Shown: positions 1 to 64,000 of the stretch, piece after piece
Layout: the number at the start of each line of letters is the position of its first letter
Position numbering within the stretch: position 1 is the first letter of the stretch
Assembly: GCA_947629555.1 (NCBI GenBank)
Contig: CANRED010000004.1
Span: 2,925 to 66,924 of the forward strand
Source of the DNA: an uncultured Clostridia bacterium
GTDB taxonomy: Bacteria > Bacillota > Clostridia > TANB77 > CAG-508
DNA length: 64,000 bases
Direction: 5' to 3'
Notes under the pieces: model-generated
Database searches by the model: none
What the model saw: only the letters and a program-made list of their open reading frames with translations
What the model was told of the DNA's origin: nothing
Translations under genes and position numbers: made by a program

Positions 1-1662
1 ATTTCATTTTTAAGCCAAGCGAATGAATTTTATCAATTGTTTCGTCATAAATTTGGGGTGTATAATTTTTTATTTTCATAAATTCATCTTCATCGAGTTC
101 CAATATATCTCCTACTGTGTTAATTCTTGTTTTTTGTAAAAATCTAAAAGCTCGTACTGACAAGTATAAATCTTCTATTTTGTGTGCTTTTATTTGTTTT
201 TCATCTTTAGTTTCTAAAATATTTTGTTTTGTATCGGTTTCTGCTTCATCCTTTTCCCATTTCATTTTTAAGCCAAGCGAATGAATTCTGTCAATTGCTT
301 CGTCCGCAGATTTTTTTCCTAAATTTCTTATTCTCATAAATTCAGGTTCATCCTTTTCCAATATATCTCCTACCGTGTTAATTCCTGCTTTATTTAAGAC
401 ATTATAAGTTCGTATTGATAATACTAAATCGTTTATGTTGAGTGCTTTTATTGGATCTTCATCTTTAGTTTCTAAAATATTTTGTTTTGTATCGGTTTCT
501 GCTTCATCCTTTTCCCATTTCATCTTTAAGCCAAGTGAATGAATTTTATCAATTACCTCATAAAAACCTTCATTTCTAAAATCTACTGTACTCATAAGTT
601 GGTATTCATCACGTTTCAATATATCTCCTATCGTGTTAATTTCTTGGTTCTTTAAGATATTCAAAGCTGATTCTGATAATCCTAAATCTTCTATTTTGCG
701 TGCTTTCCTTTGTTCTTCATCTTTAGTTTCTACTTCATCCCTTTCTTGCCTGTATTGTAGGTTCTCTTTAATTGACTTTAAAGAAGCAAAACAGCTTTCA
801 GTATCTACATTTTCTTTTTTTAAATAAATATCTTTCAAAGTCTCTTCAATTTTTGATAGTTCTTCTTTTTCTTCATCTGTTATAAATTCATTAGTTTTTA
901 AACTATCTAAATTAAGTATAAGTTTTCTAGTTATACTTGGATGTCTCAATTTTCTTAATGCACGTGTTTCTATTTGGCTTATTCTTTGAGGTGTTACCAT
1001 GAATTCTTTTCCAATACTTTTTAGATTTTTAGGCACTTCTTCTCCTGTTAAATTATATATTTCTTCAATTATTTTCTTTTCTTTCTCTTTCAATTCACTA
1101 AGTGATTCCTTAAGTACCTCGCTTGAATATACTAAAGGTGGATATGAATATTTTGAACCGATTATATCTCTCACTAATCTATCATATCCTGGTTGATTAT
1201 TAGCATCTATATCAATACACTGTTTTACAATTGAACCTGCTAATTTAGTATCAAACTCTTTTTCCAAGAATTCTTCATTCATATATAAGTTGCAAAAATT
1301 TTCCACAGTTCCATAATTTGATAATATATAGTCTATCTGCTTTTCCTTTATTCCATATTGCTTTGATAAATTTTCTATTTCTGTTGGATATCCAAATATT
1401 CCTCTAACATTTCCTTCTTTGCACTTTTCAATTTGCTCTTTTTCAAGTTTATTTTGTGATTTTCTAGCTCTTACATACTCATAATACTTTTGCATTTCTT
1501 CATATTCTGCCAGTATTTGTTGGTATTCTTCATCTGTTTTTGAATACTCTTTTAAAATTTCATTTGAAACAATAGGTGCCATTCTAGCCTTTGGATATTT
1601 AGTGCACCATTCAACCAAAGCATTAATTTTTTCATCTATTTCTTTTCTTTTTATAGGCATTT
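1..1662 (-). CDS. Partial CDS (N-terminus at 1662, runs off the window at position 1). It contains an HA-like segment, a sigma-70 region-4-like HTH and at least 3 tandem RNA polymerase alpha-subunit C-terminal-domain (alpha-CTD)-like repeats. It is a paralog of the C-terminal module of 19517..22102.
   Basis: I translated this by hand because it is absent from the ORF track (it is truncated by the window edge). There is an RBS AAGGAGA before the ATG at 1660-1662. The N-terminus MPIKRKEIDEKINALVEWCTKYPKARM matches residues ~490-560 of the 861-aa helicase protein, and DNA 1380-1560 is ~90% identical to 20400-20560. The motif KSIGKEFMVTPQRISQIETRALRKLRHP is a classic sigma-70 region 4.2. The repeats LSIRTYNVLNKAGINTVGDILEKDEPEFMRIRNLGKKSADEAIDRIHSLGL resemble RpoA alpha-CTD (LSVRSYNCLKRAGINTV...NLGRKSLEE...LGL). 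The underlying DNA is a ~261-bp tandem repeat at 1-40, 262-300 and 520-560. Confidence 0.6.
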
Positions 1663-1751
1663 TTAATTCTCCTTTATTACAACATAAAATTTCTTTTTAA
1701 ATTATATCACAATTAATTTTAAAATTAATTATTATAAAACAAATGTAATAG

Positions 1752-1776
1752 AAAATTAATATTATTGTAATATTTT
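1752..1776. promoter_or_regulatory. Conserved 25-nt motif AAAATTAATATTATTGTAATATTTT found ~90-110 nt upstream of both paralogous sigma4-module genes. The second copy is at 22188..22212.
   Basis: There is an exact 25-mer match at 1752-1776 and 22188-22212, each at a similar distance from the start codon (1662 and 22102). I take it as a candidate shared promoter or operator. Confidence 0.4.
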
Positions 1777-1920
1777 GCAATATTTTATTTTAATATGCAG
1801 TATATTATTAGGTAGCCTAGTTTATCTATTGAATAATAATATTATTAAAGGTCTAACCTAAAGGTTAGACCTTACTTATTGCATAGGAAAAATCGACTTT
1901 TTAAATTGATATATTGCAAA

Positions 1921-1957
1921 TTGTAGGGGTCGCTTAGGTTAAGCGACCCGCATTACA
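1921..1957 (-). repeat. GC-rich hairpin plus CCCTACA-tail element (copy a, reverse orientation)
   Basis: The minus strand reads gcgggtcgcttaacctaagcgacccctacaatttgcaa. This is the same subfamily as the copy at 55455-55495. Confidence 0.6.
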
Positions 1958-1979
1958 AAAATAAATCAAAACATTACAA

Positions 1980-3683
1980 TTATTTCTTTATTAAATATCT
2001 TTTTATCTTCATTGTTGTAGTTTTTTCAAATTCTTCTTCCCTTATATGTATTTCTTTTATGTGCTTGTATATTACTAAATCTTGTTGAATTCTTTTTACC
2101 TCTTCCCATACTAATTGCTTAATTTCTTCATCTGTTTTTGGAGAATCTTTAAATTTTTCTTGTATATATTCTTTGTTAGGTCTAATTTCTGCACATAACA
2201 CTAAATCGTCTTTTTCTTCTCTTAAATATACTAATGATTCTAATATGTAATCACTGTCATTTAATAAAGCTTCAATTTCTTCTGGGTATATATTTTTACC
2301 GTTTTTTGTTATTAGTACATTTTTCTTTCTACCTGTAATATAAACAAACCCGTCTTTATCTTGATATGCTAAATCTCCTGTACGAAACCATCCATCGTTC
2401 AATACTTCTTTTGTGGCTTCTTCATTTTCATAGTAACCAAGCATTACATGATCACCTTTTGTTGCAATTTCTCCTACTCCATCTTCATTTACGTCTAATA
2501 TTGCAAACTCTGTTCCTACTAATGGAAGTCCTGCTGCACTATCTCTAAACTCTACATCTCTATTTACTGCTACAATTGGAGAACATTCAGTTAATCCATA
2601 TCCTTGTATAATTGCTATTCCCAACTCTCTAAATCCTTTAGATACTTCTGGATTTATTGCTGCTGCCCCTGTTATATATAATTTTTGTTTTCCACCTAAT
2701 TGTTCATGTATACTCTTAAATACTTTCTTTTTTATGTGAATTCCTAATTTATCTAAGAAATTAGTAATTTTAATCATTTTTTTAACTGTTTTTGTTTTGC
2801 CTTGTTTATCAATTGCATCCCATAGTTTCTTATATAATGTTTCAAATACAAGTGGAACTGATAAAAACATTGTTGTGTGATATTCTTGAAGATTCTTTTG
2901 AATATGTCTTAATCCTTCGCAATATGCAACTGTTGCTCCTCTATATAAAGGCATTAAGAATCCGCATACACACTCATATACATGGTGTATTGGTAGCATT
3001 GATAAAAAAGTATCTTCTGGTTGTATATTTACCATTTGACAAAATTGATGCATGTTATATGTTAAATTTTTGTGTGATAACATTACAGCCTTAGATTGTG
3101 AAGTAGTTCCAGATGTAAACAATAATTCTGCCATTACATTTTCATCTATTTTTGCATCAATAAAGTTTCTATCTCCTTTTTTTACAAGTTCCTTACCAGT
3201 ATCTATTAATTTATGTAAAGATAAAAACTTTCCATTGTCTTCTTCTAAATCCATACCGATATAATACAATAGTATATTGTTCTCATTGTACAATGACTGT
3301 ACTTTTTCTTCATATTTACCTGAATATATAATGCAGTCTACCTTTGCTCTTTCTAAACAACTTTTTAGTTCATTTAATGGAAGTTGTTTATCTAAAGGTA
3401 CAACTACACCTGTTCCATTTACTGTAGCAAGATATGATATTGCCCATTCATATCTATTTTCTCCAATAACTGCTATTCTTTTATTTTTTAATCCTAAATT
3501 TATAAGAGCTGTTCCTAATGCATTTACATCTTCTAATACTTGTGAATACATAATTGGCTTATGCTCTCCTTGCTCTGTTTTTACATAATAAGCAACATTA
3601 TTTTCAAATAATTTGCAACTATCTTCTAATAATTGCTTTATATTTTTTACATCTCTAACTTGATACAAGGGTTTGTTTTTCAT
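1980..3683 (-). CDS. AMP-dependent synthetase / long-chain-fatty-acid--CoA ligase
   Basis: The AMP-binding motif FTSGTTSQSKAVMLSHKNL and the GYGLTE motif are present. The length (567 aa) is typical of FadD-like ligases. Confidence 0.85.
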   Translation of the reverse strand: MKNKPLYQVRDVKNIKQLLEDSCKLFENNVAYYVKTEQGEHKPIMYSQVLEDVNALGTALINLGLKNKRIAVIGENRYEWAISYLATVNGTGVVVPLDKQLPLNELKSCLERAKVDCIIYSGKYEEKVQSLYNENNILLYYIGMDLEEDNGKFLSLHKLIDTGKELVKKGDRNFIDAKIDENVMAELLFTSGTTSQSKAVMLSHKNLTYNMHQFCQMVNIQPEDTFLSMLPIHHVYECVCGFLMPLYRGATVAYCEGLRHIQKNLQEYHTTMFLSVPLVFETLYKKLWDAIDKQGKTKTVKKMIKITNFLDKLGIHIKKKVFKSIHEQLGGKQKLYITGAAAINPEVSKGFRELGIAIIQGYGLTECSPIVAVNRDVEFRDSAAGLPLVGTEFAILDVNEDGVGEIATKGDHVMLGYYENEEATKEVLNDGWFRTGDLAYQDKDGFVYITGRKKNVLITKNGKNIYPEEIEALLNDSDYILESLVYLREEKDDLVLCAEIRPNKEYIQEKFKDSPKTDEEIKQLVWEEVKRIQQDLVIYKHIKEIHIREEEFEKTTTMKIKRYLIKK

Positions 3684-3699
3684 AAGACCTCCTAAAATT

Positions 3700-4947
3700 T
3701 TATTTTTGTTTATATAATTTAAATAAATCTTTTAATTTTAATCTATCTCCATAGTGTAATATTGCTGCTGAATATACTTTTATTGATATTGCTGCAAGTA
3801 TAACAACAGTTATCGTAAGTACAACTATTGAAATTGCAATTTCTCCAGCGGTTGCTGCACCTGCAAGTATTCTCCCTGGCATTGAAAATGCTGATGAAAA
3901 TGGAAATATTGCAGCAAATTTGCTACCAGCACTATTTGGAATTGTTGATGTAGTATATGCCAAGAAAAATGATATTACTGCTATAAAAGATATTGGTCCA
4001 GAAGCTGCTTGAACGTCTTCTGCTTTACTAACAGTTGCACCTGTTACTGCACTTAAAAATGCATATACTGTATATCCTAAAATAAAGTATACTATACATA
4101 TTAATATATCTGGTACATTTAAACTTAAAGTACTTAAAACTTTTGATACAATATCAAAATCGCTTGGTATAAATATATTATAAGATATTACTGCAACTAA
4201 TATTAATCCAATTAATTGGCCTAATCCTACTAATCCCATGGCTATTGTCTTTCCAATAACAATTTTTGTTGGAGTAGTTGAAGTAACTAAAGTTTCCATT
4301 ACTCTTGAAGTTTTTTCGCTTGATATTGATGTTGAAACAGTATATCCATAAAAATATATTGCAAAGAATAATATATATGATGAAATCATAGCAATAAAGA
4401 AATTTTGATTTCCTGTATTTTCATTTAATTCTTGTACCTCAAAGCTTATTGGTGTATTTATAATTTGTAATAATTCTTGAGATGTTTCAGCCTCTACCAA
4501 CAATTTATTTGTTTGTAGGCTCTTTATAATATTTGAAAATACACCTGCAGTTTCTTGTGTTTCTGCAAAAGCACTATCTTCTTTTATAATATAGTCAAAT
4601 GAAACTATACCATTTTCATCTTGTTTTAAAATAATTGCTGAATCTATTTCTTCATCATTTATTTTTTGTTTTACTTCGTCTATTGATTTATCTGTAAAAT
4701 ATTCTATGCTATATCCAAGGTCCATTTGGCTAAAAGTTTCTGAAGAAGCACTTATTATATTTTCGTTATCTACTATGTATATTTTAGAACCTATTTCTTC
4801 TTCATCAGAACTAAATGCATTTATTATGTTAGGTATATTGCATAATCCAACTATTATTAATGCCATAATTATGTTTACGATTATAAATGATTTTTTAGTT
4901 ACATATTCTTTTACAGTATATTTTATAATTGCAAATAAACTTTTCAT
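3700..4947 (-). CDS. ABC-2 family transporter permease
   Basis: It is a multi-TM hydrophobic protein with a large extracytoplasmic loop after TM1. It is translationally coupled (ATGA overlap) to the upstream ABC ATPase. Confidence 0.6.
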   Translation of the reverse strand: MKSLFAIIKYTVKEYVTKKSFIIVNIIMALIIVGLCNIPNIINAFSSDEEEIGSKIYIVDNENIISASSETFSQMDLGYSIEYFTDKSIDEVKQKINDEEIDSAIILKQDENGIVSFDYIIKEDSAFAETQETAGVFSNIIKSLQTNKLLVEAETSQELLQIINTPISFEVQELNENTGNQNFFIAMISSYILFFAIYFYGYTVSTSISSEKTSRVMETLVTSTTPTKIVIGKTIAMGLVGLGQLIGLILVAVISYNIFIPSDFDIVSKVLSTLSLNVPDILICIVYFILGYTVYAFLSAVTGATVSKAEDVQAASGPISFIAVISFFLAYTTSTIPNSAGSKFAAIFPFSSAFSMPGRILAGAATAGEIAISIVVLTITVVILAAISIKVYSAAILHYGDRLKLKDLFKLYKQK

Positions 4948-5843
4948 TATGCTTCACCTACCTTGTCTATAAATATCTCATGTAGTGATGGTTCTTTTAT
5001 TTCAAATTTATCTATTTTTATATTTTTAGCTACTATTTGTTTTAGTATTTCTTGCGCCATTTCTTCATTTTTTATTTTAATTTCATAACTATTAACTTTT
5101 TTATCTATTATCTCTGCATCTTGTGGAATTATTGAATTTAAATCTTCATATGATTGTAATAATAAATTATTTTTTCCATAAGATTTTTTAATTTCAGATA
5201 AGTTTCCTTTAACAATCGTTTTTCCTTTATTTAAAATAATAATATCTCTACAATATTCTTCAACAACAGACATTTGATGGCTAGAAAGAATTATATATGT
5301 ACCCTTTTCTATTAATTCATTAATAACACCTTTTATAATCTCTGTATTTACTGGATCTAAGCCACTAAATGGCTCATCAAGTATTAACAATTCTGGATTG
5401 TGTATAATAGAAATTATTAATTGTACTTTTTGCTGATTTCCTTTAGATAACTGCTCTGCAGGTTTATACATATATTCGTAAATATCTAATTTGTCGCACC
5501 AATACTCTATTGCTTTTTTAGCTTCATCATATTTCATTCCTTTTAATGTAGCAAAATACATTAATTGGTCAAATAATTTTGATTTTGGATAAATTCCTCT
5601 TTCCTCTGGTAAATATCCAAAATTAACATTTTCCCTTTTAACTTCTTTACCATTCCATGTAATCTTTCCAGAATCTTTATTTAAAATTCCAAGAATCATT
5701 CTTATAGTTGTTGTTTTTCCTGCACCATTAGAACCTAGTAATCCAAATACACCTGGCTTATCTAATGAAAATGAAATATTATCAACTACTTTTTTGCCTG
5801 AATAACTTTTACTTACATTTTCAACTTGTAATCCCAATTTCAA
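4947..5843 (-). CDS. ABC transporter ATP-binding protein
   Basis: Walker A (GSNGAGKTTT), the ABC signature (LSKGNQQKV) and Walker B (LILDEP) are all present. Confidence 0.85.
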   Translation of the reverse strand: MKLGLQVENVSKSYSGKKVVDNISFSLDKPGVFGLLGSNGAGKTTTIRMILGILNKDSGKITWNGKEVKRENVNFGYLPEERGIYPKSKLFDQLMYFATLKGMKYDEAKKAIEYWCDKLDIYEYMYKPAEQLSKGNQQKVQLIISIIHNPELLILDEPFSGLDPVNTEIIKGVINELIEKGTYIILSSHQMSVVEEYCRDIIILNKGKTIVKGNLSEIKKSYGKNNLLLQSYEDLNSIIPQDAEIIDKKVNSYEIKIKNEEMAQEILKQIVAKNIKIDKFEIKEPSLHEIFIDKVGEA

Positions 5844-5852
5844 ATACCTCCT

Positions 5853-7040
5853 TTATTTAACTAAATTCATTGTATCTCTTGCTATAACTAGTTCCTCATT
5901 AGTTGGTATTATATACGCTTTTATTTTTGAATTTGGAGTTGTTATTTCTCTTTCTTCTCCCTTTACGTTATTTGCAGTTTCATCAATTTCTACACCCATG
6001 AATTTTAGATAATCACACACAGATTTTCTTATATTCATTTGATTTTCTCCAATTCCGCCGGTAAACACTATTGCATCTACTCCGCCCATTACAACCGCAT
6101 ATTTTGCTATAAATTCTGCGACTGTTTTATTAAATATTTCTATTGCCAATTCTGCATTTTCATCATTTGAAGATGCACTTTCTATCTCTCTAAAATCTGG
6201 TGCCATGTGTGCTATTGCTGATATACCTGATTTCTTGTTTAAAATTGTGTTTGTTTGTTCTGGTGTTAAATTTTCTTTTTCCATTATATATGTTACTACA
6301 GATGGATCTAAATCTCCAGATCTTGTTACCATTGCAATTCCACCTAATGGACTAAGTCCCATACTTGTATCCACACATTTTCCACCTTGTACAGCACATA
6401 AGCTTGCTCCTTGTCCTAAATGACATGTTACTATTTTTAATTCTTCTATTTTTTTATTCATCAAATTTGCACATTTTTCAGAAACAAATTTATGACTTGT
6501 TCCATGTGCTCCATATTTTCTTATACGATATTTTTCATAATATTCATAAGGAATAGGATATAAATAACTACTCTTTGGCATTGTTTGGTGAAACGCTGTA
6601 TCAAATACAGCTACCATTTTTACATTCGGCATTGCACTTTGACAAGCTTTTATTCCTAGCACTGCCGGTGGATTATGTAATGGTGCAAGTATAGCACATT
6701 CTTCTATTTGTTCTATAACTTTTGGCGTTATTAAAACAGATTTATCAAATATTTCTCCTCCGTGTACTATTCTATGTCCTACTGCATTTATTTCTTCTAG
6801 TGAATTGATTACTTTATGTTCACTATTAGTTAATTCACTTAATATGGTTTTTAACGCCTCATCGTGATTTTGTGCAGGTTTGTTAATTACATATTTTTCA
6901 TTACCTATTTTATGTGTTAAAAAAGCCTCGTTTTCACCTATACGTTCATAATTTCCTTTTGCAATTACTTGTTCTGTTTCCATGTTTATTAATTGATATT
7001 TTAGTGAAGAACTTCCACAGTTTATAACTAAAATTTTCAT
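5853..7040 (-). CDS. ackA: Acetate kinase (copy 1)
   Basis: The N-terminus MKILVINCGSSSLKYQL is the acetate-kinase signature. I set the start at the ATG at 7038-7040, which has a GGAGAG RBS, rather than at the ORF-track start 7082. Confidence 0.85.
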   Translation of the reverse strand: MKILVINCGSSSLKYQLINMETEQVIAKGNYERIGENEAFLTHKIGNEKYVINKPAQNHDEALKTILSELTNSEHKVINSLEEINAVGHRIVHGGEIFDKSVLITPKVIEQIEECAILAPLHNPPAVLGIKACQSAMPNVKMVAVFDTAFHQTMPKSSYLYPIPYEYYEKYRIRKYGAHGTSHKFVSEKCANLMNKKIEELKIVTCHLGQGASLCAVQGGKCVDTSMGLSPLGGIAMVTRSGDLDPSVVTYIMEKENLTPEQTNTILNKKSGISAIAHMAPDFREIESASSNDENAELAIEIFNKTVAEFIAKYAVVMGGVDAIVFTGGIGENQMNIRKSVCDYLKFMGVEIDETANNVKGEEREITTPNSKIKAYIIPTNEELVIARDTMNLVK

Positions 7041-7084
7041 ATAATTTGCTCTCCTTTTTTCATATATATTTTTTTGGAACAATG

Positions 7085-7140
7085 AGGGCGTCGTTCCCTA
7101 CATTGCGGGTCGATGTGGGCATCGACCCCTACAATTATTT
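7085..7140 (+). repeat. Two adjacent GC hairpin / CCCTACA elements (a truncated copy plus a full copy) between the two ack paralogs
   Basis: The sequence is gggcgtcgttccctacattg followed by cgggtcgatgtgggcatcgacccctacaatt. The second part is nearly identical to the element at 35641-35672. Confidence 0.6.
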
Positions 7141-7189
7141 TGGTATTTTAATAAAGAGGATAATGTATATTTATCCTCCTACAAATGCA

Positions 7190-8380
7190 TTATTTAACTA
7201 AATTCATTGTTTCTCTTGCTATCATTAATTCTTCATTTGTTGGAACTATCCATACTTTTACTTTAGAATTTTTAGTAGAAATTTCTCTTTCTTCTCCTTT
7301 TACATTGTTTAGCTCTTTATCTAATTCTACTCCCATAAATCCTAAATAATTACATACTTCTTCTCTTGTTTCTGGTCCTCTTTCTCCAACACCGGCTGTA
7401 AATGTTATTACATCTACTCCATTCATTGTAACAGCATATTTTCCTATATATTGTGCTATTATATATGCATATTCTTTTAGTGTTAAAATAGCTCTTTCAT
7501 TTCCAGCAGCAGCAGCTTCTTCAATGTCTCTGTTGTCTGGTGAAATTTCAGATATTCCATATATACCAGACTCTTTGTTTAATATTGTTTCCATCTTATC
7601 TGGTGATAAATTTTCTTTTTTCATTATATATGTTACAACAGATGGATCTAGGTCTCCACTTCTGCTACCCATTGCTATTCCACCTAATGGTGTTAATCCC
7701 ATACTTGTATCTACACATTTTCCATTTTGTATAGCACATAAGCTTGCTCCTTGTCCTAAATGACAGTTTATTATTTTTAAATCTTCAACTGGTTTTCCTA
7801 AAAGTTCTGCAATTCTTAAAGAAACATATTTGTGGCTTGTTCCATGTGCTCCATATTTTCTTATTCCATATTTTTCGTAATATTTATATGGTATAGCATA
7901 TAAATAATGTTCTTTTGGCATTGTTTGATGGAATGCTGTATCAAATACTACAACATTTGGTTTCCCTGGTAATTCTTTTTTACAAGCTTCAATTCCTTGT
8001 AAATGTGCTGGATTGTGTAATGGTGCAAATGTAATTGCATCTTCTATTCCTTTTTCAACTTCATCATCTACTATTACAGATTTTGTAAATTTTTCTCCAC
8101 CATGTACAACTCTATGTCCAATGGCATTAATTTCGTCTAATGAAGATATTACACCATGTTCTTTATCTGTTAATTGTTCCATAACGAATTTTATTGCTTC
8201 ATCATGATTTTGTACTGGATGTGTAAATTTAAATTTTTCTTCTCCTACCTTATGTGTTAAAAAAGATTCACCTATACCAATTCTTTCATAATTTCCTTTT
8301 GCCATAACACTTTCATCTTCCATATTTATTAATTGATATTTAAAAGATGAACTTCCACAGTTTAATACTAATATTTTCAT
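7190..8380 (-). CDS. ackA: Acetate kinase (copy 2, tandem paralog, ~65-70% aa identity to copy 1)
   Basis: The N-terminus is MKILVLNCGSSSFKYQL. I placed the start at the ATG at 8378-8380; the ORF-track N-extension to 8476 lacks an RBS. Confidence 0.85.
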   Translation of the reverse strand: MKILVLNCGSSSFKYQLINMEDESVMAKGNYERIGIGESFLTHKVGEEKFKFTHPVQNHDEAIKFVMEQLTDKEHGVISSLDEINAIGHRVVHGGEKFTKSVIVDDEVEKGIEDAITFAPLHNPAHLQGIEACKKELPGKPNVVVFDTAFHQTMPKEHYLYAIPYKYYEKYGIRKYGAHGTSHKYVSLRIAELLGKPVEDLKIINCHLGQGASLCAIQNGKCVDTSMGLTPLGGIAMGSRSGDLDPSVVTYIMKKENLSPDKMETILNKESGIYGISEISPDNRDIEEAAAAGNERAILTLKEYAYIIAQYIGKYAVTMNGVDVITFTAGVGERGPETREEVCNYLGFMGVELDKELNNVKGEEREISTKNSKVKVWIVPTNEELMIARETMNLVK

Positions 8381-8556
8381 AAATTTCTCTCCTTTTCTTG
8401 GGCATTCACCTGTATGTACAAGTACACCCATATTTGGTGCGATTAATGTATTATTTTTTATATTAAGCCCGAACAACAGCGGAATCCCTAAAAGTTCTCC
8501 CTGCGCTTGAGGGTTAATATAAAAAATAATACATTATATCGTTAGTTAATTAAAAT

Positions 8557-9552
8557 TTATTGTTGTGCCTGTACAGCAGTTATTGCTACTACGCCAACTA
8601 TATCTTCTGCACTACATCCTCTAGATAAATCATTAACCGGTTTTGCTATTCCTTGGCAAAGTGGTCCATAAGCTTCTGCTTTTCCTAATCTTTGTACTAA
8701 TTTATATCCTATATTTCCTGCATCTAGATTAGGAAATATTAATGTATTTGCATGCCCTGCAACCGGACTTCCTTTTGCTTTCATTTCTCCAACTTCTTTT
8801 ACTAATGCCGCATCTAATTGCAATTCTCCATCCACAAGCATTTCTGGTGCTTTTTCTTTTACTAATTTTGTTGCTTCAACAACTTTATCTACTAATTCTG
8901 ATTTTGCACTTCCATAAGTAGAAAATGATAACATAGCAACTTTTGATTGTTTTCCTGTTAATTGTTCAAAGCTCCTTGCAGATGAAATTGCAATTTCTGA
9001 AAGTTCTTCACTATTTGGATTTATATTTAATCCACAATCTGAAAATACAAATACTCCATTTTCTCCATATTCGCAATTTGGAACACTCATTAAGAAAAAT
9101 GCTGATACCAGTTTTGTTCCTGGTGCAGTTTTTAATATCTGTAGTGCTGGTCTTAAAGTATCTGCTGTTGAATGTGCAGCACCAGATACTAATCCATCTG
9201 CTTCCCCTGCTTTTACCATCATCATTCCAAAAAATACTGGATCCAGCATTAATTCTTTAGCTTGTTCTTCTGTCATTCCTTTTGCTTTTCTTAACTCGTA
9301 AAAAGCATTAGCATATTCTTCGTATTTTTCAGATTTCTTTGGATTTACTATTTTTGCTTTTGATATGTTTAAAGCATTTTCTTGTGCAATATTTAATACT
9401 TTTTCTTCTTCTCCTATTAATATAACCTTTGCAAAATCTTCCTCTCCTATTGTACTTGCTGCTTTTAATACTCTTATATCTGTTGCTTCTGGTAATATTA
9501 TAGTTTTTATATTAGATTTTGCTTTTTTCTTCATATCTTCAATAAATGACAT
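8557..9552 (-). CDS. pta: Phosphate acetyltransferase
   Basis: MSFIEDMKKKAKSNIKTIILPEATDIRVLKAA is a phosphotransacetylase-family N-terminus. I chose the start at the second ATG, which sits 8 nt after AGGAGG. It lies upstream of the ack genes, consistent with a pta-ack operon. Confidence 0.85.
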   Translation of the reverse strand: MSFIEDMKKKAKSNIKTIILPEATDIRVLKAASTIGEEDFAKVILIGEEEKVLNIAQENALNISKAKIVNPKKSEKYEEYANAFYELRKAKGMTEEQAKELMLDPVFFGMMMVKAGEADGLVSGAAHSTADTLRPALQILKTAPGTKLVSAFFLMSVPNCEYGENGVFVFSDCGLNINPNSEELSEIAISSARSFEQLTGKQSKVAMLSFSTYGSAKSELVDKVVEATKLVKEKAPEMLVDGELQLDAALVKEVGEMKAKGSPVAGHANTLIFPNLDAGNIGYKLVQRLGKAEAYGPLCQGIAKPVNDLSRGCSAEDIVGVVAITAVQAQQ

Positions 9553-9741
9553 TCTCATTTCCTCCTGTTTGTTTATAGCAAGATTGATAAATTATTAACT
9601 TAAATATTATATACAAAAGTTTTCTAAATTACAACATTTTTAAGAAATTTTTATATGATTTTATTATTTTATTTAAAAGAAAAAGGTACTATCTATTTAG
9701 ATAGTACCTTAAATTACTTAAACCATTTTCTTATCTCTTTA

Positions 9742-10431
9742 CTATTTTTCGACGGACCAAAGCACCATAGTGTTAGCCATAAACGTTCCTATCCTCATTT
9801 CCTTAATACGAGTTGAACTAGGGGTATAGAATCGTATTTTGCCATTCAAAAATCCTGTTATGACAACTATAGAATTGCCTCTACTTTTAGGAAACAATTC
9901 ATGCTTAAGCAGCGCTATAATTACTCCGCCCTCGGCAGTTTTATGGTAAGCATTTTGAAAGTCTGAAAGCCTTCTAACCTGCAAACCATGTGCCTCAAGT
10001 ACAACATCAATAAAATGATGCCAAGTACCATTAGTGGTATGCCAATTACCGAACACTGCAACATCTCTGAGCGCCTCTAATGTTACATTTTCCCCAAAAT
10101 ATCGAAGCACTGAACAAGCTACAATAGGGAAAGAACCTGAAGTAGCCATAGTCCTATTCTTATCCTCAGGGCAAGGATAAGTAATTGACTCACACTTTGC
10201 GCTATTTTGATAAATAAGCGGTAAGCTCGTCTCGTTAATTGCCACAGGAGCTCTACAAGATAAGCTTGTCATTGTGTTCGTCTTAATAGACTCCTTGAGT
10301 TGAGAATAGATTTCGTCTGTTTTTTTCCGATAATCGGAATACTCATCAGGCGTCATTTCTCTCTCAATCTTGGGTGTGCCATCAGCATTCATACCGTAAG
10401 GAAAGTGCCACGAAACTAAGTTGTACATTTT
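9742..10431 (-). CDS. Hypothetical protein in a high-GC island, with a possible papain-fold Cys/His (C39-like) domain
   Basis: GC is ~40-42% against a ~27% background. A perfect RBS AAGGAGGA precedes the ATG for MYNLVSWHF. It contains QNSAKCES...WHHFIDVV-type Cys and His candidates. The family assignment is uncertain. Confidence 0.5.
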   Translation of the reverse strand, partial: KMYNLVSWHFPYGMNADGTPKIEREMTPDEYSDYRKKTDEIYSQLKESIKTNTMTSLSCRAPVAINETSLPLIYQNSAKCESITYPCPEDKNRTMATSGSFPIVACSVLRYFGENVTLEALRDVAVFGNWHTTNGTWHHFIDVVLEAHGLQVRRLSDFQNAYHKTAEGGVIIALLKHELFPKSRGNSIVVITGFLNGKIRFYTPSSTRIKEMRIGTFMANTMVLWSVEK

Positions 10432-10547
10432 TTTATCCTCCTTAAGAGATGATGGTTTTGTTTTGCAGTTACAACGCAAAACATAGTATACATAGCTATA
10501 AGCTACATTAGTTATTATAGCACTATATGTCAAACATTTCAATATAT

Positions 10548-10952
10548 TTACATAATTGATTCAATTTTTGAATATATTTCACTATAATTTTTCTTTAAAT
10601 TTAATGGTTTTAAATTTTTTCCAACCCATGCATGCACAGTTGTTCCTGTATTTATTATTTCGTTATTTCTATATACTTCATAGTAAAACTCTATTCTTGC
10701 TGGAGTTAATTTGCTTACAGATGTTCTTACGATTAATTCATCTTCATAATCTGCTGGTCTCTTATAATTAGATGTTAAAGAAACCAACGGCAACATAATT
10801 CCCATTTCTTCCATTTTAGAATATGTTAAATCAATTAATTTTATAAAATCGGTTCTAGCCAATTCATACCATATTGGATATACTGAATGATGAACTATAC
10901 CCATCTTATCCGTTTCTGCATATCTTACTATTACTTTGCTTTCTGAATACAT
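10548..10952 (-). CDS. Acyl-CoA thioesterase (4HBT/YbgC hotdog family)
   Basis: The 134-aa sequence VRYAETDKMGIVHHSVY is typical of the 4HBT N-terminal region. Confidence 0.75.
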   Translation of the reverse strand: MYSESKVIVRYAETDKMGIVHHSVYPIWYELARTDFIKLIDLTYSKMEEMGIMLPLVSLTSNYKRPADYEDELIVRTSVSKLTPARIEFYYEVYRNNEIINTGTTVHAWVGKNLKPLNLKKNYSEIYSKIESIM

Positions 10953-11014
10953 TTTGCTCCTCCTTATTTTTATTTGAATTGTATTGTATCATAATTTGTT
11001 ATTTTCTTCAATTA

Positions 11015-11506
11015 TTAAATTCTTACCCCTTCTATATGCAAATATCTTATTTTTTGAAAATCGTATGATAATATACTTCTTCCAAATGAATCAAAAGTAT
11101 GTGTTGCAACAAAAGTATTTGATAAATTTTCAGGATAATTTTTAGCTACAATTACTAAAGTATGAGAAAATTGATTGCCATCAAAACTTAACTGTGCAAT
11201 ATCGCCTTCTTCTAATTTTTTTAAGTTACTATCTTTTGCATAAGGTCCAACACCACTATTATTTATTAAAAATTTATATAAATATTCCACACCACTCCAT
11301 GATGGTGATTTGTCATTTCCATTATTATAGTACCATCCATACTTGTTATAATTCATAACTTCACTACCTGCAAAAATACATTGTGATGCAAAACTTGTGC
11401 AATCTCCTCCTACAGGATCAAAATTATAATATTTTGGATTTCTCAAGTATGCCCATTTTTTTGCATATTCAACCACTTTTTGCCTATTGTATAGTCTTTC
11501 TTTCAT
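11015..11506 (-). CDS. Putative amidase-domain (Amidase_6-like) protein
   Basis: The GGDCTSFASQCIFAG motif resembles the putative-amidase-domain family. An ATG with a GAGGTG RBS lies at 11504-11506. Confidence 0.55.
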   Translation of the reverse strand: MKERLYNRQKVVEYAKKWAYLRNPKYYNFDPVGGDCTSFASQCIFAGSEVMNYNKYGWYYNNGNDKSPSWSGVEYLYKFLINNSGVGPYAKDSNLKKLEEGDIAQLSFDGNQFSHTLVIVAKNYPENLSNTFVATHTFDSFGRSILSYDFQKIRYLHIEGVRI

Positions 11507-11552
11507 AAAAAACACCTCAATTTATTATATTAAAATAAATGAGGTGTGTACA

Positions 11553-12260
11553 TTATTTTAAGCTATCTAATGCATCTTTTGTTATTTTATTCTTATCAAA
11601 TTTATTTGTTAAAAATATTATTAATCCTGTTAAAATAAATGTAATTACATAAATAGCCACTACTAAGTGCCAATTAGCTTGTACAATATTATTTCCTGCC
11701 ATTGTTGATGATATAACTGACGGAAATCTTGCAAAAGTTGATATAAGTATAAATTTTTTAAAACTTATTGGTAATAGTGCACCAATATAAGTTAATAAGT
11801 CCTTTGGAGTACCAGGTATTAAAAATAATATTGCTAAAATGTATTCAACAGTTTTTGGATTTTTAAACGCCTTACTATTTTCTATTTTATCAATTTTTTC
11901 TTTTTTAAAAAATTCATATATATACTTTTTTCCATATTTTTTAACTAATACATAAATAATTGTAGTTGTTACAAAAACAGAAGCAAATATAAAAATAGTT
12001 CCCCCTATAGTTCCATAGCACATTCCAGATAATATCTCTAGTGGTTCTCCTGGTAATATTACTAATGCAATTTGTGCTAATTGTAGTAAAAATAATACAA
12101 TTATTCCTTTAATTCCTAATTCTTCTATTTTTTGTTTAAATTCTAGCTGCCCTTCTTGAGTTGAAATTTGTTTCATTAATGGCGTTAAATATATAATTAT
12201 TGACACAAAAAGTATTATAACTAATAATAGTATAAATAATTTTAATATTTTCTTTTTCAT
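11553..12260 (-). CDS. TVP38/TMEM64 (DedA superfamily, VTT domain) membrane protein
   Basis: A multi-TM protein carrying the VTT-type motifs LPGEPLEILSG...PGTPKDLLTYIGALL. Confidence 0.7.
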   Translation of the reverse strand: MKKKILKLFILLLVIILFVSIIIYLTPLMKQISTQEGQLEFKQKIEELGIKGIIVLFLLQLAQIALVILPGEPLEILSGMCYGTIGGTIFIFASVFVTTTIIYVLVKKYGKKYIYEFFKKEKIDKIENSKAFKNPKTVEYILAILFLIPGTPKDLLTYIGALLPISFKKFILISTFARFPSVISSTMAGNNIVQANWHLVVAIYVITFILTGLIIFLTNKFDKNKITKDALDSLK

Positions 12261-12306
12261 TTATATCTCCTATTGTTCTTTATGAATGTTACATCTTTAT
12301 ATTATT

Positions 12307-13203
12307 TTAATCATTTTTTTCGTGTTTCGCAATAACATTTTGAATTACTTGTAATCCTAAAATAACTAATGCACCTATTATAAAGAATATTATACTAAAT
12401 GTATCAAAAGTCATTGGAGCTTGTGGAACACTTAAAGTCGTTGGACCCATTACTATTGCATATAATGAACCTATCATTAATCCTAATATCGTATATATTG
12501 TTTGGCTCCTATATTTTTCTAGTGCTTTTTTAATTAATTTTATAATTAATAATATTCCTGTAATTACCCCTAAGCCAAATACAAATAAAACTGGCACATA
12601 ATTTAAATTAAAGTGAAGTAATTCTTTTATTGCTGATATTATAGGGATATAAATACCAAATATTAATAATAGTGTAGATCCAGAAATTCCCGGCAATATC
12701 ATTGCTGATATTGCTATCATTGCTGCAATAAATATGTATACTATTAAACCTATATTTAGGTTCATTATATCAACTGTTTTTTCTGAACCAGCCACTGGAT
12801 TAAAATATGTAATTAAAGCAACAACTGCTATTCCTATTAGAGTAAATATTATATTTTTATATTTTCCCCTTAATTGCTCCTTTTCCTCTTTTACTATTAA
12901 AGGTATAGCTAAAATTATAAAGCCTATAAATAACGAACTTACGCTATATATGTGTTTTTCGAACACACTAGCTAATATTAATGAGGCTATTGCCATTCCA
13001 ATAATCCAACCGCAAGCCCATTTTATTAAAAATTTAATAGCATCTTTCTTTTCATCTTTTTTACCATATATTACATTATTAAGTGAATTTACAAATTTAT
13101 CATAAAACCCCATTATGAATGCTATTGTTCCGCCAGACACACCTGGTACGCTATCAGCTAAAGCCATACAAAATCCTCTAAACGCATTAATTATAAAATT
13201 CAT
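12307..13203 (-). CDS. DUF368 family membrane protein
   Basis: ADSVPGVSGGTIAFIMG and LPGISGSTLLLIFG are the DUF368 twin motifs. Confidence 0.7.
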   Translation of the reverse strand: MNFIINAFRGFCMALADSVPGVSGGTIAFIMGFYDKFVNSLNNVIYGKKDEKKDAIKFLIKWACGWIIGMAIASLILASVFEKHIYSVSSLFIGFIILAIPLIVKEEKEQLRGKYKNIIFTLIGIAVVALITYFNPVAGSEKTVDIMNLNIGLIVYIFIAAMIAISAMILPGISGSTLLLIFGIYIPIISAIKELLHFNLNYVPVLFVFGLGVITGILLIIKLIKKALEKYRSQTIYTILGLMIGSLYAIVMGPTTLSVPQAPMTFDTFSIIFFIIGALVILGLQVIQNVIAKHEKND

Positions 13204-13478
13204 GTTTTCCTCCTGAATATTGTAATTTTTATACTCATATAAAATACCATATATGTATTTTTTTGTAAATATTAAACGAAAAAAAATAATATTTGTATAT
13301 GATAATTATTATCTTTCAGTATTTTTTTACTTGATAAAATTTCAAAAGTCTTTACTTTTTATTATACGTGTCAAAAATAGTTGTATTCTGCTTAAATAAT
13401 TTATTATACTATCTTTCTTGTATAATTCAATGGTATTTAAAATAAAAAAATTATACTAACGTAAAAATATTTTTATTA

Positions 13479-13507
13479 TTGACATAATTTAATTACCATA
13501 ATATAAT
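13479..13507 (+). promoter_or_regulatory. Sigma-A-type promoter (TTGACA-17 nt-TATAAT) for the plus-strand Clp/M41 chimera gene
   Basis: ttgaca, then the 17-nt spacer taatttaattaccataa, then tataat. A GAAGGAGG RBS sits before the ATG at 13559. Confidence 0.45.
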
Positions 13508-13558
13508 ATATTATATTATTCCAAAAGAATTTTTACTTTATGAAGGAGGTTATAGCTT

Positions 13559-15496
13559 ATGTTAAACAACAAGCTTTATCTGTCTGAATCATCTACGATG
13601 ATGTTGAACGAGATGTTGATGGAAGTACGGGAGTATAATTTCCATACAGTAAATTTCCCTATTTTCCTATACTGTCTTCTCAGTGCCGAAATTGAAAATG
13701 GAGATAATCCATTAGACTCTTATCTGCTTCTTCAAAAAATTGATGAAGAAACCACTGAGGATGTACTTAGTGAGATGATTTTAGACATGCTTACCGAATC
13801 TTCCATACATAGTGGTATTAACCAGGAAGAGGATTTCACCATAGCGACTGAATTAGTATTTAAGGATTCGGAAAATGCTAATTTCTCAATTCTGGTTGAT
13901 GATGTTGTTGCTAAAGTATATGCTGAATTGCTTAAGCTCGTTAATCAATTTAATATTAGTGAGATAGACATAATTCACTTTACTATAGCAATGTTTATGG
14001 CTGAAATCAAACAGTTTAAGGATTTCTTTGAGAAAATTAAATTTTCTTATAACAAAGCAAAAAAATATTTTTCTCCAGAGAAATTCTTACAAGTAGATAG
14101 TTTCATTCCACGTGAGTTATCTTCTTTTTTAGATATTCTAAATAATAAAGTTGACCCATCCATGCCATGTGAAATCTTGATGCGTGATGACGAAACTGAA
14201 TCTCTTTGGAATATTATGCTAAAAAAGAATAAACGGAATGCTATCATTGTTGGTGAAGCTGGTGTAGGCAAAACCGCACTTGTCGAAAAAATCACCTATG
14301 ACATCAATACTAAAAAGTGTCCTAAGGAATTCATTAATTTTAAGGTTATCTCTCTTGATATTAATGCACTTATTGCAGGTACATCTTTTAGAGGTGACGC
14401 TGAGGAGCGCATTATGCAACTTATTGATTTTCTTAAAGAAAATCATGATGTAATTCTTTTTATTGATGAAGTTCACACGATACTTGGTGCAGGCTCATGC
14501 CATGAAGGTGAGATGGACCTAGCCAATGCATTAAAACCTATTTTGGCACGTGGTGATACAATCGTTATTGGTTCTACAACCGTCAACGAGTATCAAAAGT
14601 ATTTCCAAAAGGATGCTGCTCTTTCTAGACGATTTGAAAGAATTAACGTATCTGAGCCCATGTCAAAAGAAGTGTACTACATGATTAAAAATAAGTTAAA
14701 GGCCCTTTCTCAATTTCACGGCGTAAAGATTCAAAAAAGAATTGTTGAATATGCCATCATGATTGCTAGCTGCTTTGCTTTTGATAAGAAAAATCCTGAT
14801 AAAACTCTGGATTTAATTGATAGAGCTATGGTATCAGCCAAAAGAGCTGGCAAAGAATATGTTGACAAAGAAGCAATTCTTAAGAATTTTGACATCTACT
14901 TTAAGAAATGGAACAATATGGACATTGACTCCAGAAAAGAAGTAGCCTATCACGAAGCTGGTCACTATATTGTTGGTAAAGCTTCTGGAAGACTTATTTC
15001 TCATAATTGGCTTGCAGTATCCATAATGCCTGCTGAAGAATACTTGGGTGTTACCGTTTATGAAATTGATGACACCAAAATGCCTTTTCTTAACATCGAT
15101 TATTATATCGATAATATTGCATGTGATTTGGCAGGAAGAGTTGCTGAAAACATATTTAGGAACAGTTACACGTCCGGTGCAAGTATAGACCTATCTAAGG
15201 CAACTGAAACAGCATTTAACGTTGTAACTAAACTTGGTATGGGAAGTGATGCAATTAAAAATCGTATCTACCTCAATACTCAAGAGTTTCCGATGTTCTC
15301 AGAAAAAAGCACAGATACAATCAATGATGAGGTTAATAAACTCATAGATAAAGCTTTTCAGCGTGCTAGCGAATTGCTTAGGGAAAATAATGATATTCTT
15401 GAAGCAATTGTTAAGGCATTACTTGAAAAGCATATTATGAGTGAAGCTGAACTTGATAAAATCTGGAAAAAGGTTGTGAATAAACGTAATTCATAA
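13559..15496 (+). CDS. Soluble chimeric protease made of a double Clp_N-like domain, a ClpA/B/C-type D1 AAA+ domain and an FtsH-type M41 zinc metallopeptidase domain (no TM segment, no D2)
   Basis: The Walker A GEAGVGKTALVEKI, Walker B ILFIDEVHTILGAG and the region GSTTVNEYQKYFQKDAALSRRFERI parallel the ClpE D1 domain encoded at 39886. The C-terminal VAYHEAGHYIVG (HEXXH) and TSGASIDLSKATE match FtsH TAYHEAGHAIVG ... TTGASNDLERAT. The gene is on the plus strand in a minus-strand region, has higher GC and a different codon bias. Confidence 0.7.
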   Translation: MLNNKLYLSESSTMMLNEMLMEVREYNFHTVNFPIFLYCLLSAEIENGDNPLDSYLLLQKIDEETTEDVLSEMILDMLTESSIHSGINQEEDFTIATELVFKDSENANFSILVDDVVAKVYAELLKLVNQFNISEIDIIHFTIAMFMAEIKQFKDFFEKIKFSYNKAKKYFSPEKFLQVDSFIPRELSSFLDILNNKVDPSMPCEILMRDDETESLWNIMLKKNKRNAIIVGEAGVGKTALVEKITYDINTKKCPKEFINFKVISLDINALIAGTSFRGDAEERIMQLIDFLKENHDVILFIDEVHTILGAGSCHEGEMDLANALKPILARGDTIVIGSTTVNEYQKYFQKDAALSRRFERINVSEPMSKEVYYMIKNKLKALSQFHGVKIQKRIVEYAIMIASCFAFDKKNPDKTLDLIDRAMVSAKRAGKEYVDKEAILKNFDIYFKKWNNMDIDSRKEVAYHEAGHYIVGKASGRLISHNWLAVSIMPAEEYLGVTVYEIDDTKMPFLNIDYYIDNIACDLAGRVAENIFRNSYTSGASIDLSKATETAFNVVTKLGMGSDAIKNRIYLNTQEFPMFSEKSTDTINDEVNKLIDKAFQRASELLRENNDILEAIVKALLEKHIMSEAELDKIWKKVVNKRNS

Positions 15497-15527
15497 GTTA
15501 TACTAGCACAATAATTTGTGCACTTTC

Positions 15528-15606
15528 AATAAGGAGAGTCCATATGGACTCTCCTTTTCTATCATAATAAGACAATTTGGGCAGAGAAAATTGACCCAAT
15601 TTTTTA
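15528..15606. terminator. Bidirectional terminator hairpins between the convergent Clp/M41 gene and dxr
   Basis: The hairpin aaggagagtccatatggactctcctt is followed by a T-run. The hairpin ttgggcagagaaaattgacccaa is followed by tttttt. Confidence 0.5.
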
Positions 15607-16752
15607 TATCTTTGCAACACATTCTTCATACGTTTTTTTCTTTACTTCTTCGTCAAATGCTAAGATATCATCTACTGAATTTAATTTTCTTTTTTCATAC
15701 ATATTCATTATTTTTTCTATTCCATTTGGTATGTCTGTGTATTTTATCTTTTTATTCAAAAATGCATCAACTAAAACTTCGTTTGCAGCATTTAAAACTA
15801 CTTGATAACTATGTCCTTTTCTAATTGCTTCATAAGCTAATCTTAAGCATTTAAATTTATTTAAATCTGGCTTTTCAAAAGTTAAATCATGTATATCAAA
15901 TAAATTTATTTTTTGTATTTGATTCTTCTCTAATCTAGTAGGATAATTTAGTGCATATGCTATTGGTATTTGCATAGCAGTTGGTCCTAAGCTTGCCATT
16001 ATTGTTCCATCTTTATATTGTACCATTGAATGTACTATACTTTTTCTATGTACAACTACTTCAATCTGACTTGGATCTACATCAAATAACCATTTTGCTT
16101 CTATTATTTCAAATCCTTTATTCATCATTGTTGATGAGTCTATTGTAACTTTTGCTCCCATGCTCCATGTTGGATGATTTAAAGCTTGCTCCACTGTTAT
16201 GCTATCATTTATTTCTTTATCAAAAAATGGTCCGCCTGATGCTGTTAATAATATTTTATCAATTTTATTAGTTTCTTCTCCCCTTAAGCATTGCATAATT
16301 GCACTATGTTCACTATCTACAGTAAGTAAAGTTGCATTATTTTCTTTTGCTGTTCTCATAATTAATTCTCCACCCGCAACTAATACTTCTTTATTTGCTA
16401 ATGCTACAGTTTTTCCGTTTTTTATCATATTATAAGTAGGCTTTAGTCCAGCAATCCCAACTAACGCTGAAACAGAAATATCAAAATCAACTAATTGAGA
16501 TATTTCTTCCATACCGGTATCTCCATAATATACATTTATGTCTTTAAATATAGCACTTATTCTATCTGCATTTTCTTTTGAAATTATATAAACATTCTGT
16601 GGCTTAAATTCTTCGATTTGCTTTATTAATTTTTCTACATTCTTTCCAGCAACTAAAGTTACTGCTTTAAACAAATTAGGATTTTCTCTTATTACATTTA
16701 ATGTACTATCTCCAATTGAACCTGTAGAGCCAAATATTGCCACTCTTTTCAT
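15604..16752 (-). CDS. dxr: 1-deoxy-D-xylulose-5-phosphate reductoisomerase
   Basis: MKRVAIFGSTGSIGDSTLNVIRENP...LVAGKN is the canonical Dxr N-terminus, and the length is 382 aa. Confidence 0.9.
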   Translation of the reverse strand: MKRVAIFGSTGSIGDSTLNVIRENPNLFKAVTLVAGKNVEKLIKQIEEFKPQNVYIISKENADRISAIFKDINVYYGDTGMEEISQLVDFDISVSALVGIAGLKPTYNMIKNGKTVALANKEVLVAGGELIMRTAKENNATLLTVDSEHSAIMQCLRGEETNKIDKILLTASGGPFFDKEINDSITVEQALNHPTWSMGAKVTIDSSTMMNKGFEIIEAKWLFDVDPSQIEVVVHRKSIVHSMVQYKDGTIMASLGPTAMQIPIAYALNYPTRLEKNQIQKINLFDIHDLTFEKPDLNKFKCLRLAYEAIRKGHSYQVVLNAANEVLVDAFLNKKIKYTDIPNGIEKIMNMYEKRKLNSVDDILAFDEEVKKKTYEECVAKI

Positions 16753-16791
16753 ATTAATATACCTTTCTTTACTCTTTATTCATATATTCTC

Positions 16792-17196
16792 CTATTTAAC
16801 AAAATAGTTATATATATTCATTAAATTGTTTTCATCTTTAAACTTGTTTTCCATAGGACACATTCCTGTTTTATCATTGTTTTGAATGAAATCTACCATA
16901 TTTTTATATTCATAATTTATATTGTTTTCTTCTAAAACGGGTATAGCAAACTTACTTATAGTGTCTGCATATATTGAAGCTACATTAGCTACAGTTAAGA
17001 TACTTCCTGCAACCTTTCCTATTACTTTATCTGCTATTGTTGCACCATTTAAACTATCTTTATTGTTTTTTAGTATAGCTACAATATCTTCCACTCTTCT
17101 ATTGTAATACTCCTTGCATTCGCCATTTTTATATAGTACTACCAAGCTTGCACCTGTACTATATAGTTTTTCTTTTACAATTTCTATATTAGTCAT
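16792..17196 (-). CDS. DUF1893 (TM1506-like) domain protein
   Basis: A 134-aa soluble protein whose pattern GASLVVL...ADKVIGKVAGSIL fits the TM1506 family. The assignment is tentative. Confidence 0.45.
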   Translation of the reverse strand: MTNIEIVKEKLYSTGASLVVLYKNGECKEYYNRRVEDIVAILKNNKDSLNGATIADKVIGKVAGSILTVANVASIYADTISKFAIPVLEENNINYEYKNMVDFIQNNDKTGMCPMENKFKDENNLMNIYNYFVK

Positions 17197-17755
17197 TTTT
17201 TAATTTTAACCTTTCGTTCATAATTTTTGCTATTACAGGAACAAATGCTAATTGAATTATTATTCCTGGTATTCCAACTTTTATTGATTCTATTACTGAA
17301 ATTCCATAAGTTTGTAATCCAATTAAATTAATAGATACAAATAGTACTCCTGCATATAGAAGTCTTCCTAAAATAATTGTTGCAATTAAAGAAATGTAAC
17401 TATTGAATTTTTTATTAAATACACCTAATAAAACTGCATAAATAATAAGTTCTATTAACATATATGGTAGTCTTGCAAGTGTTGGCATTCCTGTTAATAA
17501 ATAACTGCAAACTATTGAAGAACCTGCAACTACTGCAGCACTTGTAATGCCAAATGTTAATGCAGCTATTAATACTGCTATATGCATAGGTAAAAATGTT
17601 GCTCCTGCTGTACTTCCAGCTATTACATGAAATACTCTAGGTAAAGCTACACCTATCACACTTAATAAAGTTGTTCCAACTATATATTTAGCTTTTTTGC
17701 TTGATAATACATCTACTATCTTTTTATTTTTCTTTAAACCTTCTACTTTTTCCAT
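17189..17755 (-). CDS. Small multi-TM membrane protein, ECF-transporter S-component-like
   Basis: About 188 aa with 5-6 predicted TM helices and an LPMHIAVLIAA core. It overlaps its neighbours, indicating an operon. Confidence 0.45.
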   Translation of the reverse strand: MEKVEGLKKNKKIVDVLSSKKAKYIVGTTLLSVIGVALPRVFHVIAGSTAGATFLPMHIAVLIAALTFGITSAAVVAGSSIVCSYLLTGMPTLARLPYMLIELIIYAVLLGVFNKKFNSYISLIATIILGRLLYAGVLFVSINLIGLQTYGISVIESIKVGIPGIIIQLAFVPVIAKIMNERLKLKND

Positions 17756-17768
17756 TTTAAAAATCCTC

Positions 17769-18671
17769 CTAATCTATATTTATTAATTCATAATCTGTTG
17801 TTCCAATGCCTAATTCTTCTGCGTGTTCAACTGTTCTTATACCGTGTTGTCCTTCAATTCTTTTTATTAATCTTTCTTTTCCTGCATCTTCTGAATTGTA
17901 TATCATATCTAAACATGCTTTATCACAAGCTACTGGGTCAACTGATGCTGCTATTCCTATGTCTGCCATACATGGTGGCTCAGGATTTCCATTGCAATCA
18001 CAATCTATAGAAATATTATTTATAACATTTATATAAACTATGTTTCCTTTCATATAATCTATAACAGATTCATCTGCTTCTGCCATTGACTCTAAGAAAT
18101 GGTCTTGTTTTGGTAAGTTATCCCATAATTCATCTGGTACTCTAGTTTTTCCTGCTGTATGAATCCATGCCTTTCCTGCTGATGAACTTACACCTATTGA
18201 CATATTTTTAAGTGCACCTCCAAAGCCTCCCATTTGGTGTCCTTTAAAATGTGATAACATAAGCATTGAATCGTAATTTGCTAAATGTGCACCTACATAA
18301 TTTTCTTTTAAATGTAAGCCATTTCTTACTGGTATTGCCATATCTCCTTCTTCATCCATTATATCTACCTTTGCTATATCCATAAAGCCATGTTCTTTTA
18401 TTGCTTTCCAATGTTCTTCTGTTGTGTTTCTTCTTCCTGCATAAGCTGTGTTGCACTCTACAATTGTTCCATTTAGTTTATTTACTAAATCTTTAATTAA
18501 ATTTGGGTTTAAAAAATTATGCCCTCCTGGTTCTCCTGTTGAAATCTTTACTGCAACTTTACCCGTTAATTCCTTTCCAACTGCTTCGTAAATTTTAATT
18601 AAACTTTCTGGTGTTATACTTGTTGTAAAATAAACTTTTGATTTTTCCATAAAAATCCATCCTTTCTTCAT
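17769..18671 (-). CDS. DUF362 domain protein with a C-terminal Cys cluster
   Basis: The Cys cluster DCDCNGNPEPPCMADIG...ACDKAC is present. The start overlaps, as ATGA, the stop of a possible 41-aa uORF (18668..18793). Confidence 0.5.
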   Translation of the reverse strand: MKKGWIFMEKSKVYFTTSITPESLIKIYEAVGKELTGKVAVKISTGEPGGHNFLNPNLIKDLVNKLNGTIVECNTAYAGRRNTTEEHWKAIKEHGFMDIAKVDIMDEEGDMAIPVRNGLHLKENYVGAHLANYDSMLMLSHFKGHQMGGFGGALKNMSIGVSSSAGKAWIHTAGKTRVPDELWDNLPKQDHFLESMAEADESVIDYMKGNIVYINVINNISIDCDCNGNPEPPCMADIGIAASVDPVACDKACLDMIYNSEDAGKERLIKRIEGQHGIRTVEHAEELGIGTTDYELINID

Positions 18672-18885
18672 ATATTTTTTATCCTTTCTGTTCTTAACAT
18701 TTCAGCAATTTTCGTTATAGCCATATTAATATGAGTTTCTTCAATAACCGTTTCTTCTACATCATATATATTAGTACTCATTAAATTCTTCATATTAATC
18801 TCATTACTTAATTGTTATTTCAGTTGCATTTTATCATAAGATTTAAAAAAAAGAAAGTGCTTTTTTTAACACTTTCAAATTAAGT

Positions 18886-19062
18886 TTTATGCACCTCTTT
18901 TACGTCCCCAAGGTGCATAAGGAGAAGCTACTTTTCTTATTGCATAGGAGAAATCGTTAGATTTTTCCGGAGCAACAAGGTTAAGTTTCCTTGATTCGTG
19001 CATGTTTGCGAAGCAAAATGCACATATGGCGAAGCCACTTTTCTTATTGCATAGGAGAAATC
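18886..19062 (-). repeat. Two direct copies of a 24-26-nt motif (minus-strand GATTTCTCCTATGCAATAAGAAAAGT), each paired with a distinct GC-richer hairpin. A third copy is at 1849..1894.
   Basis: On the plus strand, acttttcttattgcataggagaaatc occurs at 18928-18955 and 19037-19062, with the related cttacttattgcataggaaaaatc at 1871-1894. The hairpins are ttatgcacc...ggtgcataa, gtgcat...atgcac, and aggtctaacc...ggttagacct. Confidence 0.5.
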
Positions 19063-19069
19063 ACTTTTC

Positions 19070-19516
19070 TTATTTTATATGAAAAATATTTTTTATTTTA
19101 TTTAAAAATCTTGCAAAAATATTTTCATTAACTTTAGCTGGTAAATTTTGAGTATTAATTTCTTGACTTCTATTTTCTACTCTCTTATTAAAATTTATAT
19201 CTATATTATATTTGTTTCTTAATTCTTCTTGATAAATATTTTCATTATACTGTAAAACTTTTTTTAGATTTTCTTTTTCAGTTTCCGTTGCAAAATAGTC
19301 TCTAAACAAAACTAAAATTGTAGAGTTAGCTTCTCTTGATATGTTTTGTTGTTTTAAATCCTTCGTAGTATCAATTTGGAACTTATATTCATTGTCTTTA
19401 TTTTGTTCAAAAAAGTCAATTACATCATTTGGAATTTTAGCATATTCTTTATATGGCAACAATTTTAAACATTCCAATACTTCTACATATGCTCTCGCAT
19501 AACGAACACTAACCAT
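19070..19516 (-). CDS. Hypothetical protein (148 aa), translationally coupled to the upstream helicase gene
   Basis: Its start codon abuts the stop of 19517..22102. I recognised no domains. Confidence 0.5.
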   Translation of the reverse strand: MVSVRYARAYVEVLECLKLLPYKEYAKIPNDVIDFFEQNKDNEYKFQIDTTKDLKQQNISREANSTILVLFRDYFATETEKENLKKVLQYNENIYQEELRNKYNIDINFNKRVENRSQEINTQNLPAKVNENIFARFLNKIKNIFHIK

Positions 19517-22102
19517 TTACTCTTCTCCTTTTTCGTTTTCTTGTGTATTTTCTCCTTTGTTTATCTCTCTACTCATAACATCTTCTGCTTCGTTAAAGGA
19601 TTCCTGTGTAGCCAAATTTTTATTATCAGTTGAAAGTGCACCTTTTATTAAATTCCTAATTGTTTTTGCCTTTTCAGATTGTTGAGTTTCATTTATTTGT
19701 TCTTCAGTAAGTGTTTCTTCTGGTTCTACTTCTTTTCTGTATTGTAAGTTCTCTTTAATTGATTTTAAATAAGCAAAACAACTTTTTTCATCTACATTTT
19801 CTTTACCAATGCAAATATTTTGTAAATTTTCTTTGATTTTAGAAAGTTCTTCTTTTTCTGAATCTGTTATAAATCCATCATTCTCTAATTCATCTAAATT
19901 AAATGTAACTCCTTTTTTTCTCACACTGTGATCTAATTTTATTATTGCTTTCTTTTCTATTTGTCTTATTCTCTCACTGATTACATTAAATTCTTTTCCA
20001 ACACTTTCTAAATCATTAGGCAATCCCTCTCTTGTTAAATCATATCTTCTTTCTATTATTTTCTTTTCTCTTTCTGTTAATTCGCTTAGTGCTTCTTTAA
20101 GTAACTCACTTGAATATACTATTAATCCATCATTATAGATGCTTTTGCTATTAGCCACTATTTCTTTTATCAACTTGTCATATCCTAAGTTATTATTAGC
20201 ATCTACATCAATAGTATCTTTTATTATTAACTTTGCTATATCAATATCAAATTCATTTTCCAATTTACCACTCATATATAAGCTACCAAAATTTTCCATA
20301 GTCCCATAATTTGATATTATGTATTCTGTCTGCATTTCTGTTTTACCATATTTTTTTGCTAATTCTTCTATTCTCTTTGGATATCCAAATACTCCTCTAA
20401 TATTTCCTTCTTTGCATTTTTCAATTTGCTCTTTTTCAAGTTTATTTTGTAATTTTCTAGCTCTTACATACTCATAATACTTTTGCATTTTTTCATATTC
20501 TGCCAGTATTTGTTGGTATTCTTCATCTGTTTTTGAATACTCTTTTAAAATTTCACTTGGAACACTAGGTGACATTCTAGCCTTTGGATATTTTGCATTC
20601 CATTCAACTAAAGCATTAATTTTTTCATCTATTGTCGAATCAAATTGCCTTTCTAAAATACCTAAATTTTCTAATCTATCTAGTTGTTCTTCTGTAGGAT
20701 TTATAATAATTTTTTCACTATTTTCTCTATTTAATGCACTCCTAATTTGTATAGCCCAAGCTCCTATTGGATAACCTTCAAATATAGTATTTCCTACCAA
20801 TTCATCTCCTGTTAGTGAAAATTTTTCAAATATTTGTATTTTTTCTTCTAGTGATATTTTTTTCCTTTGAGATAATTCCTCTATTTTTTTTGCAATTTCC
20901 CTAAATTCTTTTGTTTTATCGAATATTGAGATTTTGCTTATTTTTGCTTCTTTTGTTTTTTCTTTTCCTTCATTGCCCTTGTATTCCTTCATTTTTTCTA
21001 CAAAATCTTCTATTATTTTACAAGAGTCAAAATTATTTACTAAATCTAGCACAACAGGTTTTTTGTCTCCTCCAACTGTTAGAGCTCTACCCAATTGTTG
21101 AGTATATATTGTAGGAGAAAATGTTGGTCTCATCATAACTACACCATCTAAGCCATTTACATGGTATCCCTCATTAAGCATATCTACTGCATATAATAAT
21201 TTTAATGTATTATCATCAGTATCTTGTTCAAATTCTGTCAATATTTTATCAGCTTCTTTTATTTTAGATGAAACAGCTCTAACTGTTATGTTAGGATTTA
21301 CCTTTCCAAACATTTTTTGTGCTTGCTCTATCTTTTCATTCATATCTTCTATATTTCTGCAAAATACAATATACTTCCCATTTTGGTTTTGCATATGTTT
21401 AGAAAATAACTCTGGTAAATTTTGTGTATTTTCATCTAGCTTTTCTTTTAAACCATTAAATAAATTTTGTGCTTGTTCTTTCCTTTCTTTATCTTTTATT
21501 TTATCTATATTTAATTGCATATCTTCTAATTGTTTATCATAGCCATATAATGTACTCACATATGTTGCTTCTGGAAGTATTCCTCTTTCCATTGCTTCTT
21601 CTAATGACATTTCTGATACTACATTATTCTCAAACAACTCATCTGCCATATCTCTTAATCCATCGAAATATCTTAATGGTGTTGCTGACAATCCTAATAT
21701 ATTTGCATTTGCATTACTATTAATTAATCTTTCAACACCTTTTCCCCATTCTGGTGCACCACAATGATGGAACTCGTCTAAAATAATTATATCAGCACTT
21801 AATTTTCCTATTTCTTCATCTGACAAAGTCATTAATTTTTGATAAGTTATTCTTTTAAGTTTAGGGAAATCCTCCATCGTCATTCCCTCTGCAAAAATAT
21901 TCTTTTTTACATCATGCAATATTGCATTTGATGGTGCTACATATACTGCATTTTTTTCATTATTTTCTTCTAAAAGTTTTAGTGCAATAAACATCTTCCC
22001 TGTACCTGTTGGATGTATTACAGCAACTTTATTTGTTTCTTGCATTTTATCAGTAACTTTTTTATATGTTTCTAAATTATGTGGTTTTAATTCAATACTC
22101 AA
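19517..22102 (-). CDS. SF2 (ResIII/DEAH-type) helicase fused to a helicase-associated (HA) domain and a C-terminal sigma-70 region-4-like HTH
   Basis: Helicase motifs present are motif I HPTGTGKMF, motif II IIILDEFHH, motif III GLSATP and motif VI TQQLGRALT. The HA-like segment is GYPIGAWAIQIRSAL...TEEQLDRLENLGI. The region 4.2-like segment is LTEREKKIIERRYDL...SVGKEFNVISERIRQIEKKAIIKL. Confidence 0.75.
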   Translation of the reverse strand: MSIELKPHNLETYKKVTDKMQETNKVAVIHPTGTGKMFIALKLLEENNEKNAVYVAPSNAILHDVKKNIFAEGMTMEDFPKLKRITYQKLMTLSDEEIGKLSADIIILDEFHHCGAPEWGKGVERLINSNANANILGLSATPLRYFDGLRDMADELFENNVVSEMSLEEAMERGILPEATYVSTLYGYDKQLEDMQLNIDKIKDKERKEQAQNLFNGLKEKLDENTQNLPELFSKHMQNQNGKYIVFCRNIEDMNEKIEQAQKMFGKVNPNITVRAVSSKIKEADKILTEFEQDTDDNTLKLLYAVDMLNEGYHVNGLDGVVMMRPTFSPTIYTQQLGRALTVGGDKKPVVLDLVNNFDSCKIIEDFVEKMKEYKGNEGKEKTKEAKISKISIFDKTKEFREIAKKIEELSQRKKISLEEKIQIFEKFSLTGDELVGNTIFEGYPIGAWAIQIRSALNRENSEKIIINPTEEQLDRLENLGILERQFDSTIDEKINALVEWNAKYPKARMSPSVPSEILKEYSKTDEEYQQILAEYEKMQKYYEYVRARKLQNKLEKEQIEKCKEGNIRGVFGYPKRIEELAKKYGKTEMQTEYIISNYGTMENFGSLYMSGKLENEFDIDIAKLIIKDTIDVDANNNLGYDKLIKEIVANSKSIYNDGLIVYSSELLKEALSELTEREKKIIERRYDLTREGLPNDLESVGKEFNVISERIRQIEKKAIIKLDHSVRKKGVTFNLDELENDGFITDSEKEELSKIKENLQNICIGKENVDEKSCFAYLKSIKENLQYRKEVEPEETLTEEQINETQQSEKAKTIRNLIKGALSTDNKNLATQESFNEAEDVMSREINKGENTQENEKGEE

Positions 22103-22269
22103 TTTATATCACCTCAAATATGCTTTTTAACTACATTATTATAACATAAAATACCCTAAAACCGGGTATTATGAAAAAATTTAATATAAAATTAATATTA
22201 TTGTAATATTTTTGAAATGTTTTATGCCCATTGGAAACATCCAATGGGCATTTTTATCATTTTCTTATT

Positions 22270-23631
22270 CTACTTTAATTCTAATAAATTCACTACTTCA
22301 CAATGGCTTGTATAAGGGAACATATCTACAGGTTGAACTTGCTTTAATACGTATTTTTCTTCTAGCAATTTTATATCTCTGGCTAAGGTTGCAGGATTAC
22401 AACTTACATAAACAATCTTTTTTGGCATTACCTTTAACAAGGTTTCAATCGTTATATTATCGCAACCTTTTCTTGGAGGATCAATAAAAGCAACATCTGC
22501 AGATATCTTTCTTTTTTCTATTAAGTCTGGTAATACTTTTTCCACTTCTCCTGCAAAAAATTCAGCATTATTAACATTGTTAAATCTTGCATTTTCTTTT
22601 GCATCTTCTATTGCTTGTTCTACAGCCTCTATTCCATATACATACTTTACCTTATCTGATGCAAATATTCCAATTGTTCCTATTCCACAATATAAATCAA
22701 ATACTGTTTCATTTCCTGTTAAATTAGCATATTCTATGGCTTTATTGTACAATACTTCTGTTTGAACTGGATTTACTTGATAAAATGATAATGGAGAAAT
22801 TTTAAATTTATATTTTCCTAAAATATCGTAAATATATCCTTCTCCATATATTATTTTGTTTTCACTACCTAATATAACATTTGTATTTTTTGTATTATAA
22901 TTTTTTACTATGGTTTTGATTTCTGTATATTTACTTGTTAGTTTTTTTATAAATTCATCTTCATTATTGAAATTATCATTATTTACTACAAGTGTTACCA
23001 TAATTTCATTGGTTTTTCTGCCAATTCTTATAACTATATGTCTTAAAGTTCCTTTACCAGTTGCTTCATTATATGGTTTTATATTATTTTCTACTGTAAA
23101 ATTAAATATATATTTTGCTATATCAGAACATTTTTCATTTTGGATATAGCAATTTTCTTTAGTTTCAATTATGTTATGAGTTCTTTGTGAATATATACCC
23201 ATAATAGGCTTATTTTCTTTATCTAGTCCTACTGGATATTGTAATTTATTTCTGTAATACAAAGGATTTTCCATTCCGATTGTATTGTTAACCTCTACTT
23301 CTCTATGCAATTCTTTGTATAAGCAATTCTCTACTATATTCTTTTTTATGTTTAAAGTTTCCTCATAAGAAATATGTCTTAATGTACAGCCTCCACATTT
23401 TGAAAAAGTTTTGCAATCTACATTTATTCTATTTGGGGAAGAACTTATTATCTCTAATATCTTTCCATAAGCAAATGATTTTGCTACCTTTAAAATTAAT
23501 ATCTTTACCTTTTCACCTTTAATTGCTCCTTGAATAAATATCGTAAAATCATTTATTTTAGCAATTCCCTCTCCATTATATCCATTATCTATTATATTTA
23601 CAACATATTCTTGATTTTTTTGTATCTCCAT
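22270..23631 (-). CDS. rlmD: 23S rRNA (uracil-5)-methyltransferase RlmD/RumA (TRAM domain, Fe-S cluster, SAM-dependent MTase)
   Basis: There is an N-terminal TRAM domain, the cluster CKTFSKCGGCTLRH, and a C-terminal class I MTase region. Confidence 0.85.
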   Translation of the reverse strand: MEIQKNQEYVVNIIDNGYNGEGIAKINDFTIFIQGAIKGEKVKILILKVAKSFAYGKILEIISSSPNRINVDCKTFSKCGGCTLRHISYEETLNIKKNIVENCLYKELHREVEVNNTIGMENPLYYRNKLQYPVGLDKENKPIMGIYSQRTHNIIETKENCYIQNEKCSDIAKYIFNFTVENNIKPYNEATGKGTLRHIVIRIGRKTNEIMVTLVVNNDNFNNEDEFIKKLTSKYTEIKTIVKNYNTKNTNVILGSENKIIYGEGYIYDILGKYKFKISPLSFYQVNPVQTEVLYNKAIEYANLTGNETVFDLYCGIGTIGIFASDKVKYVYGIEAVEQAIEDAKENARFNNVNNAEFFAGEVEKVLPDLIEKRKISADVAFIDPPRKGCDNITIETLLKVMPKKIVYVSCNPATLARDIKLLEEKYVLKQVQPVDMFPYTSHCEVVNLLELK

Positions 23632-23710
23632 AAAATCTCCTATTCAAGTGCACATTTTTTACGTCTTCAATGTGCAATTTATTATCCATCTTTTATTACT
23701 TGAAATATTT

Positions 23711-24211
23711 TTATATAAGATTCATTTTAATTAAAATATCTTCTAAATATTCATTTTTGTCAATAAATATAACATTTTTTATATTATATTCTTTTATTTT
23801 AGGATACCATAAAGTAACTTTATCCTTAATTCTTTGGGCCCATTCTTCAGTATTTCCTCTATCTATACATCTCTTTTTTAGAATGTCGCCAGAATCTAAC
23901 TTAGGATAAACTAAATAATAGTCAATATCATTCTTATTGAAATACTCTAATACTTCCCAATGCATCGATGTTAAAACTATATCATATTTATCTCTAGCTT
24001 TTAATATGGCATTAATATAGTTTTGCGGAAATTCTTCATTTGCTATTCTTTCTTTTTTTCCTTTATTATTTTCTATTTCTTTAAAAGTCATTTTATTTTT
24101 ATAAATCCATTGATATAGACTTGATTCTAAATCTATTATATTATCATATTTTTTTGCTAAAGTAGTTTTACCTAATCCTGTAAACCCAGCTACAATAATT
24201 CCCTTTTTCAT
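23711..24211 (-). CDS. P-loop NTPase / kinase-like hypothetical protein
   Basis: Walker A GFTGLGKTT is present. The protein is 166 aa. Confidence 0.5.
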   Translation of the reverse strand: MKKGIIVAGFTGLGKTTLAKKYDNIIDLESSLYQWIYKNKMTFKEIENNKGKKERIANEEFPQNYINAILKARDKYDIVLTSMHWEVLEYFNKNDIDYYLVYPKLDSGDILKKRCIDRGNTEEWAQRIKDKVTLWYPKIKEYNIKNVIFIDKNEYLEDILIKMNLI

Positions 24212-24374
24212 AGTTTCTCCATCAATACAAATTACAATTTATTTTGATATATTATATTAAATTTTCTAATATTTTTCAATAACATAGTTATTTTTAGTAT
24301 AATAAAAGGCTGTAAAATTGAATTTTAACTGCTATGACGTATTTTTTATAATATGCATATTGGGAACGTAAAAA

Positions 24375-24480
24375 ATGTGAAAATTAGTGAATAATGAAAA
24401 ATGAATAGTGAATGGTGAATAGTACATAAGTGCTCTTATCTACTATTTTTCAACCATTCACTATTAACTCTTCACTATTC
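24375..24480. repeat. Inverted arrays of tandem heptamers, (GAATAGT)n on the left arm and (ACTATTC)n on the right arm
   Basis: The left arm reads gtgaataatgaaaaatgaatagtgaatggtgaatagt. The right arm reads caaccattcactattaactcttcactattcacttttcact. Related arrays occur at 32262-32305 and 61017-61055. Confidence 0.55.
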
Positions 24481-24507
24481 ACTTTTCACTGCGACCGCTA
24501 GGTCGCA

Positions 24508-24527
24508 CTTATGGTGCGGATGAGAGG
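24508..24527 (-). repeat. 20-nt direct duplication of the tRNA-Leu 3' end (ggtgcggatgagaggacttg), 173 bp beyond the intact tRNA
   Basis: It is identical to 24701-24720. The sequence diverges immediately afterwards. Confidence 0.6.
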
Positions 24528-24699
24528 ACTTGCCATAGGCCGCGTCGTAAAAACAATCCAAAGGGATTGTTTTTGTTCACTTTCGGTGCTCTTGCAAGCC
24601 CCAAAAGCTGAACCACTCCTTTTCAATTCCTCTCATTTTATTAATTATTCTATAAAAATAGTTTTCTAAAAAAATAAACTTAGTCATATAAACTAAGTT

Positions 24700-24783
24700 T
24701 GGTGCGGATGAGAGGACTTGAACCCCCACGTCAAAGACACTAGATCCTAAGTCTAGCGCGTCTGCCAGTTTCGCCACATCCGC
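24700..24783 (-). tRNA. tRNA-Leu (anticodon UAG), class II with a long variable arm, with encoded CCA
   Basis: The minus strand reads GCGGATGTGGCGAAACTGGCAGACGCGCTAGACTTAGGATCTAGTGTCTTTGACGTGGGGGTTCAAGTCCTCTCATCCGCACCA. It has a 7-bp acceptor stem, the anticodon loop CTTAGGA and a TTCAAGT T-loop. A TTGACA/TAATAT promoter sits at ~24800-24840. The 66-aa ORF at 24577..24777 is spurious. Confidence 0.85.
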
Positions 24784-24851
24784 ATATTTTGTATTGACAA
24801 TATCTATATTAGCACATTTTATTGTGCTATGTCAATACAAAAGTTTTACTT

Positions 24852-25382
24852 TTATGATTTTGTTATCTCTATTATTTCATCAACCGTTTTATCTATATCT
24901 ATGTTTTCTACTGTAAAATCCGCAATTTCTTTTGCTTTTTTAAATTTTTCTTTATCTATTTTTAAACGTGTTGCTATACTCTCCTCTGTATCTCCTCTTT
25001 GTTTCATTCTATTTATTCTTTCTTGTTCGTTTACGTATACATATATAGTTATTATATTTACATTTTGCATATTTAATTCTTTTGCTCTATTTTTTATATC
25101 CTTTACTGAATCTACAATGGAAATGCATACAACATTGTCTTTTAAAGAATTAGTAGATATTCCATAATATTCATTGTTGAATTCTGCTCGTTGTAATAAT
25201 TCTCCATTTTCCCACATTTTATTAAATTCGTCTTTGCTTATAAATTTGTATTCGTTTGTGCTTTCTTCGTTGTCTCTTGGTTTTCTTGTTGTGTGATTTA
25301 TTGCTTTTTCAAAACCTTTTTCCACTAGTTTATTTAGTATTGTAGTTTTTCCTGAACCACTTTCCCCTATTAATATTATCAT
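24852..25382 (-). CDS. Guanylate kinase family protein (short)
   Basis: GESGSGKTT...TTRKPR...YGIS follows the Gmk pattern, but the protein is only 176 aa. Confidence 0.6.
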   Translation of the reverse strand: MIILIGESGSGKTTILNKLVEKGFEKAINHTTRKPRDNEESTNEYKFISKDEFNKMWENGELLQRAEFNNEYYGISTNSLKDNVVCISIVDSVKDIKNRAKELNMQNVNIITIYVYVNEQERINRMKQRGDTEESIATRLKIDKEKFKKAKEIADFTVENIDIDKTVDEIIEITKS

Positions 25383-25413
25383 TTTTTCTCCTTTTATATC
25401 ATTTTTTCCACGG

Positions 25414-25447
25414 GACGGGTTGCATAGTATGCAACCCCTACACTATT
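25414..25447 (+). repeat. GC hairpin / CCCTACA element abutting the dnaE stop codon
   Basis: gacgggttgcatagtatgcaacccctacactattcttcac. Confidence 0.55.
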
Positions 25448-28400
25448 CTTCACAGATTTTTGCATTTTCTTGACCAACTATTTCTTGTATTTGTTGCAAT
25501 AAATCATTTTGATAGAATATTCCTCCTGCCGGTTTTTCTTCCGCTTGATTTACTATTATAACTTGTAAATTATTATTGTCTCCATTAAAGAATTTTAATA
25601 GTCCTCTTAATTTATTTTTTTCTTCCTCATTAAGGTTTGTTATATCTATTTTTAATGCCTTTTTTGTTTGTTTTTTTAATTCTCTTATATTATTTGCAAC
25701 TATTTTTACATCTTCGTCTTCTCTTATGCTAAGTCTTCCTTCTACTAAAACTATGTTGTCTTGCATTAACAAATTAGATGATTTATTATAGCAACTGTCA
25801 AATACAATTACTTCACATGTTCCATATAAATCTTCTATTGTTACAAATGCCATTATTGTGTTATTTTTTGTATATTTTTTCTTTACAGATGTTACAATTC
25901 CCGCATATTTTACTATCTGTCCATCTTTTTCTAATTTATTTTCTTCCATCAACTCTGCCATTTGAATTGTGTTTATATTGGTTTGTGCTTCTATTTCTTC
26001 TCTCATTTTGTTTAGTGGATGACCAGATATATATATACCAAGCATTTCTTTTTCCATTGATAAAAGTTCTTTATCATTAAATTCTTTCATTTCTGTAAAG
26101 TTATATTTTATATCGTCTAATTTTTGCTCCTCTATTTGCAAATCAAACATTGTAACCTGTCCTGCTAAACTTTTCTTTGATGAAGTGTTTATTGTATCTA
26201 ATATTCCCTCAAAAGATGCAAGTAAAGTACTTCTAGTTTGTCCGAATTCGTCAAATGCACCTGCCTTTATTAGTGATTCAATACATTTTTTATTAACAGT
26301 TTCTGACTGTATTCTTTCGCAGAAATCTGTAAAACTTGTGTAATCGCCATTATTCTTTCTTTCTTCTACAATAGCATCTACCGCATTTACACCAACGTTT
26401 TTAACACTGCCTAAACCAAATCTTATTTGATTTCCATATACTGCAAATTTTGTGTAACTTTTATTTATACTTGGTTTTAGTATTTCTATTCCTAGTTTTC
26501 TACATTCATCTATATATATTGGTACTTTATCCAAATTGCCTAAAAAGCTATTTAAAGTTGCTGCCATAAATTCTGCTGGATAATATGCTTTTAAGTATGC
26601 AGTCCTATATGATACAACTGCATAAGCTGCTGCATGTGATTTGTTAAAAGCATATTTTGCAAATTCTGCCATTTCATCAAATATTTTATTAGCATCTGCT
26701 TCACTTATACCATTTCTAACGCAACCCGGTATTATTACATTTCCCTGCTCATCTGTTTGACCATGTATAAAATATTCTCTTTCTTTTGCCATAACATCTA
26801 GTTTTTTCTTTCCCATTGCTCTTCTTACTAAGTCTGCTCTACCTAAAGAATATCCTGCTAAATCTCTTACTATTTGCATAACCTGCTCTTGGTATACCAT
26901 ACAGCCATAAGTTACATTTAATATTGGCTCTAACGCTGGATGAGTATATTCTGCATGTTCTGGGTCTAATTTATTTTTTATATATCTTGGAATTTGATCC
27001 ATAGGTCCTGGTCTATATAATGAAACTCCTGCAATTATATCCTCTAAACTATCTGGCTTTAATTCCTTCATAAAGTTTGTCATTCCAGCACTTTCAAATT
27101 GGAATATTCCGCAAGTTTTTCCTTCTGCCCATAGTTTATACACGTTAGGATCATTCATATCTTTATCAAATTCTACATCTATATTTCTGCACTTCTTTAC
27201 AAATTTTATTGCATCTGATATTACTGTTAGTGTTCTTAAGCCTAAAAAGTCCATTTTTAATAAACCTAGTTCTTCAAGTATTGTCATTGTATATTGAGTT
27301 GATATAGATGTATCGTTTAAATAAAGCGGTACGTAACTTACAACTGGGTCTTTTGTTATAACTACACCACAAGCATGAGTTGATGCTTGCCTTGGCATTC
27401 CTTCCAATCCCATAGCTACATCTAATACTTTTTTAGTTGTTTCATCTGTATCATATAATTCTTTTAGTTCTCTATTTTGCTCTAATGCTTTTTGTATTGT
27501 AATGTGTAACTCAAATGGTATCATTTTAGCCAATTTATCTGTTTCAGCATAAGGAACATCCAATGCTCTTCCAACATCTCTTATAACCATTCTTGCGGCC
27601 ATTGTTCCAAAAGTTATAATTTGTGATACATGGTCTGCACCGTATTTTCTTGCAACATAATCTATAACTTCTTGTCTTCTTTCATAGCAAAAGTCTACGT
27701 CAAAGTCTGGCATACTTATTCTTTCAGGATTTAAAAATCTTTCAAACAGTAAATTATATTTTATTGGATCTATATCTGTAATTCCAATTACATAAGCCGC
27801 TATTGAGCCTGCACCAGAGCCACGACCTGGCCCTACTGATATGTTTTGAGATTTTGCCCAATTTATAAAGTCCCAAACAATAAGGTAATAATCCACATAT
27901 CCCATTTTTTCTATAACAGATATTTCATACTCTAATCTATCTAAAATTTCTTTTGATGGATTTTCTCCATAACGCCTTATTAGTCCATCGTTACATAATT
28001 TTCTAAAATATTCTGCATGGGTTTTATATTCTGGTGGTACATCATAATTAGGTAATTTTGTTACACCAAATTCAAATTCTACATTACATTGTTCTGCAAT
28101 TTTAACTGTATTTTCTATTACTTCTGGTAAATTTTTAAAATACTCACTCATTTCTTCTGGTGACTTTACATAGAATTCGTCTACTGTCATTCTCATTCTA
28201 TCTTCATCACTCATTTTTTTACCAGTTTGAATACATAATAGTACTTCATGATTATATGCATCTTCTTTTTTTAAATAATGGCAATCATTTGTTGCAACTA
28301 ATGGTATATCTAATTCTCTACCTATTTCTATCAATTTTTGATTTGCTAAAACTTGTTCTCTCATACCATTTGGTTGTAATTCTAAATAGTAATCTTCGCC

Positions 28401-28898
28401 AAAAACGTCTTTAAACCACTTAGCAATTTCTTTTGCTTTTTGCATATCTCCTTTTAATATTTCTTTGTTTACATTTCCAGCCAAACAAGCACTTAACGCT
28501 ATTATTCCTTCATGATATTTTTCTAATATTTCAAAATCTATTCTAGGTTTATAGTAAAAGCCTTCTGTAAATCCCATAGAAACTAGTTTAGTCAAGTTTT
28601 TGTAACCTTCATTATTTTTGGCAAGCAATATTAAATGTGCTGGATGATTATCTATATTTGCCTCTTTTTGAAATCTGCTTCTTGGAGCAACATATACCTC
28701 ACATCCTATAATAGGTTTTATTCCTTGTTTTTTACATTCTTTATAAAATTCTATTGCACCAAACATAACTCCATGGTCTGTAATTGCAATAGAATCCATT
28801 CCTAATTCTTTTGTTCTTGCAACTAAATCTTTTATTCTATTAGCTCCATCTAGTAAGCTATACTCTGTATGGACATGTAAATGCACAAAATTTGACAT
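25443..28898 (-). CDS. dnaE: DNA polymerase III subunit alpha
   Basis: MSNFVHLHVHTEYSLLDGA is the PHP-domain N-terminus. The 1151-aa protein has a polymerase core and OB-fold. Confidence 0.95.
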   Translation of the reverse strand: MSNFVHLHVHTEYSLLDGANRIKDLVARTKELGMDSIAITDHGVMFGAIEFYKECKKQGIKPIIGCEVYVAPRSRFQKEANIDNHPAHLILLAKNNEGYKNLTKLVSMGFTEGFYYKPRIDFEILEKYHEGIIALSACLAGNVNKEILKGDMQKAKEIAKWFKDVFGEDYYLELQPNGMREQVLANQKLIEIGRELDIPLVATNDCHYLKKEDAYNHEVLLCIQTGKKMSDEDRMRMTVDEFYVKSPEEMSEYFKNLPEVIENTVKIAEQCNVEFEFGVTKLPNYDVPPEYKTHAEYFRKLCNDGLIRRYGENPSKEILDRLEYEISVIEKMGYVDYYLIVWDFINWAKSQNISVGPGRGSGAGSIAAYVIGITDIDPIKYNLLFERFLNPERISMPDFDVDFCYERRQEVIDYVARKYGADHVSQIITFGTMAARMVIRDVGRALDVPYAETDKLAKMIPFELHITIQKALEQNRELKELYDTDETTKKVLDVAMGLEGMPRQASTHACGVVITKDPVVSYVPLYLNDTSISTQYTMTILEELGLLKMDFLGLRTLTVISDAIKFVKKCRNIDVEFDKDMNDPNVYKLWAEGKTCGIFQFESAGMTNFMKELKPDSLEDIIAGVSLYRPGPMDQIPRYIKNKLDPEHAEYTHPALEPILNVTYGCMVYQEQVMQIVRDLAGYSLGRADLVRRAMGKKKLDVMAKEREYFIHGQTDEQGNVIIPGCVRNGISEADANKIFDEMAEFAKYAFNKSHAAAYAVVSYRTAYLKAYYPAEFMAATLNSFLGNLDKVPIYIDECRKLGIEILKPSINKSYTKFAVYGNQIRFGLGSVKNVGVNAVDAIVEERKNNGDYTSFTDFCERIQSETVNKKCIESLIKAGAFDEFGQTRSTLLASFEGILDTINTSSKKSLAGQVTMFDLQIEEQKLDDIKYNFTEMKEFNDKELLSMEKEMLGIYISGHPLNKMREEIEAQTNINTIQMAELMEENKLEKDGQIVKYAGIVTSVKKKYTKNNTIMAFVTIEDLYGTCEVIVFDSCYNKSSNLLMQDNIVLVEGRLSIREDEDVKIVANNIRELKKQTKKALKIDITNLNEEEKNKLRGLLKFFNGDNNNLQVIIVNQAEEKPAGGIFYQNDLLQQIQEIVGQENAKICEE

Positions 28899-29043
28899 AT
28901 ATTTCTCACCTTTAATAAATTATTGTAATATTTATATCATAAATTATAAAAAAAGAAAAGGGCAAGCCTTTCCTTTTTTATTATATATATTATATATAAT
29001 AATTCATTGCAATATAAAATTGCAATATAATACGGTAATTATA

Positions 29044-29186
29044 ATACGGTTATATATCATTTTTTTAATGAACGAATGTGGGGACCGACAAATTAGAGGC
29101 TATTGCAGAAATTACGAAAGTAAATTTCGGCATATAGCCTCTTATGCAGCCCCGGAGTGAATTAAAAAAATTATATATAACCGTAT
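29044..29186. ncRNA. Candidate structured RNA element (copy 1), with a conserved core enclosed by a long AT-rich outer helix
   Basis: It is homologous to 42805-42945. Both the outer helix and the internal helix (gaggctat/atagcctc here, ctggctgtag/ctacagccag in copy 2) differ in sequence but keep their pairing. A conserved hairpin gaaatttacgaaagtaaatttc is also present. Confidence 0.45.
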
Positions 29187-29225
29187 AAATGTAACTATAT
29201 AAATGTAACTGTATAAAAGTATATC

Positions 29226-30404
29226 TCATTCTTGCATAACCTCATCAATCACACTTGCTAAATATTTCATACTTCCTAAGCATTGCTCCATTGTATTAGC
29301 TGTTGCTCCTACTTCTATAATTAATGCTCCTTTAGATAAGTTTTGATTATATCTTGCTGTGCTTAAATTTATTGGCCTAAAAAGCCCCGGATATAACTCA
29401 TTTCCTTTTGCCTGTAGCTTTACTGCAAATTTTAAATTTTCTCTCCAATTAGGATGTTCTAACCCTCCTGCATCTGTTCCTACAACTATCATTAATTGAG
29501 CAACTACCTCATCATTTATTTTTACAGTAGGTCCATAATCACTTCCGCTTCCCACCGCATCTCTATGTAAATCTATAATTAACTGTGCAGTGCTATTAGT
29601 TAAAATATTTTTTACTGTTCTCATGGAATTGTCATAAGATCCAGAATATGAAGGATAATCATGTAAAGTTGTATCATGTATTACATTATATGCTCTATTT
29701 TTTAAATGATTTTCTAATTCTGTTCCAACTCTAGTTACATTATAGTTTAAATCTGTTGTTCTATAATTCCCTGTCATTTGATAATTAAAACCTTCGCTTG
29801 GTGTGTAGCTCTCACATGCATGAGTATGAAATATTATTATATTCTGTTTATCTTCTAAAGTAATATCTGGAACTAACATGTCTGCAGTTAATTCATAACC
29901 AGATTTATTCTTTATTTCTACACTTTCATAAGAATTTGTATAACTTGCCTTTATATTTTTTTCATCTATAACTTGTGTTACAATATTATCTGGAATTTCA
30001 CTATTTACTACATTATTTCCTTCATCATTCACAATATTATTATCTTCTACAGCTATATTATCTATATCATCTGTTTTATTTGCAACTATTCTATTTTTTG
30101 CATTTAATTGTGAATCTAGAATATTACCTACAAAAGAATTATTAAATATTGTATTTCCTGAACTATTTGAATTATTTAAATATCTTGCACTTGCAATTGT
30201 TGTATCAATACTTTTTAAAAATGAATTAGAGTATATTTGTTCTGTAACTTTTTGTACACTACTTTCTAGTGTCTCTCTTTTTTTTAATGTTATTTGTTTT
30301 ATCAATACTGCTATTATTACTATTATAATAACTGCAATCATGTATTTTAATATTCTTTTTCCATCTACAACTGTAACATTGAACATATATATCTCCTTAT
30401 ACAA
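29226..30404 (-). CDS. spoIIP: Stage II sporulation protein P
   Basis: An N-terminal TM segment is followed by the C-terminal IIFHTHACESYTPSEG...IIDLHRDAV...LIIEVG region typical of the SpoIIP family. Confidence 0.75.
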   Translation of the reverse strand: MYKEIYMFNVTVVDGKRILKYMIAVIIIVIIAVLIKQITLKKRETLESSVQKVTEQIYSNSFLKSIDTTIASARYLNNSNSSGNTIFNNSFVGNILDSQLNAKNRIVANKTDDIDNIAVEDNNIVNDEGNNVVNSEIPDNIVTQVIDEKNIKASYTNSYESVEIKNKSGYELTADMLVPDITLEDKQNIIIFHTHACESYTPSEGFNYQMTGNYRTTDLNYNVTRVGTELENHLKNRAYNVIHDTTLHDYPSYSGSYDNSMRTVKNILTNSTAQLIIDLHRDAVGSGSDYGPTVKINDEVVAQLMIVVGTDAGGLEHPNWRENLKFAVKLQAKGNELYPGLFRPINLSTARYNQNLSKGALIIEVGATANTMEQCLGSMKYLASVIDEVMQE

Positions 30405-30452
30405 AAAGTGTTTTACTATATATATATTCAGTTACATAATGTTTTATTCTTA

Positions 30453-32219
30453 TTATATTAATCTTTTTAGTTCATCTAGGTTTTGTTTATAAAATTCAAA
30501 TGCATCTTCATAAGGTTTTTTACTTTCCAAATCAACATCTACCATTTTTAATAAATCTACAGATTTTTTTGTGCACCCTTGTTTTAGCATATTTATATAT
30601 TTTTCTACAAATCCATTTTCATTAGATAGAATTTTTTTAGCAATAGCTATTGCAGCAGATATTCCTGTTGCATATTTATACACATAAAAACAGCTATAAA
30701 AATGTGGAATTCTTGCCCATTCATATTTTATTTCTTCGTCTACTATTACATTATCTCCAAAATATTTTTTATTTAATTCTAGATATATATCACATAATCT
30801 TTCGGATGTTAATTGTTCATCGTTTTCTATCTTTTCATGAACGATTTTTTCAAATTCAGCAAACATTGTTTGTCTTATTAAAGTTGCTCTTAATTTGTCT
30901 AATTCAGCATTTATTAATGCTGCTTTTTTATAATTATCTTTTTCGTTATTAATTAAATATTGTCCTAATATAATTTCATTTACAGTTGATGCGACCTCTG
31001 CTACCATTATAGTATAATTTGCATCTAATACGTTTTGGTTTGTATTTGAATAATATGAATGCATTGCATGACCTAATTCGTGTGCAATAGTGCTTATATC
31101 TTCTTCTTGATTTGTAAAATTTGTTAATACATAAGGATGTACACCATATACTCCTAAGCTATATGCTCCACCCATTTTATTTTTCTCTTCGAATACATCT
31201 ATCCAATTATTATTAAATGCTACTTTTAGCATATTTTGATATTCTTCACCCATTGGTTTTAGCGCGTCTAATACAACCTTTGTTGCATCAATGTATTCTA
31301 CATTTTCTTTTTTAGGTTTTAATTTATTGTAGTATATGTCATACATATGTAATTCACCTTTTCCTAATAGCTGTTTTTTGCATGCCATATACTCATGATT
31401 TATATTCATTTTTTCATTTACTACCTCAACCAAAGCATTGTATACATTTATTGTAGCATCATCATTTTTTACGGCATTTTCAAGAGAAGATGAATATTTT
31501 CTAAGTTTACTTTTTATTACACTTTCTTTTACTCTTGCAATATACATTTCTGTTATTGTATTTATATGTTTTTTATATAATGAATACATTGATTCAAATG
31601 CTTGTTTTCTTATGTTAGGATTACTATCTTGCATGTATTTAGTATAAGTAGCTTGCGTCAACTCTAACTCATTTCCATTATCATCTATTATCTTAGGAAA
31701 TTCAAATTCAGTATTTGTGAATATGTCATAAGAACTTTCACTTGCGCCAAATACTTCTGAAAAGGTAGCAAGTAGACTTTCTGCCTCTTCGCTTAATACA
31801 TGTTCTTTATTTTCTAATATGTCTTCTATTGATTTTTTATATCTTACTAAATTAGCATTCTTATTTAAATAGTCTTTTAATGTATTTTCATCAATCTTTG
31901 TTATTTCTGGCACTATAAAAGAGGTTGTTGTAGATATATCTGTTCCAACCTTTTCTGCCATTTTATACAATTCAGTATTTTTACTATCTGCCATATTTTG
32001 ATGGTATTTTAGCATGCAATATGAATAAAATTTTTCATATATTTCTAATATATTTTCATATATTTTATAGCACTCATATATATTATTAGAATCTTTGGCA
32101 AGAGTACCTTTATATTGTTCTATTTTATTTAATAAATTATAAATTTCATTTTTTGCTTTTTCTAAATCTTTTTCATTTTCATAGATATCTTTTAAATTCC
32201 ATTTATATTTGTTATCCAT
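30453..32219 (-). CDS. pepF: Oligoendopeptidase F (M3B family)
   Basis: HELGHAMHSYYS provides the HEXXH motif. The length (588 aa) and the N-terminus MDNKYKWNLKDIY fit PepF. Confidence 0.9.
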   Translation of the reverse strand: MDNKYKWNLKDIYENEKDLEKAKNEIYNLLNKIEQYKGTLAKDSNNIYECYKIYENILEIYEKFYSYCMLKYHQNMADSKNTELYKMAEKVGTDISTTTSFIVPEITKIDENTLKDYLNKNANLVRYKKSIEDILENKEHVLSEEAESLLATFSEVFGASESSYDIFTNTEFEFPKIIDDNGNELELTQATYTKYMQDSNPNIRKQAFESMYSLYKKHINTITEMYIARVKESVIKSKLRKYSSSLENAVKNDDATINVYNALVEVVNEKMNINHEYMACKKQLLGKGELHMYDIYYNKLKPKKENVEYIDATKVVLDALKPMGEEYQNMLKVAFNNNWIDVFEEKNKMGGAYSLGVYGVHPYVLTNFTNQEEDISTIAHELGHAMHSYYSNTNQNVLDANYTIMVAEVASTVNEIILGQYLINNEKDNYKKAALINAELDKLRATLIRQTMFAEFEKIVHEKIENDEQLTSERLCDIYLELNKKYFGDNVIVDEEIKYEWARIPHFYSCFYVYKYATGISAAIAIAKKILSNENGFVEKYINMLKQGCTKKSVDLLKMVDVDLESKKPYEDAFEFYKQNLDELKRLI

Positions 32220-32261
32220 ACAATCCTCCTATATAGGCAGACTTAGATGCCTGCCCCTTGT

Positions 32262-32305
32262 ATAACTATTCACTATTCATTCTTCACTATTAACTATTCA
32301 CTAAT
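32262..32305. repeat. Tandem heptamer array (ACTATTC)n in the pepF upstream region
   Basis: taactattcactattcattcttcactattaactattcactaat. Confidence 0.5.
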
Positions 32306-32325
32306 ATTTCTTGGGTAATGTCTTT

Positions 32326-32370
32326 GTAGAGCGGGTCGTCGAGACGCCGACCCCCTACAGTTTGCAATAT
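32326..32370 (+). repeat. GC hairpin / CCCTACA element
   Basis: gtagagcgggtcgtcgagacgccgaccccctacagtttgcaatat. Confidence 0.6.
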
Positions 32371-32431
32371 GTTTTTTCCATGTTGAAAATCTATTATAAA
32401 TCTTATCATAATAAACATATTTTATCAACCA

Positions 32432-33230
32432 TTATTTTCCAAATATTCTTAATATTTGAACTCCTACAGACTGCCATGCAGGCGCTGTATATCTATGTTT
32501 AACATTTTTATCTTCTACTGCTTTTATATATTTTTTTATTATTGAATTATATGGTTTCATTTCTATAAAATTCCACAACATTTCTTCGTTTTTCCTTATT
32601 TCGTTTTCTTGATTTGCAAAATATGATTTTTCCTGCATCCAAGTATATTTTTTCTCATTATTTTCTTTATTAAATCCAGTAGCATAAGCACCGTGGTTCT
32701 ATCATACCCACTTGTATATTTGCACCTTTTAATTTTTTCATTTCTTTTCTTAAACATGTTGCAAATCCTTCTATAGCAAATTTTGATGCACAGTATGGAG
32801 ATAAAAATGCAAATGGTATTCTTCCTACTAAAGAAGACATAAATATTATTCTTCCTTTTTTCTTTTCATTAATCATCTTTTTGAGTGCTACTTGAACTGT
32901 TTCTATATTACAAAATACATTTGTTTCAAATACTCTTCTTATTCTATCTACATCAATATCTGCAACAGAGCCAGAATCTCCAATAGCAGCATTGCAAATT
33001 AAAACATCAATATTATAATTTAAAAGTTTTTCTCTATCATCTTTATTTAATATATCTAACTTAAAAGACTCCAAGTCAATATTATTTGTTTTGGCTATTT
33101 CTACTAAATCTTGTATTTCATTTTCATATTGCACTGTTGCATATACTTTATGTCCTCTTTTTGCAAGTTCTATGGATGCTTGCTTTCCAAGTCCAGTACC
33201 TGCTCCTGTTATTAATATTGTCTTTTTCAT
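32432..33230 (-). pseudogene. Short-chain dehydrogenase/reductase (SDR) disrupted by a +1 frameshift near 32693
   Basis: The 186-aa ORF carries the NAD-binding TGAGTGLG and the SDR core and ends ...IQVGMIEPRCLCYWI. The 68-aa ORF in the other frame continues GAYATGFNKENNEKKYTWMQ. Removing the C from ccaCggt restores MIEPGAYATGF. Confidence 0.6.
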
Positions 33231-33450
33231 GTCATCACCTCTAGTTAGTATATATATTTTTTTGGTTTTGATACTTATAAAATATTGAAAAATTGCTTAT
33301 TTTATGATATATTATATATGCTAATCTTTAGCATATTCCATTGGCCTATGATACTAATGTAGAAAGGATGAGAAATATGGGATAGTTTACAGGCGTGATG
33401 AAGCTCTCCAAAAGTTAGACCTCTTTCTTCAGAAATTAACTGATGCGATT

Positions 33451-33681
33451 TTGTCAGGGAAATTGGATACTTATTTATATAAGGATTTTTCACTGATAAT
33501 GGAAATTATTGAACATGTAAAAACAATAATTTACCTAATTAACGCAGATAGCAGAATTGATTTTGTTGAATTTTATTCTGACTCAAGTGAGATAATCCCA
33601 GATAAAATTAATACAAACAAACTGCTTCATCAATATTTTCCTGGAGGGAAATTGTTTTGGAACTTATTCAACTCATTGTAA
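33451..33681 (+). CDS. N-terminally truncated paralog of 33808..34233 (hypothetical; TTG start in the ORF track, no in-frame ATG upstream)
   Basis: DEALQKLDLFLQKL...KDFSLIMEIIEHVK...YFPGGKLFWNLF aligns with EESLDRLETLMRMM...KDFSLEIVYTIESF...RFPGGFKFWREFYF. Confidence 0.35.
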   Translation: MSGKLDTYLYKDFSLIMEIIEHVKTIIYLINADSRIDFVEFYSDSSEIIPDKINTNKLLHQYFPGGKLFWNLFNSL

Positions 33682-33807
33682 ACAAAATAGCCGAAACATG
33701 TATGTGTTTTGGCTATTTTCTATATATTGAAAAAATTAGCAAAATGTGCTATAATATAATTACTTTCGGTGAAAACCGTAAATATATTTTGAAAGGATGA
33801 ACAAATT

Positions 33808-34233
33808 ATGGCAAAGACAGCAATTAGTATTGAGACATCTAGCTTTGAAAATATCAAAGCTAACTACTCCAGCCGTGAAACCGCATCTACTTCTTTCACT
33901 CTTACAAGAGAAGAAAGTTTGGACAGACTTGAGACCCTTATGCGGATGATGATTTCTATCTTTGATAAGATAAAATCTAACGATACGTTTGAGGCCTCAA
34001 ATGAAACGGAGAAAAAAATTTACAGTAATAAAGACTTCAGTTTAGAAATTGTCTATACTATAGAATCTTTTATTAAACTGTTACGCTTTTCTACTGTAGG
34101 GCAAATCATGTGGCACTTTGACTTTGATATGCCTCTTTACTCTGAGGATTATATCCTCCATCTTCGTTTTCCTGGCGGTTTTAAGTTCTGGCGTGAATTT
34201 TATTTTTCTCATCCAGAAGATAAAATTCAGTAA
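33808..34233 (+). CDS. Hypothetical protein (141 aa) with a C-terminal FPGG(F/K)(K/L)FW motif
   Basis: An RBS plus ATG is present, and a terminator hairpin cccccacatactatgtatgtggggg follows. It has a paralog immediately upstream. Confidence 0.5.
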   Translation: MAKTAISIETSSFENIKANYSSRETASTSFTLTREESLDRLETLMRMMISIFDKIKSNDTFEASNETEKKIYSNKDFSLEIVYTIESFIKLLRFSTVGQIMWHFDFDMPLYSEDYILHLRFPGGFKFWREFYFSHPEDKIQ

Positions 34234-34326
34234 CCTTTCCCCCCACATACTATGTATGTGGGGGCTTTCTTTTATATAATAGAAAAAGATGGACTTATGA
34301 AAAAGTCCATCTCTCTTAATTTTAGT

Positions 34327-34527
34327 TTATTCTAAACCATATTTTTTCTTAAATTTATCTACTATACCACCTGTTGTATTTTGTTTTAAGTTACCTGTCC
34401 AATATGGATGACATTTTGAACATATATCAACTTTTAAATCTGTTTTTGTAGAACCAACTTCTAACACGTTACCACATGCACATGTTATTGTTGTTTTGTT
34501 ATATTCTGGATGTAATCCTTCTTTCAT
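34327..34527 (-). CDS. rpmE: 50S ribosomal protein L31 (type A, Zn-ribbon)
   Basis: MKEGLHPEYNKTTITCACGN...CSKCHPYWTG is the L31 signature. I set the start at the ATG at 34525-34527. Confidence 0.9.
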   Translation of the reverse strand: MKEGLHPEYNKTTITCACGNVLEVGSTKTDLKVDICSKCHPYWTGNLKQNTTGGIVDKFKKKYGLE

Positions 34528-34597
34528 TGTGCAATTCACCTCTTCCTTTCATTATTAAAAAACGTCATTTATTATAATATCATATATTTTTTTATAT

Positions 34598-34771
34598 TTC
34601 AAGTATTATTTTCTATTTTTTCTCTTCATCAACAACTTTTACATAATCATCAACTGTGCTAATTATTTCATCTTCAAATGACACTTTTCTTACTATCTTA
34701 GATGTTATATTGAATAAACAAGCTATAATTGTTATTAGTAATGCAATTTTTTTCCAATATTTAGCTAACAT
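34598..34771 (-). CDS. Small (57 aa) N-terminally membrane-anchored hypothetical protein (below the ORF-track cutoff)
   Basis: I translated this by hand. It has an RBS GGAGAAAAATT-ATG and reads MLAKYWKKIALLITIIACLFNITSKIVRKVSFEDEIISTVDDYVKVVDEEKKIENNT. Confidence 0.3.
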
Positions 34772-34921
34772 AATTTTTCTCCTATCATTTATAAATATTT
34801 CTACATAATATAATTATACTATTTTTTATTAATTTGTCAATGTATTTTTATCGTATATACATATTTATGTAACTTTTGCCTATACTATTTTTAGTAATAT
34901 ATTGGAGGTTTGTAATTTTTT

Positions 34922-35512
34922 ATGAAAAAATTTAAAACATTATTCTTAATTTTATGTACTTGTCTATTTGTTTTATGTGGCTGTAGCAGTTCTGATAATC
35001 AAAATTCTTCTAATGCAGGAAAAACATCTTATTCTACCTCTGCCCCAAAAAAAGAAACAGAAATTTCTTCATTTACTACAGATATTTTAGATCAAACTCC
35101 TAATAGAGTAGATAATATCGCTTTAACCTGTAGCAAAATTAATGGTATTATTGTTAAACAAGGAGAAACTTTTTCATTTTGCAACACTGTGGGAAAAGTT
35201 AGTTCTGATACGGGATACAAAGAAGCTGATGTTTTAGATGCTGAAGGTAAGCCTTTTAAGGGCTATGGCGGTGGAAATTGTCAAGTTAGTAGTACTTTAT
35301 ATAATGCAGTTTTAGAAATTCAAAACCTTGAAATTGTTGAACGTCATGAACATAGTAAACGTGTTTATTATGTTGAAAAAGATAAAGATGCCGCAGTAGA
35401 TTCTAGTAGTAATTTAGATTTTAAATTTAAAAATAATTCTGAAAACGATATAAAAATTTATGCAAGTAATACAGATAAAGATATAACTATAAGGCTCATG
35501 AAATTAGAGTAA
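34922..35512 (+). CDS. VanW-family lipoprotein
   Basis: There is a lipoprotein signal with lipobox LCGC. The VanW core is GETFSFCNTVG...GYGGGNCQVSSTLYNA. Confidence 0.7.
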   Translation: MKKFKTLFLILCTCLFVLCGCSSSDNQNSSNAGKTSYSTSAPKKETEISSFTTDILDQTPNRVDNIALTCSKINGIIVKQGETFSFCNTVGKVSSDTGYKEADVLDAEGKPFKGYGGGNCQVSSTLYNAVLEIQNLEIVERHEHSKRVYYVEKDKDAAVDSSSNLDFKFKNNSENDIKIYASNTDKDITIRLMKLE

Positions 35513-35640
35513 ATTTTTACCCATATATAAATTTAGTAATCAAAATTTATTTCTTATATGCAAATATGCAAAATATAATACAAAAATTGAACATCCGCTT
35601 CTACTCGTTTTAACTGCCATTACCGGTATTATCGTAACAA

Positions 35641-35672
35641 TATACTTTAACGGGTTGATGTGGGCATCGACC
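35641..35672 (+). repeat. GC hairpin / CCCTACA element
   Basis: cgggttgatgtgggcatcgacccctacagac sits between convergent genes. Confidence 0.6.
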
Positions 35673-35738
35673 CCTACAGACTTTCACCGCGTTTAAGGAT
35701 GTGGCAAATTTTTGTATTATATTTTGCATTATGTTATA

Positions 35739-36956
35739 TTATCTAAGCAAATTAAACCATTTTTCAAATAAATGACTACTATTATTTAGAAATCCCATTT
35801 GTTTTATTTCTTTTTGCGCTATAATATTAATTTTTGCTAATTCTTGGTTGTCTAATTTAAAAACCACTTCTCCTATTACTTGCCCAGACTGTACAGGTGC
35901 AGAAATTTTGTCTGGTATATTTATTTCTTGTGTAATGCTTTTTTCTTGCCCTCTTTTTATCAATACACCCGCATCACTTTCAAATAGTACAGGAAGAGAA
36001 TCTTCCACACCCTTTTCTACTAATACTGTCTTTACAACATCTCCACTATTTCCAAGCTTTTTATAAGAATAATTGCTAAATCCATAATCTAATAGTTTTT
36101 TTGCTTCGTTAAATCTTATTTGACTTGTTGGTCCCTTCATTATTACCGCAATTAAACTTAAATCGTCTCGTGTTGCAGATGCTGATAGATTAAATAAAGC
36201 AATAGAAGTTGAGCCTGTTTTCAAGCCTGTTATTCCATCATAATTTCTTATTAATTTGTTTGTATTTACTAATTCAGATTGACCATCTCTTAAAGAATCC
36301 ATCCATATAGTTGTATAATTTGTTATTGTAGGATGTTTAGTTAATAGTTCTCTCGACATTAATGCAATATCATAGCTAGATGTTACATGCCCATCTTCGT
36401 CTATACCATGGCAATTTTTAAAGGTTGTATCATTCATTCCTAATTGCTTTGCCTTTTCATTCATTCTTACTACAAATTGTTCTTCAGTTCCTGCTAAATA
36501 TTCTGCCATTGCTACTGTACAGTCATTTGCAGATACTACACATATTGCTTTTAACATTTCATTAACAGTTAATTCTTCTCTTGTATCTAGCCAAATCTGT
36601 GAGCCACCCATTTTAGAAGCATTTTCACTACATGGAATTTTTGTTTCAAGTGTTATTTGACCACTATCTAATGCTTCCATAATTAATAACAAAGTCATTA
36701 CTTTTGTCACACTAGCAGGTCGTAACTGTTCATGCATATTGTGGTCATACAAAACCTTACCTGTACTCTGCTCTATTAATACCGCACTACCTGATTCTAA
36801 GTTTAAGAAATTTCCTGTTTCATTTGTATTTGCATTCGTTAGCATTGTTTCATCATAATTAGACCATATAAATTCTATTGCATACACATTTGTATAACCA
36901 ATTAATATTGAAAAAAATAAAAACACAGATAATATTTTCATTAATAATTTATTCAT
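35739..36956 (-). CDS. D-alanyl-D-alanine carboxypeptidase (peptidase S11, PBP5-type)
   Basis: A signal peptide is present. RPASVTKVMT gives the SxxK motif, and there is a C-terminal PBP5_C-like domain. Confidence 0.85.
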   Translation of the reverse strand: MNKLLMKILSVFLFFSILIGYTNVYAIEFIWSNYDETMLTNANTNETGNFLNLESGSAVLIEQSTGKVLYDHNMHEQLRPASVTKVMTLLLIMEALDSGQITLETKIPCSENASKMGGSQIWLDTREELTVNEMLKAICVVSANDCTVAMAEYLAGTEEQFVVRMNEKAKQLGMNDTTFKNCHGIDEDGHVTSSYDIALMSRELLTKHPTITNYTTIWMDSLRDGQSELVNTNKLIRNYDGITGLKTGSTSIALFNLSASATRDDLSLIAVIMKGPTSQIRFNEAKKLLDYGFSNYSYKKLGNSGDVVKTVLVEKGVEDSLPVLFESDAGVLIKRGQEKSITQEINIPDKISAPVQSGQVIGEVVFKLDNQELAKINIIAQKEIKQMGFLNNSSHLFEKWFNLLR

Positions 36957-37062
36957 CTATAACCTCCGTTTTTTACTTAGTTTTAAATTATTAAATATTA
37001 TTCGTGTTTTTATTTTTTATTACAAAATTCCTTTTCCATTCATTTCATTAATTTATAAAAAA

Positions 37063-39103
37063 TTATATATTTATTTTTAATTTTGTATCAACTATTCTTT
37101 TTAACTTTTTATTTTCTTTCTTTTCTAATTTTTCATCATCTAATAAAATGCTTTCTGCAAGGCTTTGAGCTTCTTTTAGTATTGGCATATCCTCAAATAA
37201 GTTAGCAATTTTAAATTCCGGTATACCATGTTGTTTGGTTCCAAAAAATTCTCCAGATCCTCTTAATTCCAAATCCTTTTCAGATATAACAAATCCATCA
37301 TTTGTTTTTGTCATTACTTTCATACGCTCTCTTACTACTTCTGAATTTCCTTGATATTTTAATATACAATATGATTGATATTCTCCTCTTCCTACTCTAC
37401 CTCTTAACTGATGTAATTGTGCAAGTCCAAACCTTTCTGCATTTTCTATTATCATTATGCTTGCATTAGGTACGTTTACACCAACCTCAATTACAGTTGT
37501 AGAAATTAATATATCAATATTTCCATTTTTGAATTCATTCATTATTTCGTCTTTCTCTTTTGGTCTTAGTTTTCCATGTATATACTCTACTCTATAGTCT
37601 TTAAATACTTCATTTTTATATTTTTCAGATAATTCCATTACAGACTTTGCATTTATTTCTTCATTTTCTTCAACTAAAGGGCAAACAATATATGCTTGTC
37701 TTCCTTCATCTATCTGCTTTTTTACAAAATTATTTACTCTATCTGACATTTGTTTTGTTACTGCAAATGTATCAATCTTTTTTCTGTTTGGTGGTAATTC
37801 ATCTATTATAGATATATCCAAATCTCCATATAGTATTAATGCTAATGTTCTAGGTATAGGTGTAGCAGTCATAACTAAAGTATCTGGATTATTGCCCTTT
37901 TCTGATAAAGTTTTTCTCTGTCTTACACCAAACCTGTGTTGTTCATCTGTTACCACTAATCCTAAATTTTTATAAACTACATTTTCTTCTAACAAGGCAT
38001 GTGTTCCAATTAAAATATCAATTTCTCCCAATTTTAATTTTTCTAATATTTCTTCTTTTTTCTTTTTAGTAATACCACTTACCAACAATTCACATTTTAT
38101 ACCTTCGTTTTTCAATATTGAATTAAAACTCTCTAAGTGTTGCTTTGCAAGTATCGCTGTTGGAGCCATTATTGTTGCTTGATATCCACATTTTACTGCT
38201 TTATATGCACAAATCAGAGCCACAATAGTTTTACCAGAGCCCACGTCACCTTGAAGTAATCTATTCATTGCCTTATTTGATTCCATATCTGAGTTGATTT
38301 CTTTTAAAACTTTTTTTTGCGCATTAGTTAATTCAAATGGTAATTTTTTTATCAAATCAGCCATTTTAACCTCTTTTGAAAATTCAACTCCATCATTACT
38401 TGTTGCATACTTGTTTTTTAAATTTAATAAAGTTAATTGCATTGTAAACAATTCTTCAAATACTAGTCTTTTTCGTGCTAAATTATAATCTTCAAAAGAT
38501 TTTGGAAAATGTATGCTTTGTATTGCTTTATTTATATCATATAAATTGTATTTTTCTATAATGTAGTCTGGTAAAACCTCTTCTAATTCATTTTCTACTT
38601 GTTTTAAACCATTATAAATTATTTGTCTAATTACATTTTGAGATAATTCATAAGTTAATGGATATATTGGTATAATTTTCCCTGTATTTTTGCTAATTCC
38701 GTTCTTCATCAAATACAGGAGCATTCATTTCAATTTTTCCTATAGTTCTATTTACCTTGCCATAGAACATATATGAATTACCTAATTTAAATCTTGTTTT
38801 TAAATAAGATTGATTATACCAAGTTATTTGGCAAGTTCCTGTATCATCTCTTACTATTAATTTATATAAAGTAAGGCCTTTTCTAATTCGTATTTCTGCC
38901 ATTTTAGATACGCATATAGCATTTATTAATACAGTTTCTCCATTTACTAACTCAGTAATTTTTTTGGGCTTACTTCTGTCTTCATGTTGTCTTGGGAAAT
39001 ACATAAGCAAATCTTTTAAAGTGTATATTCCAAGTTTATTTAAAAGTTTTACACGATTTGGTCCTACACCCTTTACAAATTTTACGTCATCTGTTAACTC
39101 CAC
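37063..39103 (-). pseudogene. recG: ATP-dependent DNA helicase RecG split by a +1 frameshift near 38706 (the 136-aa wedge-domain ORF plus the 553-aa helicase ORF)
   Basis: The N-terminal ORF VKGVGPNRVKLLNKLGIYTLKDLLMYFPRQHED is the RecG wedge region. The second ORF carries GDVGSGKTIVAL and VVTDEQHRFGV. Removing the C from gaaCgga joins them as ...NAPVFDEEGISKNTGKIIPIYPL. Confidence 0.7.
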
Positions 39104-39114
39104 TTTTCCTCCTT

Positions 39115-39714
39115 TTAATTTATGTATAAACTATTTTGCACTATATATTTTTCTATTTCTTTTGAAATTAAATTAGAAACATCTTCACCATTTTTTATTT
39201 TTTCTCTTGCTACGCTAGAACTAATTTGTTGGTATTTATTATTATGAATTACAGTATAATTATCTGAATGTCCTTTTATAAGACTATTTTCTTCAAGTAT
39301 TGATTTAAAATCATCCTCTTTTCGCTCTATTATTATATATTTATAGCTTGTTACTAATTTAATATAATCTTTCCAACTCGTTATCTTTTCTAAATTGTCT
39401 GATCCCATTATGTAATAAATATCATCATTTGCATATTGTTTTTTTATAATTTCAAATATATCTATTGCATATACCTTTGTTAATTGATTATCTTCTATAT
39501 TTGATACTTCTAATTTTTCATTTAAATCACACATTATTTTTAACATATTGTATCTATGCTTAAATGCAATTAAATCTTGTTTTTTATAGAAATCTCCGAT
39601 TGGTACAAATATCAATTTATCTAATTTACATTCGTGAATTATCTGTTTAGCTAAATTTATATGTGCATTAGTTGGAGGATTAAAACTACCTCCAAAAAAA
39701 CCTATTTTACTCAT
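39115..39714 (-). CDS. nadD: Nicotinate-nucleotide adenylyltransferase
   Basis: GFFGGSFNPPTNAHINLA gives the (H/T)xxH nucleotidyltransferase motif. Confidence 0.85.
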   Translation of the reverse strand: MSKIGFFGGSFNPPTNAHINLAKQIIHECKLDKLIFVPIGDFYKKQDLIAFKHRYNMLKIMCDLNEKLEVSNIEDNQLTKVYAIDIFEIIKKQYANDDIYYIMGSDNLEKITSWKDYIKLVTSYKYIIIERKEDDFKSILEENSLIKGHSDNYTVIHNNKYQQISSSVAREKIKNGEDVSNLISKEIEKYIVQNSLYIN

Positions 39715-39885
39715 TACTTCTCCTACATAAAAAATATATATTATAATATCATAATTTTTTAATTTTGTACAAGAAAAAATGTATTATTTACCACACTTTC
39801 TTTTGCTATTTTTCTTGACTACAAGCAAAATATAGGATATTATATATTATTATCGATATACTAATTAAAAGGAGAATTTTATTTT

Positions 39886-42186
39886 ATGTTATGTTCAGTA
39901 TGCAAAAAGAATGTTGCAGTTATTTTTACAAATAAAAAAGTTGGAGATAAAAATGAGCTTGAAGGCTTATGCTATAAATGTGCAAAAGAAAAAGGTATAA
40001 ATCCTCTTGAAGTTTTAGCTAAACAAGCTAATCTTTCTGAAGAAGAATTAGAAGATATGTCTAGCCAATTTGAAAATATGTTTAATGATATGTCTGATTC
40101 ATTAAATTTAGATGATATAAATATAGAAGATCTTACATCTGAATCTGAAGATGATATACCTATAAAATCTTTTATTGCTAATATATTTGGTGGAAATAAA
40201 CAAAGTAATAGTTCTGCTAATTCATCAGAAGATTCAAGCAAAAAAAGAGTAAAAACAGAAAAAAAGCCAAAAGAAAAGAAAAAGAGTTTCTTAGATATTT
40301 ATGGCACTAATTTAACAAACAAAGCAAGAAACAATGAATTAGATGAAGTAATTGGTAGAGATAGAGAAATACAAAGAATTATACAAATTTTAAATAGACG
40401 TGCAAAAAACAATCCTTGCTTAATTGGTGAACCTGGTGTTGGAAAAACCGCCATTGCTCAAGGTTTAGCTATTAAAATTGCAAATAAAAAAGTACCTGCA
40501 AAATTATTGAATAAGGAAGTTTATTTATTAGATATGACTGCTATTATTGCTGGTACGCAATTTAGGGGTCAATTTGAAGGAAGAATGAAATCAATTATTG
40601 ATGAATGCAAAAGTGCAGGCAATATAATACTTGTTATTGATGAAATTCACAACATTATAGGTGCTGGAGATGCAGAACATTCCATGAATGCTGCAAATAT
40701 TTTAAAACCTTCCCTATCTAATGGAGAAATTCAATTAATTGGTACTACTACTTTAAAAGAATATAGAAAATATATTGAAAAGGATTCTGCTTTAGAAAGA
40801 AGATTTCAACCAGTACTTGTTGAAGAGCCTTCTATTTCTGATACAATAGAAATTTTAAAAGGTATTAAAAAATACTATGAGGAATTTCATAAAGTTCGTA
40901 TTTCTAATCATGTTATTGAACAAACTGTTAAAATGTCTGAAAAATATATACATGACAGATTTTTGCCTGATAAAGCAATAGATATTTTGGATGAGGCATG
41001 CTCAAGAATTAATTTAAATAACAAAGAATTATATGAGTTAGAATTGCTAAAAAATAGATTAGCAGATATTCAAGCAGAAAAAGAAGAAGCTGTTTCAACA
41101 GACTCTATTGAAGATTATCAAAAAGCTGCTAATTTAAAAACTGAAGAATGTAGTCTTTTAGAAAAAATAGATGCATTAAATAAGAAACTAGTTTTAACAA
41201 ATCTTACTGTTCAAGATATTGCTGAAGTAATAGAAAATACAACTAAAATTCCAGTTAAAAAAATTACAGAAGCAGAAACTGAAAAATTATTAAACTTAGA
41301 AACAAATCTTCATAAAAGAATTATTGGTCAAGATGCAGCTGTAGAAGCGGTATCTCGTGCAATTAGAAGAAACAGAGCCGGACTTGGAAGTACTAAACGT
41401 CCCCCATCTTTCATATTTGTTGGTCCAACTGGTGTTGGTAAAACAGAGCTTGCAAAAACTTTAGCATATGAAATGTTTGGAGATGAAAACTCTATCATTA
41501 GAGTAGATATGTCTGAATATATGGAAAGTCACTCTACATCTAAGCTTATTGGTTCTCCTCCTGGATATGTTGGATATGATGATGCTGGTCAATTAACAGA
41601 AAAGGTAAAAAGAAAACCTTATTCTATTATATTACTTGATGAAATTGAAAAAGCACATCCAGATGTATTTAATATTTTATTACAAATATTAGATGATGGT
41701 AGGCTTACAGATGCCCAAGGAAATACTATAAGTTTTGAAAATACAATTATAATCATGACTTCTAATGCTGGTTCTAATTTAAATAACAATTCTATTGGTT
41801 TTGGAAAGCAAACTATGGATAAAGGAAAAATAGAATCTGCTCTAAAAGAAATATTTAGACCTGAATTTTTAAACAGAGTTGATGAGATTGTTGTATTTGA
41901 TAGTTTAACAAAAGAACAATTACTACAAATTATAGATTTATTATTAAATGACACACGAAATGCATTGCTAGACAAAGATATTACTTTACAAATAAGCGAT
42001 GCTACAAAACAATATATTTTAGATAAAGGTATAGACTTAAAATATGGTGCAAGACCTTTAAGAAGAGCAATACAAAGATATATTGAAGACGAAATTTCTG
42101 ATATGATATTAAGATCAGAATTAGTTGGTGGTCAAACAATTTCTGTAGATGTTGAAAATGATAATTTAAAATTTGATGTAATTTAA
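39886..42186 (+). CDS. clpE: ATP-dependent Clp protease ATP-binding subunit ClpE (N-terminal Zn-ribbon, D1 and D2 AAA+)
   Basis: The N-terminal CxxC...CxxC zinc finger replaces the Clp_N domain. Two Walker A boxes are present ([13 protein letters not shown] and [13 protein letters not shown]). Confidence 0.85.
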
Positions 42187-42206
42187 TTTATGGAGGTAAT
42201 ATTAAT

Positions 42207-42747
42207 ATGCTAAAACATATTCCAAATATACTTACTATTATGCGATTTATACTAATACCATTTATTATACTATATGCAATACAAGATAATTATATTGCTG
42301 TTGCATTAATTTTAACACTATCTGGTATTACTGATGTTCTTGATGGAAGCATTGCTAGAAAGTATAACTTTATAACAGATTTTGGAAGACTTATAGACCC
42401 TTTAGCAGATAAATGCACTCAAATTTCTGTTTTAGTTGTTTTATGTATAAAAAATATAATTCCTCGTTGGATTATATTTGTAGTAATTATAAAAGAACTA
42501 TTATCAGTAATTGGAGCAATCGTACTTTATGGTAAACAATTAGTTACATCAAGTAAATGGTTTCGGAAAACTTGCAACAGTTACGTTTTACTTAGCCATA
42601 TTATCATCTATGATAATTAGACAATTTAACTTAAATTATAATTTTGATTTATATATTTACTATATAGCAGTTACATTAACAATATTCTCATTTGCAATGT
42701 ATGTAAGGTTATATATAACACATAAATTTATACCAAGAAGTAATTAA
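42207..42747 (+). pseudogene. pgsA: CDP-diacylglycerol--glycerol-3-phosphate 3-phosphatidyltransferase with a +1 frameshift near 42564
   Basis: The CDP-alcohol phosphatidyltransferase motif DVLDGSIARK...GRLIDPLADK is present. The ORF ends abnormally at ...SSKWFRKTCNSY*. Dropping the C from tttCgga gives WFGKLATVTFYLAILSSMIIRQFNL...RLYITHKFIPRSN, a normal PgsA C-terminus. Confidence 0.65.
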
Positions 42748-42804
42748 AATATCATTATAACCAAATTTTGTTGTGGAATAAATTTATCATTAAATAATAT
42801 TATT

Positions 42805-42945
42805 AAAAAAATGTATATATTTTTTCAAGACGAACGAATGTGGGGACCGACAAATTACTGGCTGTAGAAGAAATTACGAAAGTAAATTTCGGCCTACAGC
42901 CAGTTATGCAGCCCCGGAGTGAGCCGTAGAAAAAATATATACATT
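42805..42945. ncRNA. Candidate structured RNA element (copy 2), flanked by a perfect 22-bp inverted repeat aaaaaaatgtatatattttttc
   Basis: See copy 1 at 29044..29186. The core is ~85% identical, and helices P1 and P2 co-vary between the copies. Confidence 0.45.
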
Positions 42946-42980
42946 TTTTAATGTTTTATATAATTTTTTCTTCCAAAAGG

Positions 42981-44123
42981 TCACATATTTCTTAATCTTC
43001 CTACAATTTCAACTAAATTATCAACCAAATAATCCACATCATCTTTTGTATTCTCATCTCCAAAAGTAATTCTAAGCGCTCCATGTGCAATTTCATGAGG
43101 TAATCCTATTGCCACTAATACATGTGATGGATTTAGTGATCCTGTGCTACATGCAGATCCACTAGAAGCACATATTCCTTTCATATCTAAATTTAATAGT
43201 AATGCCTCTCCTTCAATATATTTAAAAGATATATTCGCATTTCCAGGTAATCTATTATTTCTATCTCCATTTACTTTAATTTCTGGTATTCTATCTTCTA
43301 CTTGTGAAATATAGTAATCTCTTAAATCTGTTAACTTTTTATTATATTCATCTATATTTTTATATGCCAACTCTATTGCCTTGCCTAACCCAACAATTCC
43401 CGCTACATTTTCTGTACCCGCTCTTTTATTTTTCTCCTGATGTCCACCATCTTGTAATTTATTAAAATCTATTCCTTCTCTTACATATAATGCACCAACA
43501 CCTTTTGGTCCATAAAATTTATGTGCAGACATAGATAATAAGTCTATTCCTAACTTTTTTACATTTATTTTTACATTACCAACTGCTTGAACTGCATCTG
43601 TATGAAAATATATTTGCTTAGCCTTCGCAATTTCTCCAATTTCTTTTATTGGTTGAATTGTACCAATTTCGTTATTAGCAAACATTATACTTATTAATAT
43701 AGTTTTATCTGTTATTGCATTTTTTAGGTCTTCTAGACTTACTATTCCATTTTCATCCACATTTAAATACGTTACTACAAATCCTTCTTTTTCCAAGCTT
43801 TTACATGTATTTAAAATTGCTGGATGCTCAATTTTACTTGTTATTATATGATTACCCTTACTTTTATTTGCATAAGCAATTCCTTTTATTGCTAAATTAT
43901 CACTTTCACTTCCGCACCCTGTAAAATATACTTCTTTTGGAGAACATCCAATAGCATTTGCAACTTGCTCTCTTGCATTTTCTATAGCTTTCTTTGATTG
44001 TCTTCCTAAACTATACATAGATGATGCATTACCATAATTTATAGAAAAATATGGCAACATTTCTTTTAATACTTCTTCCTTAACTGCAGTAGTTGCAGCA
44101 TGATCAAAATATCGTATAAGCAT
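42981..44123 (-). CDS. Cysteine desulfurase (class V aminotransferase, NifS/IscS-like)
   Basis: FDHAATTAV is present, the PLP-lysine motif is SAHKFYGPKGVGALY, and a C-terminal SSGSACS active-site Cys is present. I set the start at the ATG at 44121-44123. Confidence 0.85.
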   Translation of the reverse strand: MLIRYFDHAATTAVKEEVLKEMLPYFSINYGNASSMYSLGRQSKKAIENAREQVANAIGCSPKEVYFTGCGSESDNLAIKGIAYANKSKGNHIITSKIEHPAILNTCKSLEKEGFVVTYLNVDENGIVSLEDLKNAITDKTILISIMFANNEIGTIQPIKEIGEIAKAKQIYFHTDAVQAVGNVKINVKKLGIDLLSMSAHKFYGPKGVGALYVREGIDFNKLQDGGHQEKNKRAGTENVAGIVGLGKAIELAYKNIDEYNKKLTDLRDYYISQVEDRIPEIKVNGDRNNRLPGNANISFKYIEGEALLLNLDMKGICASSGSACSTGSLNPSHVLVAIGLPHEIAHGALRITFGDENTKDDVDYLVDNLVEIVGRLRNM

Positions 44124-44241
44124 TTTTATCCCCACTCTCAATTTTATCTCTATATATTTTTATGCATTATACTTATTTTTATTAATCTTTTTAAAAGAAA
44201 AAGACGTAAGAATTAATCTTACGTCTGATGCAAACATTGCT

Positions 44242-44808
44242 TTATCTTGAATACATTATTTTTGTGTAATCCGGAAAAGCATTATCTTCTAACTTGACAT
44301 TGCTACCATGAAATACGGCTTTATTAAGTTGTCTTGTTGAAGCTTTGTTTTGAAGGAAAGCTTCTTCTTCAACTAAGCATAGACTTTTAGGAAAATAAAC
44401 CATATCAAAATTATTCCCCAAAAATGCTCCTTCACCGATTTTTTGAAGATTTTCAGAAAATTTAACTTTACTGAGCTTTTTACAAAGACCAAATGCATAT
44501 TTTTCAATCGCTTCCATTCCGATAGGAAATTCTATCGATTTAAGCTCTGTACATTGAAAAAAAGCAAATTTTTCGATTTTTTTTAAACTATTAGGAAGTT
44601 TAATTTCTTTTAGCACACTTTCATGTGCAAAAGCCCATTTGTCAATTTCTTCAATACCTTCTGGAATTGCCAAACTAAAAAACTGTAACTCTTTAAACTC
44701 TTTAACCATTTTAGAGTTAATTATCGTAACATCATCCTCTATTTCAAAGAAAAAATCTTCTGATACGAAATTTGAGTTAACCCGTGTGCCTGTAATGAAT
44801 TTTGACAT
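44242..44808 (-). CDS. Leucine-rich-repeat (BspA-type LRR_5) domain protein
   Basis: Repeating units follow the pattern I.IP.S...I...AF..C..L..I. Confidence 0.55.
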   Translation of the reverse strand: MSKFITGTRVNSNFVSEDFFFEIEDDVTIINSKMVKEFKELQFFSLAIPEGIEEIDKWAFAHESVLKEIKLPNSLKKIEKFAFFQCTELKSIEFPIGMEAIEKYAFGLCKKLSKVKFSENLQKIGEGAFLGNNFDMVYFPKSLCLVEEEAFLQNKASTRQLNKAVFHGSNVKLEDNAFPDYTKIMYSR

Positions 44809-44921
44809 AATAAGTCCTCCTCATGATTACTTTAATGTATTGCTTTGTTTGCAATATAAAAATTGCTATACAGTATTATATAGCAATTTTTATGTAAAGT
44901 CAAATTCACTTTATCTTTTAT

Positions 44922-45713
44922 TTATATTAGCACTATGCCTAAAACAATTAAGCCAACTATTACTCTATAAAAAGCAAATGCCTTAAAACTCCCTTTTTTC
45001 AAATATTCCATTAAGAATTTAATTACTAATATCCCTACTAAGAAACTAACTAATACTCCTATTAAAAACTCAAATGTAAATTCAAAATCTGCAAATTTTA
45101 ACAATGTTGCGCCTAAAACTATTGGTGCTGAAAGCATAAATGAAAATTTAGCAGTTGATTCTCTATCTACTCCCATTGCTCTTCCCATTGTCATTGTTAC
45201 TCCTGAACGTGAAACTCCTGGGATAAAAGCTAATGCTTGTGATATTCCTATTATGAAAGTTTGTTTTAATGTAAGTTTTTCATAGTTTGTAGTTGATTTT
45301 GATTTTTTATCAACTATGTAAAGTATCAATCCCATGCAAATTAGGGCTATTGCTATAACTACTGGATTTTCTGAAAAACTTTCTTTATACTGTTCTGAAA
45401 AATGGTCTAATAGAAATCCTATAATTCCACCTGGTATTGTTGCTAATACTATGTACCAAAACATAGTGCCATTTCTGTTCTTTTCTTTTTTTACTGCAGT
45501 TTTATATCCGCCCTTTATTAACTCTATCCAATCTTTAAAGAAAAATATTCCTATTGCTAATAATGTACCAAAATGTAAAGCAACATCAAATGCTTCTGGT
45601 ATTGACCAATTAAATATCCATGGTATTAAAAATAAGTGAGCAGAACTAGAAATTGGTAATAATTCTGTTAAACCCTGTACTGTTCCTAATATTATCGCTT
45701 GAAATACTGTCAT
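44922..45713 (-). CDS. uppP: Undecaprenyl-diphosphatase
   Basis: MTVFQAIILGTVQGLTELLPISSSAHL is the BacA/UppP signature. Confidence 0.9.
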   Translation of the reverse strand: MTVFQAIILGTVQGLTELLPISSSAHLFLIPWIFNWSIPEAFDVALHFGTLLAIGIFFFKDWIELIKGGYKTAVKKEKNRNGTMFWYIVLATIPGGIIGFLLDHFSEQYKESFSENPVVIAIALICMGLILYIVDKKSKSTTNYEKLTLKQTFIIGISQALAFIPGVSRSGVTMTMGRAMGVDRESTAKFSFMLSAPIVLGATLLKFADFEFTFEFLIGVLVSFLVGILVIKFLMEYLKKGSFKAFAFYRVIVGLIVLGIVLI

Positions 45714-45748
45714 TTTATTTTCTCCCCTGTTTTTTATTTATTAAAAAA

Positions 45749-46624
45749 TTATATATTCATTTCCTTAAATATATTGTATATTGTTTCTTTTAAGAATTCT
45801 GCTGATGTTAGTGGTGCTACTTTACCTGGTAATGCTAATGCCCAAATTGTTTTTATTCCTTTTTTATTTGCTGCATCTCTATCTACTCCTCCAGGATTTG
45901 AAGCTAAATCTATTATTAAGCAGTCCTTCTTTACTTTATCTAATCTATTACTATCCAATACTATAGATGGAATTGTATTTATTATAACATCATAATCTCC
46001 TATACTATCGTCCAAAGAATTTAGATGAATTGGATTATATCCATAAGCTTTTATCCATGCTATATCTGATTCTTTTCTTGCTTCACAAGATACTCTAGCT
46101 CCTATTCCATTTAACATCTTTGATAATATTTTTCCTACTCTTCCAAAGCCTAATACCAATACATTGCTTCCATGTATAGTTGAAAGTGTTTCTTGCATTG
46201 CAATTTGTATTGCACCTTCTGCTGTTGATATTGTGTTTAATACTGATAATTCCTCTCTTGTCATTAAATCGATGACTTCTATATTTTTATTTTCTACTAA
46301 TTTTAAAGTATCTTCACTTATGCTACCTGCTATAAACTTTTTTCCGTCAAGTTTTAAAAATAAATCTTCTATTGATATATTTTCTTTACTAAATGGTGTA
46401 TTAATATCTACTTTGTTACTTGATAAAGGTATTGGTCCTATAACAATATCGCTTTCAGCTATTGCATCTACTATATTGTTGTGTTGTATAACATCTTTAT
46501 ACTGATTTAAACTTTCTGCTTTCTCTAATGCATAAGTATGTACTGTGTAGCCATCATTTACTAATATTTCTACTAATTTTACAATTCTTAAATCTCCACC
46601 TATTACACACAAATTTTTATTCAT
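45749..46624 (-). CDS. dpaA: Dipicolinate synthase subunit A-like (SpoVFA/DpaA family, NAD-binding)
   Basis: MNKNLCVIGGDLRIVKLVE...VLVLGFGRVGK matches the DpaA layout. No dpaB is adjacent. Confidence 0.6.
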   Translation of the reverse strand: MNKNLCVIGGDLRIVKLVEILVNDGYTVHTYALEKAESLNQYKDVIQHNNIVDAIAESDIVIGPIPLSSNKVDINTPFSKENISIEDLFLKLDGKKFIAGSISEDTLKLVENKNIEVIDLMTREELSVLNTISTAEGAIQIAMQETLSTIHGSNVLVLGFGRVGKILSKMLNGIGARVSCEARKESDIAWIKAYGYNPIHLNSLDDSIGDYDVIINTIPSIVLDSNRLDKVKKDCLIIDLASNPGGVDRDAANKKGIKTIWALALPGKVAPLTSAEFLKETIYNIFKEMNI

Positions 46625-46663
46625 ACAAAAATCACTTTCCTTTCTAAATATATAATAATATCT

Positions 46664-47887
46664 CTATAGATACTGTTGTTTATCGTTTGTATCGACTTCC
46701 TTTTTCTGTTCTTGTGTTTGTTGCTTTTCTTTAAAACTACGTTTTATTTCATTAACACTTAAGCTTTTTGTTAGTTCATACACATTATTTAAATGATTTA
46801 TTGCTGTTTCTTCTTTTACATCCAACTTGTTTTCTTTATTTGTTTCTTCCAATACATTAATTGGTAAATTTATATATTGTTTTATAATTAAAAACATCGG
46901 CTCGTTTTTTACTATTTCAATATATTTTCCATCTAATTCAATAGCTTTATTTACAAATGTAATTGCTTTATCTCTTTCATTTTTAATCATATATATTTTG
47001 GCTAATTCATAATATGCATCTGCTTCTAACTCTCCCATTAATGCTTTTGCAAAGTACTCTTCAGCTAACTCTATATCTCTATATAACAAAGATATTTTAC
47101 CTAAACAATAATATCCATTGTGTAATTCATGATTAATTTCAGCAGCTTTATCATAATATTCTTTTGCACTTTGAAAATCATTAAGCATAGTATATACTAA
47201 TCCTAAATTATAATATAATTCATAGTTATTAGGATTATATCTTATTGCTGATGCATATACACTCGCAGCTTCCTTATATTTTTGCTGCTCGCATAATATC
47301 TCTCCTAAGAGATTAGTTGCCTCTAAATATTCTGGTTTATTGTTTAATACATTATTTAATATTTCAACTGCTTCATCTTTTCGTTTTAAATCATTCAATA
47401 AATATGAAACTTTGTATTGCGTATTATAATCATTTTTATCTAATTCGATAACTTTATTATATTCATCAATTGCTTTTCTAATTCCACCTTCTTTTTCATA
47501 TATTTCTGCTAGCAATTTATGTGTTTTTACACTATTAGGATATATAGTTATAGAATTTATTAAATACTCTTTAGCTTTTTTAGTATTATTTAATAAAATA
47601 AAAGTTTTACTAATTAATATATTTAAGTTATTAGAAACATTTATTCCTTTCTTCTCTAATGCAATTACCAGTATAGGAATTATAATCGCTAATAAATACA
47701 TTATTACTCGTATTACTATACCATTCCATATTCCAAACAAAATTGATATAAAATTTATTGCAATTCCTATAGCTTCTGTAACTAATACTATAAGATATGT
47801 AGTATCGTTTTTCTTTATTAATTTTAATATAAAAATGTTTGTAAATAAGGAGAAAGCTATTAAGTTAAATAATATCTTTTCTATCAT
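46664..47887 (-). CDS. Membrane-anchored tetratricopeptide-repeat protein
   Basis: Two N-terminal TM segments are followed by multiple 34-aa TPR units (AxxYYxLGxxY patterns). Confidence 0.7.
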   Translation of the reverse strand: MIEKILFNLIAFSLFTNIFILKLIKKNDTTYLIVLVTEAIGIAINFISILFGIWNGIVIRVIMYLLAIIIPILVIALEKKGINVSNNLNILISKTFILLNNTKKAKEYLINSITIYPNSVKTHKLLAEIYEKEGGIRKAIDEYNKVIELDKNDYNTQYKVSYLLNDLKRKDEAVEILNNVLNNKPEYLEATNLLGEILCEQQKYKEAASVYASAIRYNPNNYELYYNLGLVYTMLNDFQSAKEYYDKAAEINHELHNGYYCLGKISLLYRDIELAEEYFAKALMGELEADAYYELAKIYMIKNERDKAITFVNKAIELDGKYIEIVKNEPMFLIIKQYINLPINVLEETNKENKLDVKEETAINHLNNVYELTKSLSVNEIKRSFKEKQQTQEQKKEVDTNDKQQYL

Positions 47888-47900
47888 AACTTTTAACCTC

Positions 47901-48431
47901 TTATTTATTAAATTTTTCTTTATATTTTTCTAAACATTTTTCTATTATTTTCTCTGCATCTTCTCTTCCTAAAATTTTCTCTACCATTGTCTGTTTTCCC
48001 TCTAATTGTTTATACACTTCAAAGAAATGCATTATTTCTGCAGATATATGGTTTGGTATTTCTGTAATATCATGATAGCAATTTAAAAATGGATCTTTTT
48101 TTGCTACTGCAATTATTTTTTCATCATGCTCGTCCCCATCTATCATTTTAATAACACCTATCGGATAGCATTCAACTAAAGTTAAGGATTCTATATTTTC
48201 TTGGCATAAAACTAAAACATCTAATGGATCATTATCATCTGCGTAAGTTTTAGGAATAAATCCATAATTTGCTGGATAATGAGTTGCCGTATATAATACT
48301 CTGTCTAATTTTAACATTCCTGTTTCTTTATCTAATTCATATTTATTTTTTCCACCTTTGGTTATTTCTATTACTGCTATGAAATCATCTTTTTGTACTC
48401 TTTCTTCTCTTATATCATGCCAAATATTCAT
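47901..48431 (-). CDS. ppa: Inorganic pyrophosphatase (family I)
   Basis: It is 176 aa with the family-I core region DDNDPLDVLVL. Confidence 0.9.
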   Translation of the reverse strand: MNIWHDIREERVQKDDFIAVIEITKGGKNKYELDKETGMLKLDRVLYTATHYPANYGFIPKTYADDNDPLDVLVLCQENIESLTLVECYPIGVIKMIDGDEHDEKIIAVAKKDPFLNCYHDITEIPNHISAEIMHFFEVYKQLEGKQTMVEKILGREDAEKIIEKCLEKYKEKFNK

Positions 48432-48502
48432 TGTACATTCCTCCTTAATAATATTAGATATATTTTATTCCAAATTTTACTAAAAGTCCATAGTTTATAC
48501 AA

Positions 48503-48528
48503 AAAAAGTCCATAAAAATGGACTTTTT
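48503..48528. terminator. Bidirectional hairpin aaaaagtccataaaaatggacttttt
   Basis: It has a perfect 11-bp stem flanked by A- and T-runs. A related hairpin gatggacttatgaaaaagtccatc occurs at 34291-34316. Confidence 0.45.
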
Positions 48529-48611
48529 GTCTAGTATATGGATTATTTTTGTTATTAATTTTTTTGTGTTAGATTAATATTAATTTTACTGTTAATTCTT
48601 TTCATAATTAT

Positions 48612-49364
48612 TTAAATATGTCTATCTAAAAGTCTGCCTTTATTGTTTACTCTATATCTTGGATCATCTAAATCTCTAGGAATTTGCTTATCATATTTTA
48701 CATTACTTGCCATACTATGTCTAAATTCACTACTTTTTTCTGTATATTTATTATAATCTTTATAATTATTTTTTTCTTCGTTCGCTAAATCTATATCTAA
48801 TTCTTTTTTATCTGGTTCTGCAAAAAAATTTTTAATAGCATTTTTTATTCTGCTCCATAAAGATGGTTTATTTCTTGTCTCGATTAACTTAACATCTTCT
48901 TGTGAATTTATTGATAATACTTTTGGTATCTTTACTGGTCTTGGTGAAGATGTATATCCTTTTATTGCCTTTTTCATTTTTGCATTTTTATCTAAATTTA
49001 ATGTATTTATATCAGTTATATCCATCTTAGGTTTCATAGATGGATATACAAGCTCATCTTTTAAAGGTGCTATAACAATATTTTTTTCTAAAATTTTATT
49101 TTTCTTTTCCTCTAACTCTGTAAGTATTGCTTTTAATTTTTTTATACGCTCATCCTGTTCCTTCATGCGTGCTTCATGTTCTTTCAAATATTCTTCTTTT
49201 TCTTTTGCAAGTCTTTCCTGTTCTTTTACCTTTTGTGTAAAAGAATCTACAAACCTACCGTCTTTATTCTTATACGATACTCTGCTATAGTAAGTTGAGT
49301 TTACTGATTGTTTAAAATTATTTTTTGCACTTGATGAAGAATTTATTTTTTCCACTTTTTCCAT
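48612..49364 (-). CDS. Lys/Glu-rich coiled-coil hypothetical protein
   Basis: Low-complexity protein with no recognised domain. Its N-terminus MEKVEKIN resembles that of the next ORF. Confidence 0.45.
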   Translation of the reverse strand: MEKVEKINSSSSAKNNFKQSVNSTYYSRVSYKNKDGRFVDSFTQKVKEQERLAKEKEEYLKEHEARMKEQDERIKKLKAILTELEEKKNKILEKNIVIAPLKDELVYPSMKPKMDITDINTLNLDKNAKMKKAIKGYTSSPRPVKIPKVLSINSQEDVKLIETRNKPSLWSRIKNAIKNFFAEPDKKELDIDLANEEKNNYKDYNKYTEKSSEFRHSMASNVKYDKQIPRDLDDPRYRVNNKGRLLDRHI

Positions 49365-49479
49365 ATATTAATAATCCTTTCATAAAACTTACATATATAT
49401 TATACCATTATATTCCTATTTATGTCAATTATGTTTCCTCGTACAGTAAGTAGACGCTAGGCGTTTATTAGTAGTTGCT

Positions 49480-49755
49480 TTAATATTTTTCTTTATCAGC
49501 TTGTTTTTTCTTTGGTTTTAATTCATTTATGTCAGTTCGTTTTATTGAAGGTATAATATTTTTTACTGAAATTTTTTCAGTTTCAATATTACTCACACTT
49601 TGCTGTTTTTTCTCGTGTTCTCTTAGTTCTTCATATTCCTGCATTTCTAGTTTTAAAGTTTCTTTAAAGCTATATTTTTTATCTTTATTTCTTGGTTCGT
49701 TGCTCTCCTTCTTTATTCCTGTTGTTTCATTAATTTTAGATATTTTTTCCATCAC
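49480..49755 (-). CDS. Lys/Glu-rich small hypothetical protein
   Basis: N-terminus MEKISKIN with coiled-coil character. Confidence 0.4.
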   Translation of the reverse strand: MMEKISKINETTGIKKESNEPRNKDKKYSFKETLKLEMQEYEELREHEKKQQSVSNIETEKISVKNIIPSIKRTDINELKPKKKQADKEKY

Positions 49756-49795
49756 ATTCCCCTTTTTTAACTTAATAATTTTAATTATATTCTAA

Positions 49796-52396
49796 TTACT
49801 TTATTTTATCCTTTATTTTTACTAATATATTTAGAGCATCTATTGGCGTTAATTCATTCAAGTTTATTTTATCTATTTCATGTGCAACCTCTGCAATTTT
49901 ATAATTGTACATATCTAATTGGCCAGATACTTCTTTTTTGTTCTCTTTTTCTACATTTTTACTTTTTCTTTCCAAAGACATTAATATTTCTTTTGCTCTC
50001 GATACTGTTTCTTGAGGTACACCTGCAAGTTTTGCTACATGTATTCCATAACTTTCGTCTGTTCCACCTCTTAATATTTTTCTTAAGAATATAACGTCTT
50101 CTCCTTTTTCTTTTACTGCAATAGAATAATTTTTAACTCCTTCAATTTTTTCCTCTAATTGTGTAAGTTCATGGTAGTGAGTTGCAAATAAAGTTTTTGC
50201 GCCACACTTTTCTTTATTTGCTATATATTCAACAACTGCCCAAGCAATAGATAATCCATCATAAGTTGAAGTACCTCTTCCTATTTCGTCTAATATTATT
50301 AAACTTTTTCTTGTAGCATTTTGTAAAATTGATGCAACTTCCATCATTTCTACCATAAAAGTACTTTGACCCATACTTAAATCGTCTGATGCTCCAACCC
50401 TTGTAAATACCTTATCTACTACACCAATTCTTGCATAACTTGCAGGTACAAATGAGCCAATTTGCGCCATTATTGTAATTAATGCAACTTGTCTCATATA
50501 AGTAGATTTTCCTGCCATATTAGGTCCTGTTATGATAGATAATCTGTCATCACCTTGATTTAAATATGTATCGTTTTCTACAAAGCTTCCTGTTGGTAAC
50601 ATTTTTGCTATTACAGGATGTTTACCATCTTTTATATCAATTTCTCCGCTATCATCTACTATTGGTTTTACATATCCGTTATCATCTGCAACAGTTGCAA
50701 ATGATGATAGTACATCTAGTATAGATACTATGTTTGCAGATTTTTGTATTCTTTCTATTTGGCTTGCAATTTTGTTTCTTATTTCTATAAATATGTCATA
50801 TTCTAATTTGACAATTTTTTCTTCTGCACCAAGTATTTCGCTTTCTAGTTTTTTTAGTTCCTCTGTAACAAACCTTTCTCCAGTAGTTAGAGTTTGCTTT
50901 CTAATATATCTTTCTGGTGCCAAATTAACATTTGATTTAGATATTTCTATATAATATCCAAAAACTTTGTTAAAACCTACTTTTAAATTTTTTATTCCCG
51001 TTTCTTGCTTTTCTTTTGCTTCTAGTTGTACCAGCCAATTTTTACCTTCTGTCATTGCTTTTTTGTATTTATCTACTTCTTCATTATATCCTAATTTTAT
51101 TATTCCACCTTCTGTTATTGTAAGTGGAGGCTCTTCTACTATTGCTGCCTCTAACAAATTATATATATCATCTAATACATCTAAATTCAAATATAAATTT
51201 TGTAATAATTCTGTTTTAGTTCTAGCTAATACACTTTTTAATTCTGGTAACTGCTTTAGTGAATTTTTTAGTGAAATCATATCTCTTGCATTTGCATTTC
51301 CATAAGAAATTTTTCCTACTAATCTTTCTATGTCATAAACTTTTTTTAAAGCAGTTATAACATCTCCTCTTAAAATTAAACTATTCTTTAATTCCTCTGT
51401 TGCGTTTAATCTTTTATTTAATTCTGTAATGTCTATTAATGGCTCATTAATCCATCTTCTAATAAGTCTTCCGCCCATTGAAGTTGAGGTCTTATCTAAT
51501 ACCCATAGTAAAGTTCCCTTTTTACTGCCATCTCTCATTTTTTCTGTTAACTCTAAATTTCTTCTAGCACTTATATCTAAAGTCATGTATTTTGTAGTTT
51601 CATATAATTTTATTGTATTTATATGTTCTAATTTAACTTTCTGTGTTTGCAATAAATATGCCATTAATCCGTTTACTGCACAAACTTCAAATAATCTATC
51701 TTCTAAATTTTCTATTTTTTTATTTGAATCATTTATAAAAGTATAACTATTCTCTGTTTGTTTATAATCATCTGAAAATGCTTCTTCGCCATAATTTGTT
51801 ATATATGAATTAAATCTTTCTTTTATTTTGCTAATCTCTTCTGTTGTATTATAAAGAATTGTATTTACTATTATTTCTGCAGGTGAATATTTAGATATTT
51901 CATCTATAAGTTTTGCAAAATTGTTTGTATCTTTTATTTGTGTTGCAAAACAGTCTCCTGTTGTTACATCACAAACTGCTAGTCCAAAATATATTCCCTT
52001 TTTAAATATGCTCATTATATAATTATTCTTTTTTTCGTCCAAGCAATTAGATTCGGTAACTGTTCCTGGTGTTACTACTCTTATAACATCTCTTTTTACT
52101 ATGCCTTTACATTCTTTTGGATCTTCTAATTGTTCACAAATTGCAACTTTATATCCTTTTTCTATTAGTTTTGATATATAACTTTCAGCAGCATGAAAAG
52201 GAACTCCACACATTGGTGCTCTTTCTTCTTGTCCACAATCTCTACCAGTTAATGTAATTTCTAATTCTCTTGATGCTGTTATAGCATCATCAAAAAACAT
52301 TTCATAGAAATCGCCTAATCTGTAAAATACTATGCAATCTTTATATTGTTCTTTAATTTCTAAATAATGCTGCATCATAGGTGAAAATTCTGCCAT
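49796..52396 (-). CDS. mutS: DNA mismatch repair protein MutS
   Basis: MAEFSPMMQHYLEIKEQYKDCIVFYRLGDFYEMFFDDA is the N-terminus. Walker A is GPNMAGKST. The protein is 866 aa. Confidence 0.95.
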   Translation of the reverse strand: MAEFSPMMQHYLEIKEQYKDCIVFYRLGDFYEMFFDDAITASRELEITLTGRDCGQEERAPMCGVPFHAAESYISKLIEKGYKVAICEQLEDPKECKGIVKRDVIRVVTPGTVTESNCLDEKKNNYIMSIFKKGIYFGLAVCDVTTGDCFATQIKDTNNFAKLIDEISKYSPAEIIVNTILYNTTEEISKIKERFNSYITNYGEEAFSDDYKQTENSYTFINDSNKKIENLEDRLFEVCAVNGLMAYLLQTQKVKLEHINTIKLYETTKYMTLDISARRNLELTEKMRDGSKKGTLLWVLDKTSTSMGGRLIRRWINEPLIDITELNKRLNATEELKNSLILRGDVITALKKVYDIERLVGKISYGNANARDMISLKNSLKQLPELKSVLARTKTELLQNLYLNLDVLDDIYNLLEAAIVEEPPLTITEGGIIKLGYNEEVDKYKKAMTEGKNWLVQLEAKEKQETGIKNLKVGFNKVFGYYIEISKSNVNLAPERYIRKQTLTTGERFVTEELKKLESEILGAEEKIVKLEYDIFIEIRNKIASQIERIQKSANIVSILDVLSSFATVADDNGYVKPIVDDSGEIDIKDGKHPVIAKMLPTGSFVENDTYLNQGDDRLSIITGPNMAGKSTYMRQVALITIMAQIGSFVPASYARIGVVDKVFTRVGASDDLSMGQSTFMVEMMEVASILQNATRKSLIILDEIGRGTSTYDGLSIAWAVVEYIANKEKCGAKTLFATHYHELTQLEEKIEGVKNYSIAVKEKGEDVIFLRKILRGGTDESYGIHVAKLAGVPQETVSRAKEILMSLERKSKNVEKENKKEVSGQLDMYNYKIAEVAHEIDKINLNELTPIDALNILVKIKDKIK

Positions 52397-52527
52397 TTTT
52401 TATCACATCCTTCCTAGAATTCAAAAAGAATTAGTATATTGCAAGGCAAAATTTGTTTGAAATACCGGAGACGTACAGGTGGTACGCTGAGGATTTTCAA
52501 GCAAATTTTAACACAGCAAGATGCTAA

Positions 52528-53925
52528 TTATTTTTGAATTCTGCCTTTTAGAAACCACACATGTTGTGAAACAATCTTTACATCTACAAGTTTACCTATA
52601 AGGCTTTCATCTCCATCTAATATAACTACTTTATTTGTACTTGTTCTTGCTGTTAAAGTATTTTCATTATTCTTGCTTTTTCCTTCTATTAATACTGTTT
52701 GTACTGTTCCAATATATTTCTTATTATTTTCTTCAATTTGTTGTTCAAATAATGCCTTTAATCTATCAAATCTTTCATGTTTTATTTCTTCTGGAATTTG
52801 ATTTTCCATTCTATCTGCTGGTGTTCCAACTCTTCTTGAATATATAAACATAAATATTTGTTCAAAATTAACTTTTCTTACTACGTCTAGTGTATCTTCA
52901 AAATCTTCTTCCGTTTCTTCTGGAAAACCAACTATTATATCTGTAGAAAAAACTACTTCTGGAATTTCTTTTTTTATTTTTTCTGCTAATTCTATAAATT
53001 GCTCTTTTGTATATTTTCTATTCATTTTCTTTAAAACAGCAGTACTTCCAGATTGTAATGGTAAGTGCAATATTCTTGATACTTTTTTGCAACCTTTTAT
53101 AGCCTGTATAACATCAGCTTTAAAATCTTTTGGGTGAGGAGAAACAAATCGTATTATTTCTATTCCATCTATATCATTTACATCTCTTAGTAAATTAGCA
53201 AAATTATATTCCTTACCATTTACTATTCCACCATTATATGAATTTACATTTTGCCCTAATAAAGTTATTTCCTTATATCCTTCATCTGCTAATTGTTTTA
53301 TTTCTTTTAATATATCTTCAGGTTTTCTGCTTCTTTCTCTTCCTCTTACATAAGGCACTATACAATAAGTACAGAAATTATTGCAACCATACATTATGGT
53401 AACAGACGCCTTTTTATCATCATTTCTCTTTATTGGTAATCCTTCAAAAACTTCTCCATCTATATCTAAAATATCCTGTACCTTTTTTTGTTTGTTTAAA
53501 ATTTTATATATATCCTCTGGTAATTTATGTAATGTGTGTGTTCCAAAAATTATATCCACATAAGGATAACTTTTGTTTAGCTTTTCTATAATATGTTTTT
53601 CTTGCATCATACAACCGCCAATAGCAATAATAGCATTATTCTTCTCTTTTATTTTTTTATATTCGCCAAGTTTACCAAATAATTTTTCCTCTGCATTTTC
53701 TCTAACGCAACAAGTATTCATTATTATAAAATCTGCTAAATTTATATCTTCTGTTTTTTCATAATTCATTTCTTCTAGCATACCACAAAGTTTTTCTGAA
53801 TCATTTTCGTTTAATTGGCAACCCATTGTTAATATGTAATACTTTAATTTTTTAGTATTTAATTCTTTAACTTTATTCATATATTCTTTTTGTAATTCCA
53901 CTTCTGCATTATTCAACAATATCAT
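52528..53925 (-). CDS. miaB: tRNA-2-methylthio-N6-dimethylallyladenosine synthase (radical SAM methylthiotransferase)
   Basis: The MTTase N-terminal Cys triad (YYILTMGCQLN...C...C), the radical-SAM motif CNNFCTYC and a C-terminal TRAM domain are present. It lies upstream of mutS. The true start may be an internal Met. Confidence 0.85.
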   Translation of the reverse strand: MILLNNAEVELQKEYMNKVKELNTKKLKYYILTMGCQLNENDSEKLCGMLEEMNYEKTEDINLADFIIMNTCCVRENAEEKLFGKLGEYKKIKEKNNAIIAIGGCMMQEKHIIEKLNKSYPYVDIIFGTHTLHKLPEDIYKILNKQKKVQDILDIDGEVFEGLPIKRNDDKKASVTIMYGCNNFCTYCIVPYVRGRERSRKPEDILKEIKQLADEGYKEITLLGQNVNSYNGGIVNGKEYNFANLLRDVNDIDGIEIIRFVSPHPKDFKADVIQAIKGCKKVSRILHLPLQSGSTAVLKKMNRKYTKEQFIELAEKIKKEIPEVVFSTDIIVGFPEETEEDFEDTLDVVRKVNFEQIFMFIYSRRVGTPADRMENQIPEEIKHERFDRLKALFEQQIEENNKKYIGTVQTVLIEGKSKNNENTLTARTSTNKVVILDGDESLIGKLVDVKIVSQHVWFLKGRIQK

Positions 53926-54144
53926 TCCTTTTCCTTTAATATCTAAATTATTTTATTATATTTAGACATTTTTTGCAATGGATTAGGTGAAAAAATTTGG
54001 GTTGAACATCATGTAATCTTATAAAATATATACATTTAATTTCGTATTATGTATAATTAAATAAAATATTGAAATTTAAAAAATTGTTCATTTTTTTGTA
54101 ACGAATGTAAATTATAGTCGTCTATATATATGAAAGGAGGAAAA

Positions 54145-54633
54145 ATGCAGGAAATTTATGAAAAGTATTCAAAACTAATATATAATTATTTAGTTTCATT
54201 AACTAAAAATTCAGAAATATCTCAAGAACTGATGCAAGAAACATTTTATAGTGCTATTAAAAACATAAATAAATTTAAAGACGAATCCTCCATAAAAACA
54301 TGGCTTTTTAAAATTGCTCAAAACAAGTGGAAAGATTATATAAAATCTTCTAATAATAAACAAGCAATTCAATTAGACGAAAATGCAGAAAATACAGTTA
54401 TAGCACCATCTTTCGAAAATAATCTGCTTGAAAAAGAAGAGTTAATCTGTCTGTACAAATTTATACATACATTAGACGAAAATACTAAAGAAGTTATATA
54501 TTTAAAACTTAAATCTGACTTTAGCTTTAAAGAAATAGGAAATATTTTAGGAAAATCTGAAGAATGGGCAAGAGTTACCTTTTATAGAGGAAAACAAAAA
54601 TTAAAGGAGGAATTTAAAAATGAAGGATTTTGA
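54145..54633 (+). CDS. ECF-type RNA polymerase sigma factor (sigma-70 regions 2 and 4)
   Basis: Region 2 is QETFYSAIKNINKF...WLFKIAQNKWKD. Region 4 is LKSDFSFKEIGNILGKSEEWARVTFYRGKQKLKE. An RBS GGAGG precedes the ATG at 54145. Confidence 0.8.
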   Translation: MQEIYEKYSKLIYNYLVSLTKNSEISQELMQETFYSAIKNINKFKDESSIKTWLFKIAQNKWKDYIKSSNNKQAIQLDENAENTVIAPSFENNLLEKEELICLYKFIHTLDENTKEVIYLKLKSDFSFKEIGNILGKSEEWARVTFYRGKQKLKEEFKNEGF

Positions 54634-55447
54634 AGAAGATAAAAATTTGCGAGAACAAGTTCAAACAGGAATTGAAAATAGTATTGAGTTAAATCATTTA
54701 AAGAAAGTTCATAAAAAAATGAATTTATTGCGTAATATCATAATTTCTATAATATCTATTATTGCTATTGTTTTGTTAATTTTATTTATTAGGTACAATA
54801 GGGTTAACAGTATTTTGAATAAAGCATATAGGCATATTAAACAAATGGCTAATAGTGGCAATTATATATTAACTACTACACAGCATTACTTTTATTATAA
54901 AGAAAATAAAACAATAGACGCTGAATATAAGTATTTTTATAAAGATGGAAAGTATAAATTAGAAGATACTGTAACAGATGATAATGATTATAAAGAAATA
55001 CCTCAATCAAATACATGCTATTATAAAGATAATTCATCAGAAGAAATTACTATTTTTCACAATTTAAAATTAATACAATCAAGTAAAAATTTCTATGAAT
55101 ATATAAAAGGAGATCGTTTTTTTAAAACATTTCATTTTGTTACAGATTCTATTAGACTTAAAAATTCTTATAAAGGTTTATATATTCTTGAGTGTGCGAC
55201 ATATAATATAAGAACCGATTATTTTAATGGTGAAGAATGCTATGTCTTAAAATCAACATATAACAGTAATGGATATGACGAATTCTGGTTTTCAAAAGAA
55301 AATTATTTTATGGTTAGAACAATACAATCATATGATTCATATTATAGCGAACATACTTATAGTTTAGTTTTTGATCAAGTAACTGATGAAGATGTAGATT
55401 CTTCAAATATTAAAAACATTTATAGCGATTATGATATAAAATTTTAG
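54620..55447 (+). CDS. Putative single-pass anti-sigma factor (overlaps the sigma gene)
   Basis: It overlaps the sigma gene by 14 nt. It has a short cytoplasmic N-terminus, one TM segment (IIISIISIIAIVLLILFI) and a ~200-aa extracytoplasmic Tyr/Asn-rich domain. Confidence 0.55.
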   Translation: MKDFEEDKNLREQVQTGIENSIELNHLKKVHKKMNLLRNIIISIISIIAIVLLILFIRYNRVNSILNKAYRHIKQMANSGNYILTTTQHYFYYKENKTIDAEYKYFYKDGKYKLEDTVTDDNDYKEIPQSNTCYYKDNSSEEITIFHNLKLIQSSKNFYEYIKGDRFFKTFHFVTDSIRLKNSYKGLYILECATYNIRTDYFNGEECYVLKSTYNSNGYDEFWFSKENYFMVRTIQSYDSYYSEHTYSLVFDQVTDEDVDSSNIKNIYSDYDIKF

Positions 55448-55454
55448 GTAAAAA

Positions 55455-55495
55455 ATGGGTTGCTTGACCCTAAGCGACCCCTACAGCTTGCATCG
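55455..55495 (+). repeat. GC hairpin / CCCTACA element
   Basis: gggttgcttgaccctaagcgacccctacagcttgcat is the same subfamily as 1921-1957. Confidence 0.6.
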
Positions 55496-55559
55496 ATTTT
55501 TCTATATAAAAATAAATGCTTTTGAGGTATACCTCAAAAGCATTTTAAATTATTATTTA

Positions 55560-57812
55560 TTAAATACACCTTGCATTATATTCATTTACTATTATTTTTC
55601 TAACTTCTACATTTTCTTCATTTTCAAGATACATATTAGTTTTAAATTCATCTTTTTTTACTTGTTCAAATTCATACATACTATTTTTTAATAGAACAGT
55701 TTGTTCTTCATTCATTCCTTCTGGTAAAGTTTTATTAAAGTTGTCGTAAAAAATTATATTTGTATTATATAATATTGGCATATTTTCTTGTATGTTTACT
55801 TTGTATACTGATATTTCTTTAGGAGCTTCTTTACAATTTCTTAATGCATCTTCTAAGTTTATATAGTATTTTCCATATTCTTTTTCTAGTATCGTTTCTG
55901 CATCTGCTACTACATATATACTCATATCATAATTAGATTTTATTTTCTTAAAGCTTTCATTTAAATTATTTTTTATTTCGTTAATTTTATTTGTATATTC
56001 TTCTAAAGTAGTATTCTTTGTTATACTAAGTATTTTTAGTTTGTCTTTTTTATTTTCTCTATGTTTTTGATTTCCTAAATTCTTTATTTTTGATATATTA
56101 TCTTCTATGTTTCCAAATATATCATAATCTTGAAAATTATATACTTTCATATTTTCTTCTTGCTCTTGTTTTAACGTATTTAAAGATTCTTCTGCTAAAC
56201 CTATATTGTTTATTACATCTATAAGTTCCGTTGTTGCTATATATGCACTATCTTGTTCTATTTTAGATAGTTTAATTCTTTGTGTTTTATCCATTCCATA
56301 AGCCAAATCTTCAAAATCGAATTCATATTTAAATACCTTTTTTATTTGTTTTTTGCTTGTATCAGTTTTAGAAGTTCCCATTTCTAAGGCTTTTAACTCA
56401 TCTTTGTTTGCAAATTTCCAAAAATCAAAAATACTTTTTTTGTGCTTATCTATTTCTTCTATATATAATGTTGCATTTTTTACTTTTAGTTCTAAATTAT
56501 TTATTTTATTTTTCAATGCGTCAATATCTAATTTTAAGTTGTTTAACTCTTTTGTTTTTTTATCTGTTTGATAATATAAAGTTACTAAATCTTCTATTGT
56601 ATAATAATTTTTATTACTTAGGTTTTCTAATGTATCTTGAGAAGCGGTATTGTCATTTTCTACAGCTTCTATTGTATTAGTTGTAGGTTGTTTAGTTAGC
56701 TTTTTGTGTTTAAAGAAGTATTTTACTTTTCCAAAGAAGGTCTTTTTACATTCCAAATATACTGCAATTTGCCTTTGTTTATCTAGATACTCGTTTTCTT
56801 TTTCCTTTGCAATACCCTTTAATTTTGTTAATTCTTCTTGATTTTTCGTAATTTCTTTTTCTTGCACTGAAGTTTGTTTTTCTAAATTAATATATTCATT
56901 TTCTATAAATTTAGATAAATTATCATATTGAATTTTTGTATTATTATAATAAAACTCTAGCTCACTTTTAGAATTAATTTTAGTTTTGAATTTATAATGC
57001 ATAGATAACTCTGTTTGCAAAATAAATAATGCTTTTATATATTGATAAAATGTGAATGCATCTTCTTTGGTAGTTAAAGTTATTTTATATTTGCTTTTTA
57101 TATTTTCATATACATTAGTTTGTCCTACTATTTGTAAGCTCAAATTATTATTTTTATCATATATTTCGTATATATTGGTCCAATCTTTAGTAAATAGCCA
57201 TAAGTAATTTTCTATATCTTTAATTTCAGATTTTTTTAAATATTTTTCTGAGTAATCTACATAATTAATAGGTACAAATATTTGTGGTACTTTTTTTGAT
57301 TTACCTTTAAAAAATTCTATTTGCATTTTTAAAAGTAAAAATAATTTATCATATTCAGTATCTTCACTTGTTATCATCATAAAATATTGATTTAAAGCTT
57401 CAGAATAATATATTTGCCAAGCATAACTTTTATCGTATTTTACATCAAAAGGTATTTTTTTATCTAATATTTTCTGTTCACTTTCTGCAAGTTCAATTTC
57501 TTCTATTGTAACCTGCTTTAACATAGAAAGAAATTTAGCATGTCTTTCTATATTTTCTTCACTATTTGGCTCTAAATAAGCCCCTATTGGAGCAGCCTTT
57601 GCATACTTTTCTTCAATATCATCTAATCTATTTTTTGGGGTTATTAATATTTGTATTTTATCTATTGGAATATATCTATATACAATATGTTTATTATCCT
57701 CTTTTGTTTTAGAAGGTCTAAAGTCTAGAGGTGTAAAATCTTTTAGAAAAGTTGGTATATTCATTAAATCTAATCCGATATATTTTAATTTTTCTTCTAT
57801 TGTATTTGACAT
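55560..57812 (-). CDS. Large (750 aa) Lys-rich coiled-coil hypothetical protein
   Basis: A long ORF with extensive predicted coiled coils, no TM segment and no recognisable catalytic motif. Confidence 0.5.
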   Translation of the reverse strand: MSNTIEEKLKYIGLDLMNIPTFLKDFTPLDFRPSKTKEDNKHIVYRYIPIDKIQILITPKNRLDDIEEKYAKAAPIGAYLEPNSEENIERHAKFLSMLKQVTIEEIELAESEQKILDKKIPFDVKYDKSYAWQIYYSEALNQYFMMITSEDTEYDKLFLLLKMQIEFFKGKSKKVPQIFVPINYVDYSEKYLKKSEIKDIENYLWLFTKDWTNIYEIYDKNNNLSLQIVGQTNVYENIKSKYKITLTTKEDAFTFYQYIKALFILQTELSMHYKFKTKINSKSELEFYYNNTKIQYDNLSKFIENEYINLEKQTSVQEKEITKNQEELTKLKGIAKEKENEYLDKQRQIAVYLECKKTFFGKVKYFFKHKKLTKQPTTNTIEAVENDNTASQDTLENLSNKNYYTIEDLVTLYYQTDKKTKELNNLKLDIDALKNKINNLELKVKNATLYIEEIDKHKKSIFDFWKFANKDELKALEMGTSKTDTSKKQIKKVFKYEFDFEDLAYGMDKTQRIKLSKIEQDSAYIATTELIDVINNIGLAEESLNTLKQEQEENMKVYNFQDYDIFGNIEDNISKIKNLGNQKHRENKKDKLKILSITKNTTLEEYTNKINEIKNNLNESFKKIKSNYDMSIYVVADAETILEKEYGKYYINLEDALRNCKEAPKEISVYKVNIQENMPILYNTNIIFYDNFNKTLPEGMNEEQTVLLKNSMYEFEQVKKDEFKTNMYLENEENVEVRKIIVNEYNARCI

Positions 57813-57880
57813 TTAGAACCTCCTTAAAATTTTGCGAAGACACATTTTATACTCTATTTTGGGTATGCCTTCGGAGTGCG

Positions 57881-57975
57881 GAACGACGGGGGCGTCGTTC
57901 CCTACAACATTCGTAATATATTTTGTGTTTTTGGAATGTGGAACGACGTTGGTCTGTTCCCTACAACATTTGCAA
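57881..57975 (+). repeat. Two tandem GC hairpin / CCCTACA elements
   Basis: The sequences are ggaacgacgggggcgtcgttccctacaacattcg and ggaacgacgttggtctgttccctacaacatttgcaataaa. Confidence 0.6.
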
Positions 57976-57982
57976 TAAATTT

Positions 57983-60691
57983 TTATTCATTTTTGCTGGT
58001 ATTTATTTTAAATAATTTTGCTAGTTCTACTATTAATATTGGTGAGAATACAAGTATTACAACTTCAATTATGTGCATTGTTGGTAATACTGCTAAGTCA
58101 AATATTTCTCTTAAGAATGGAATAAATAGTAATACGAGCATTAATGCTGTTGAAACTACTGTTGCTAATATTAACATTTTATTATTAAATATTCCTGTTT
58201 TAAATATAGATTTTTTATTATCTCTAACATTATATACATGCACTAATTGTGATAATGCTAATACGCAAAATGCCATTGTTTGACCTATTTGTATTTTTTC
58301 TTGTTCACTTACATTTGGTGTTGAAAGTCCTATTGCAAATGCCAATAAGGTAATAGCTCCTATCATAATTCCCTGGTATATTATTCTTCTTGTCATTCCA
58401 GCTGTAAATATGCCTTTTTTAGGTTTTATTGGCTTTCTTTTCATAATGTCTTTTGCAGCAGGATCAACCGCTAATGCTAATGCAGGTAATGAATCTGTTA
58501 CTAAATTTATCCATAAAATGTGTATTGGTAATAATGGCTCTAAACCTGTAATATCTGAAATGCCAAACCATTTTGCAAGTAATGGAGTTATTAATATTGC
58601 TACAAATAATGTTATTATTTCTCCAACATTACTTGATAACAAAAATTGTATTGCTTTTAAAATATTATCATATATTCTTCTTCCTTCTTCTACTGCAGAA
58701 ACTACTGTTGCGAAATTGTCGTCTGTTAATATTACATCTGCAGCTTCTTTTGCAACATCTGTTCCAACAACTCCCATTGCACAACCTATATCTGCATTTT
58801 TTAGAGCAGGTGCATCATTAACGCCATCACCTGTCATTGCAACGATTTCGCCATTTGCCTGCCATGCTTTTACTATTCTTACTTTATGTTCAGGAGATAC
58901 TCTTGCATATACTGCATATTTTCTTACATTTCTCGTAAGCTCCTCATCTGTCATTTTTTCTAATTCTGCACCAGATATTGCCTCACTTTCATCTTGCAAT
59001 ATACCTAAGGCTTTTGCTATTGCTATTGCAGTTATTTTGTGGTCTCCTGTAATCATTACTGGCTTAATTCCTGCAGATTTACATTTTTCTACTGCCTCTT
59101 TTGCTTCAACTCTTGGTGGATCTATCATTCCCACCATACCTATATATATTAAATCTGACTCTAATTCATTTATTTCGTTTCCTTCTGGTTTATGGTCTAA
59201 TTCTTTATAAGCAAAAGCTAAAACTCTTAGTGCATTTGTTGCCATTTGCTCATTTTCTTTATTTACCTGAATTTTATAATTATCTAAATCATCCTTTATT
59301 TCTGTATTAAATAAGTATTTGTTACATCTTTTAAGTAATTCATCAACTGCACCTTTTGTATACACAATATATTTATCGTTTGATTCATGTACAGTTGTCA
59401 TTAATTTTCTCTCAGAATCAAATGGTATTTCTGCAACTCTTGGCAATTCTTCATATATTGATGGTTCAAAATCTAATTTAAAGCCCAAATCTATTAATGC
59501 TGTTTCTGTTGGGTCTCCTGTAAGTTCATTATTTGCAGATATTTGAGTATCATTACATAGCATACTCGTAAAGATTAATTTTTCCAAATCTGTATCTTGC
59601 TTTTCCATTAAGTTAGACGATACATCTACGGTTTTACCATTGTAAAATATTTTTTCTACTGTCATTTTATTTTGAGTTAATGTTCCTGTTTTATCTGAAC
59701 AAATTACTGTTGCACTACCTAAAGTTTCAACTGCAGGTAATTTCTTAACTATTGCATTTCTTTTTACCATTCTTTGAACGCCAATAGCAAGAACTATTGT
59801 AGAAACTGCTGGCAACCCTTCTGGAATTGCTGCAACTGCTAAACTAACCGCAGTCATAAACATGTGAATTGGCTCTTTTCCATATAACAAACCTACTGCA
59901 AATATTATTGCACATATAACTAACGCTGCTATTCCTAGAGTTTTACCTAATTTATCTAATTTTACTTGTAAAGGTGTTTGCGCATCTACTGTTGAACTAA
60001 TCATGTCTGCAATTTTTCCAACCTCTGTATTCATAGCAGTTTCAACAACTATTCCTTTTCCTCTACCGTACGTTACCAAACTAGAAGAAAACATCATATT
60101 AACTCTATCGCCTATCCCAATTTCTGTTTCTTCTATTGTTCCAATGTTTTTTTCAACCGGTACAGATTCTCCTGTTAATGCAGATTCTTGCACTTTTAAA
60201 TTAACGGCTTCTACTAGCCTTATATCTGCAGGTACAGAATCTCCTGTTTCTAATACTACAATATCTCCCGGCACAAGCTCTTTTGAAGGAACAACTTGCA
60301 AAGAGCCGTTTCTAATTACCTTTGCTGCATGACTACTTAATTTTTGCAATGCCTCCAAAGACTTTTCTGCTTTACTTTCTTGTGCTACACCAATAATAGC
60401 ATTTACTAGAATTACTATAAGAATTATTATAGTATCTGTTATGCCTTCTCCTTCGCTTATACCAACAATTCCAGATACTATTGCAGAAATTATAAGTACA
60501 ATTATCATAAAATCTTTAAACTGTGCTAAAAATTTTTGTAATAAACTTTTCTTTTTTCCTGCCTTTAATTCATTTAATCCATATTTTTCTTTTCTCTTTG
60601 TAAATTCTTCGTTACTTAATCCATTTTCTAAATCAGTATTTAATAATTTCTTTGTTTCTTCTATTGATTTGTTAAACCAATTTTCTGCCAC
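57983..60691 (-). CDS. Calcium-translocating P-type ATPase (P2-type, PMCA/SERCA-like)
   Basis: The phosphorylation motif DKTGTLT, TGES, the GDGVNDAPAL hinge and ten TM segments are present. The N-terminus MAENWFNKSIEETKKLLNTDLENGLS is typical. Confidence 0.9.
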   Translation of the reverse strand: MAENWFNKSIEETKKLLNTDLENGLSNEEFTKRKEKYGLNELKAGKKKSLLQKFLAQFKDFMIIVLIISAIVSGIVGISEGEGITDTIIILIVILVNAIIGVAQESKAEKSLEALQKLSSHAAKVIRNGSLQVVPSKELVPGDIVVLETGDSVPADIRLVEAVNLKVQESALTGESVPVEKNIGTIEETEIGIGDRVNMMFSSSLVTYGRGKGIVVETAMNTEVGKIADMISSTVDAQTPLQVKLDKLGKTLGIAALVICAIIFAVGLLYGKEPIHMFMTAVSLAVAAIPEGLPAVSTIVLAIGVQRMVKRNAIVKKLPAVETLGSATVICSDKTGTLTQNKMTVEKIFYNGKTVDVSSNLMEKQDTDLEKLIFTSMLCNDTQISANNELTGDPTETALIDLGFKLDFEPSIYEELPRVAEIPFDSERKLMTTVHESNDKYIVYTKGAVDELLKRCNKYLFNTEIKDDLDNYKIQVNKENEQMATNALRVLAFAYKELDHKPEGNEINELESDLIYIGMVGMIDPPRVEAKEAVEKCKSAGIKPVMITGDHKITAIAIAKALGILQDESEAISGAELEKMTDEELTRNVRKYAVYARVSPEHKVRIVKAWQANGEIVAMTGDGVNDAPALKNADIGCAMGVVGTDVAKEAADVILTDDNFATVVSAVEEGRRIYDNILKAIQFLLSSNVGEIITLFVAILITPLLAKWFGISDITGLEPLLPIHILWINLVTDSLPALALAVDPAAKDIMKRKPIKPKKGIFTAGMTRRIIYQGIMIGAITLLAFAIGLSTPNVSEQEKIQIGQTMAFCVLALSQLVHVYNVRDNKKSIFKTGIFNNKMLILATVVSTALMLVLLFIPFLREIFDLAVLPTMHIIEVVILVFSPILIVELAKLFKINTSKNE

Positions 60692-60740
60692 TAAAAAACA
60701 CTCTCCTTTATTATTAAATAAGACTATTAAAGAAATACCA

Positions 60741-60756
60741 TTGATGTAAACATCAA
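60741..60756. promoter_or_regulatory. Perfect palindrome TTGATGTAAACATCAA ~50 nt upstream of the Ca-ATPase start; candidate operator
   Basis: Two 7-bp arms are separated by 2 bp, in the 5' leader/promoter region. Confidence 0.3.
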
Positions 60757-60960
60757 GCCTTTCTTTAAAAGTCTTGCTTGCCTTATATAAAGGTTACTAA
60801 CCAGAAAAATAATTTCGAGATTGTTGATTAGTAAATTTTTAAGCTACTCCCTTTTAAACTGTGATAATTTTATCATTATAAATTTTACTTTGCAATAGTT
60901 ATTAGCAGGATTTAAAAAAATATTCGATAAGTTTCTTCGTAAGTTAATTGCATATGCAAT

Positions 60961-61000
60961 TAAAACGGGTCGCATAACATGCGACCCCTACAGTTTGTAA
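60961..61000 (+). repeat. GC hairpin / CCCTACA element
   Basis: acgggtcgcataacatgcgacccctacagtttgtaattt. Confidence 0.6.
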
Positions 61001-61016
61001 TTTATTTTAAATCATT

Positions 61017-61055
61017 CAAAAATTATTCACTATTAATTATTCATTCTTCACCATT
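61017..61055. repeat. Tandem heptamer array (AYTATTM)n
   Basis: ttattcactattaattattcattcttcaccattaattatg. Confidence 0.5.
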
Positions 61056-61079
61056 AATTATGCCTTTCATCTCTGACCC

Positions 61080-63935
61080 CTACTCTCTTAATTTATACTT
61101 ACTTGCCCAGAATCCACTTAATTGTATTACTGCATTTGAATTGTTTGGATCTTCCCAAGTGAATGCTTCTGGTATTTGATATCCTTCGTCTGCCTCTACT
61201 TTATCTTTTGGTATTAGTATTGCACTTATTCTTTCTTCTATGGCATTTGTTTGATATTCGTATCTTGGTATCCATGTAAAGTAAGCTATTTTGTCATTAT
61301 TTTCTACTTTTATATTTGCCCAATATTGTTTTGAATAATCAAACCATGTTTTATTTACTTTTGTCATATCTACTTTTCCAGATATCAATATATTATCTTT
61401 TATCTGTGCTCCAACTTCTAATACAGACTGTAGTGTTTGCGTATTTTCATTTCCTTCACTATCATAAGTTACTATGTATGTTGTATCTACTCTAAATCCA
61501 GTTAAATCTGGTGGATCTATATGATATACTTCAAATTGTTTTGCAAATCCTGCAATTACTGTTCCCGTTTCATCTGTTTGTGTTACTGAAACTGAGTATG
61601 TGCCCACACCTTTATCTGTAATATCAAAAGTATGTTCACCATTTGCATTTATATCTACCGTTTGTAATATTTTTCCATTTTGTATTAAACTTATTTTAAA
61701 TGTATTTGATGTTGTAACCAATGGAATAATATTACTTACTCTTACTTTTGTTTCATCTGCTGCTATTGTTGCATATAGTCTCGTTGTTGTTAAGTCTCTT
61801 AGCTTATATTTACTTGTCCAGAATCCACTTAACTGTACTACTTCATCTGGATTATTTGGGTCTTCCCATGTAAATGCCTCTGGTATCTTATATCCTACAT
61901 CTGGTGTTTCTTTAGTTTTTGGTATTATTTGTGCTATTGTTTTTTCATTTGCTTCTTCTAATTTATATTCATATCTTGGTATCCATGTGTAGTATGCTTC
62001 GTTTCCTTCGTTTCTTACTACAATATTTGCCCATTGTTGATTATCATAATTATACCAATCTTTTGGTGCCTCATCTCCTATTGGTATATAACTACTCTCG
62101 TTTCCGTTTTCATCATAAGTTACATAGAAGGTTAAATTTTCGTTAAATCCAGTTAAATCTGGTGGGTCTAATTCCATTTTTTCTAATACTGTTACTACTT
62201 GTCCTATTGCTTTTACTTGTAAATTTGACTCGTCTTTTATTATTATATTTACGCCATATTCACCTGGTTCTACATTTTCAAATAAATAATTTCCTGTAAG
62301 TTCTATTGGTTCTGTTCCTTCTATATATGTACTTCCATTATATACTATTCTTTTTCCATCTTTTATTAAATATAATTCATAAGTATAGCCTTCTGCCCCA
62401 TAAGTTTCTAGTATATTATTTACTCTTATTATTCCTGCTCCTCCTGCTATTTCTGGTACAGTAGTTGCTGCATCTCTTAGTTTATATTTACTTGCCCAAA
62501 ATCCTGTTAATTGTATTACATCGCTTGAGTCATCTGGATCTTCCCATGTAAATGCTTCTGGTAATTTATATTCTGTTCTATTTAAATTAGTTGATTTTCC
62601 TGTCTTTGGATCTGTATATGTATTCTCTAAGTCTACTATTTTTGCATCTATTGTTTCTTCCTTTTCTTCATCTATTTTATACATATATCTTGGTATCCAT
62701 GTATAATATGCTTCGCTTCCAGCATTTCTTACCACTATATTTGCCCATTGTTGATTATCATAATTATACCACTTATCTTCTGATATTTTTTCTCCTATTG
62801 GTATAGAGCTATCTTCTTGTCCATTTTCATCGTATAATACATAAAATGTATTATTTTTATTAAATCCCTTTAGAGCTGGCTTTCCTACTCCATAGCAAAT
62901 TTTATATTTTCGTATATTTCCAATATTATCTACTATATAACAGGTATATATGGTTTCATCTTCATCTATTTGTATTTCATTTTGCTCTAATTTGTTTCCA
63001 TCTTTATCTGTTATTAATTTTATTCCATTTTTTGAATATTTATCATATACTTTTATTTTATCTTCTATTATAGTATATGCTCCTATTATTGGTAGTTTAT
63101 TATTTGTATTTATTATTTTTATTACTTGTCTATTTTGCATTGTATCTGTACTTTGCACCATTGTATTATTTGTATTTTCATATTTGCTAATTAGTTTTTC
63201 TGTAGCAGTTTTTTCGCTATCTGATATTGTTGTTACTTGTTCATTGGCTATTAATCCTTCTATGTTATCTTCTAAACTCATTTGTTTATTTTTATCTTCT
63301 ACTTCTGTAGCATTAGCAAACTCTTTTTGTCCTATCCATATTCCTGTAAAGCCATAGTCTAATGAGTCTGGTCCATATTTTTCTAAATTAAAACAACTTT
63401 CTGTTTTCCAAGTATATTCTAGTATATTTACATCTTTTAAAAATTCAATTTGGCTTTCGTTATATGTAAATCTTGGTATCCATGTAAATATTGAACCTAA
63501 TTCATTAGGTAATATTTGTGTACCTATATTTTTTTCTGCTAATTTTTTGCCTGTCATATCATATCTTAATTCAGACTGATACACTCCATCGCTTAACATT
63601 ACATTTGCAAAAAATCCATTTGAATAATCATACCAACTTTCATCATCTTTTGTTGTTATTTCCCATAAATTTGTATTTGAATTCCATTTTATTGGTATCA
63701 TTCCAGCACCTACTACTGGTACATTAGGTTCTGCACTTATTACTTTACTTATATCAATACTTTCTTTCCCTATATTTAATGCATATCCACCTTGCGCTAT
63801 TTTTTGCAAAGCATTTTTGTTTATTACAAATATAATTAGGCATAACAATACTATTGCCAGTATTGTTATAACTGCAATTCGTTTTTTCTTATATTTATTT
63901 TTATTAATTTTATTATTTTTCATAGATTTCTCCAT
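61080..63935 (-). CDS. Large secreted or cell-surface protein with 3-4 tandem ~190-aa repeats (WYNYDNQQWANIVV...AYYTWIPRYEY plus IPEAFTWEDP...QLSGFWASKYKLR), separated by Ig-like spacers
   Basis: An N-terminal signal/TM anchor is present. The protein-level repeats are mirrored by DNA repeats at ~61080-61200, 61800-61900 and 62460-62560. The function is unknown. Confidence 0.6.
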   Translation of the reverse strand: MEKSMKNNKINKNKYKKKRIAVITILAIVLLCLIIFVINKNALQKIAQGGYALNIGKESIDISKVISAEPNVPVVGAGMIPIKWNSNTNLWEITTKDDESWYDYSNGFFANVMLSDGVYQSELRYDMTGKKLAEKNIGTQILPNELGSIFTWIPRFTYNESQIEFLKDVNILEYTWKTESCFNLEKYGPDSLDYGFTGIWIGQKEFANATEVEDKNKQMSLEDNIEGLIANEQVTTISDSEKTATEKLISKYENTNNTMVQSTDTMQNRQVIKIINTNNKLPIIGAYTIIEDKIKVYDKYSKNGIKLITDKDGNKLEQNEIQIDEDETIYTCYIVDNIGNIRKYKICYGVGKPALKGFNKNNTFYVLYDENGQEDSSIPIGEKISEDKWYNYDNQQWANIVVRNAGSEAYYTWIPRYMYKIDEEKEETIDAKIVDLENTYTDPKTGKSTNLNRTEYKLPEAFTWEDPDDSSDVIQLTGFWASKYKLRDAATTVPEIAGGAGIIRVNNILETYGAEGYTYELYLIKDGKRIVYNGSTYIEGTEPIELTGNYLFENVEPGEYGVNIIIKDESNLQVKAIGQVVTVLEKMELDPPDLTGFNENLTFYVTYDENGNESSYIPIGDEAPKDWYNYDNQQWANIVVRNEGNEAYYTWIPRYEYKLEEANEKTIAQIIPKTKETPDVGYKIPEAFTWEDPNNPDEVVQLSGFWTSKYKLRDLTTTRLYATIAADETKVRVSNIIPLVTTSNTFKISLIQNGKILQTVDINANGEHTFDITDKGVGTYSVSVTQTDETGTVIAGFAKQFEVYHIDPPDLTGFRVDTTYIVTYDSEGNENTQTLQSVLEVGAQIKDNILISGKVDMTKVNKTWFDYSKQYWANIKVENNDKIAYFTWIPRYEYQTNAIEERISAILIPKDKVEADEGYQIPEAFTWEDPNNSNAVIQLSGFWASKYKLRE

Positions 63936-64000
63936 TATTGTAAAATTTTTTAGTTAAACACAAAAGCCAGAACTACACTAAAATCCGGTACCTGAAACAA

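Follow-up and report, generated by a model that had tools for sequence, protein, structure and literature searches.

GTAG-Footed Hairpins in an Uncultured Low-GC Gut Clostridia Bacterium: Probable REP Elements of the Type Associated with Subclass 2.4 RAYT Transposases

Introduction

To our knowledge, REP/RAYT systems have been studied almost wholly in Proteobacteria and Cyanobacteria. For E. coli TnpA-REP, the cleavage site of the type II iREP has been mapped to ..CCTACA, with the cut between CC and TACA (Ton-Hoang et al. 2012, PMC3333891). REP elements with a GTAG foot are likewise described for TnpA-REP proteins of subclass 2.4 (Quentin et al. 2018, PMC6006769), which correspond to RAYT group 4 (PMC5581495). 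Other GTAG-tagged repeats, such as Stenotrophomonas SMAG, were surveyed by Di Nocera et al. 2013 (PMC3733652). Group 4 RAYTs show only a weak association with repeats (Bertels et al. 2017, PMC5581495), which counts against the REP/RAYT reading developed here.

The DNA analyzed is a 64-kb stretch (hereafter, the window) of the genome of an uncultured gut Clostridia bacterium, with a GC content of 28%. An earlier sequence-only reading had described dispersed GC-rich hairpins followed by CCCTACA and had likened them to REP/BIME elements or RAYT substrates. Our analysis bears out this likeness. The hairpins are very probably GTAG-tagged REP elements of the type associated with subclass 2.4 (group 4) RAYT (TnpA-REP) HUH-tyrosine transposases, a known kind of element found here in an uncultured low-GC gut Clostridia bacterium. 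The support comes from a T-GTAG foot, stem covariation, identical hairpins in and beside the RAYT genes of relatives, and a filled-versus-empty insertion site.

Results

CCCTACA occurs 11 times in the window, as compared to 2.3 occurrences expected, and none of 100 shuffles reached 11. A GC-rich hairpin lies directly 5′ of the heptamer at 10 of the 11 occurrences (Table 1). The remaining occurrence, at 34095 on the minus strand, was rejected as a family member; it is a chance match, because it lacks a hairpin and lies inside an ORF. In an independent scan of the window for GC-rich hairpins, CTAC was the top-ranking 4-mer 3′ of the hairpins, and eight hairpin-plus-CTAC combinations were found, whereas 30 dinucleotide-preserving shuffles contained none (mean 0.0, maximum 0). 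Covariation is evident in the stems, with 91% of cells paired, versus 35–51% in slid controls, and double-sided changes in six of nine pairs; none of 500 shuffles reached this level. The family is therefore real, with ten copies.

Table 1. Coordinates, sequence and setting of the ten REP copies in the window
Element	Position	Strand	Sequence	CCCTACA (strand)	Setting
REP type a	1911..1951	+	head ATATTGCAAAT 1911-1921, T-GTAG 1922-1926, hairpin GGGTCGCTTA-GGT-TAAGCGACCC 1927-1949	1922 (-)	30 nt downstream of AMP-binding gene stop; -11.1 kcal/mol, z -5.3
degenerate REP type c	7076..7102	-	GGAACAATGAGGGCGTCGTTCC + CTACA	7096 (+)	between two acetate kinase genes; tandem with next copy, 31 nt apart; -5.7 kcal/mol
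REP type b	7107..7133	-	GGGTCGATG-TGGG-CATCGACCC + CTACA	7127 (+)	
REP type d	25417..25442	-	GGGTTGCAT-AGT-ATGCAACCC + CTACA	25436 (+)	abuts dnaE stop codon (25443-25445)
double-foot REP type e	32309..32370	-	on + strand: GTAG 32326-32329, GC, GGGTCGTCG-AGA-CGCCGACCC, C-CTACA 32355-32359, tail TTTGCAAT 32361-32368	32353 (+)	
REP type b variant	35652..35678	-	GGGTTGATG-TGGG-CATCGACCC + CTACA	35672 (+)	between convergent genes
REP type a variant	55457..55493	-	GGGTTGCTTG-ACCC-TAAGCGACCC + CTACA + GCTTGCAT	55479 (+)	between convergent genes
REP unit 2 of 59-nt tandem pair, type c	57861..57917	-	head ATTACGAATGT, T-GTAG, hairpin GGAACGACG-CCCC-CGTCGTTCC, 3′ module GCACTCCGAAGGCATACCC	57900 (+)	ATPase/750-aa gene spacer
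REP unit 1 of tandem pair	57939..57976	-	degenerate hairpin, head ATTGCAAATGT	57959 (+)	ATPase/750-aa gene spacer
REP type d	60967..61001	-	GGGTCGCAT-AAC-ATGCGACCC + CTACA + GTTTGTAAT	60986 (+)	

Reverse-complemented, CCCTACA reads TGTAGGG; the hairpins are therefore canonical GTAG-footed REPs seen from the opposite strand. TGTAG (CTACA on the other strand) stands directly 5′ of the stem in all ten copies. On the REP strand, the unit reads 5′-[optional head ATTGCAAAY(GT)]-T-GTAG-[stem]-(G/A)C-3′, with a GC-rich stem of 9–10 bp that starts with GGG or GGA and closes on a loop of 3–4 nt. The hairpins are stable and vary in a compensatory manner, as a REP palindrome should. Upon single-strand folding, six copies give −9.6 to −11.6 kcal/mol (z −4.3 to −5.6); two degenerate and two wobble-bearing copies fold more weakly. 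The hairpin is perfect in six copies and degenerate in two to four. The single non-Watson–Crick pair of the sixth copy is a G–T wobble on the plus strand only; this copy lies at 35652-35678, not at 35641-35672 as in the sequence-only reading.

Five hairpin subtypes occur in the window, each in one to three copies, and they are arranged as singletons, two head-to-tail dimers (7076/7107 and 57880/57939), and one double-foot copy. The last, at 32326-32359, is so named because GTAG stands at one end of it and CTAC at the other; its segment 32309-32332 shares homology with the module that flanks copy 57880. The copies near 1921 and 55455, thought to match exactly, are similar with three differences and lie in opposite genomic orientations. 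Inverted REP pairs (REPIN/BIME) were not found in the window, and occur solely inside the RAYT genes of relatives.

All ten copies are intergenic, at a density of one per 6.4 kb, and most lie just 3′ of stop codons; the placement between the acetate kinase genes and right after dnaE, already seen by the sequence-only reading, agrees with the gene neighborhood. This location would also suit Rho-independent terminators or mRNA-stabilizing hairpins formed in place, with CCCTACA arising by convergence. Consistent with such a role, 60967-60987 is terminator-like with a T-run, a T-run follows 55457 on the minus strand, and the G–T wobbles of two copies fall on the strand transcribed from adjacent plus-strand genes. 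However, a T tract accompanies only about 2 of 10 copies; the terminator tool covered 55300-61200, where it flagged one REP (60967..61001), and T-runs elsewhere were assessed from the sequence by eye. At 55514-55545, next to the REP at 55457..55493, there is a canonical terminator hairpin distinct from that REP.

One copy pair records an insertion event. The spacer between the ATPase gene and the 750-aa gene is 26–32 nt in four relatives (L247, L249, L250, and L252) but 170 nt in the window, where the two tandem REP units account for ~140 nt of stop-to-start sequence missing from the relatives. This filled-versus-empty comparison proves that insertion took place at this spacer. A target-site duplication is not visible at the filled site. 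REP density varies sharply, from 13 in 22 kb (L247) to 1 in 22 kb (L250), as compared to 10 in 64 kb in the window.

The copies also show a strand bias. GC skew of the plus strand is negative across the whole window, and GTAG lies on the G-rich minus strand in 9 of 10 copies; in L247, where the skew is +0.20, GTAG lies on the plus strand in 12 of 13. The G-rich strand that holds GTAG in 9 of 10 copies is the lagging-strand template, a bias that is confounded with gene orientation.

RAYT genes were sought in the window and in its relatives. All six-frame ORFs of the 64-kb window were searched with E. coli RayT (query verified as PDB 4ER8), the RAYT of relative L032, and the family HMM, and none was a RAYT; the same holds for ~1.4 kb past the right end and ~2.9 kb past the left end. 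Extension of the contig through neighboring proteins returned identical assemblies only, again lacking a RAYT. At the gathering threshold, Rfam reports only a tRNA-Leu in the whole window, in agreement with ARAGORN. A genome scan for GGGTYG..CRACCCCTACA matched >120 loci, many of them gut Clostridia MAGs with near-identical hairpins. RAYT genes lie at or within the matched REPs in eight loci (L010, L032, L039, L093, L123, L124, L125, and L126), and ~2,800 homologues of the family were retrieved.

These proteins match NCBIfam NF047646 REP_Tyr_transpos with E values of 1e-16 to 4e-17 (below the equivalog cutoff) as well as Pfam Y1_Tnp. They are 155–200 aa long and carry NH[IV]H (NHVH or NHIH in most of 120 homologues), IWQRNYYEHIIR, and YMQNNP, YIENNP, or YIQNNP. 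Set against Table 1 of PMC6006769, their motifs, length, and in-gene REPs fit subclass 2.4, and by these tabulated features we assign them to that subclass (Bertels group 4).

The internal REPs are in frame and encode peptides. The N-side and C-side REPs of each gene covary as one inverted hairpin pair that straddles the HUH motif, giving the peptide pairs VGVGVPDDP/GSSRTPTPT, VGVDAHIDP/GSMWASTPT, and VGAPAHRCP/GHLWAGAPT. The type b hairpin of the window codes for the second pair: the hairpin at 7107..7133 is identical to those inside the L125 and L126 RAYT genes, in which it specifies VGVDAHIDP and GSMWASTPT. The same copy also matches a termite-gut Oscillospiraceae locus (L051) at 34/34 positions. 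In L032, a locus syntenic with window positions 39886-42620 at 76% nucleotide identity, a RAYT gene lies just downstream; the window has an unrelated structured repeat at that position. More generally, a REP of 27–34 nt (e.g., GGGTCGTCGRGGACGCCGACCCCTACA or the GGGTCGATGTGGGCATCGACCCCTACA of the window) is common to MAGs of different families with 25–60% GC. Megasphaera elsdenii carries GGGTCGYCCACGTGGCGACCCCTACA. Carriage by phage or plasmid is not supported, because the commonest REP had 1 match in 2.9 million viral contigs and a plasmid tblastn with P0002 gave distant matches only, at <40% identity.

The TTTGCAAT tail is, on the REP strand, a lineage-specific head (ATTGCAAAYGT-TGTAG). This extension, described as frequent, is present in five to six of ten copies, offset by 1 or 3 nt. 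The guide-like role proposed for the conserved tail holds for CCCTACA, which is GTAG on the other strand; for the TTTGCAAT extension, such a role is conjectural. In relatives, ATTGCAAAYGT is joined to several different hairpins. RAYT coding sequences resemble this head only in part: the P0006 and P0017 type contains AATGTTGTAGGG, and L123/L124 have a longer head that is homologous to it. A metagenome scan for head + TGTAGGGG returned mostly soil and termite-gut contigs, some of them other REP families sharing TTGCAAAYTGTAG, and recovered no RAYT with an ATTGCAAAYGT head.

Discussion

Our studies suggest how the family may have spread. We infer that a RAYT of the host genome is the mover, with the chemistry of the E. 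coli system as the model. The enzyme would bind the folded hairpin and its 5′ GTAG on single-stranded DNA of the lagging-strand template and would cleave at the C–T junction, typically between CC and TACA on the inverse strand, via a 5′-phosphotyrosine intermediate. Strand joining could then give rise, in intergenic DNA, to further copies and to tandem duplications, and inserted copies would persist as stable hairpins in 3′ UTRs and operon spacers. Secondary roles in protecting mRNA 3′ ends or in occasional termination are possible.

A more tentative proposal concerns the RAYT gene of gut Clostridia, which may carry the master copies of the REP as a covarying inverted pair, with a 5′ head, that is in frame and flanks the HUH motif on both sides. 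Gene and substrate would then travel together, and the head might be a second recognition or cleavage module undescribed for other REP systems. Gene-borne master copies would explain why the same 27–34-nt REP appears across MAG families of 25–60% GC, and why a constant head (ATTGCAAAYGT-TGTAG) is joined to interchangeable hairpins.

The family matters as a clean, active-looking REP system in an uncultured low-GC gut Clostridia bacterium with a sequence tie to a large RAYT family. Islands of high GC content, breaks in assembly, and unusual short peptides (VGVGVPDDP, GSSRTPTPT) in the annotations of gut MAGs are explained by these hairpins. Where insertion was recent, whether between genes or in frame, the hairpins mark the site, and they might be used to tell strains apart. 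Substrate choice by group 4 RAYTs can be tested tractably through the constant head together with the REP pair embedded in the gene.

The strongest alternative to an active REP family, albeit an unlikely one, is that the copies are relics, seeded by a RAYT since lost or inactivated and now immobile, decaying slowly, and retained only at sites where they do no harm or where an RNA hairpin is of use. The lack of a RAYT in the window and its short extensions fits this explanation, as do the degenerate copies (7076 and 57939) and others with mismatches, and the spread of few copies over five subtypes. In L032, the nearest syntenic relative, the RAYT is frameshifted, with a stop in the loop of an internal REP, and truncation is frequent (P0003, P0009, and P0010). 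All other retrieved assemblies of the organism are 100% identical, so that gains or losses between strains were not seen. However, six hairpins are perfect, and the tandem pair 57880/57939 at a filled-versus-empty site indicates lineage-specific activity since the split from relatives at 74–78% protein identity. Moreover, the sequence inspected is ~68 kb of a genome of probably 2–3 Mb.

It is highly improbable that the hairpins are MITE- or PATE-like miniature derivatives of IS200/IS605, moved by TnpA-IS200 rather than by a RAYT. A hairpin with an adjacent conserved tetranucleotide and an IS200/IS605-like strand bias would be expected of such elements. However, no Y1 transposase ORF lies beside any copy or elsewhere in the window, and the flanking genes that were checked are housekeeping genes; the copies are thus not the ends of one IS family; had they been, the proposal of the sequence-only reading would by its own terms have failed. 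The foot is GTAG, as in REPs, and the linked proteins have the class 2 RAYT signature Y...NP, not the Y...Q of IS200. Two of these hairpin-linked proteins score 60.9 and 62.5 bits on REP_Tyr_transpos, versus 16.4 bits on transpos_IS200 for one only. Least probable of all is an origin as terminators or stabilizers formed in place, since termination cannot explain an invariant 7-mer and a shared head of 8–11 nt, and the same hairpins occur inside the RAYT coding sequences and other ORFs of relatives.

The reading as GTAG-tagged REP elements is best placed by comparison with described systems, of which subclass 2.4 (PMC6006769; group 4, PMC5581495) is the closest. Shared features are the 5′ GTAG foot, a long perfect stem based on three G–C pairs, "double foot" variants (here window 32326-32359, L059, and L097), and in-frame REPs inside a RAYT gene with NH[IFV]H, WQ, and YIxNNP in a protein of ~194 aa. 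Descriptions of that subclass come mainly from Cyanobacteria, Bacteroidetes, Chlorobia, and Caldilineae, whereas the present family is in low-GC gut Clostridia. Two features here, the covarying inverted REP pair astride the HUH motif and the extra head ATTGCAAAYGT on many dispersed copies, are unmentioned in the parts of PMC6006769 and PMC5581495 consulted.

The E. coli REP/BIME elements and their TnpA-REP (RayT/YafM, PDB 4ER8, PMC3333891) share the 5′ GTAG hairpin, CCTACA on the complementary strand, with its cut between CC and TACA, an intergenic and mostly 3′-end location, and tandem amplification. In contrast, the E. coli enzyme belongs to subclass 2.2 (DHLH, WE, YIHYNP) and requires a mismatch or bulge in the stem, whereas the stems here are perfect; E. 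coli REPs form inverted pairs (BIMEs), which are lacking here; and E. coli RayT matches the Clostridia proteins weakly (E 1e-6). The repeats of Di Nocera et al. (PMC3733652) share the GTAG tag, head-to-tail dimers, siting between codirectional and convergent ORFs, G–T stem pairs, and occasional in-frame insertion into ORFs, but their sequences differ and the survey text includes neither Clostridia nor Firmicutes. Y1 HUH enzymes likewise act on the subterminal hairpins of IS200/IS605 as single strands; these hairpins have a short guide located 5′ of their foot and favor the lagging-strand template. They flank tnpA/tnpB in discrete insertion sequences, whereas the hairpins described here have no IS body and their linked enzymes are class 2 RAYTs.

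Results

In the window, where GC content is 27.9%, CCCTACA occurs 11 times versus 2.3 expected, a count that 0 of 100 shuffles attain. A GC-rich stem-loop lies directly 5′ of CCCTACA in 10 of these occurrences, and the eleventh, which has no hairpin, falls within an ORF. A tag-blind scan of the window for GC-rich hairpins (≥7 bp with ≥5 G-C pairs) yields 86 hairpin ends, 8 of them followed by CTAC, the commonest next 4-mer; dinucleotide-preserving shuffles (n = 30) give a mean of 4.4 hairpins and no CTAC-tagged ones. In an alignment of the ten copies, 91% of cells in the proposed 9-bp helix are paired, with two-sided changes in six of the nine pairs and covariation that 0 of 500 shuffles equal. 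As a control, sliding the 3′ arm by 1–3 columns lowers pairing to 35–51%. Folded as ssDNA, six copies reach −9.6 to −11.6 kcal/mol (z −4.3 to −5.6), and weaker folds are obtained for two degenerate copies (7076 and 57939) and the two copies with wobble pairs. All ten lie between genes. These data establish the hairpin family that the sequence-only reading had proposed, and the neighbors it named are also correct: two acetate kinase genes lie on either side of 7076–7133, and the stop codon of the DNA polymerase III alpha gene adjoins the copy at 25442.

Reverse-complemented, CCCTACA reads TGTAGGG. On the opposite strand, every copy presents T-GTAG followed immediately by a stem starting with GGG (GGA in hairpin type c). 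Repetitive extragenic palindromes (REPs) are defined by a GT[AG]G at the 5′ foot of a GC-rich palindrome (Nunvar 2010; Di Nocera 2013, PMC3733652; Quentin 2018, PMC6006769). The window hairpins are GTAG-tagged REPs of a type associated with subclass 2.4 REP-associated tyrosine transposases (RAYTs), in an uncultured, low-GC gut Clostridia host. The initial suggestion of REP- or RAYT-substrate-like elements is supported by the GTAG foot and by the same hairpins in or beside RAYT genes of relatives.

Searching one genome per species for GGGTYG-N4-20-CRACCCCTACA returned at least 120 loci. The listed loci include some chance in-gene matches in high-GC genomes and dozens of clean hairpins from gut and rumen Clostridia, Oscillospiraceae, Lachnospiraceae, Acutalibacteraceae, and Megasphaera. 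Among the matches listed, many hairpins are identical between taxa with local GC of 25% to 60%, for example, GGGTCGTCGRGGACGCCGACCCCTACA and GGGTCGATGTGGGCATCGACCCCTACA, the latter being the hairpin at window 7107–7133. A termite-gut Oscillospiraceae locus is identical to window 7104–7137 at 34 of 34 positions. Megasphaera, including cultured M. elsdenii, has a related REP, GGGTCGYCCACGTGGCGACCCCTACA (loci L093, L086, and L115), and L093 carries a RAYT gene with an inverted REP pair ~300 nt upstream. Megasphaera could serve as a culturable model.

The TTTGCAAT tail is not a general feature: a tail-blind scan places it after CCCTACA in a few of the listed loci (L046, L048, and L114). Within the window lineage, this tail forms a constant head on the REP strand, ATTGCAAAYGT-TGTAG or the shorter ATTGCAAAY-TGTAG, which lies 5′ of at least six different hairpins (window, L247, L046, and L114); the head-bearing REPs of L046 include head-to-tail arrays. 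In soil and termite-gut contigs, a metagenome scan for TTRCAAAYTGTAGGGG also detected this head attached to REPs of unrelated families. A longer head, TGCAAAA..ATGTCARACRW-TGTAG, occurs in loci L123 and L124 both on the in-gene N-side REP and on dispersed copies; the spreading unit is thus longer than the hairpin.

E. coli RayT, checked as PDB 4ER8, was used to query six-frame ORFs of all loci. RAYT-like ORFs were detected in L010, L032, L093, and L039, each with a REP match within or adjoining the ORF. Matches of the encoded proteins to NCBIfam REP_Tyr_transpos have E 1e-16 to 4e-17, under the equivalog cut-off, and those to Pfam Y1_Tnp are weak (E 1e-7 to 6e-3). Searching a large database with the repaired L032 protein yielded 2,794 homologues, some titled "REP element-mobilizing transposase RayT". 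The homologues, 155–200 aa in length, have the motifs NHVH/NHIH, IWQRNYYEHIIR, and Y[IM]xNNP and hold REPs in frame. Loci L123, L124, L125, and L126 contain an in-gene inverted pair of one hairpin flanking the HUH motif. Across 120 homologues, the peptides from the two in-gene REPs co-vary: VGVGVPDDP with GSSRTPTPT, VGVDAHIDP with GSMWASTPT, and VGAPAHRCP with GHLWAGAPT. The type b hairpin of the window is the one embedded in homologues P0027 and P0053, and type e matches the P0002/P0005 type. In the closest syntenic relative, L032 (76% nucleotide identity over clpC-pgsA), a frameshifted RAYT lies directly downstream of these genes. The loop of its C-side internal REP is 2 nt longer and holds a TAA codon that splits the gene. 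Several different proteins in the database (P0003, P0009, and P0010) stop at the same ...GSP position, which marks the truncated form as widespread and not an artifact of assembly.

Syntenic contigs from two related lineages were reached via homologues of a 750-aa window protein (74–78% protein identity). The spacer from the ATPase stop to the next start is 26–32 nt in contigs L247, L249, L250, and L252 versus 170 nt in the window, where the extra DNA consists of two head-to-tail REP units 59 nt apart, each comprising a head (ATTGCAAATGT or ATTACGAATGT), T-GTAG, the hairpin, and a short 3′ module. A cluster of different GTAG REPs occupies the orthologous site 5′ of the ATPase gene in L121. REP density varies strongly: L247 has 13 in 22 kb, the window 10 in 64 kb, and L250, L252, and L253 have 1 in 22 kb. 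One L247 REP adds an in-frame VGVGVPDDP to the orthologue of the 750-aa protein. A REP in L046 lies inside a HemK-like methyltransferase ORF, and the reading frame appears broken. The otherwise syntenic region of L250/L252 lacks a sigma-factor gene plus its 275-aa partner, as well as a 951-aa gene without a Pfam match; REPs border both gene insertions. In the window genome itself, the family is possibly a relic: a RAYT ORF was not found in the window or in a few extra kilobases of flanking sequence, and other assemblies of the same organism are all identical.

GC skew on the + strand is −0.12 to −0.28 over the entire window, so the − strand is the G-rich leading-strand sequence, that is, the lagging-strand template. 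Nine of ten window copies carry the GTAG-hairpin form on this strand. In L247, + strand skew is +0.20, and GTAG is on the + strand in 12 of 13 copies. This bias, which is confounded with gene orientation, is as expected of a Y1 enzyme acting on ssDNA at the fork.

A primary role as terminators was rejected on the basis of a terminator tool run on 55300–61200, which flagged one REP there, and of reading the sequence at the remaining copies. A T-run follows the stem in only ~2 of 10 copies, and the tool placed a separate canonical terminator beside the REP at 55457. Two REPs have non-Watson-Crick pairs, which are G-T wobbles on the + strand and C-A mismatches on the − strand; both lie downstream of + strand genes. 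This placement hints at selection on an RNA hairpin (n = 2).

The window also holds other repeats. A structured element of ~91 nt is present in two intergenic copies, 90% identical, one of them at the syntenic position of the L032 RAYT. Both contain the exact 18-mer TATGCAGCCCCGGAGTGA (0 expected by chance), and the inner stem differs in both arms (GAGGCTAT/ATAGCCTC versus CTGGCTGTAG/CTACAGCCAG). Rfam gave nothing convincing for this element, with two weak plant-miRNA matches (E 0.3–0.9) far under gathering scores. A 7-nt-period repeat, TATTCAC/TATTAAC/TCTTCAC (GTGAATA on the other strand; UAG-N4-UAG on the RNA strand), has 11 matches versus 0.6 expected; two window clusters lie within ~35 nt of a REP, and in relatives the repeat adjoins the REP TGTAG head directly. 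A ~20-nt copy of a tRNA-Leu 3′ end, GGTGCGGATGAGAGGACTTG, lies ~190 nt from the gene, adjacent to these heptamer repeats and to a short GC hairpin, GCGACCGCTAGGTCGC; an old integration event could have left it as a scar.

Positions of the REPs and of associated features in the window and in related loci
Feature	Sequence	Position	Strand
REP copies (CCCTACA)	window	1922	-
REP copies (CCCTACA)	window	7096, 7127, 25436, 32353, 35672, 55479, 57900, 57959, 60986	+
CCCTACA without hairpin	window	34095	
REPs with wobble pairs	window	35652-35678, 55457-55485	
REP flagged by terminator tool	window	60967-60987	
Canonical terminator	window	55514-55545	
clpC-pgsA	window	39886-42620	
Sigma-factor gene and 275-aa partner	window	54130-55447	+
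750-aa protein	window	55560-57812	
951-aa gene	window	61080-63935	-
~91-nt element	window	29070-29160, 42832-42922	+
7-nt-period repeat	window	24386-24421	-
7-nt-period repeat	window	24455-24490, 32267-32300, 61024-61050	+
7-nt-period repeat	L247	near 3640-3668, 13340-13372, 15838-15866	
tRNA-Leu 3′-end copy	window	24513-24534	
tRNA-Leu gene	window	24700-24783	-
RAYT gene	L032	6661-7286	-
Related REP	L093	872-960	
In-frame REP	L247	11165-11190	
REP in HemK-like ORF	L046	3005-3031	

Discussion

Two features merit specialist attention: the constant head and the co-varying pair of REPs encoded within the RAYT gene. E. coli TnpA-REP requires both the hairpin and GTAG for binding and cleaves the inverse strand at ..CC/TACA, the slash marking the cut (PMC3333891); this cut sequence is the window's invariant 7-mer. 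For subclass 2.4 (Bertels group 4), PMC6006769 describes a stem base of three G-C pairs, "double foot" REPs, and REPs within tnpA-REP. The RAYTs of the relatives match the signature tabulated there in motifs, length, and in-frame REPs.

Follow-up and report, generated by a model that had tools for sequence, protein, structure and literature searches.

The described systems closest to the repeat reported here are short palindromic repeats of other bacteria. Correia elements of Neisseria and RUP elements of Streptococcus pneumoniae, both MITEs, are 100–150 bp long, non-coding, intergenic and multi-copy (PMC10969869, PMC3184786). Through their inverted-repeat ends the entire unit can fold as one long hairpin, their presence varies between strains and they are found in either orientation. 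The element shares all of these features. The enterobacterial ERIC/IRU, RU-1, RU-2 and RU-3 repeats resemble it as imperfect palindromes of ~127 bp that are intergenic and often transcribed, with a conserved core, variable presence at orthologous sites and internal indels. We know of no transposase for any of these enterobacterial repeats, as is also the case for the element, and to our knowledge there is no report of ERIC arms being built from target sequence or of ERIC flipping in place. ERIC also belongs to a different host phylum and has no sequence similarity to the element.

REP and BIME sequences with their RAYT system provide a further comparison, being extragenic palindromes that lack a target duplication and undergo concerted evolution within a genome, as the element does. 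REP/BIME sequences are recognised as single-strand hairpins. REPs, however, are GC-rich hairpins of 20–40 nt with a GTAG head and hundreds of copies, while the element is 3 to 5 times longer and has AT-rich arms, a large asymmetric internal loop and no GTAG head. The invertons of Clostridioides difficile and Bacteroides resemble it in having AT-rich inverted repeats of ~20 bp around a short segment found in both orientations. Integron attC sites, which lie between gene cassettes and whose imperfect hairpin is closed by R'' RYYYAAC ... R' GTTRRRY boxes, do not describe it: the short forms of the element carry ...AAC/GTT..., the window copies carry GAAC/GTGA, and no cassette array surrounds any copy.

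Template-switch (quasipalindrome) mutagenesis differs from all of these in being a mutational process and not an element (PMC8604942, PMC8794818). Switching between inverted-repeat arms homogenises the arms, inverts spacers and makes reverse-complement copies; it builds or repairs perfect hairpins and produces multi-base compensatory changes without G·U intermediates (PMC8604942, PMC8794818). Against this background, we consider it most probable (roughly 0.6) that the elements analysed here belong to a small (107–148 bp), non-coding, non-autonomous palindromic interspersed repeat of MITE/ERIC-like character, with a core that acts in cis and is probably recognised in the form of a folded single strand.

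Two copies of the element in the window

The window, by which we mean the whole 64-kb stretch of DNA that was analysed, is AT-rich (27.9% G+C) and contains two copies of the element. We refer to the strand carrying the conserved GGGGACCGAC as the A strand, which is the plus strand in both copies. Their features are as follows.

29044–29186, plus strand: copy 1, whole palindromic element, 143 nt, covariance model score 79.1 bits
29044–29069, plus strand: copy 1 left arm, with locus-specific outer ATACGGT followed by family-conserved TATATAT, C, ATTTTTTT and AAT
29070–29095, plus strand: copy 1 core block A, GAACGAATGTGGGGACCGACAAATTA, 26 nt
29095–29143, plus strand: copy 1 inner helix P3, AGAGGCTAT / ATAGCCTCT, enclosing the block B hairpin
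29108–29131, plus strand: copy 1 block B, GAAATTACGAAAGTAAATTTCGGC, 24 nt, hairpin GAAATTAC-GAAA-GTAAATTTC
29142–29160, plus strand: copy 1 core block C, TTATGCAGCCCCGGAGTGA, 19 nt, equal to TTATGCAG-CCCCG-GAGTGA
29161–29186, plus strand: copy 1 right arm, reverse complement of the copy 1 left arm
42804–42951, plus strand: copy 2, whole element, 148 nt, covariance model score 76.9 bits
42806–42826, plus strand: copy 2 left arm, AAAAAATGTATATATTTTTTC
42832–42922, plus strand: copy 2 core, blocks A, B and C plus both P3 arms
42832–42857, plus strand: copy 2 block A, identical to copy 1 block A
42857–42867, plus strand: copy 2 P3 5' arm
42870–42893, plus strand: copy 2 block B, identical to copy 1 block B
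42894–42904, plus strand: copy 2 P3 3' arm
42904–42922, plus strand: copy 2 block C, identical to copy 1 block C
42929–42949, plus strand: copy 2 right arm, GAAAAAATATATACATTTTTT

An initial annotation of this DNA had described two elements with a common core, and the core is indeed shared, as three identical blocks of 26, 24 and 19 nt. Blocks A and C occur exactly twice each in the window and in none of 100 shuffles. The boundaries proposed for copy 1 (29044–29186) hold; those proposed for copy 2 (42805–42945) need adjusting to 42804–42951, and the block B hairpin reads gaaattacgaaag and not gaaatttacgaaag as first written. The annotation was right that the internal helix differs between copies and stays paired: P3 is AGAGGCUAU/AUAGCCUCU in copy 1 and ACUGGCUGUAG/CUACAGCCAGU in copy 2, with 3 pairs altered on both sides. 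Its description of the outer helix as perfect applies to copy 2, where the AT-rich inverted repeat of 21 nt is 100% complementary and extends to 42949 (or to 42951 allowing one indel), but not to copy 1, where the AT-rich inverted repeat of 26 nt contains a single C·T mismatch (C at 29058). On either strand, both copies fold with z of about −9.5 relative to shuffles, and the hairpins of the repeat reach −52 to −58 kcal/mol.

Copy 1 lies between spoIIP (29226–30386, minus) and dnaE (25443–28898, minus), 40 nt downstream of the former and upstream of the latter, with its A strand antisense to both. Copy 2 lies between the convergent pgsA and a nifS-like cysteine desulfurase gene (42981–44123, minus). 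These neighbours are the ones originally named, except that pgsA (CDP-diacylglycerol-glycerol-3-phosphate phosphatidyltransferase; 42207–42750) is split by a frameshift near residue 120. The gene is intact, at 179 aa, in the relative L027. The split is probably not a one-off assembly error, since a 137-aa call recurs in another sample of the window species (L013). Exact-protein look-ups of the neighbours of the copies found matching DNA only in metagenome assemblies, and two of the contigs (L011 and L014) terminate inside the element, as would be expected of a repeat or palindrome.

Both sides of copy 1 (29007–29043 and 29187–29214) carry short tandem duplications with units of 13–14 nt (ATTGCAATATAAA x2, ATAATACGGTNATT x2 and TATAAATGTAACT x2). 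The outer end of the arm is repeated in one of these duplications, and the sister lineage L020 has none. A canonical bidirectional intrinsic terminator, AAAAAAGGAAAGGC TTGCC CTTTTCTTTTTT, is located at 28949–28979 between copy 1 and the start of dnaE.

Family members and the sites they occupy

Further copies were obtained from loci around SpoIIP, NifS and SpoVAD homologues. Together they place the family at four intergenic loci, spoIIP-dnaE, nifS-pgsA, spoVAC-spoVAD and Na/Ca exchanger-SerRS, in at least 5 lineages of gut Clostridia that are uncultured, low in G+C and spore-forming; human-gut samples are the source of several. A short form of 114–117 nt that lacks block B was found by a metagenome pattern scan in spoVAC-spoVAD of another low-GC spore-former, and a second, diverged copy sits 4 kb from the spoVAC-spoVAD copy, upstream of the seryl-tRNA synthetase (SerRS) gene. 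The initial annotation had suggested a search with a covariance model; run over 514 kb of related DNA, our model R1 scored full-length copies at 61.8 bits or more and everything else at 11.6 bits or less, a clean separation, and neither it nor an HMM found additional members in that DNA. Copy number appears low, with 2 copies in the 64-kb window and 0 in several 21-kb loci of relatives.

Family members range from 107 to 148 bp, and their most conserved part is the central core, not the ends. Across the 10 distinct copies aligned, GGGGACCGACAA[A/G]TTA is invariant 5' of P3 and T(T)AYGYAG ... GAGT is invariant 3' of it, and the last 16 nt of block A, GGGGACCGACAAATTA, are the same in every family member bar one A/G position. 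The P3 tip and block B are dispensable, being missing from the short forms and deleted in L021. The CCCCG segment of block C is specific to the window genome, relatives having TTGG, GTGG or CCTAA. In the arms, the inner ~13 nt, (T)ATATAT followed by a T-run, are common to all family members, and the outermost 6–10 nt are different at each locus; the claim that the outer helices differ in sequence is thus accurate for their outermost part and fails for the remainder. The conserved unit of each copy is therefore (TA)n, T-run, asymmetric core, A-run, (TA)n, and it is located at (T/A)ATATAT|T sites in intergenic DNA.

A pattern scan of 185,579 reference genomes, one per species, gave five chance matches only, in GC-rich genomes, so the source species or the element is absent from this set. 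Four pattern scans of viral contigs likewise gave chance matches only, a BLAST search of the 99-nt core against phage and plasmid records gave no meaningful match, and a literature search for the core sequence found nothing relevant. The repeat family is previously undescribed.

Several of the sites are occupied in one lineage and empty in another. The relative L027, with a NifS 87% identical, lacks copy 2 at the nifS-pgsA site and has an unrelated AT-rich terminator hairpin there. The spoVAC-spoVAD site is filled in 9 contigs of the L017-type species and empty in 6 contigs of a relative with 96% SpoVAD identity. The SerRS site is vacant in L031, L033 and L034, where the spoVAC-spoVAD copy is missing too, and occupied in L032, L035 and L036; the SpoVAD protein is identical in all six. 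Written with the inserted part in parentheses, the spoVAC-spoVAD alleles are ...CTTTAAT TAATTTTATATAT|TCCACTG... (empty) and ...CTTTACT TAATTTTATATAT(TTTTTT-core-AAAAAA-ATATATAAAATTA)TTCAAATG... (filled, right flank TTCAAAT). At SerRS they are ...TATATAT AGTTTAATATAT|TTAGATAAATT (empty, right flank TTAGAT) and AGTTTAATATAT(TTTTT-core-AAAAAATATATTAAACT + 10–11 nt filler)TTAGATAAATT (filled, with an A6-TATATTAAACT arm after the core). At both sites the outer part of one arm pre-exists at the target and the other arm is its reverse complement. This copying must be templated, because 12–13 nt of perfect reverse complement cannot come from point substitutions selected for pairing.

No direct target duplication flanks any of the 5 distinct insertions, nor does one appear when filled and empty alleles are compared. 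By parsimony, insertion would be preferred over deletion as the direction of these events, outgroup sequences being unalignable at the sites. If the empty alleles had arisen by slippage deletion between the (AT)n tracts, a short perfect palindrome (X-ATATAT-X') would be expected, and none was seen, so we set this possibility aside.

The initial annotation had argued that the structure is not what a MITE would show. In spirit this argument does not stand, as the inner arms are conserved in the manner of terminal repeats and strains that are nearly identical differ in whether they carry the element. In being small and non-coding (107–148 bp), multi-copy (4 loci) and polymorphic for insertion (empty alleles), the element behaves as a classical MITE does. 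It departs from one in three ways: its termini are not fixed, the outer 6–10 bp being flank-derived and different at each locus; it has an inverted copy of the flank in place of a direct target-site duplication; and its core is more conserved than its ends. A parent insertion sequence with matching ends was found neither in ~0.5 Mb of related DNA nor in phage, plasmid and viral sets, and in the neighbourhoods seen none of the copies has a transposase, recombinase or reverse transcriptase linked to it.

Two of these intergenic intervals hold other genes in other relatives. In one related species the nifS-pgsA site carries a gene for an Rpn/YhgA-like PDDEXK_2 nuclease instead of copy 2 (L028:11415–11976, L029:10083–10764, L030:10047–10608), and the site may be a recurrent insertion point. 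In a relative with 89% SpoVAD identity, the interval from the Na/Ca exchanger gene to the SerRS gene, which the repeat occupies in other lineages, contains a cassette (L037–L040, ~14000–16850) that looks like a diversity-generating retroelement. The cassette consists of a bAvd-family gene and an adjoining ORF of 335–363 aa without a listed domain.

Inversion, deletion and copy-to-copy change

Orthologous copies also differ by rearrangement in place. L020, whose SpoIIP is 88% identical, has the same flanks and arms as copy 1 and a reversed core, and the C/A arm mismatch has moved along with the core. At the SerRS locus, L019, L041 and L042 have the opposite core orientation to L032, L035 and L036 between identical arms. 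Orientation is nevertheless uniform within species: at spoVAC-spoVAD in 9/9 contigs of the L017-type species (L016–L019, L041–L044, L046), at SerRS in 4/4 covering contigs of the same species, and in 5/5 contigs from 5 samples of the window species. This constancy points to occasional inversion and not to rapid phase variation.

These inversions raise the question of an inverton, in which a site-specific recombinase would flip the core between its inverted repeats and so regulate neighbouring genes by phase variation. Inverted repeats of 21–26 bp, both core orientations at the same site (at two loci, between lineages only) and assemblies that break inside the element are what such a system might produce, but its other hallmarks are lacking. 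No recombinase gene occurs in any neighbourhood seen, the promoter signal is not above background, and the spacer of 91–102 bp is short for recombinase synapsis. The species-stable orientation just described and the conservation of the cores, with outer repeats that are locus-specific, set the element apart from invertons. Nor do the positions of the copies suit a regulatory switch, copy 2 lying between convergent genes and another copy within the spoVA operon. We regard an inverton as very improbable.

Other changes alter the core itself. L021 and L022 encode the same SpoIIP protein, and L021 has a symmetric deletion of the P3 tip that leaves TAGG|CCTA. The L022 copy is a possible orthologue of copy 1, although the flanks of the two do not align. 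Both window copies read GCAG-CCCCG-GAGT, while L020 at locus 1, L047 at locus 2 and more distant copies read GCAG-TTGG-GAGT. That a single genome shows an identical multi-base change in both of its dispersed copies indicates transfer from copy to copy, that is, concerted evolution, and as a consequence of this change a GGGG/CCCC helix is seen in the window genome only.

The covariation in P3 and the outer arms, and what it implies, can be considered in light of these events. The initial annotation had taken paired covariation in two helices as a signature of selection on structure. For P3 the covariation is real: across the 10 distinct copies 97.6% of cells are paired and 5/9 pairs are changed on both sides, a level reached in 0/500 shuffles, and P3 is the only covarying helix of the family. 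The outer helix, by contrast, is a templated copy of local DNA, and since the empty sites demonstrate templated DNA copying we dropped it as evidence of selection at the RNA level.

The main alternative built on P3 is that the core encodes a functional structured RNA (small, protein-binding or self-cleaving), transcribed from the GGGGACCGAC strand, with the arms serving as a processing or stabilising stem; such an RNA could coexist with mobility. Pairing in P3 survives 5 double changes, the two long unpaired strands that flank it are invariant across species, the A strand carries a GNRA (GAAA) tetraloop, and the A strand folds 2–10 kcal/mol better than its complement in 7/8 copies folded. An RNA of this kind, if real, would be new, because no Rfam family matches. 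The Rfam scan that the annotation had recommended, made with Rfam 15 over the whole window at curated thresholds, returned one tRNA only, and both elements searched at E values up to 10 returned noise only (e.g., 22.5 bits with a plant miRNA model whose threshold is 110); the families covered include twister, hammerhead, pistol, hatchet, HEARO and the IS605-associated motifs. Inspection by eye for K-turn, hammerhead and attC-like readings of the conserved loops found the consensus features missing.

Several observations fit poorly with a functional RNA. The orientation of the element relative to flanking genes varies between copies, even at a single locus. Neither element has more promoter-like sites than shuffles do, and a terminator scan calls neither element, its sole match inside being a 5-bp sub-stem in copy 2 (42890–42902, minus). 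Across its 85 cells P3 has no G·U pair and no one-sided change, and in 8/9 contigs of the L017-type species it contains a G·A mismatch. The other candidate helices, GGGG/CCCC (70.6% paired across the family) and the alternative CCGAC/GUUGG (76% paired), have no double changes. Parts of the putative RNA, the P3 tip and block B, can be lost, and the outer stem is a product of DNA copying. We consider a functional RNA rather unlikely. A small protein was also considered, as the copy 1 core forms an in-frame ATG...TGA of 30 codons; copy 2 lacks a start codon, and frame-shifting indels in close relatives (G5/G6, a 1-nt indel, CCCCG/TTGG and a 38-nt deletion) rule out a coding role.

Another role that has been proposed for palindromes such as REP and ERIC is that of a hairpin useful to the host, either a bidirectional terminator or an mRNA-stabilising stem-loop, which here could be a secondary function. 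The stability of the hairpins would suit it, as would the position of copy 2 between convergent genes, where L027 has its ordinary AT-rich terminator hairpin, and the U-run found at the end of its outer arm in either direction. Copy 1, L017 and L019b, however, have no U-run after the stem; copy 1 has a separate canonical terminator beside it, in addition to the negative scan; and for the copy within the spoVAC-spoVAD operon termination would be detrimental. Such a role would also leave the invariant asymmetric core unexplained. There is at most a slim chance that it accounts for the element, and both this and the inverton rank below a functional RNA carried by the core.

We thus return to a palindromic repeat with a cis-acting module as the preferred reading. 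The arms, their perfection, their extension into the flanks and the spacer inversions would result from template switching (fold-back copying) between inverted-repeat arms during replication or repair, and at least part of the compensatory changes may have come about in the same way. Template switching would account at once for the perfect arms, the flank extension, the in-place inversions and double changes free of G·U. By itself it explains neither the arrival at new (T/A)ATATAT|T sites nor the invariant core, and it is for this reason that we favour a repeat over a purely mutational process. The cis-acting module would then be the non-palindromic core, GGGGACCGACAARTTA ... TTATGCAG ... GAGT, which is invariant and surrounds a variable hairpin, and whatever spreads or maintains the element probably recognises this core in single-stranded, folded form, as DNA or RNA. 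Two observations temper this reading. Block A is invariant across species with strongly diverged proteins, which is unexpected for neutral selfish DNA, save where the copies are young or block A is required in cis, and the covariation of P3 together with the one-strand folding bias also fits a functional RNA.

A more radical version, which we regard as rather doubtful, is that the repeat is of a new kind, needs no conventional cut-and-paste transposase and spreads by snap-back copying, with a structured RNA or cDNA as a possible intermediate. One copy of the unit (ssDNA, or cDNA of the structured core RNA) would be joined at a (TA)n microhomology and would fold back on its own arm, whereupon a polymerase would copy the target flank in reverse. 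The outcome would be an "inverted target duplication", with either orientation possible at the same site, and the invariant asymmetric core would be a recognition or catalytic module, and perhaps a novel RNA motif.

Compensatory double changes in two helices usually count as proof that an RNA is functional. The filled and empty alleles here show that a single step of reverse-complement copying of local DNA can yield a perfect "covarying" stem of 20–26 bp and that the segment inside it is able to flip, which calls for caution in scans that seek non-coding RNAs. The family shows arm extension, arm homogenisation and spacer inversion at work on a dispersed repeat of natural bacteria. The element also adds a repeat family to a poorly known group of uncultured Clostridia of the human gut, in which such repeats break assemblies and one is located inside the spoVA sporulation operon. 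The interest would be wider if the invariant core were shown to be active as RNA, or to serve an unknown mobility system as its handle.

Other hairpins and split genes in the window

The window contains further intergenic elements of similar build, at 8444–8536, 35566–35729 and 52416–52542, in which near-perfect AT-rich inverted repeats (23–27 nt) surround a GC-richer core. All three fold far better than shuffles and none matches Rfam. The hairpin at 52416–52542 has a 78%-identical relative at an unrelated locus of another species (L021:19688–19801). REP-like motifs, in which CCCTACA (GTAGGG on the complementary strand) follows a GC-rich hairpin, as in GGGTCGATGTGGGCATCGACCCCTACA, occur at several intergenic sites, in the window at 7085–7135 and 35650–35680 and in the relatives L021/L022 and L024 just downstream of spoIIP. 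The lineage seems rich in hairpin repeats.

The recG gene (37063–39103) is represented by two overlapping ORFs in the window and by 2–3 pieces in relatives (L021, L022, L024 and L028), and dnaE, mutS and vanW are also split in some relatives. These splits could reflect frameshift-prone assemblies, pseudogenes or recoding. At 36912–37018, a 26-nt inverted repeat with 92% complementarity extends over the 5' end and ribosome-binding region of a D-alanyl-D-alanine carboxypeptidase gene. It is 71–73% identical in four related lineages, with shorter pieces at 85–92% in a fifth (L027), and is therefore a possible 5' regulatory structure.
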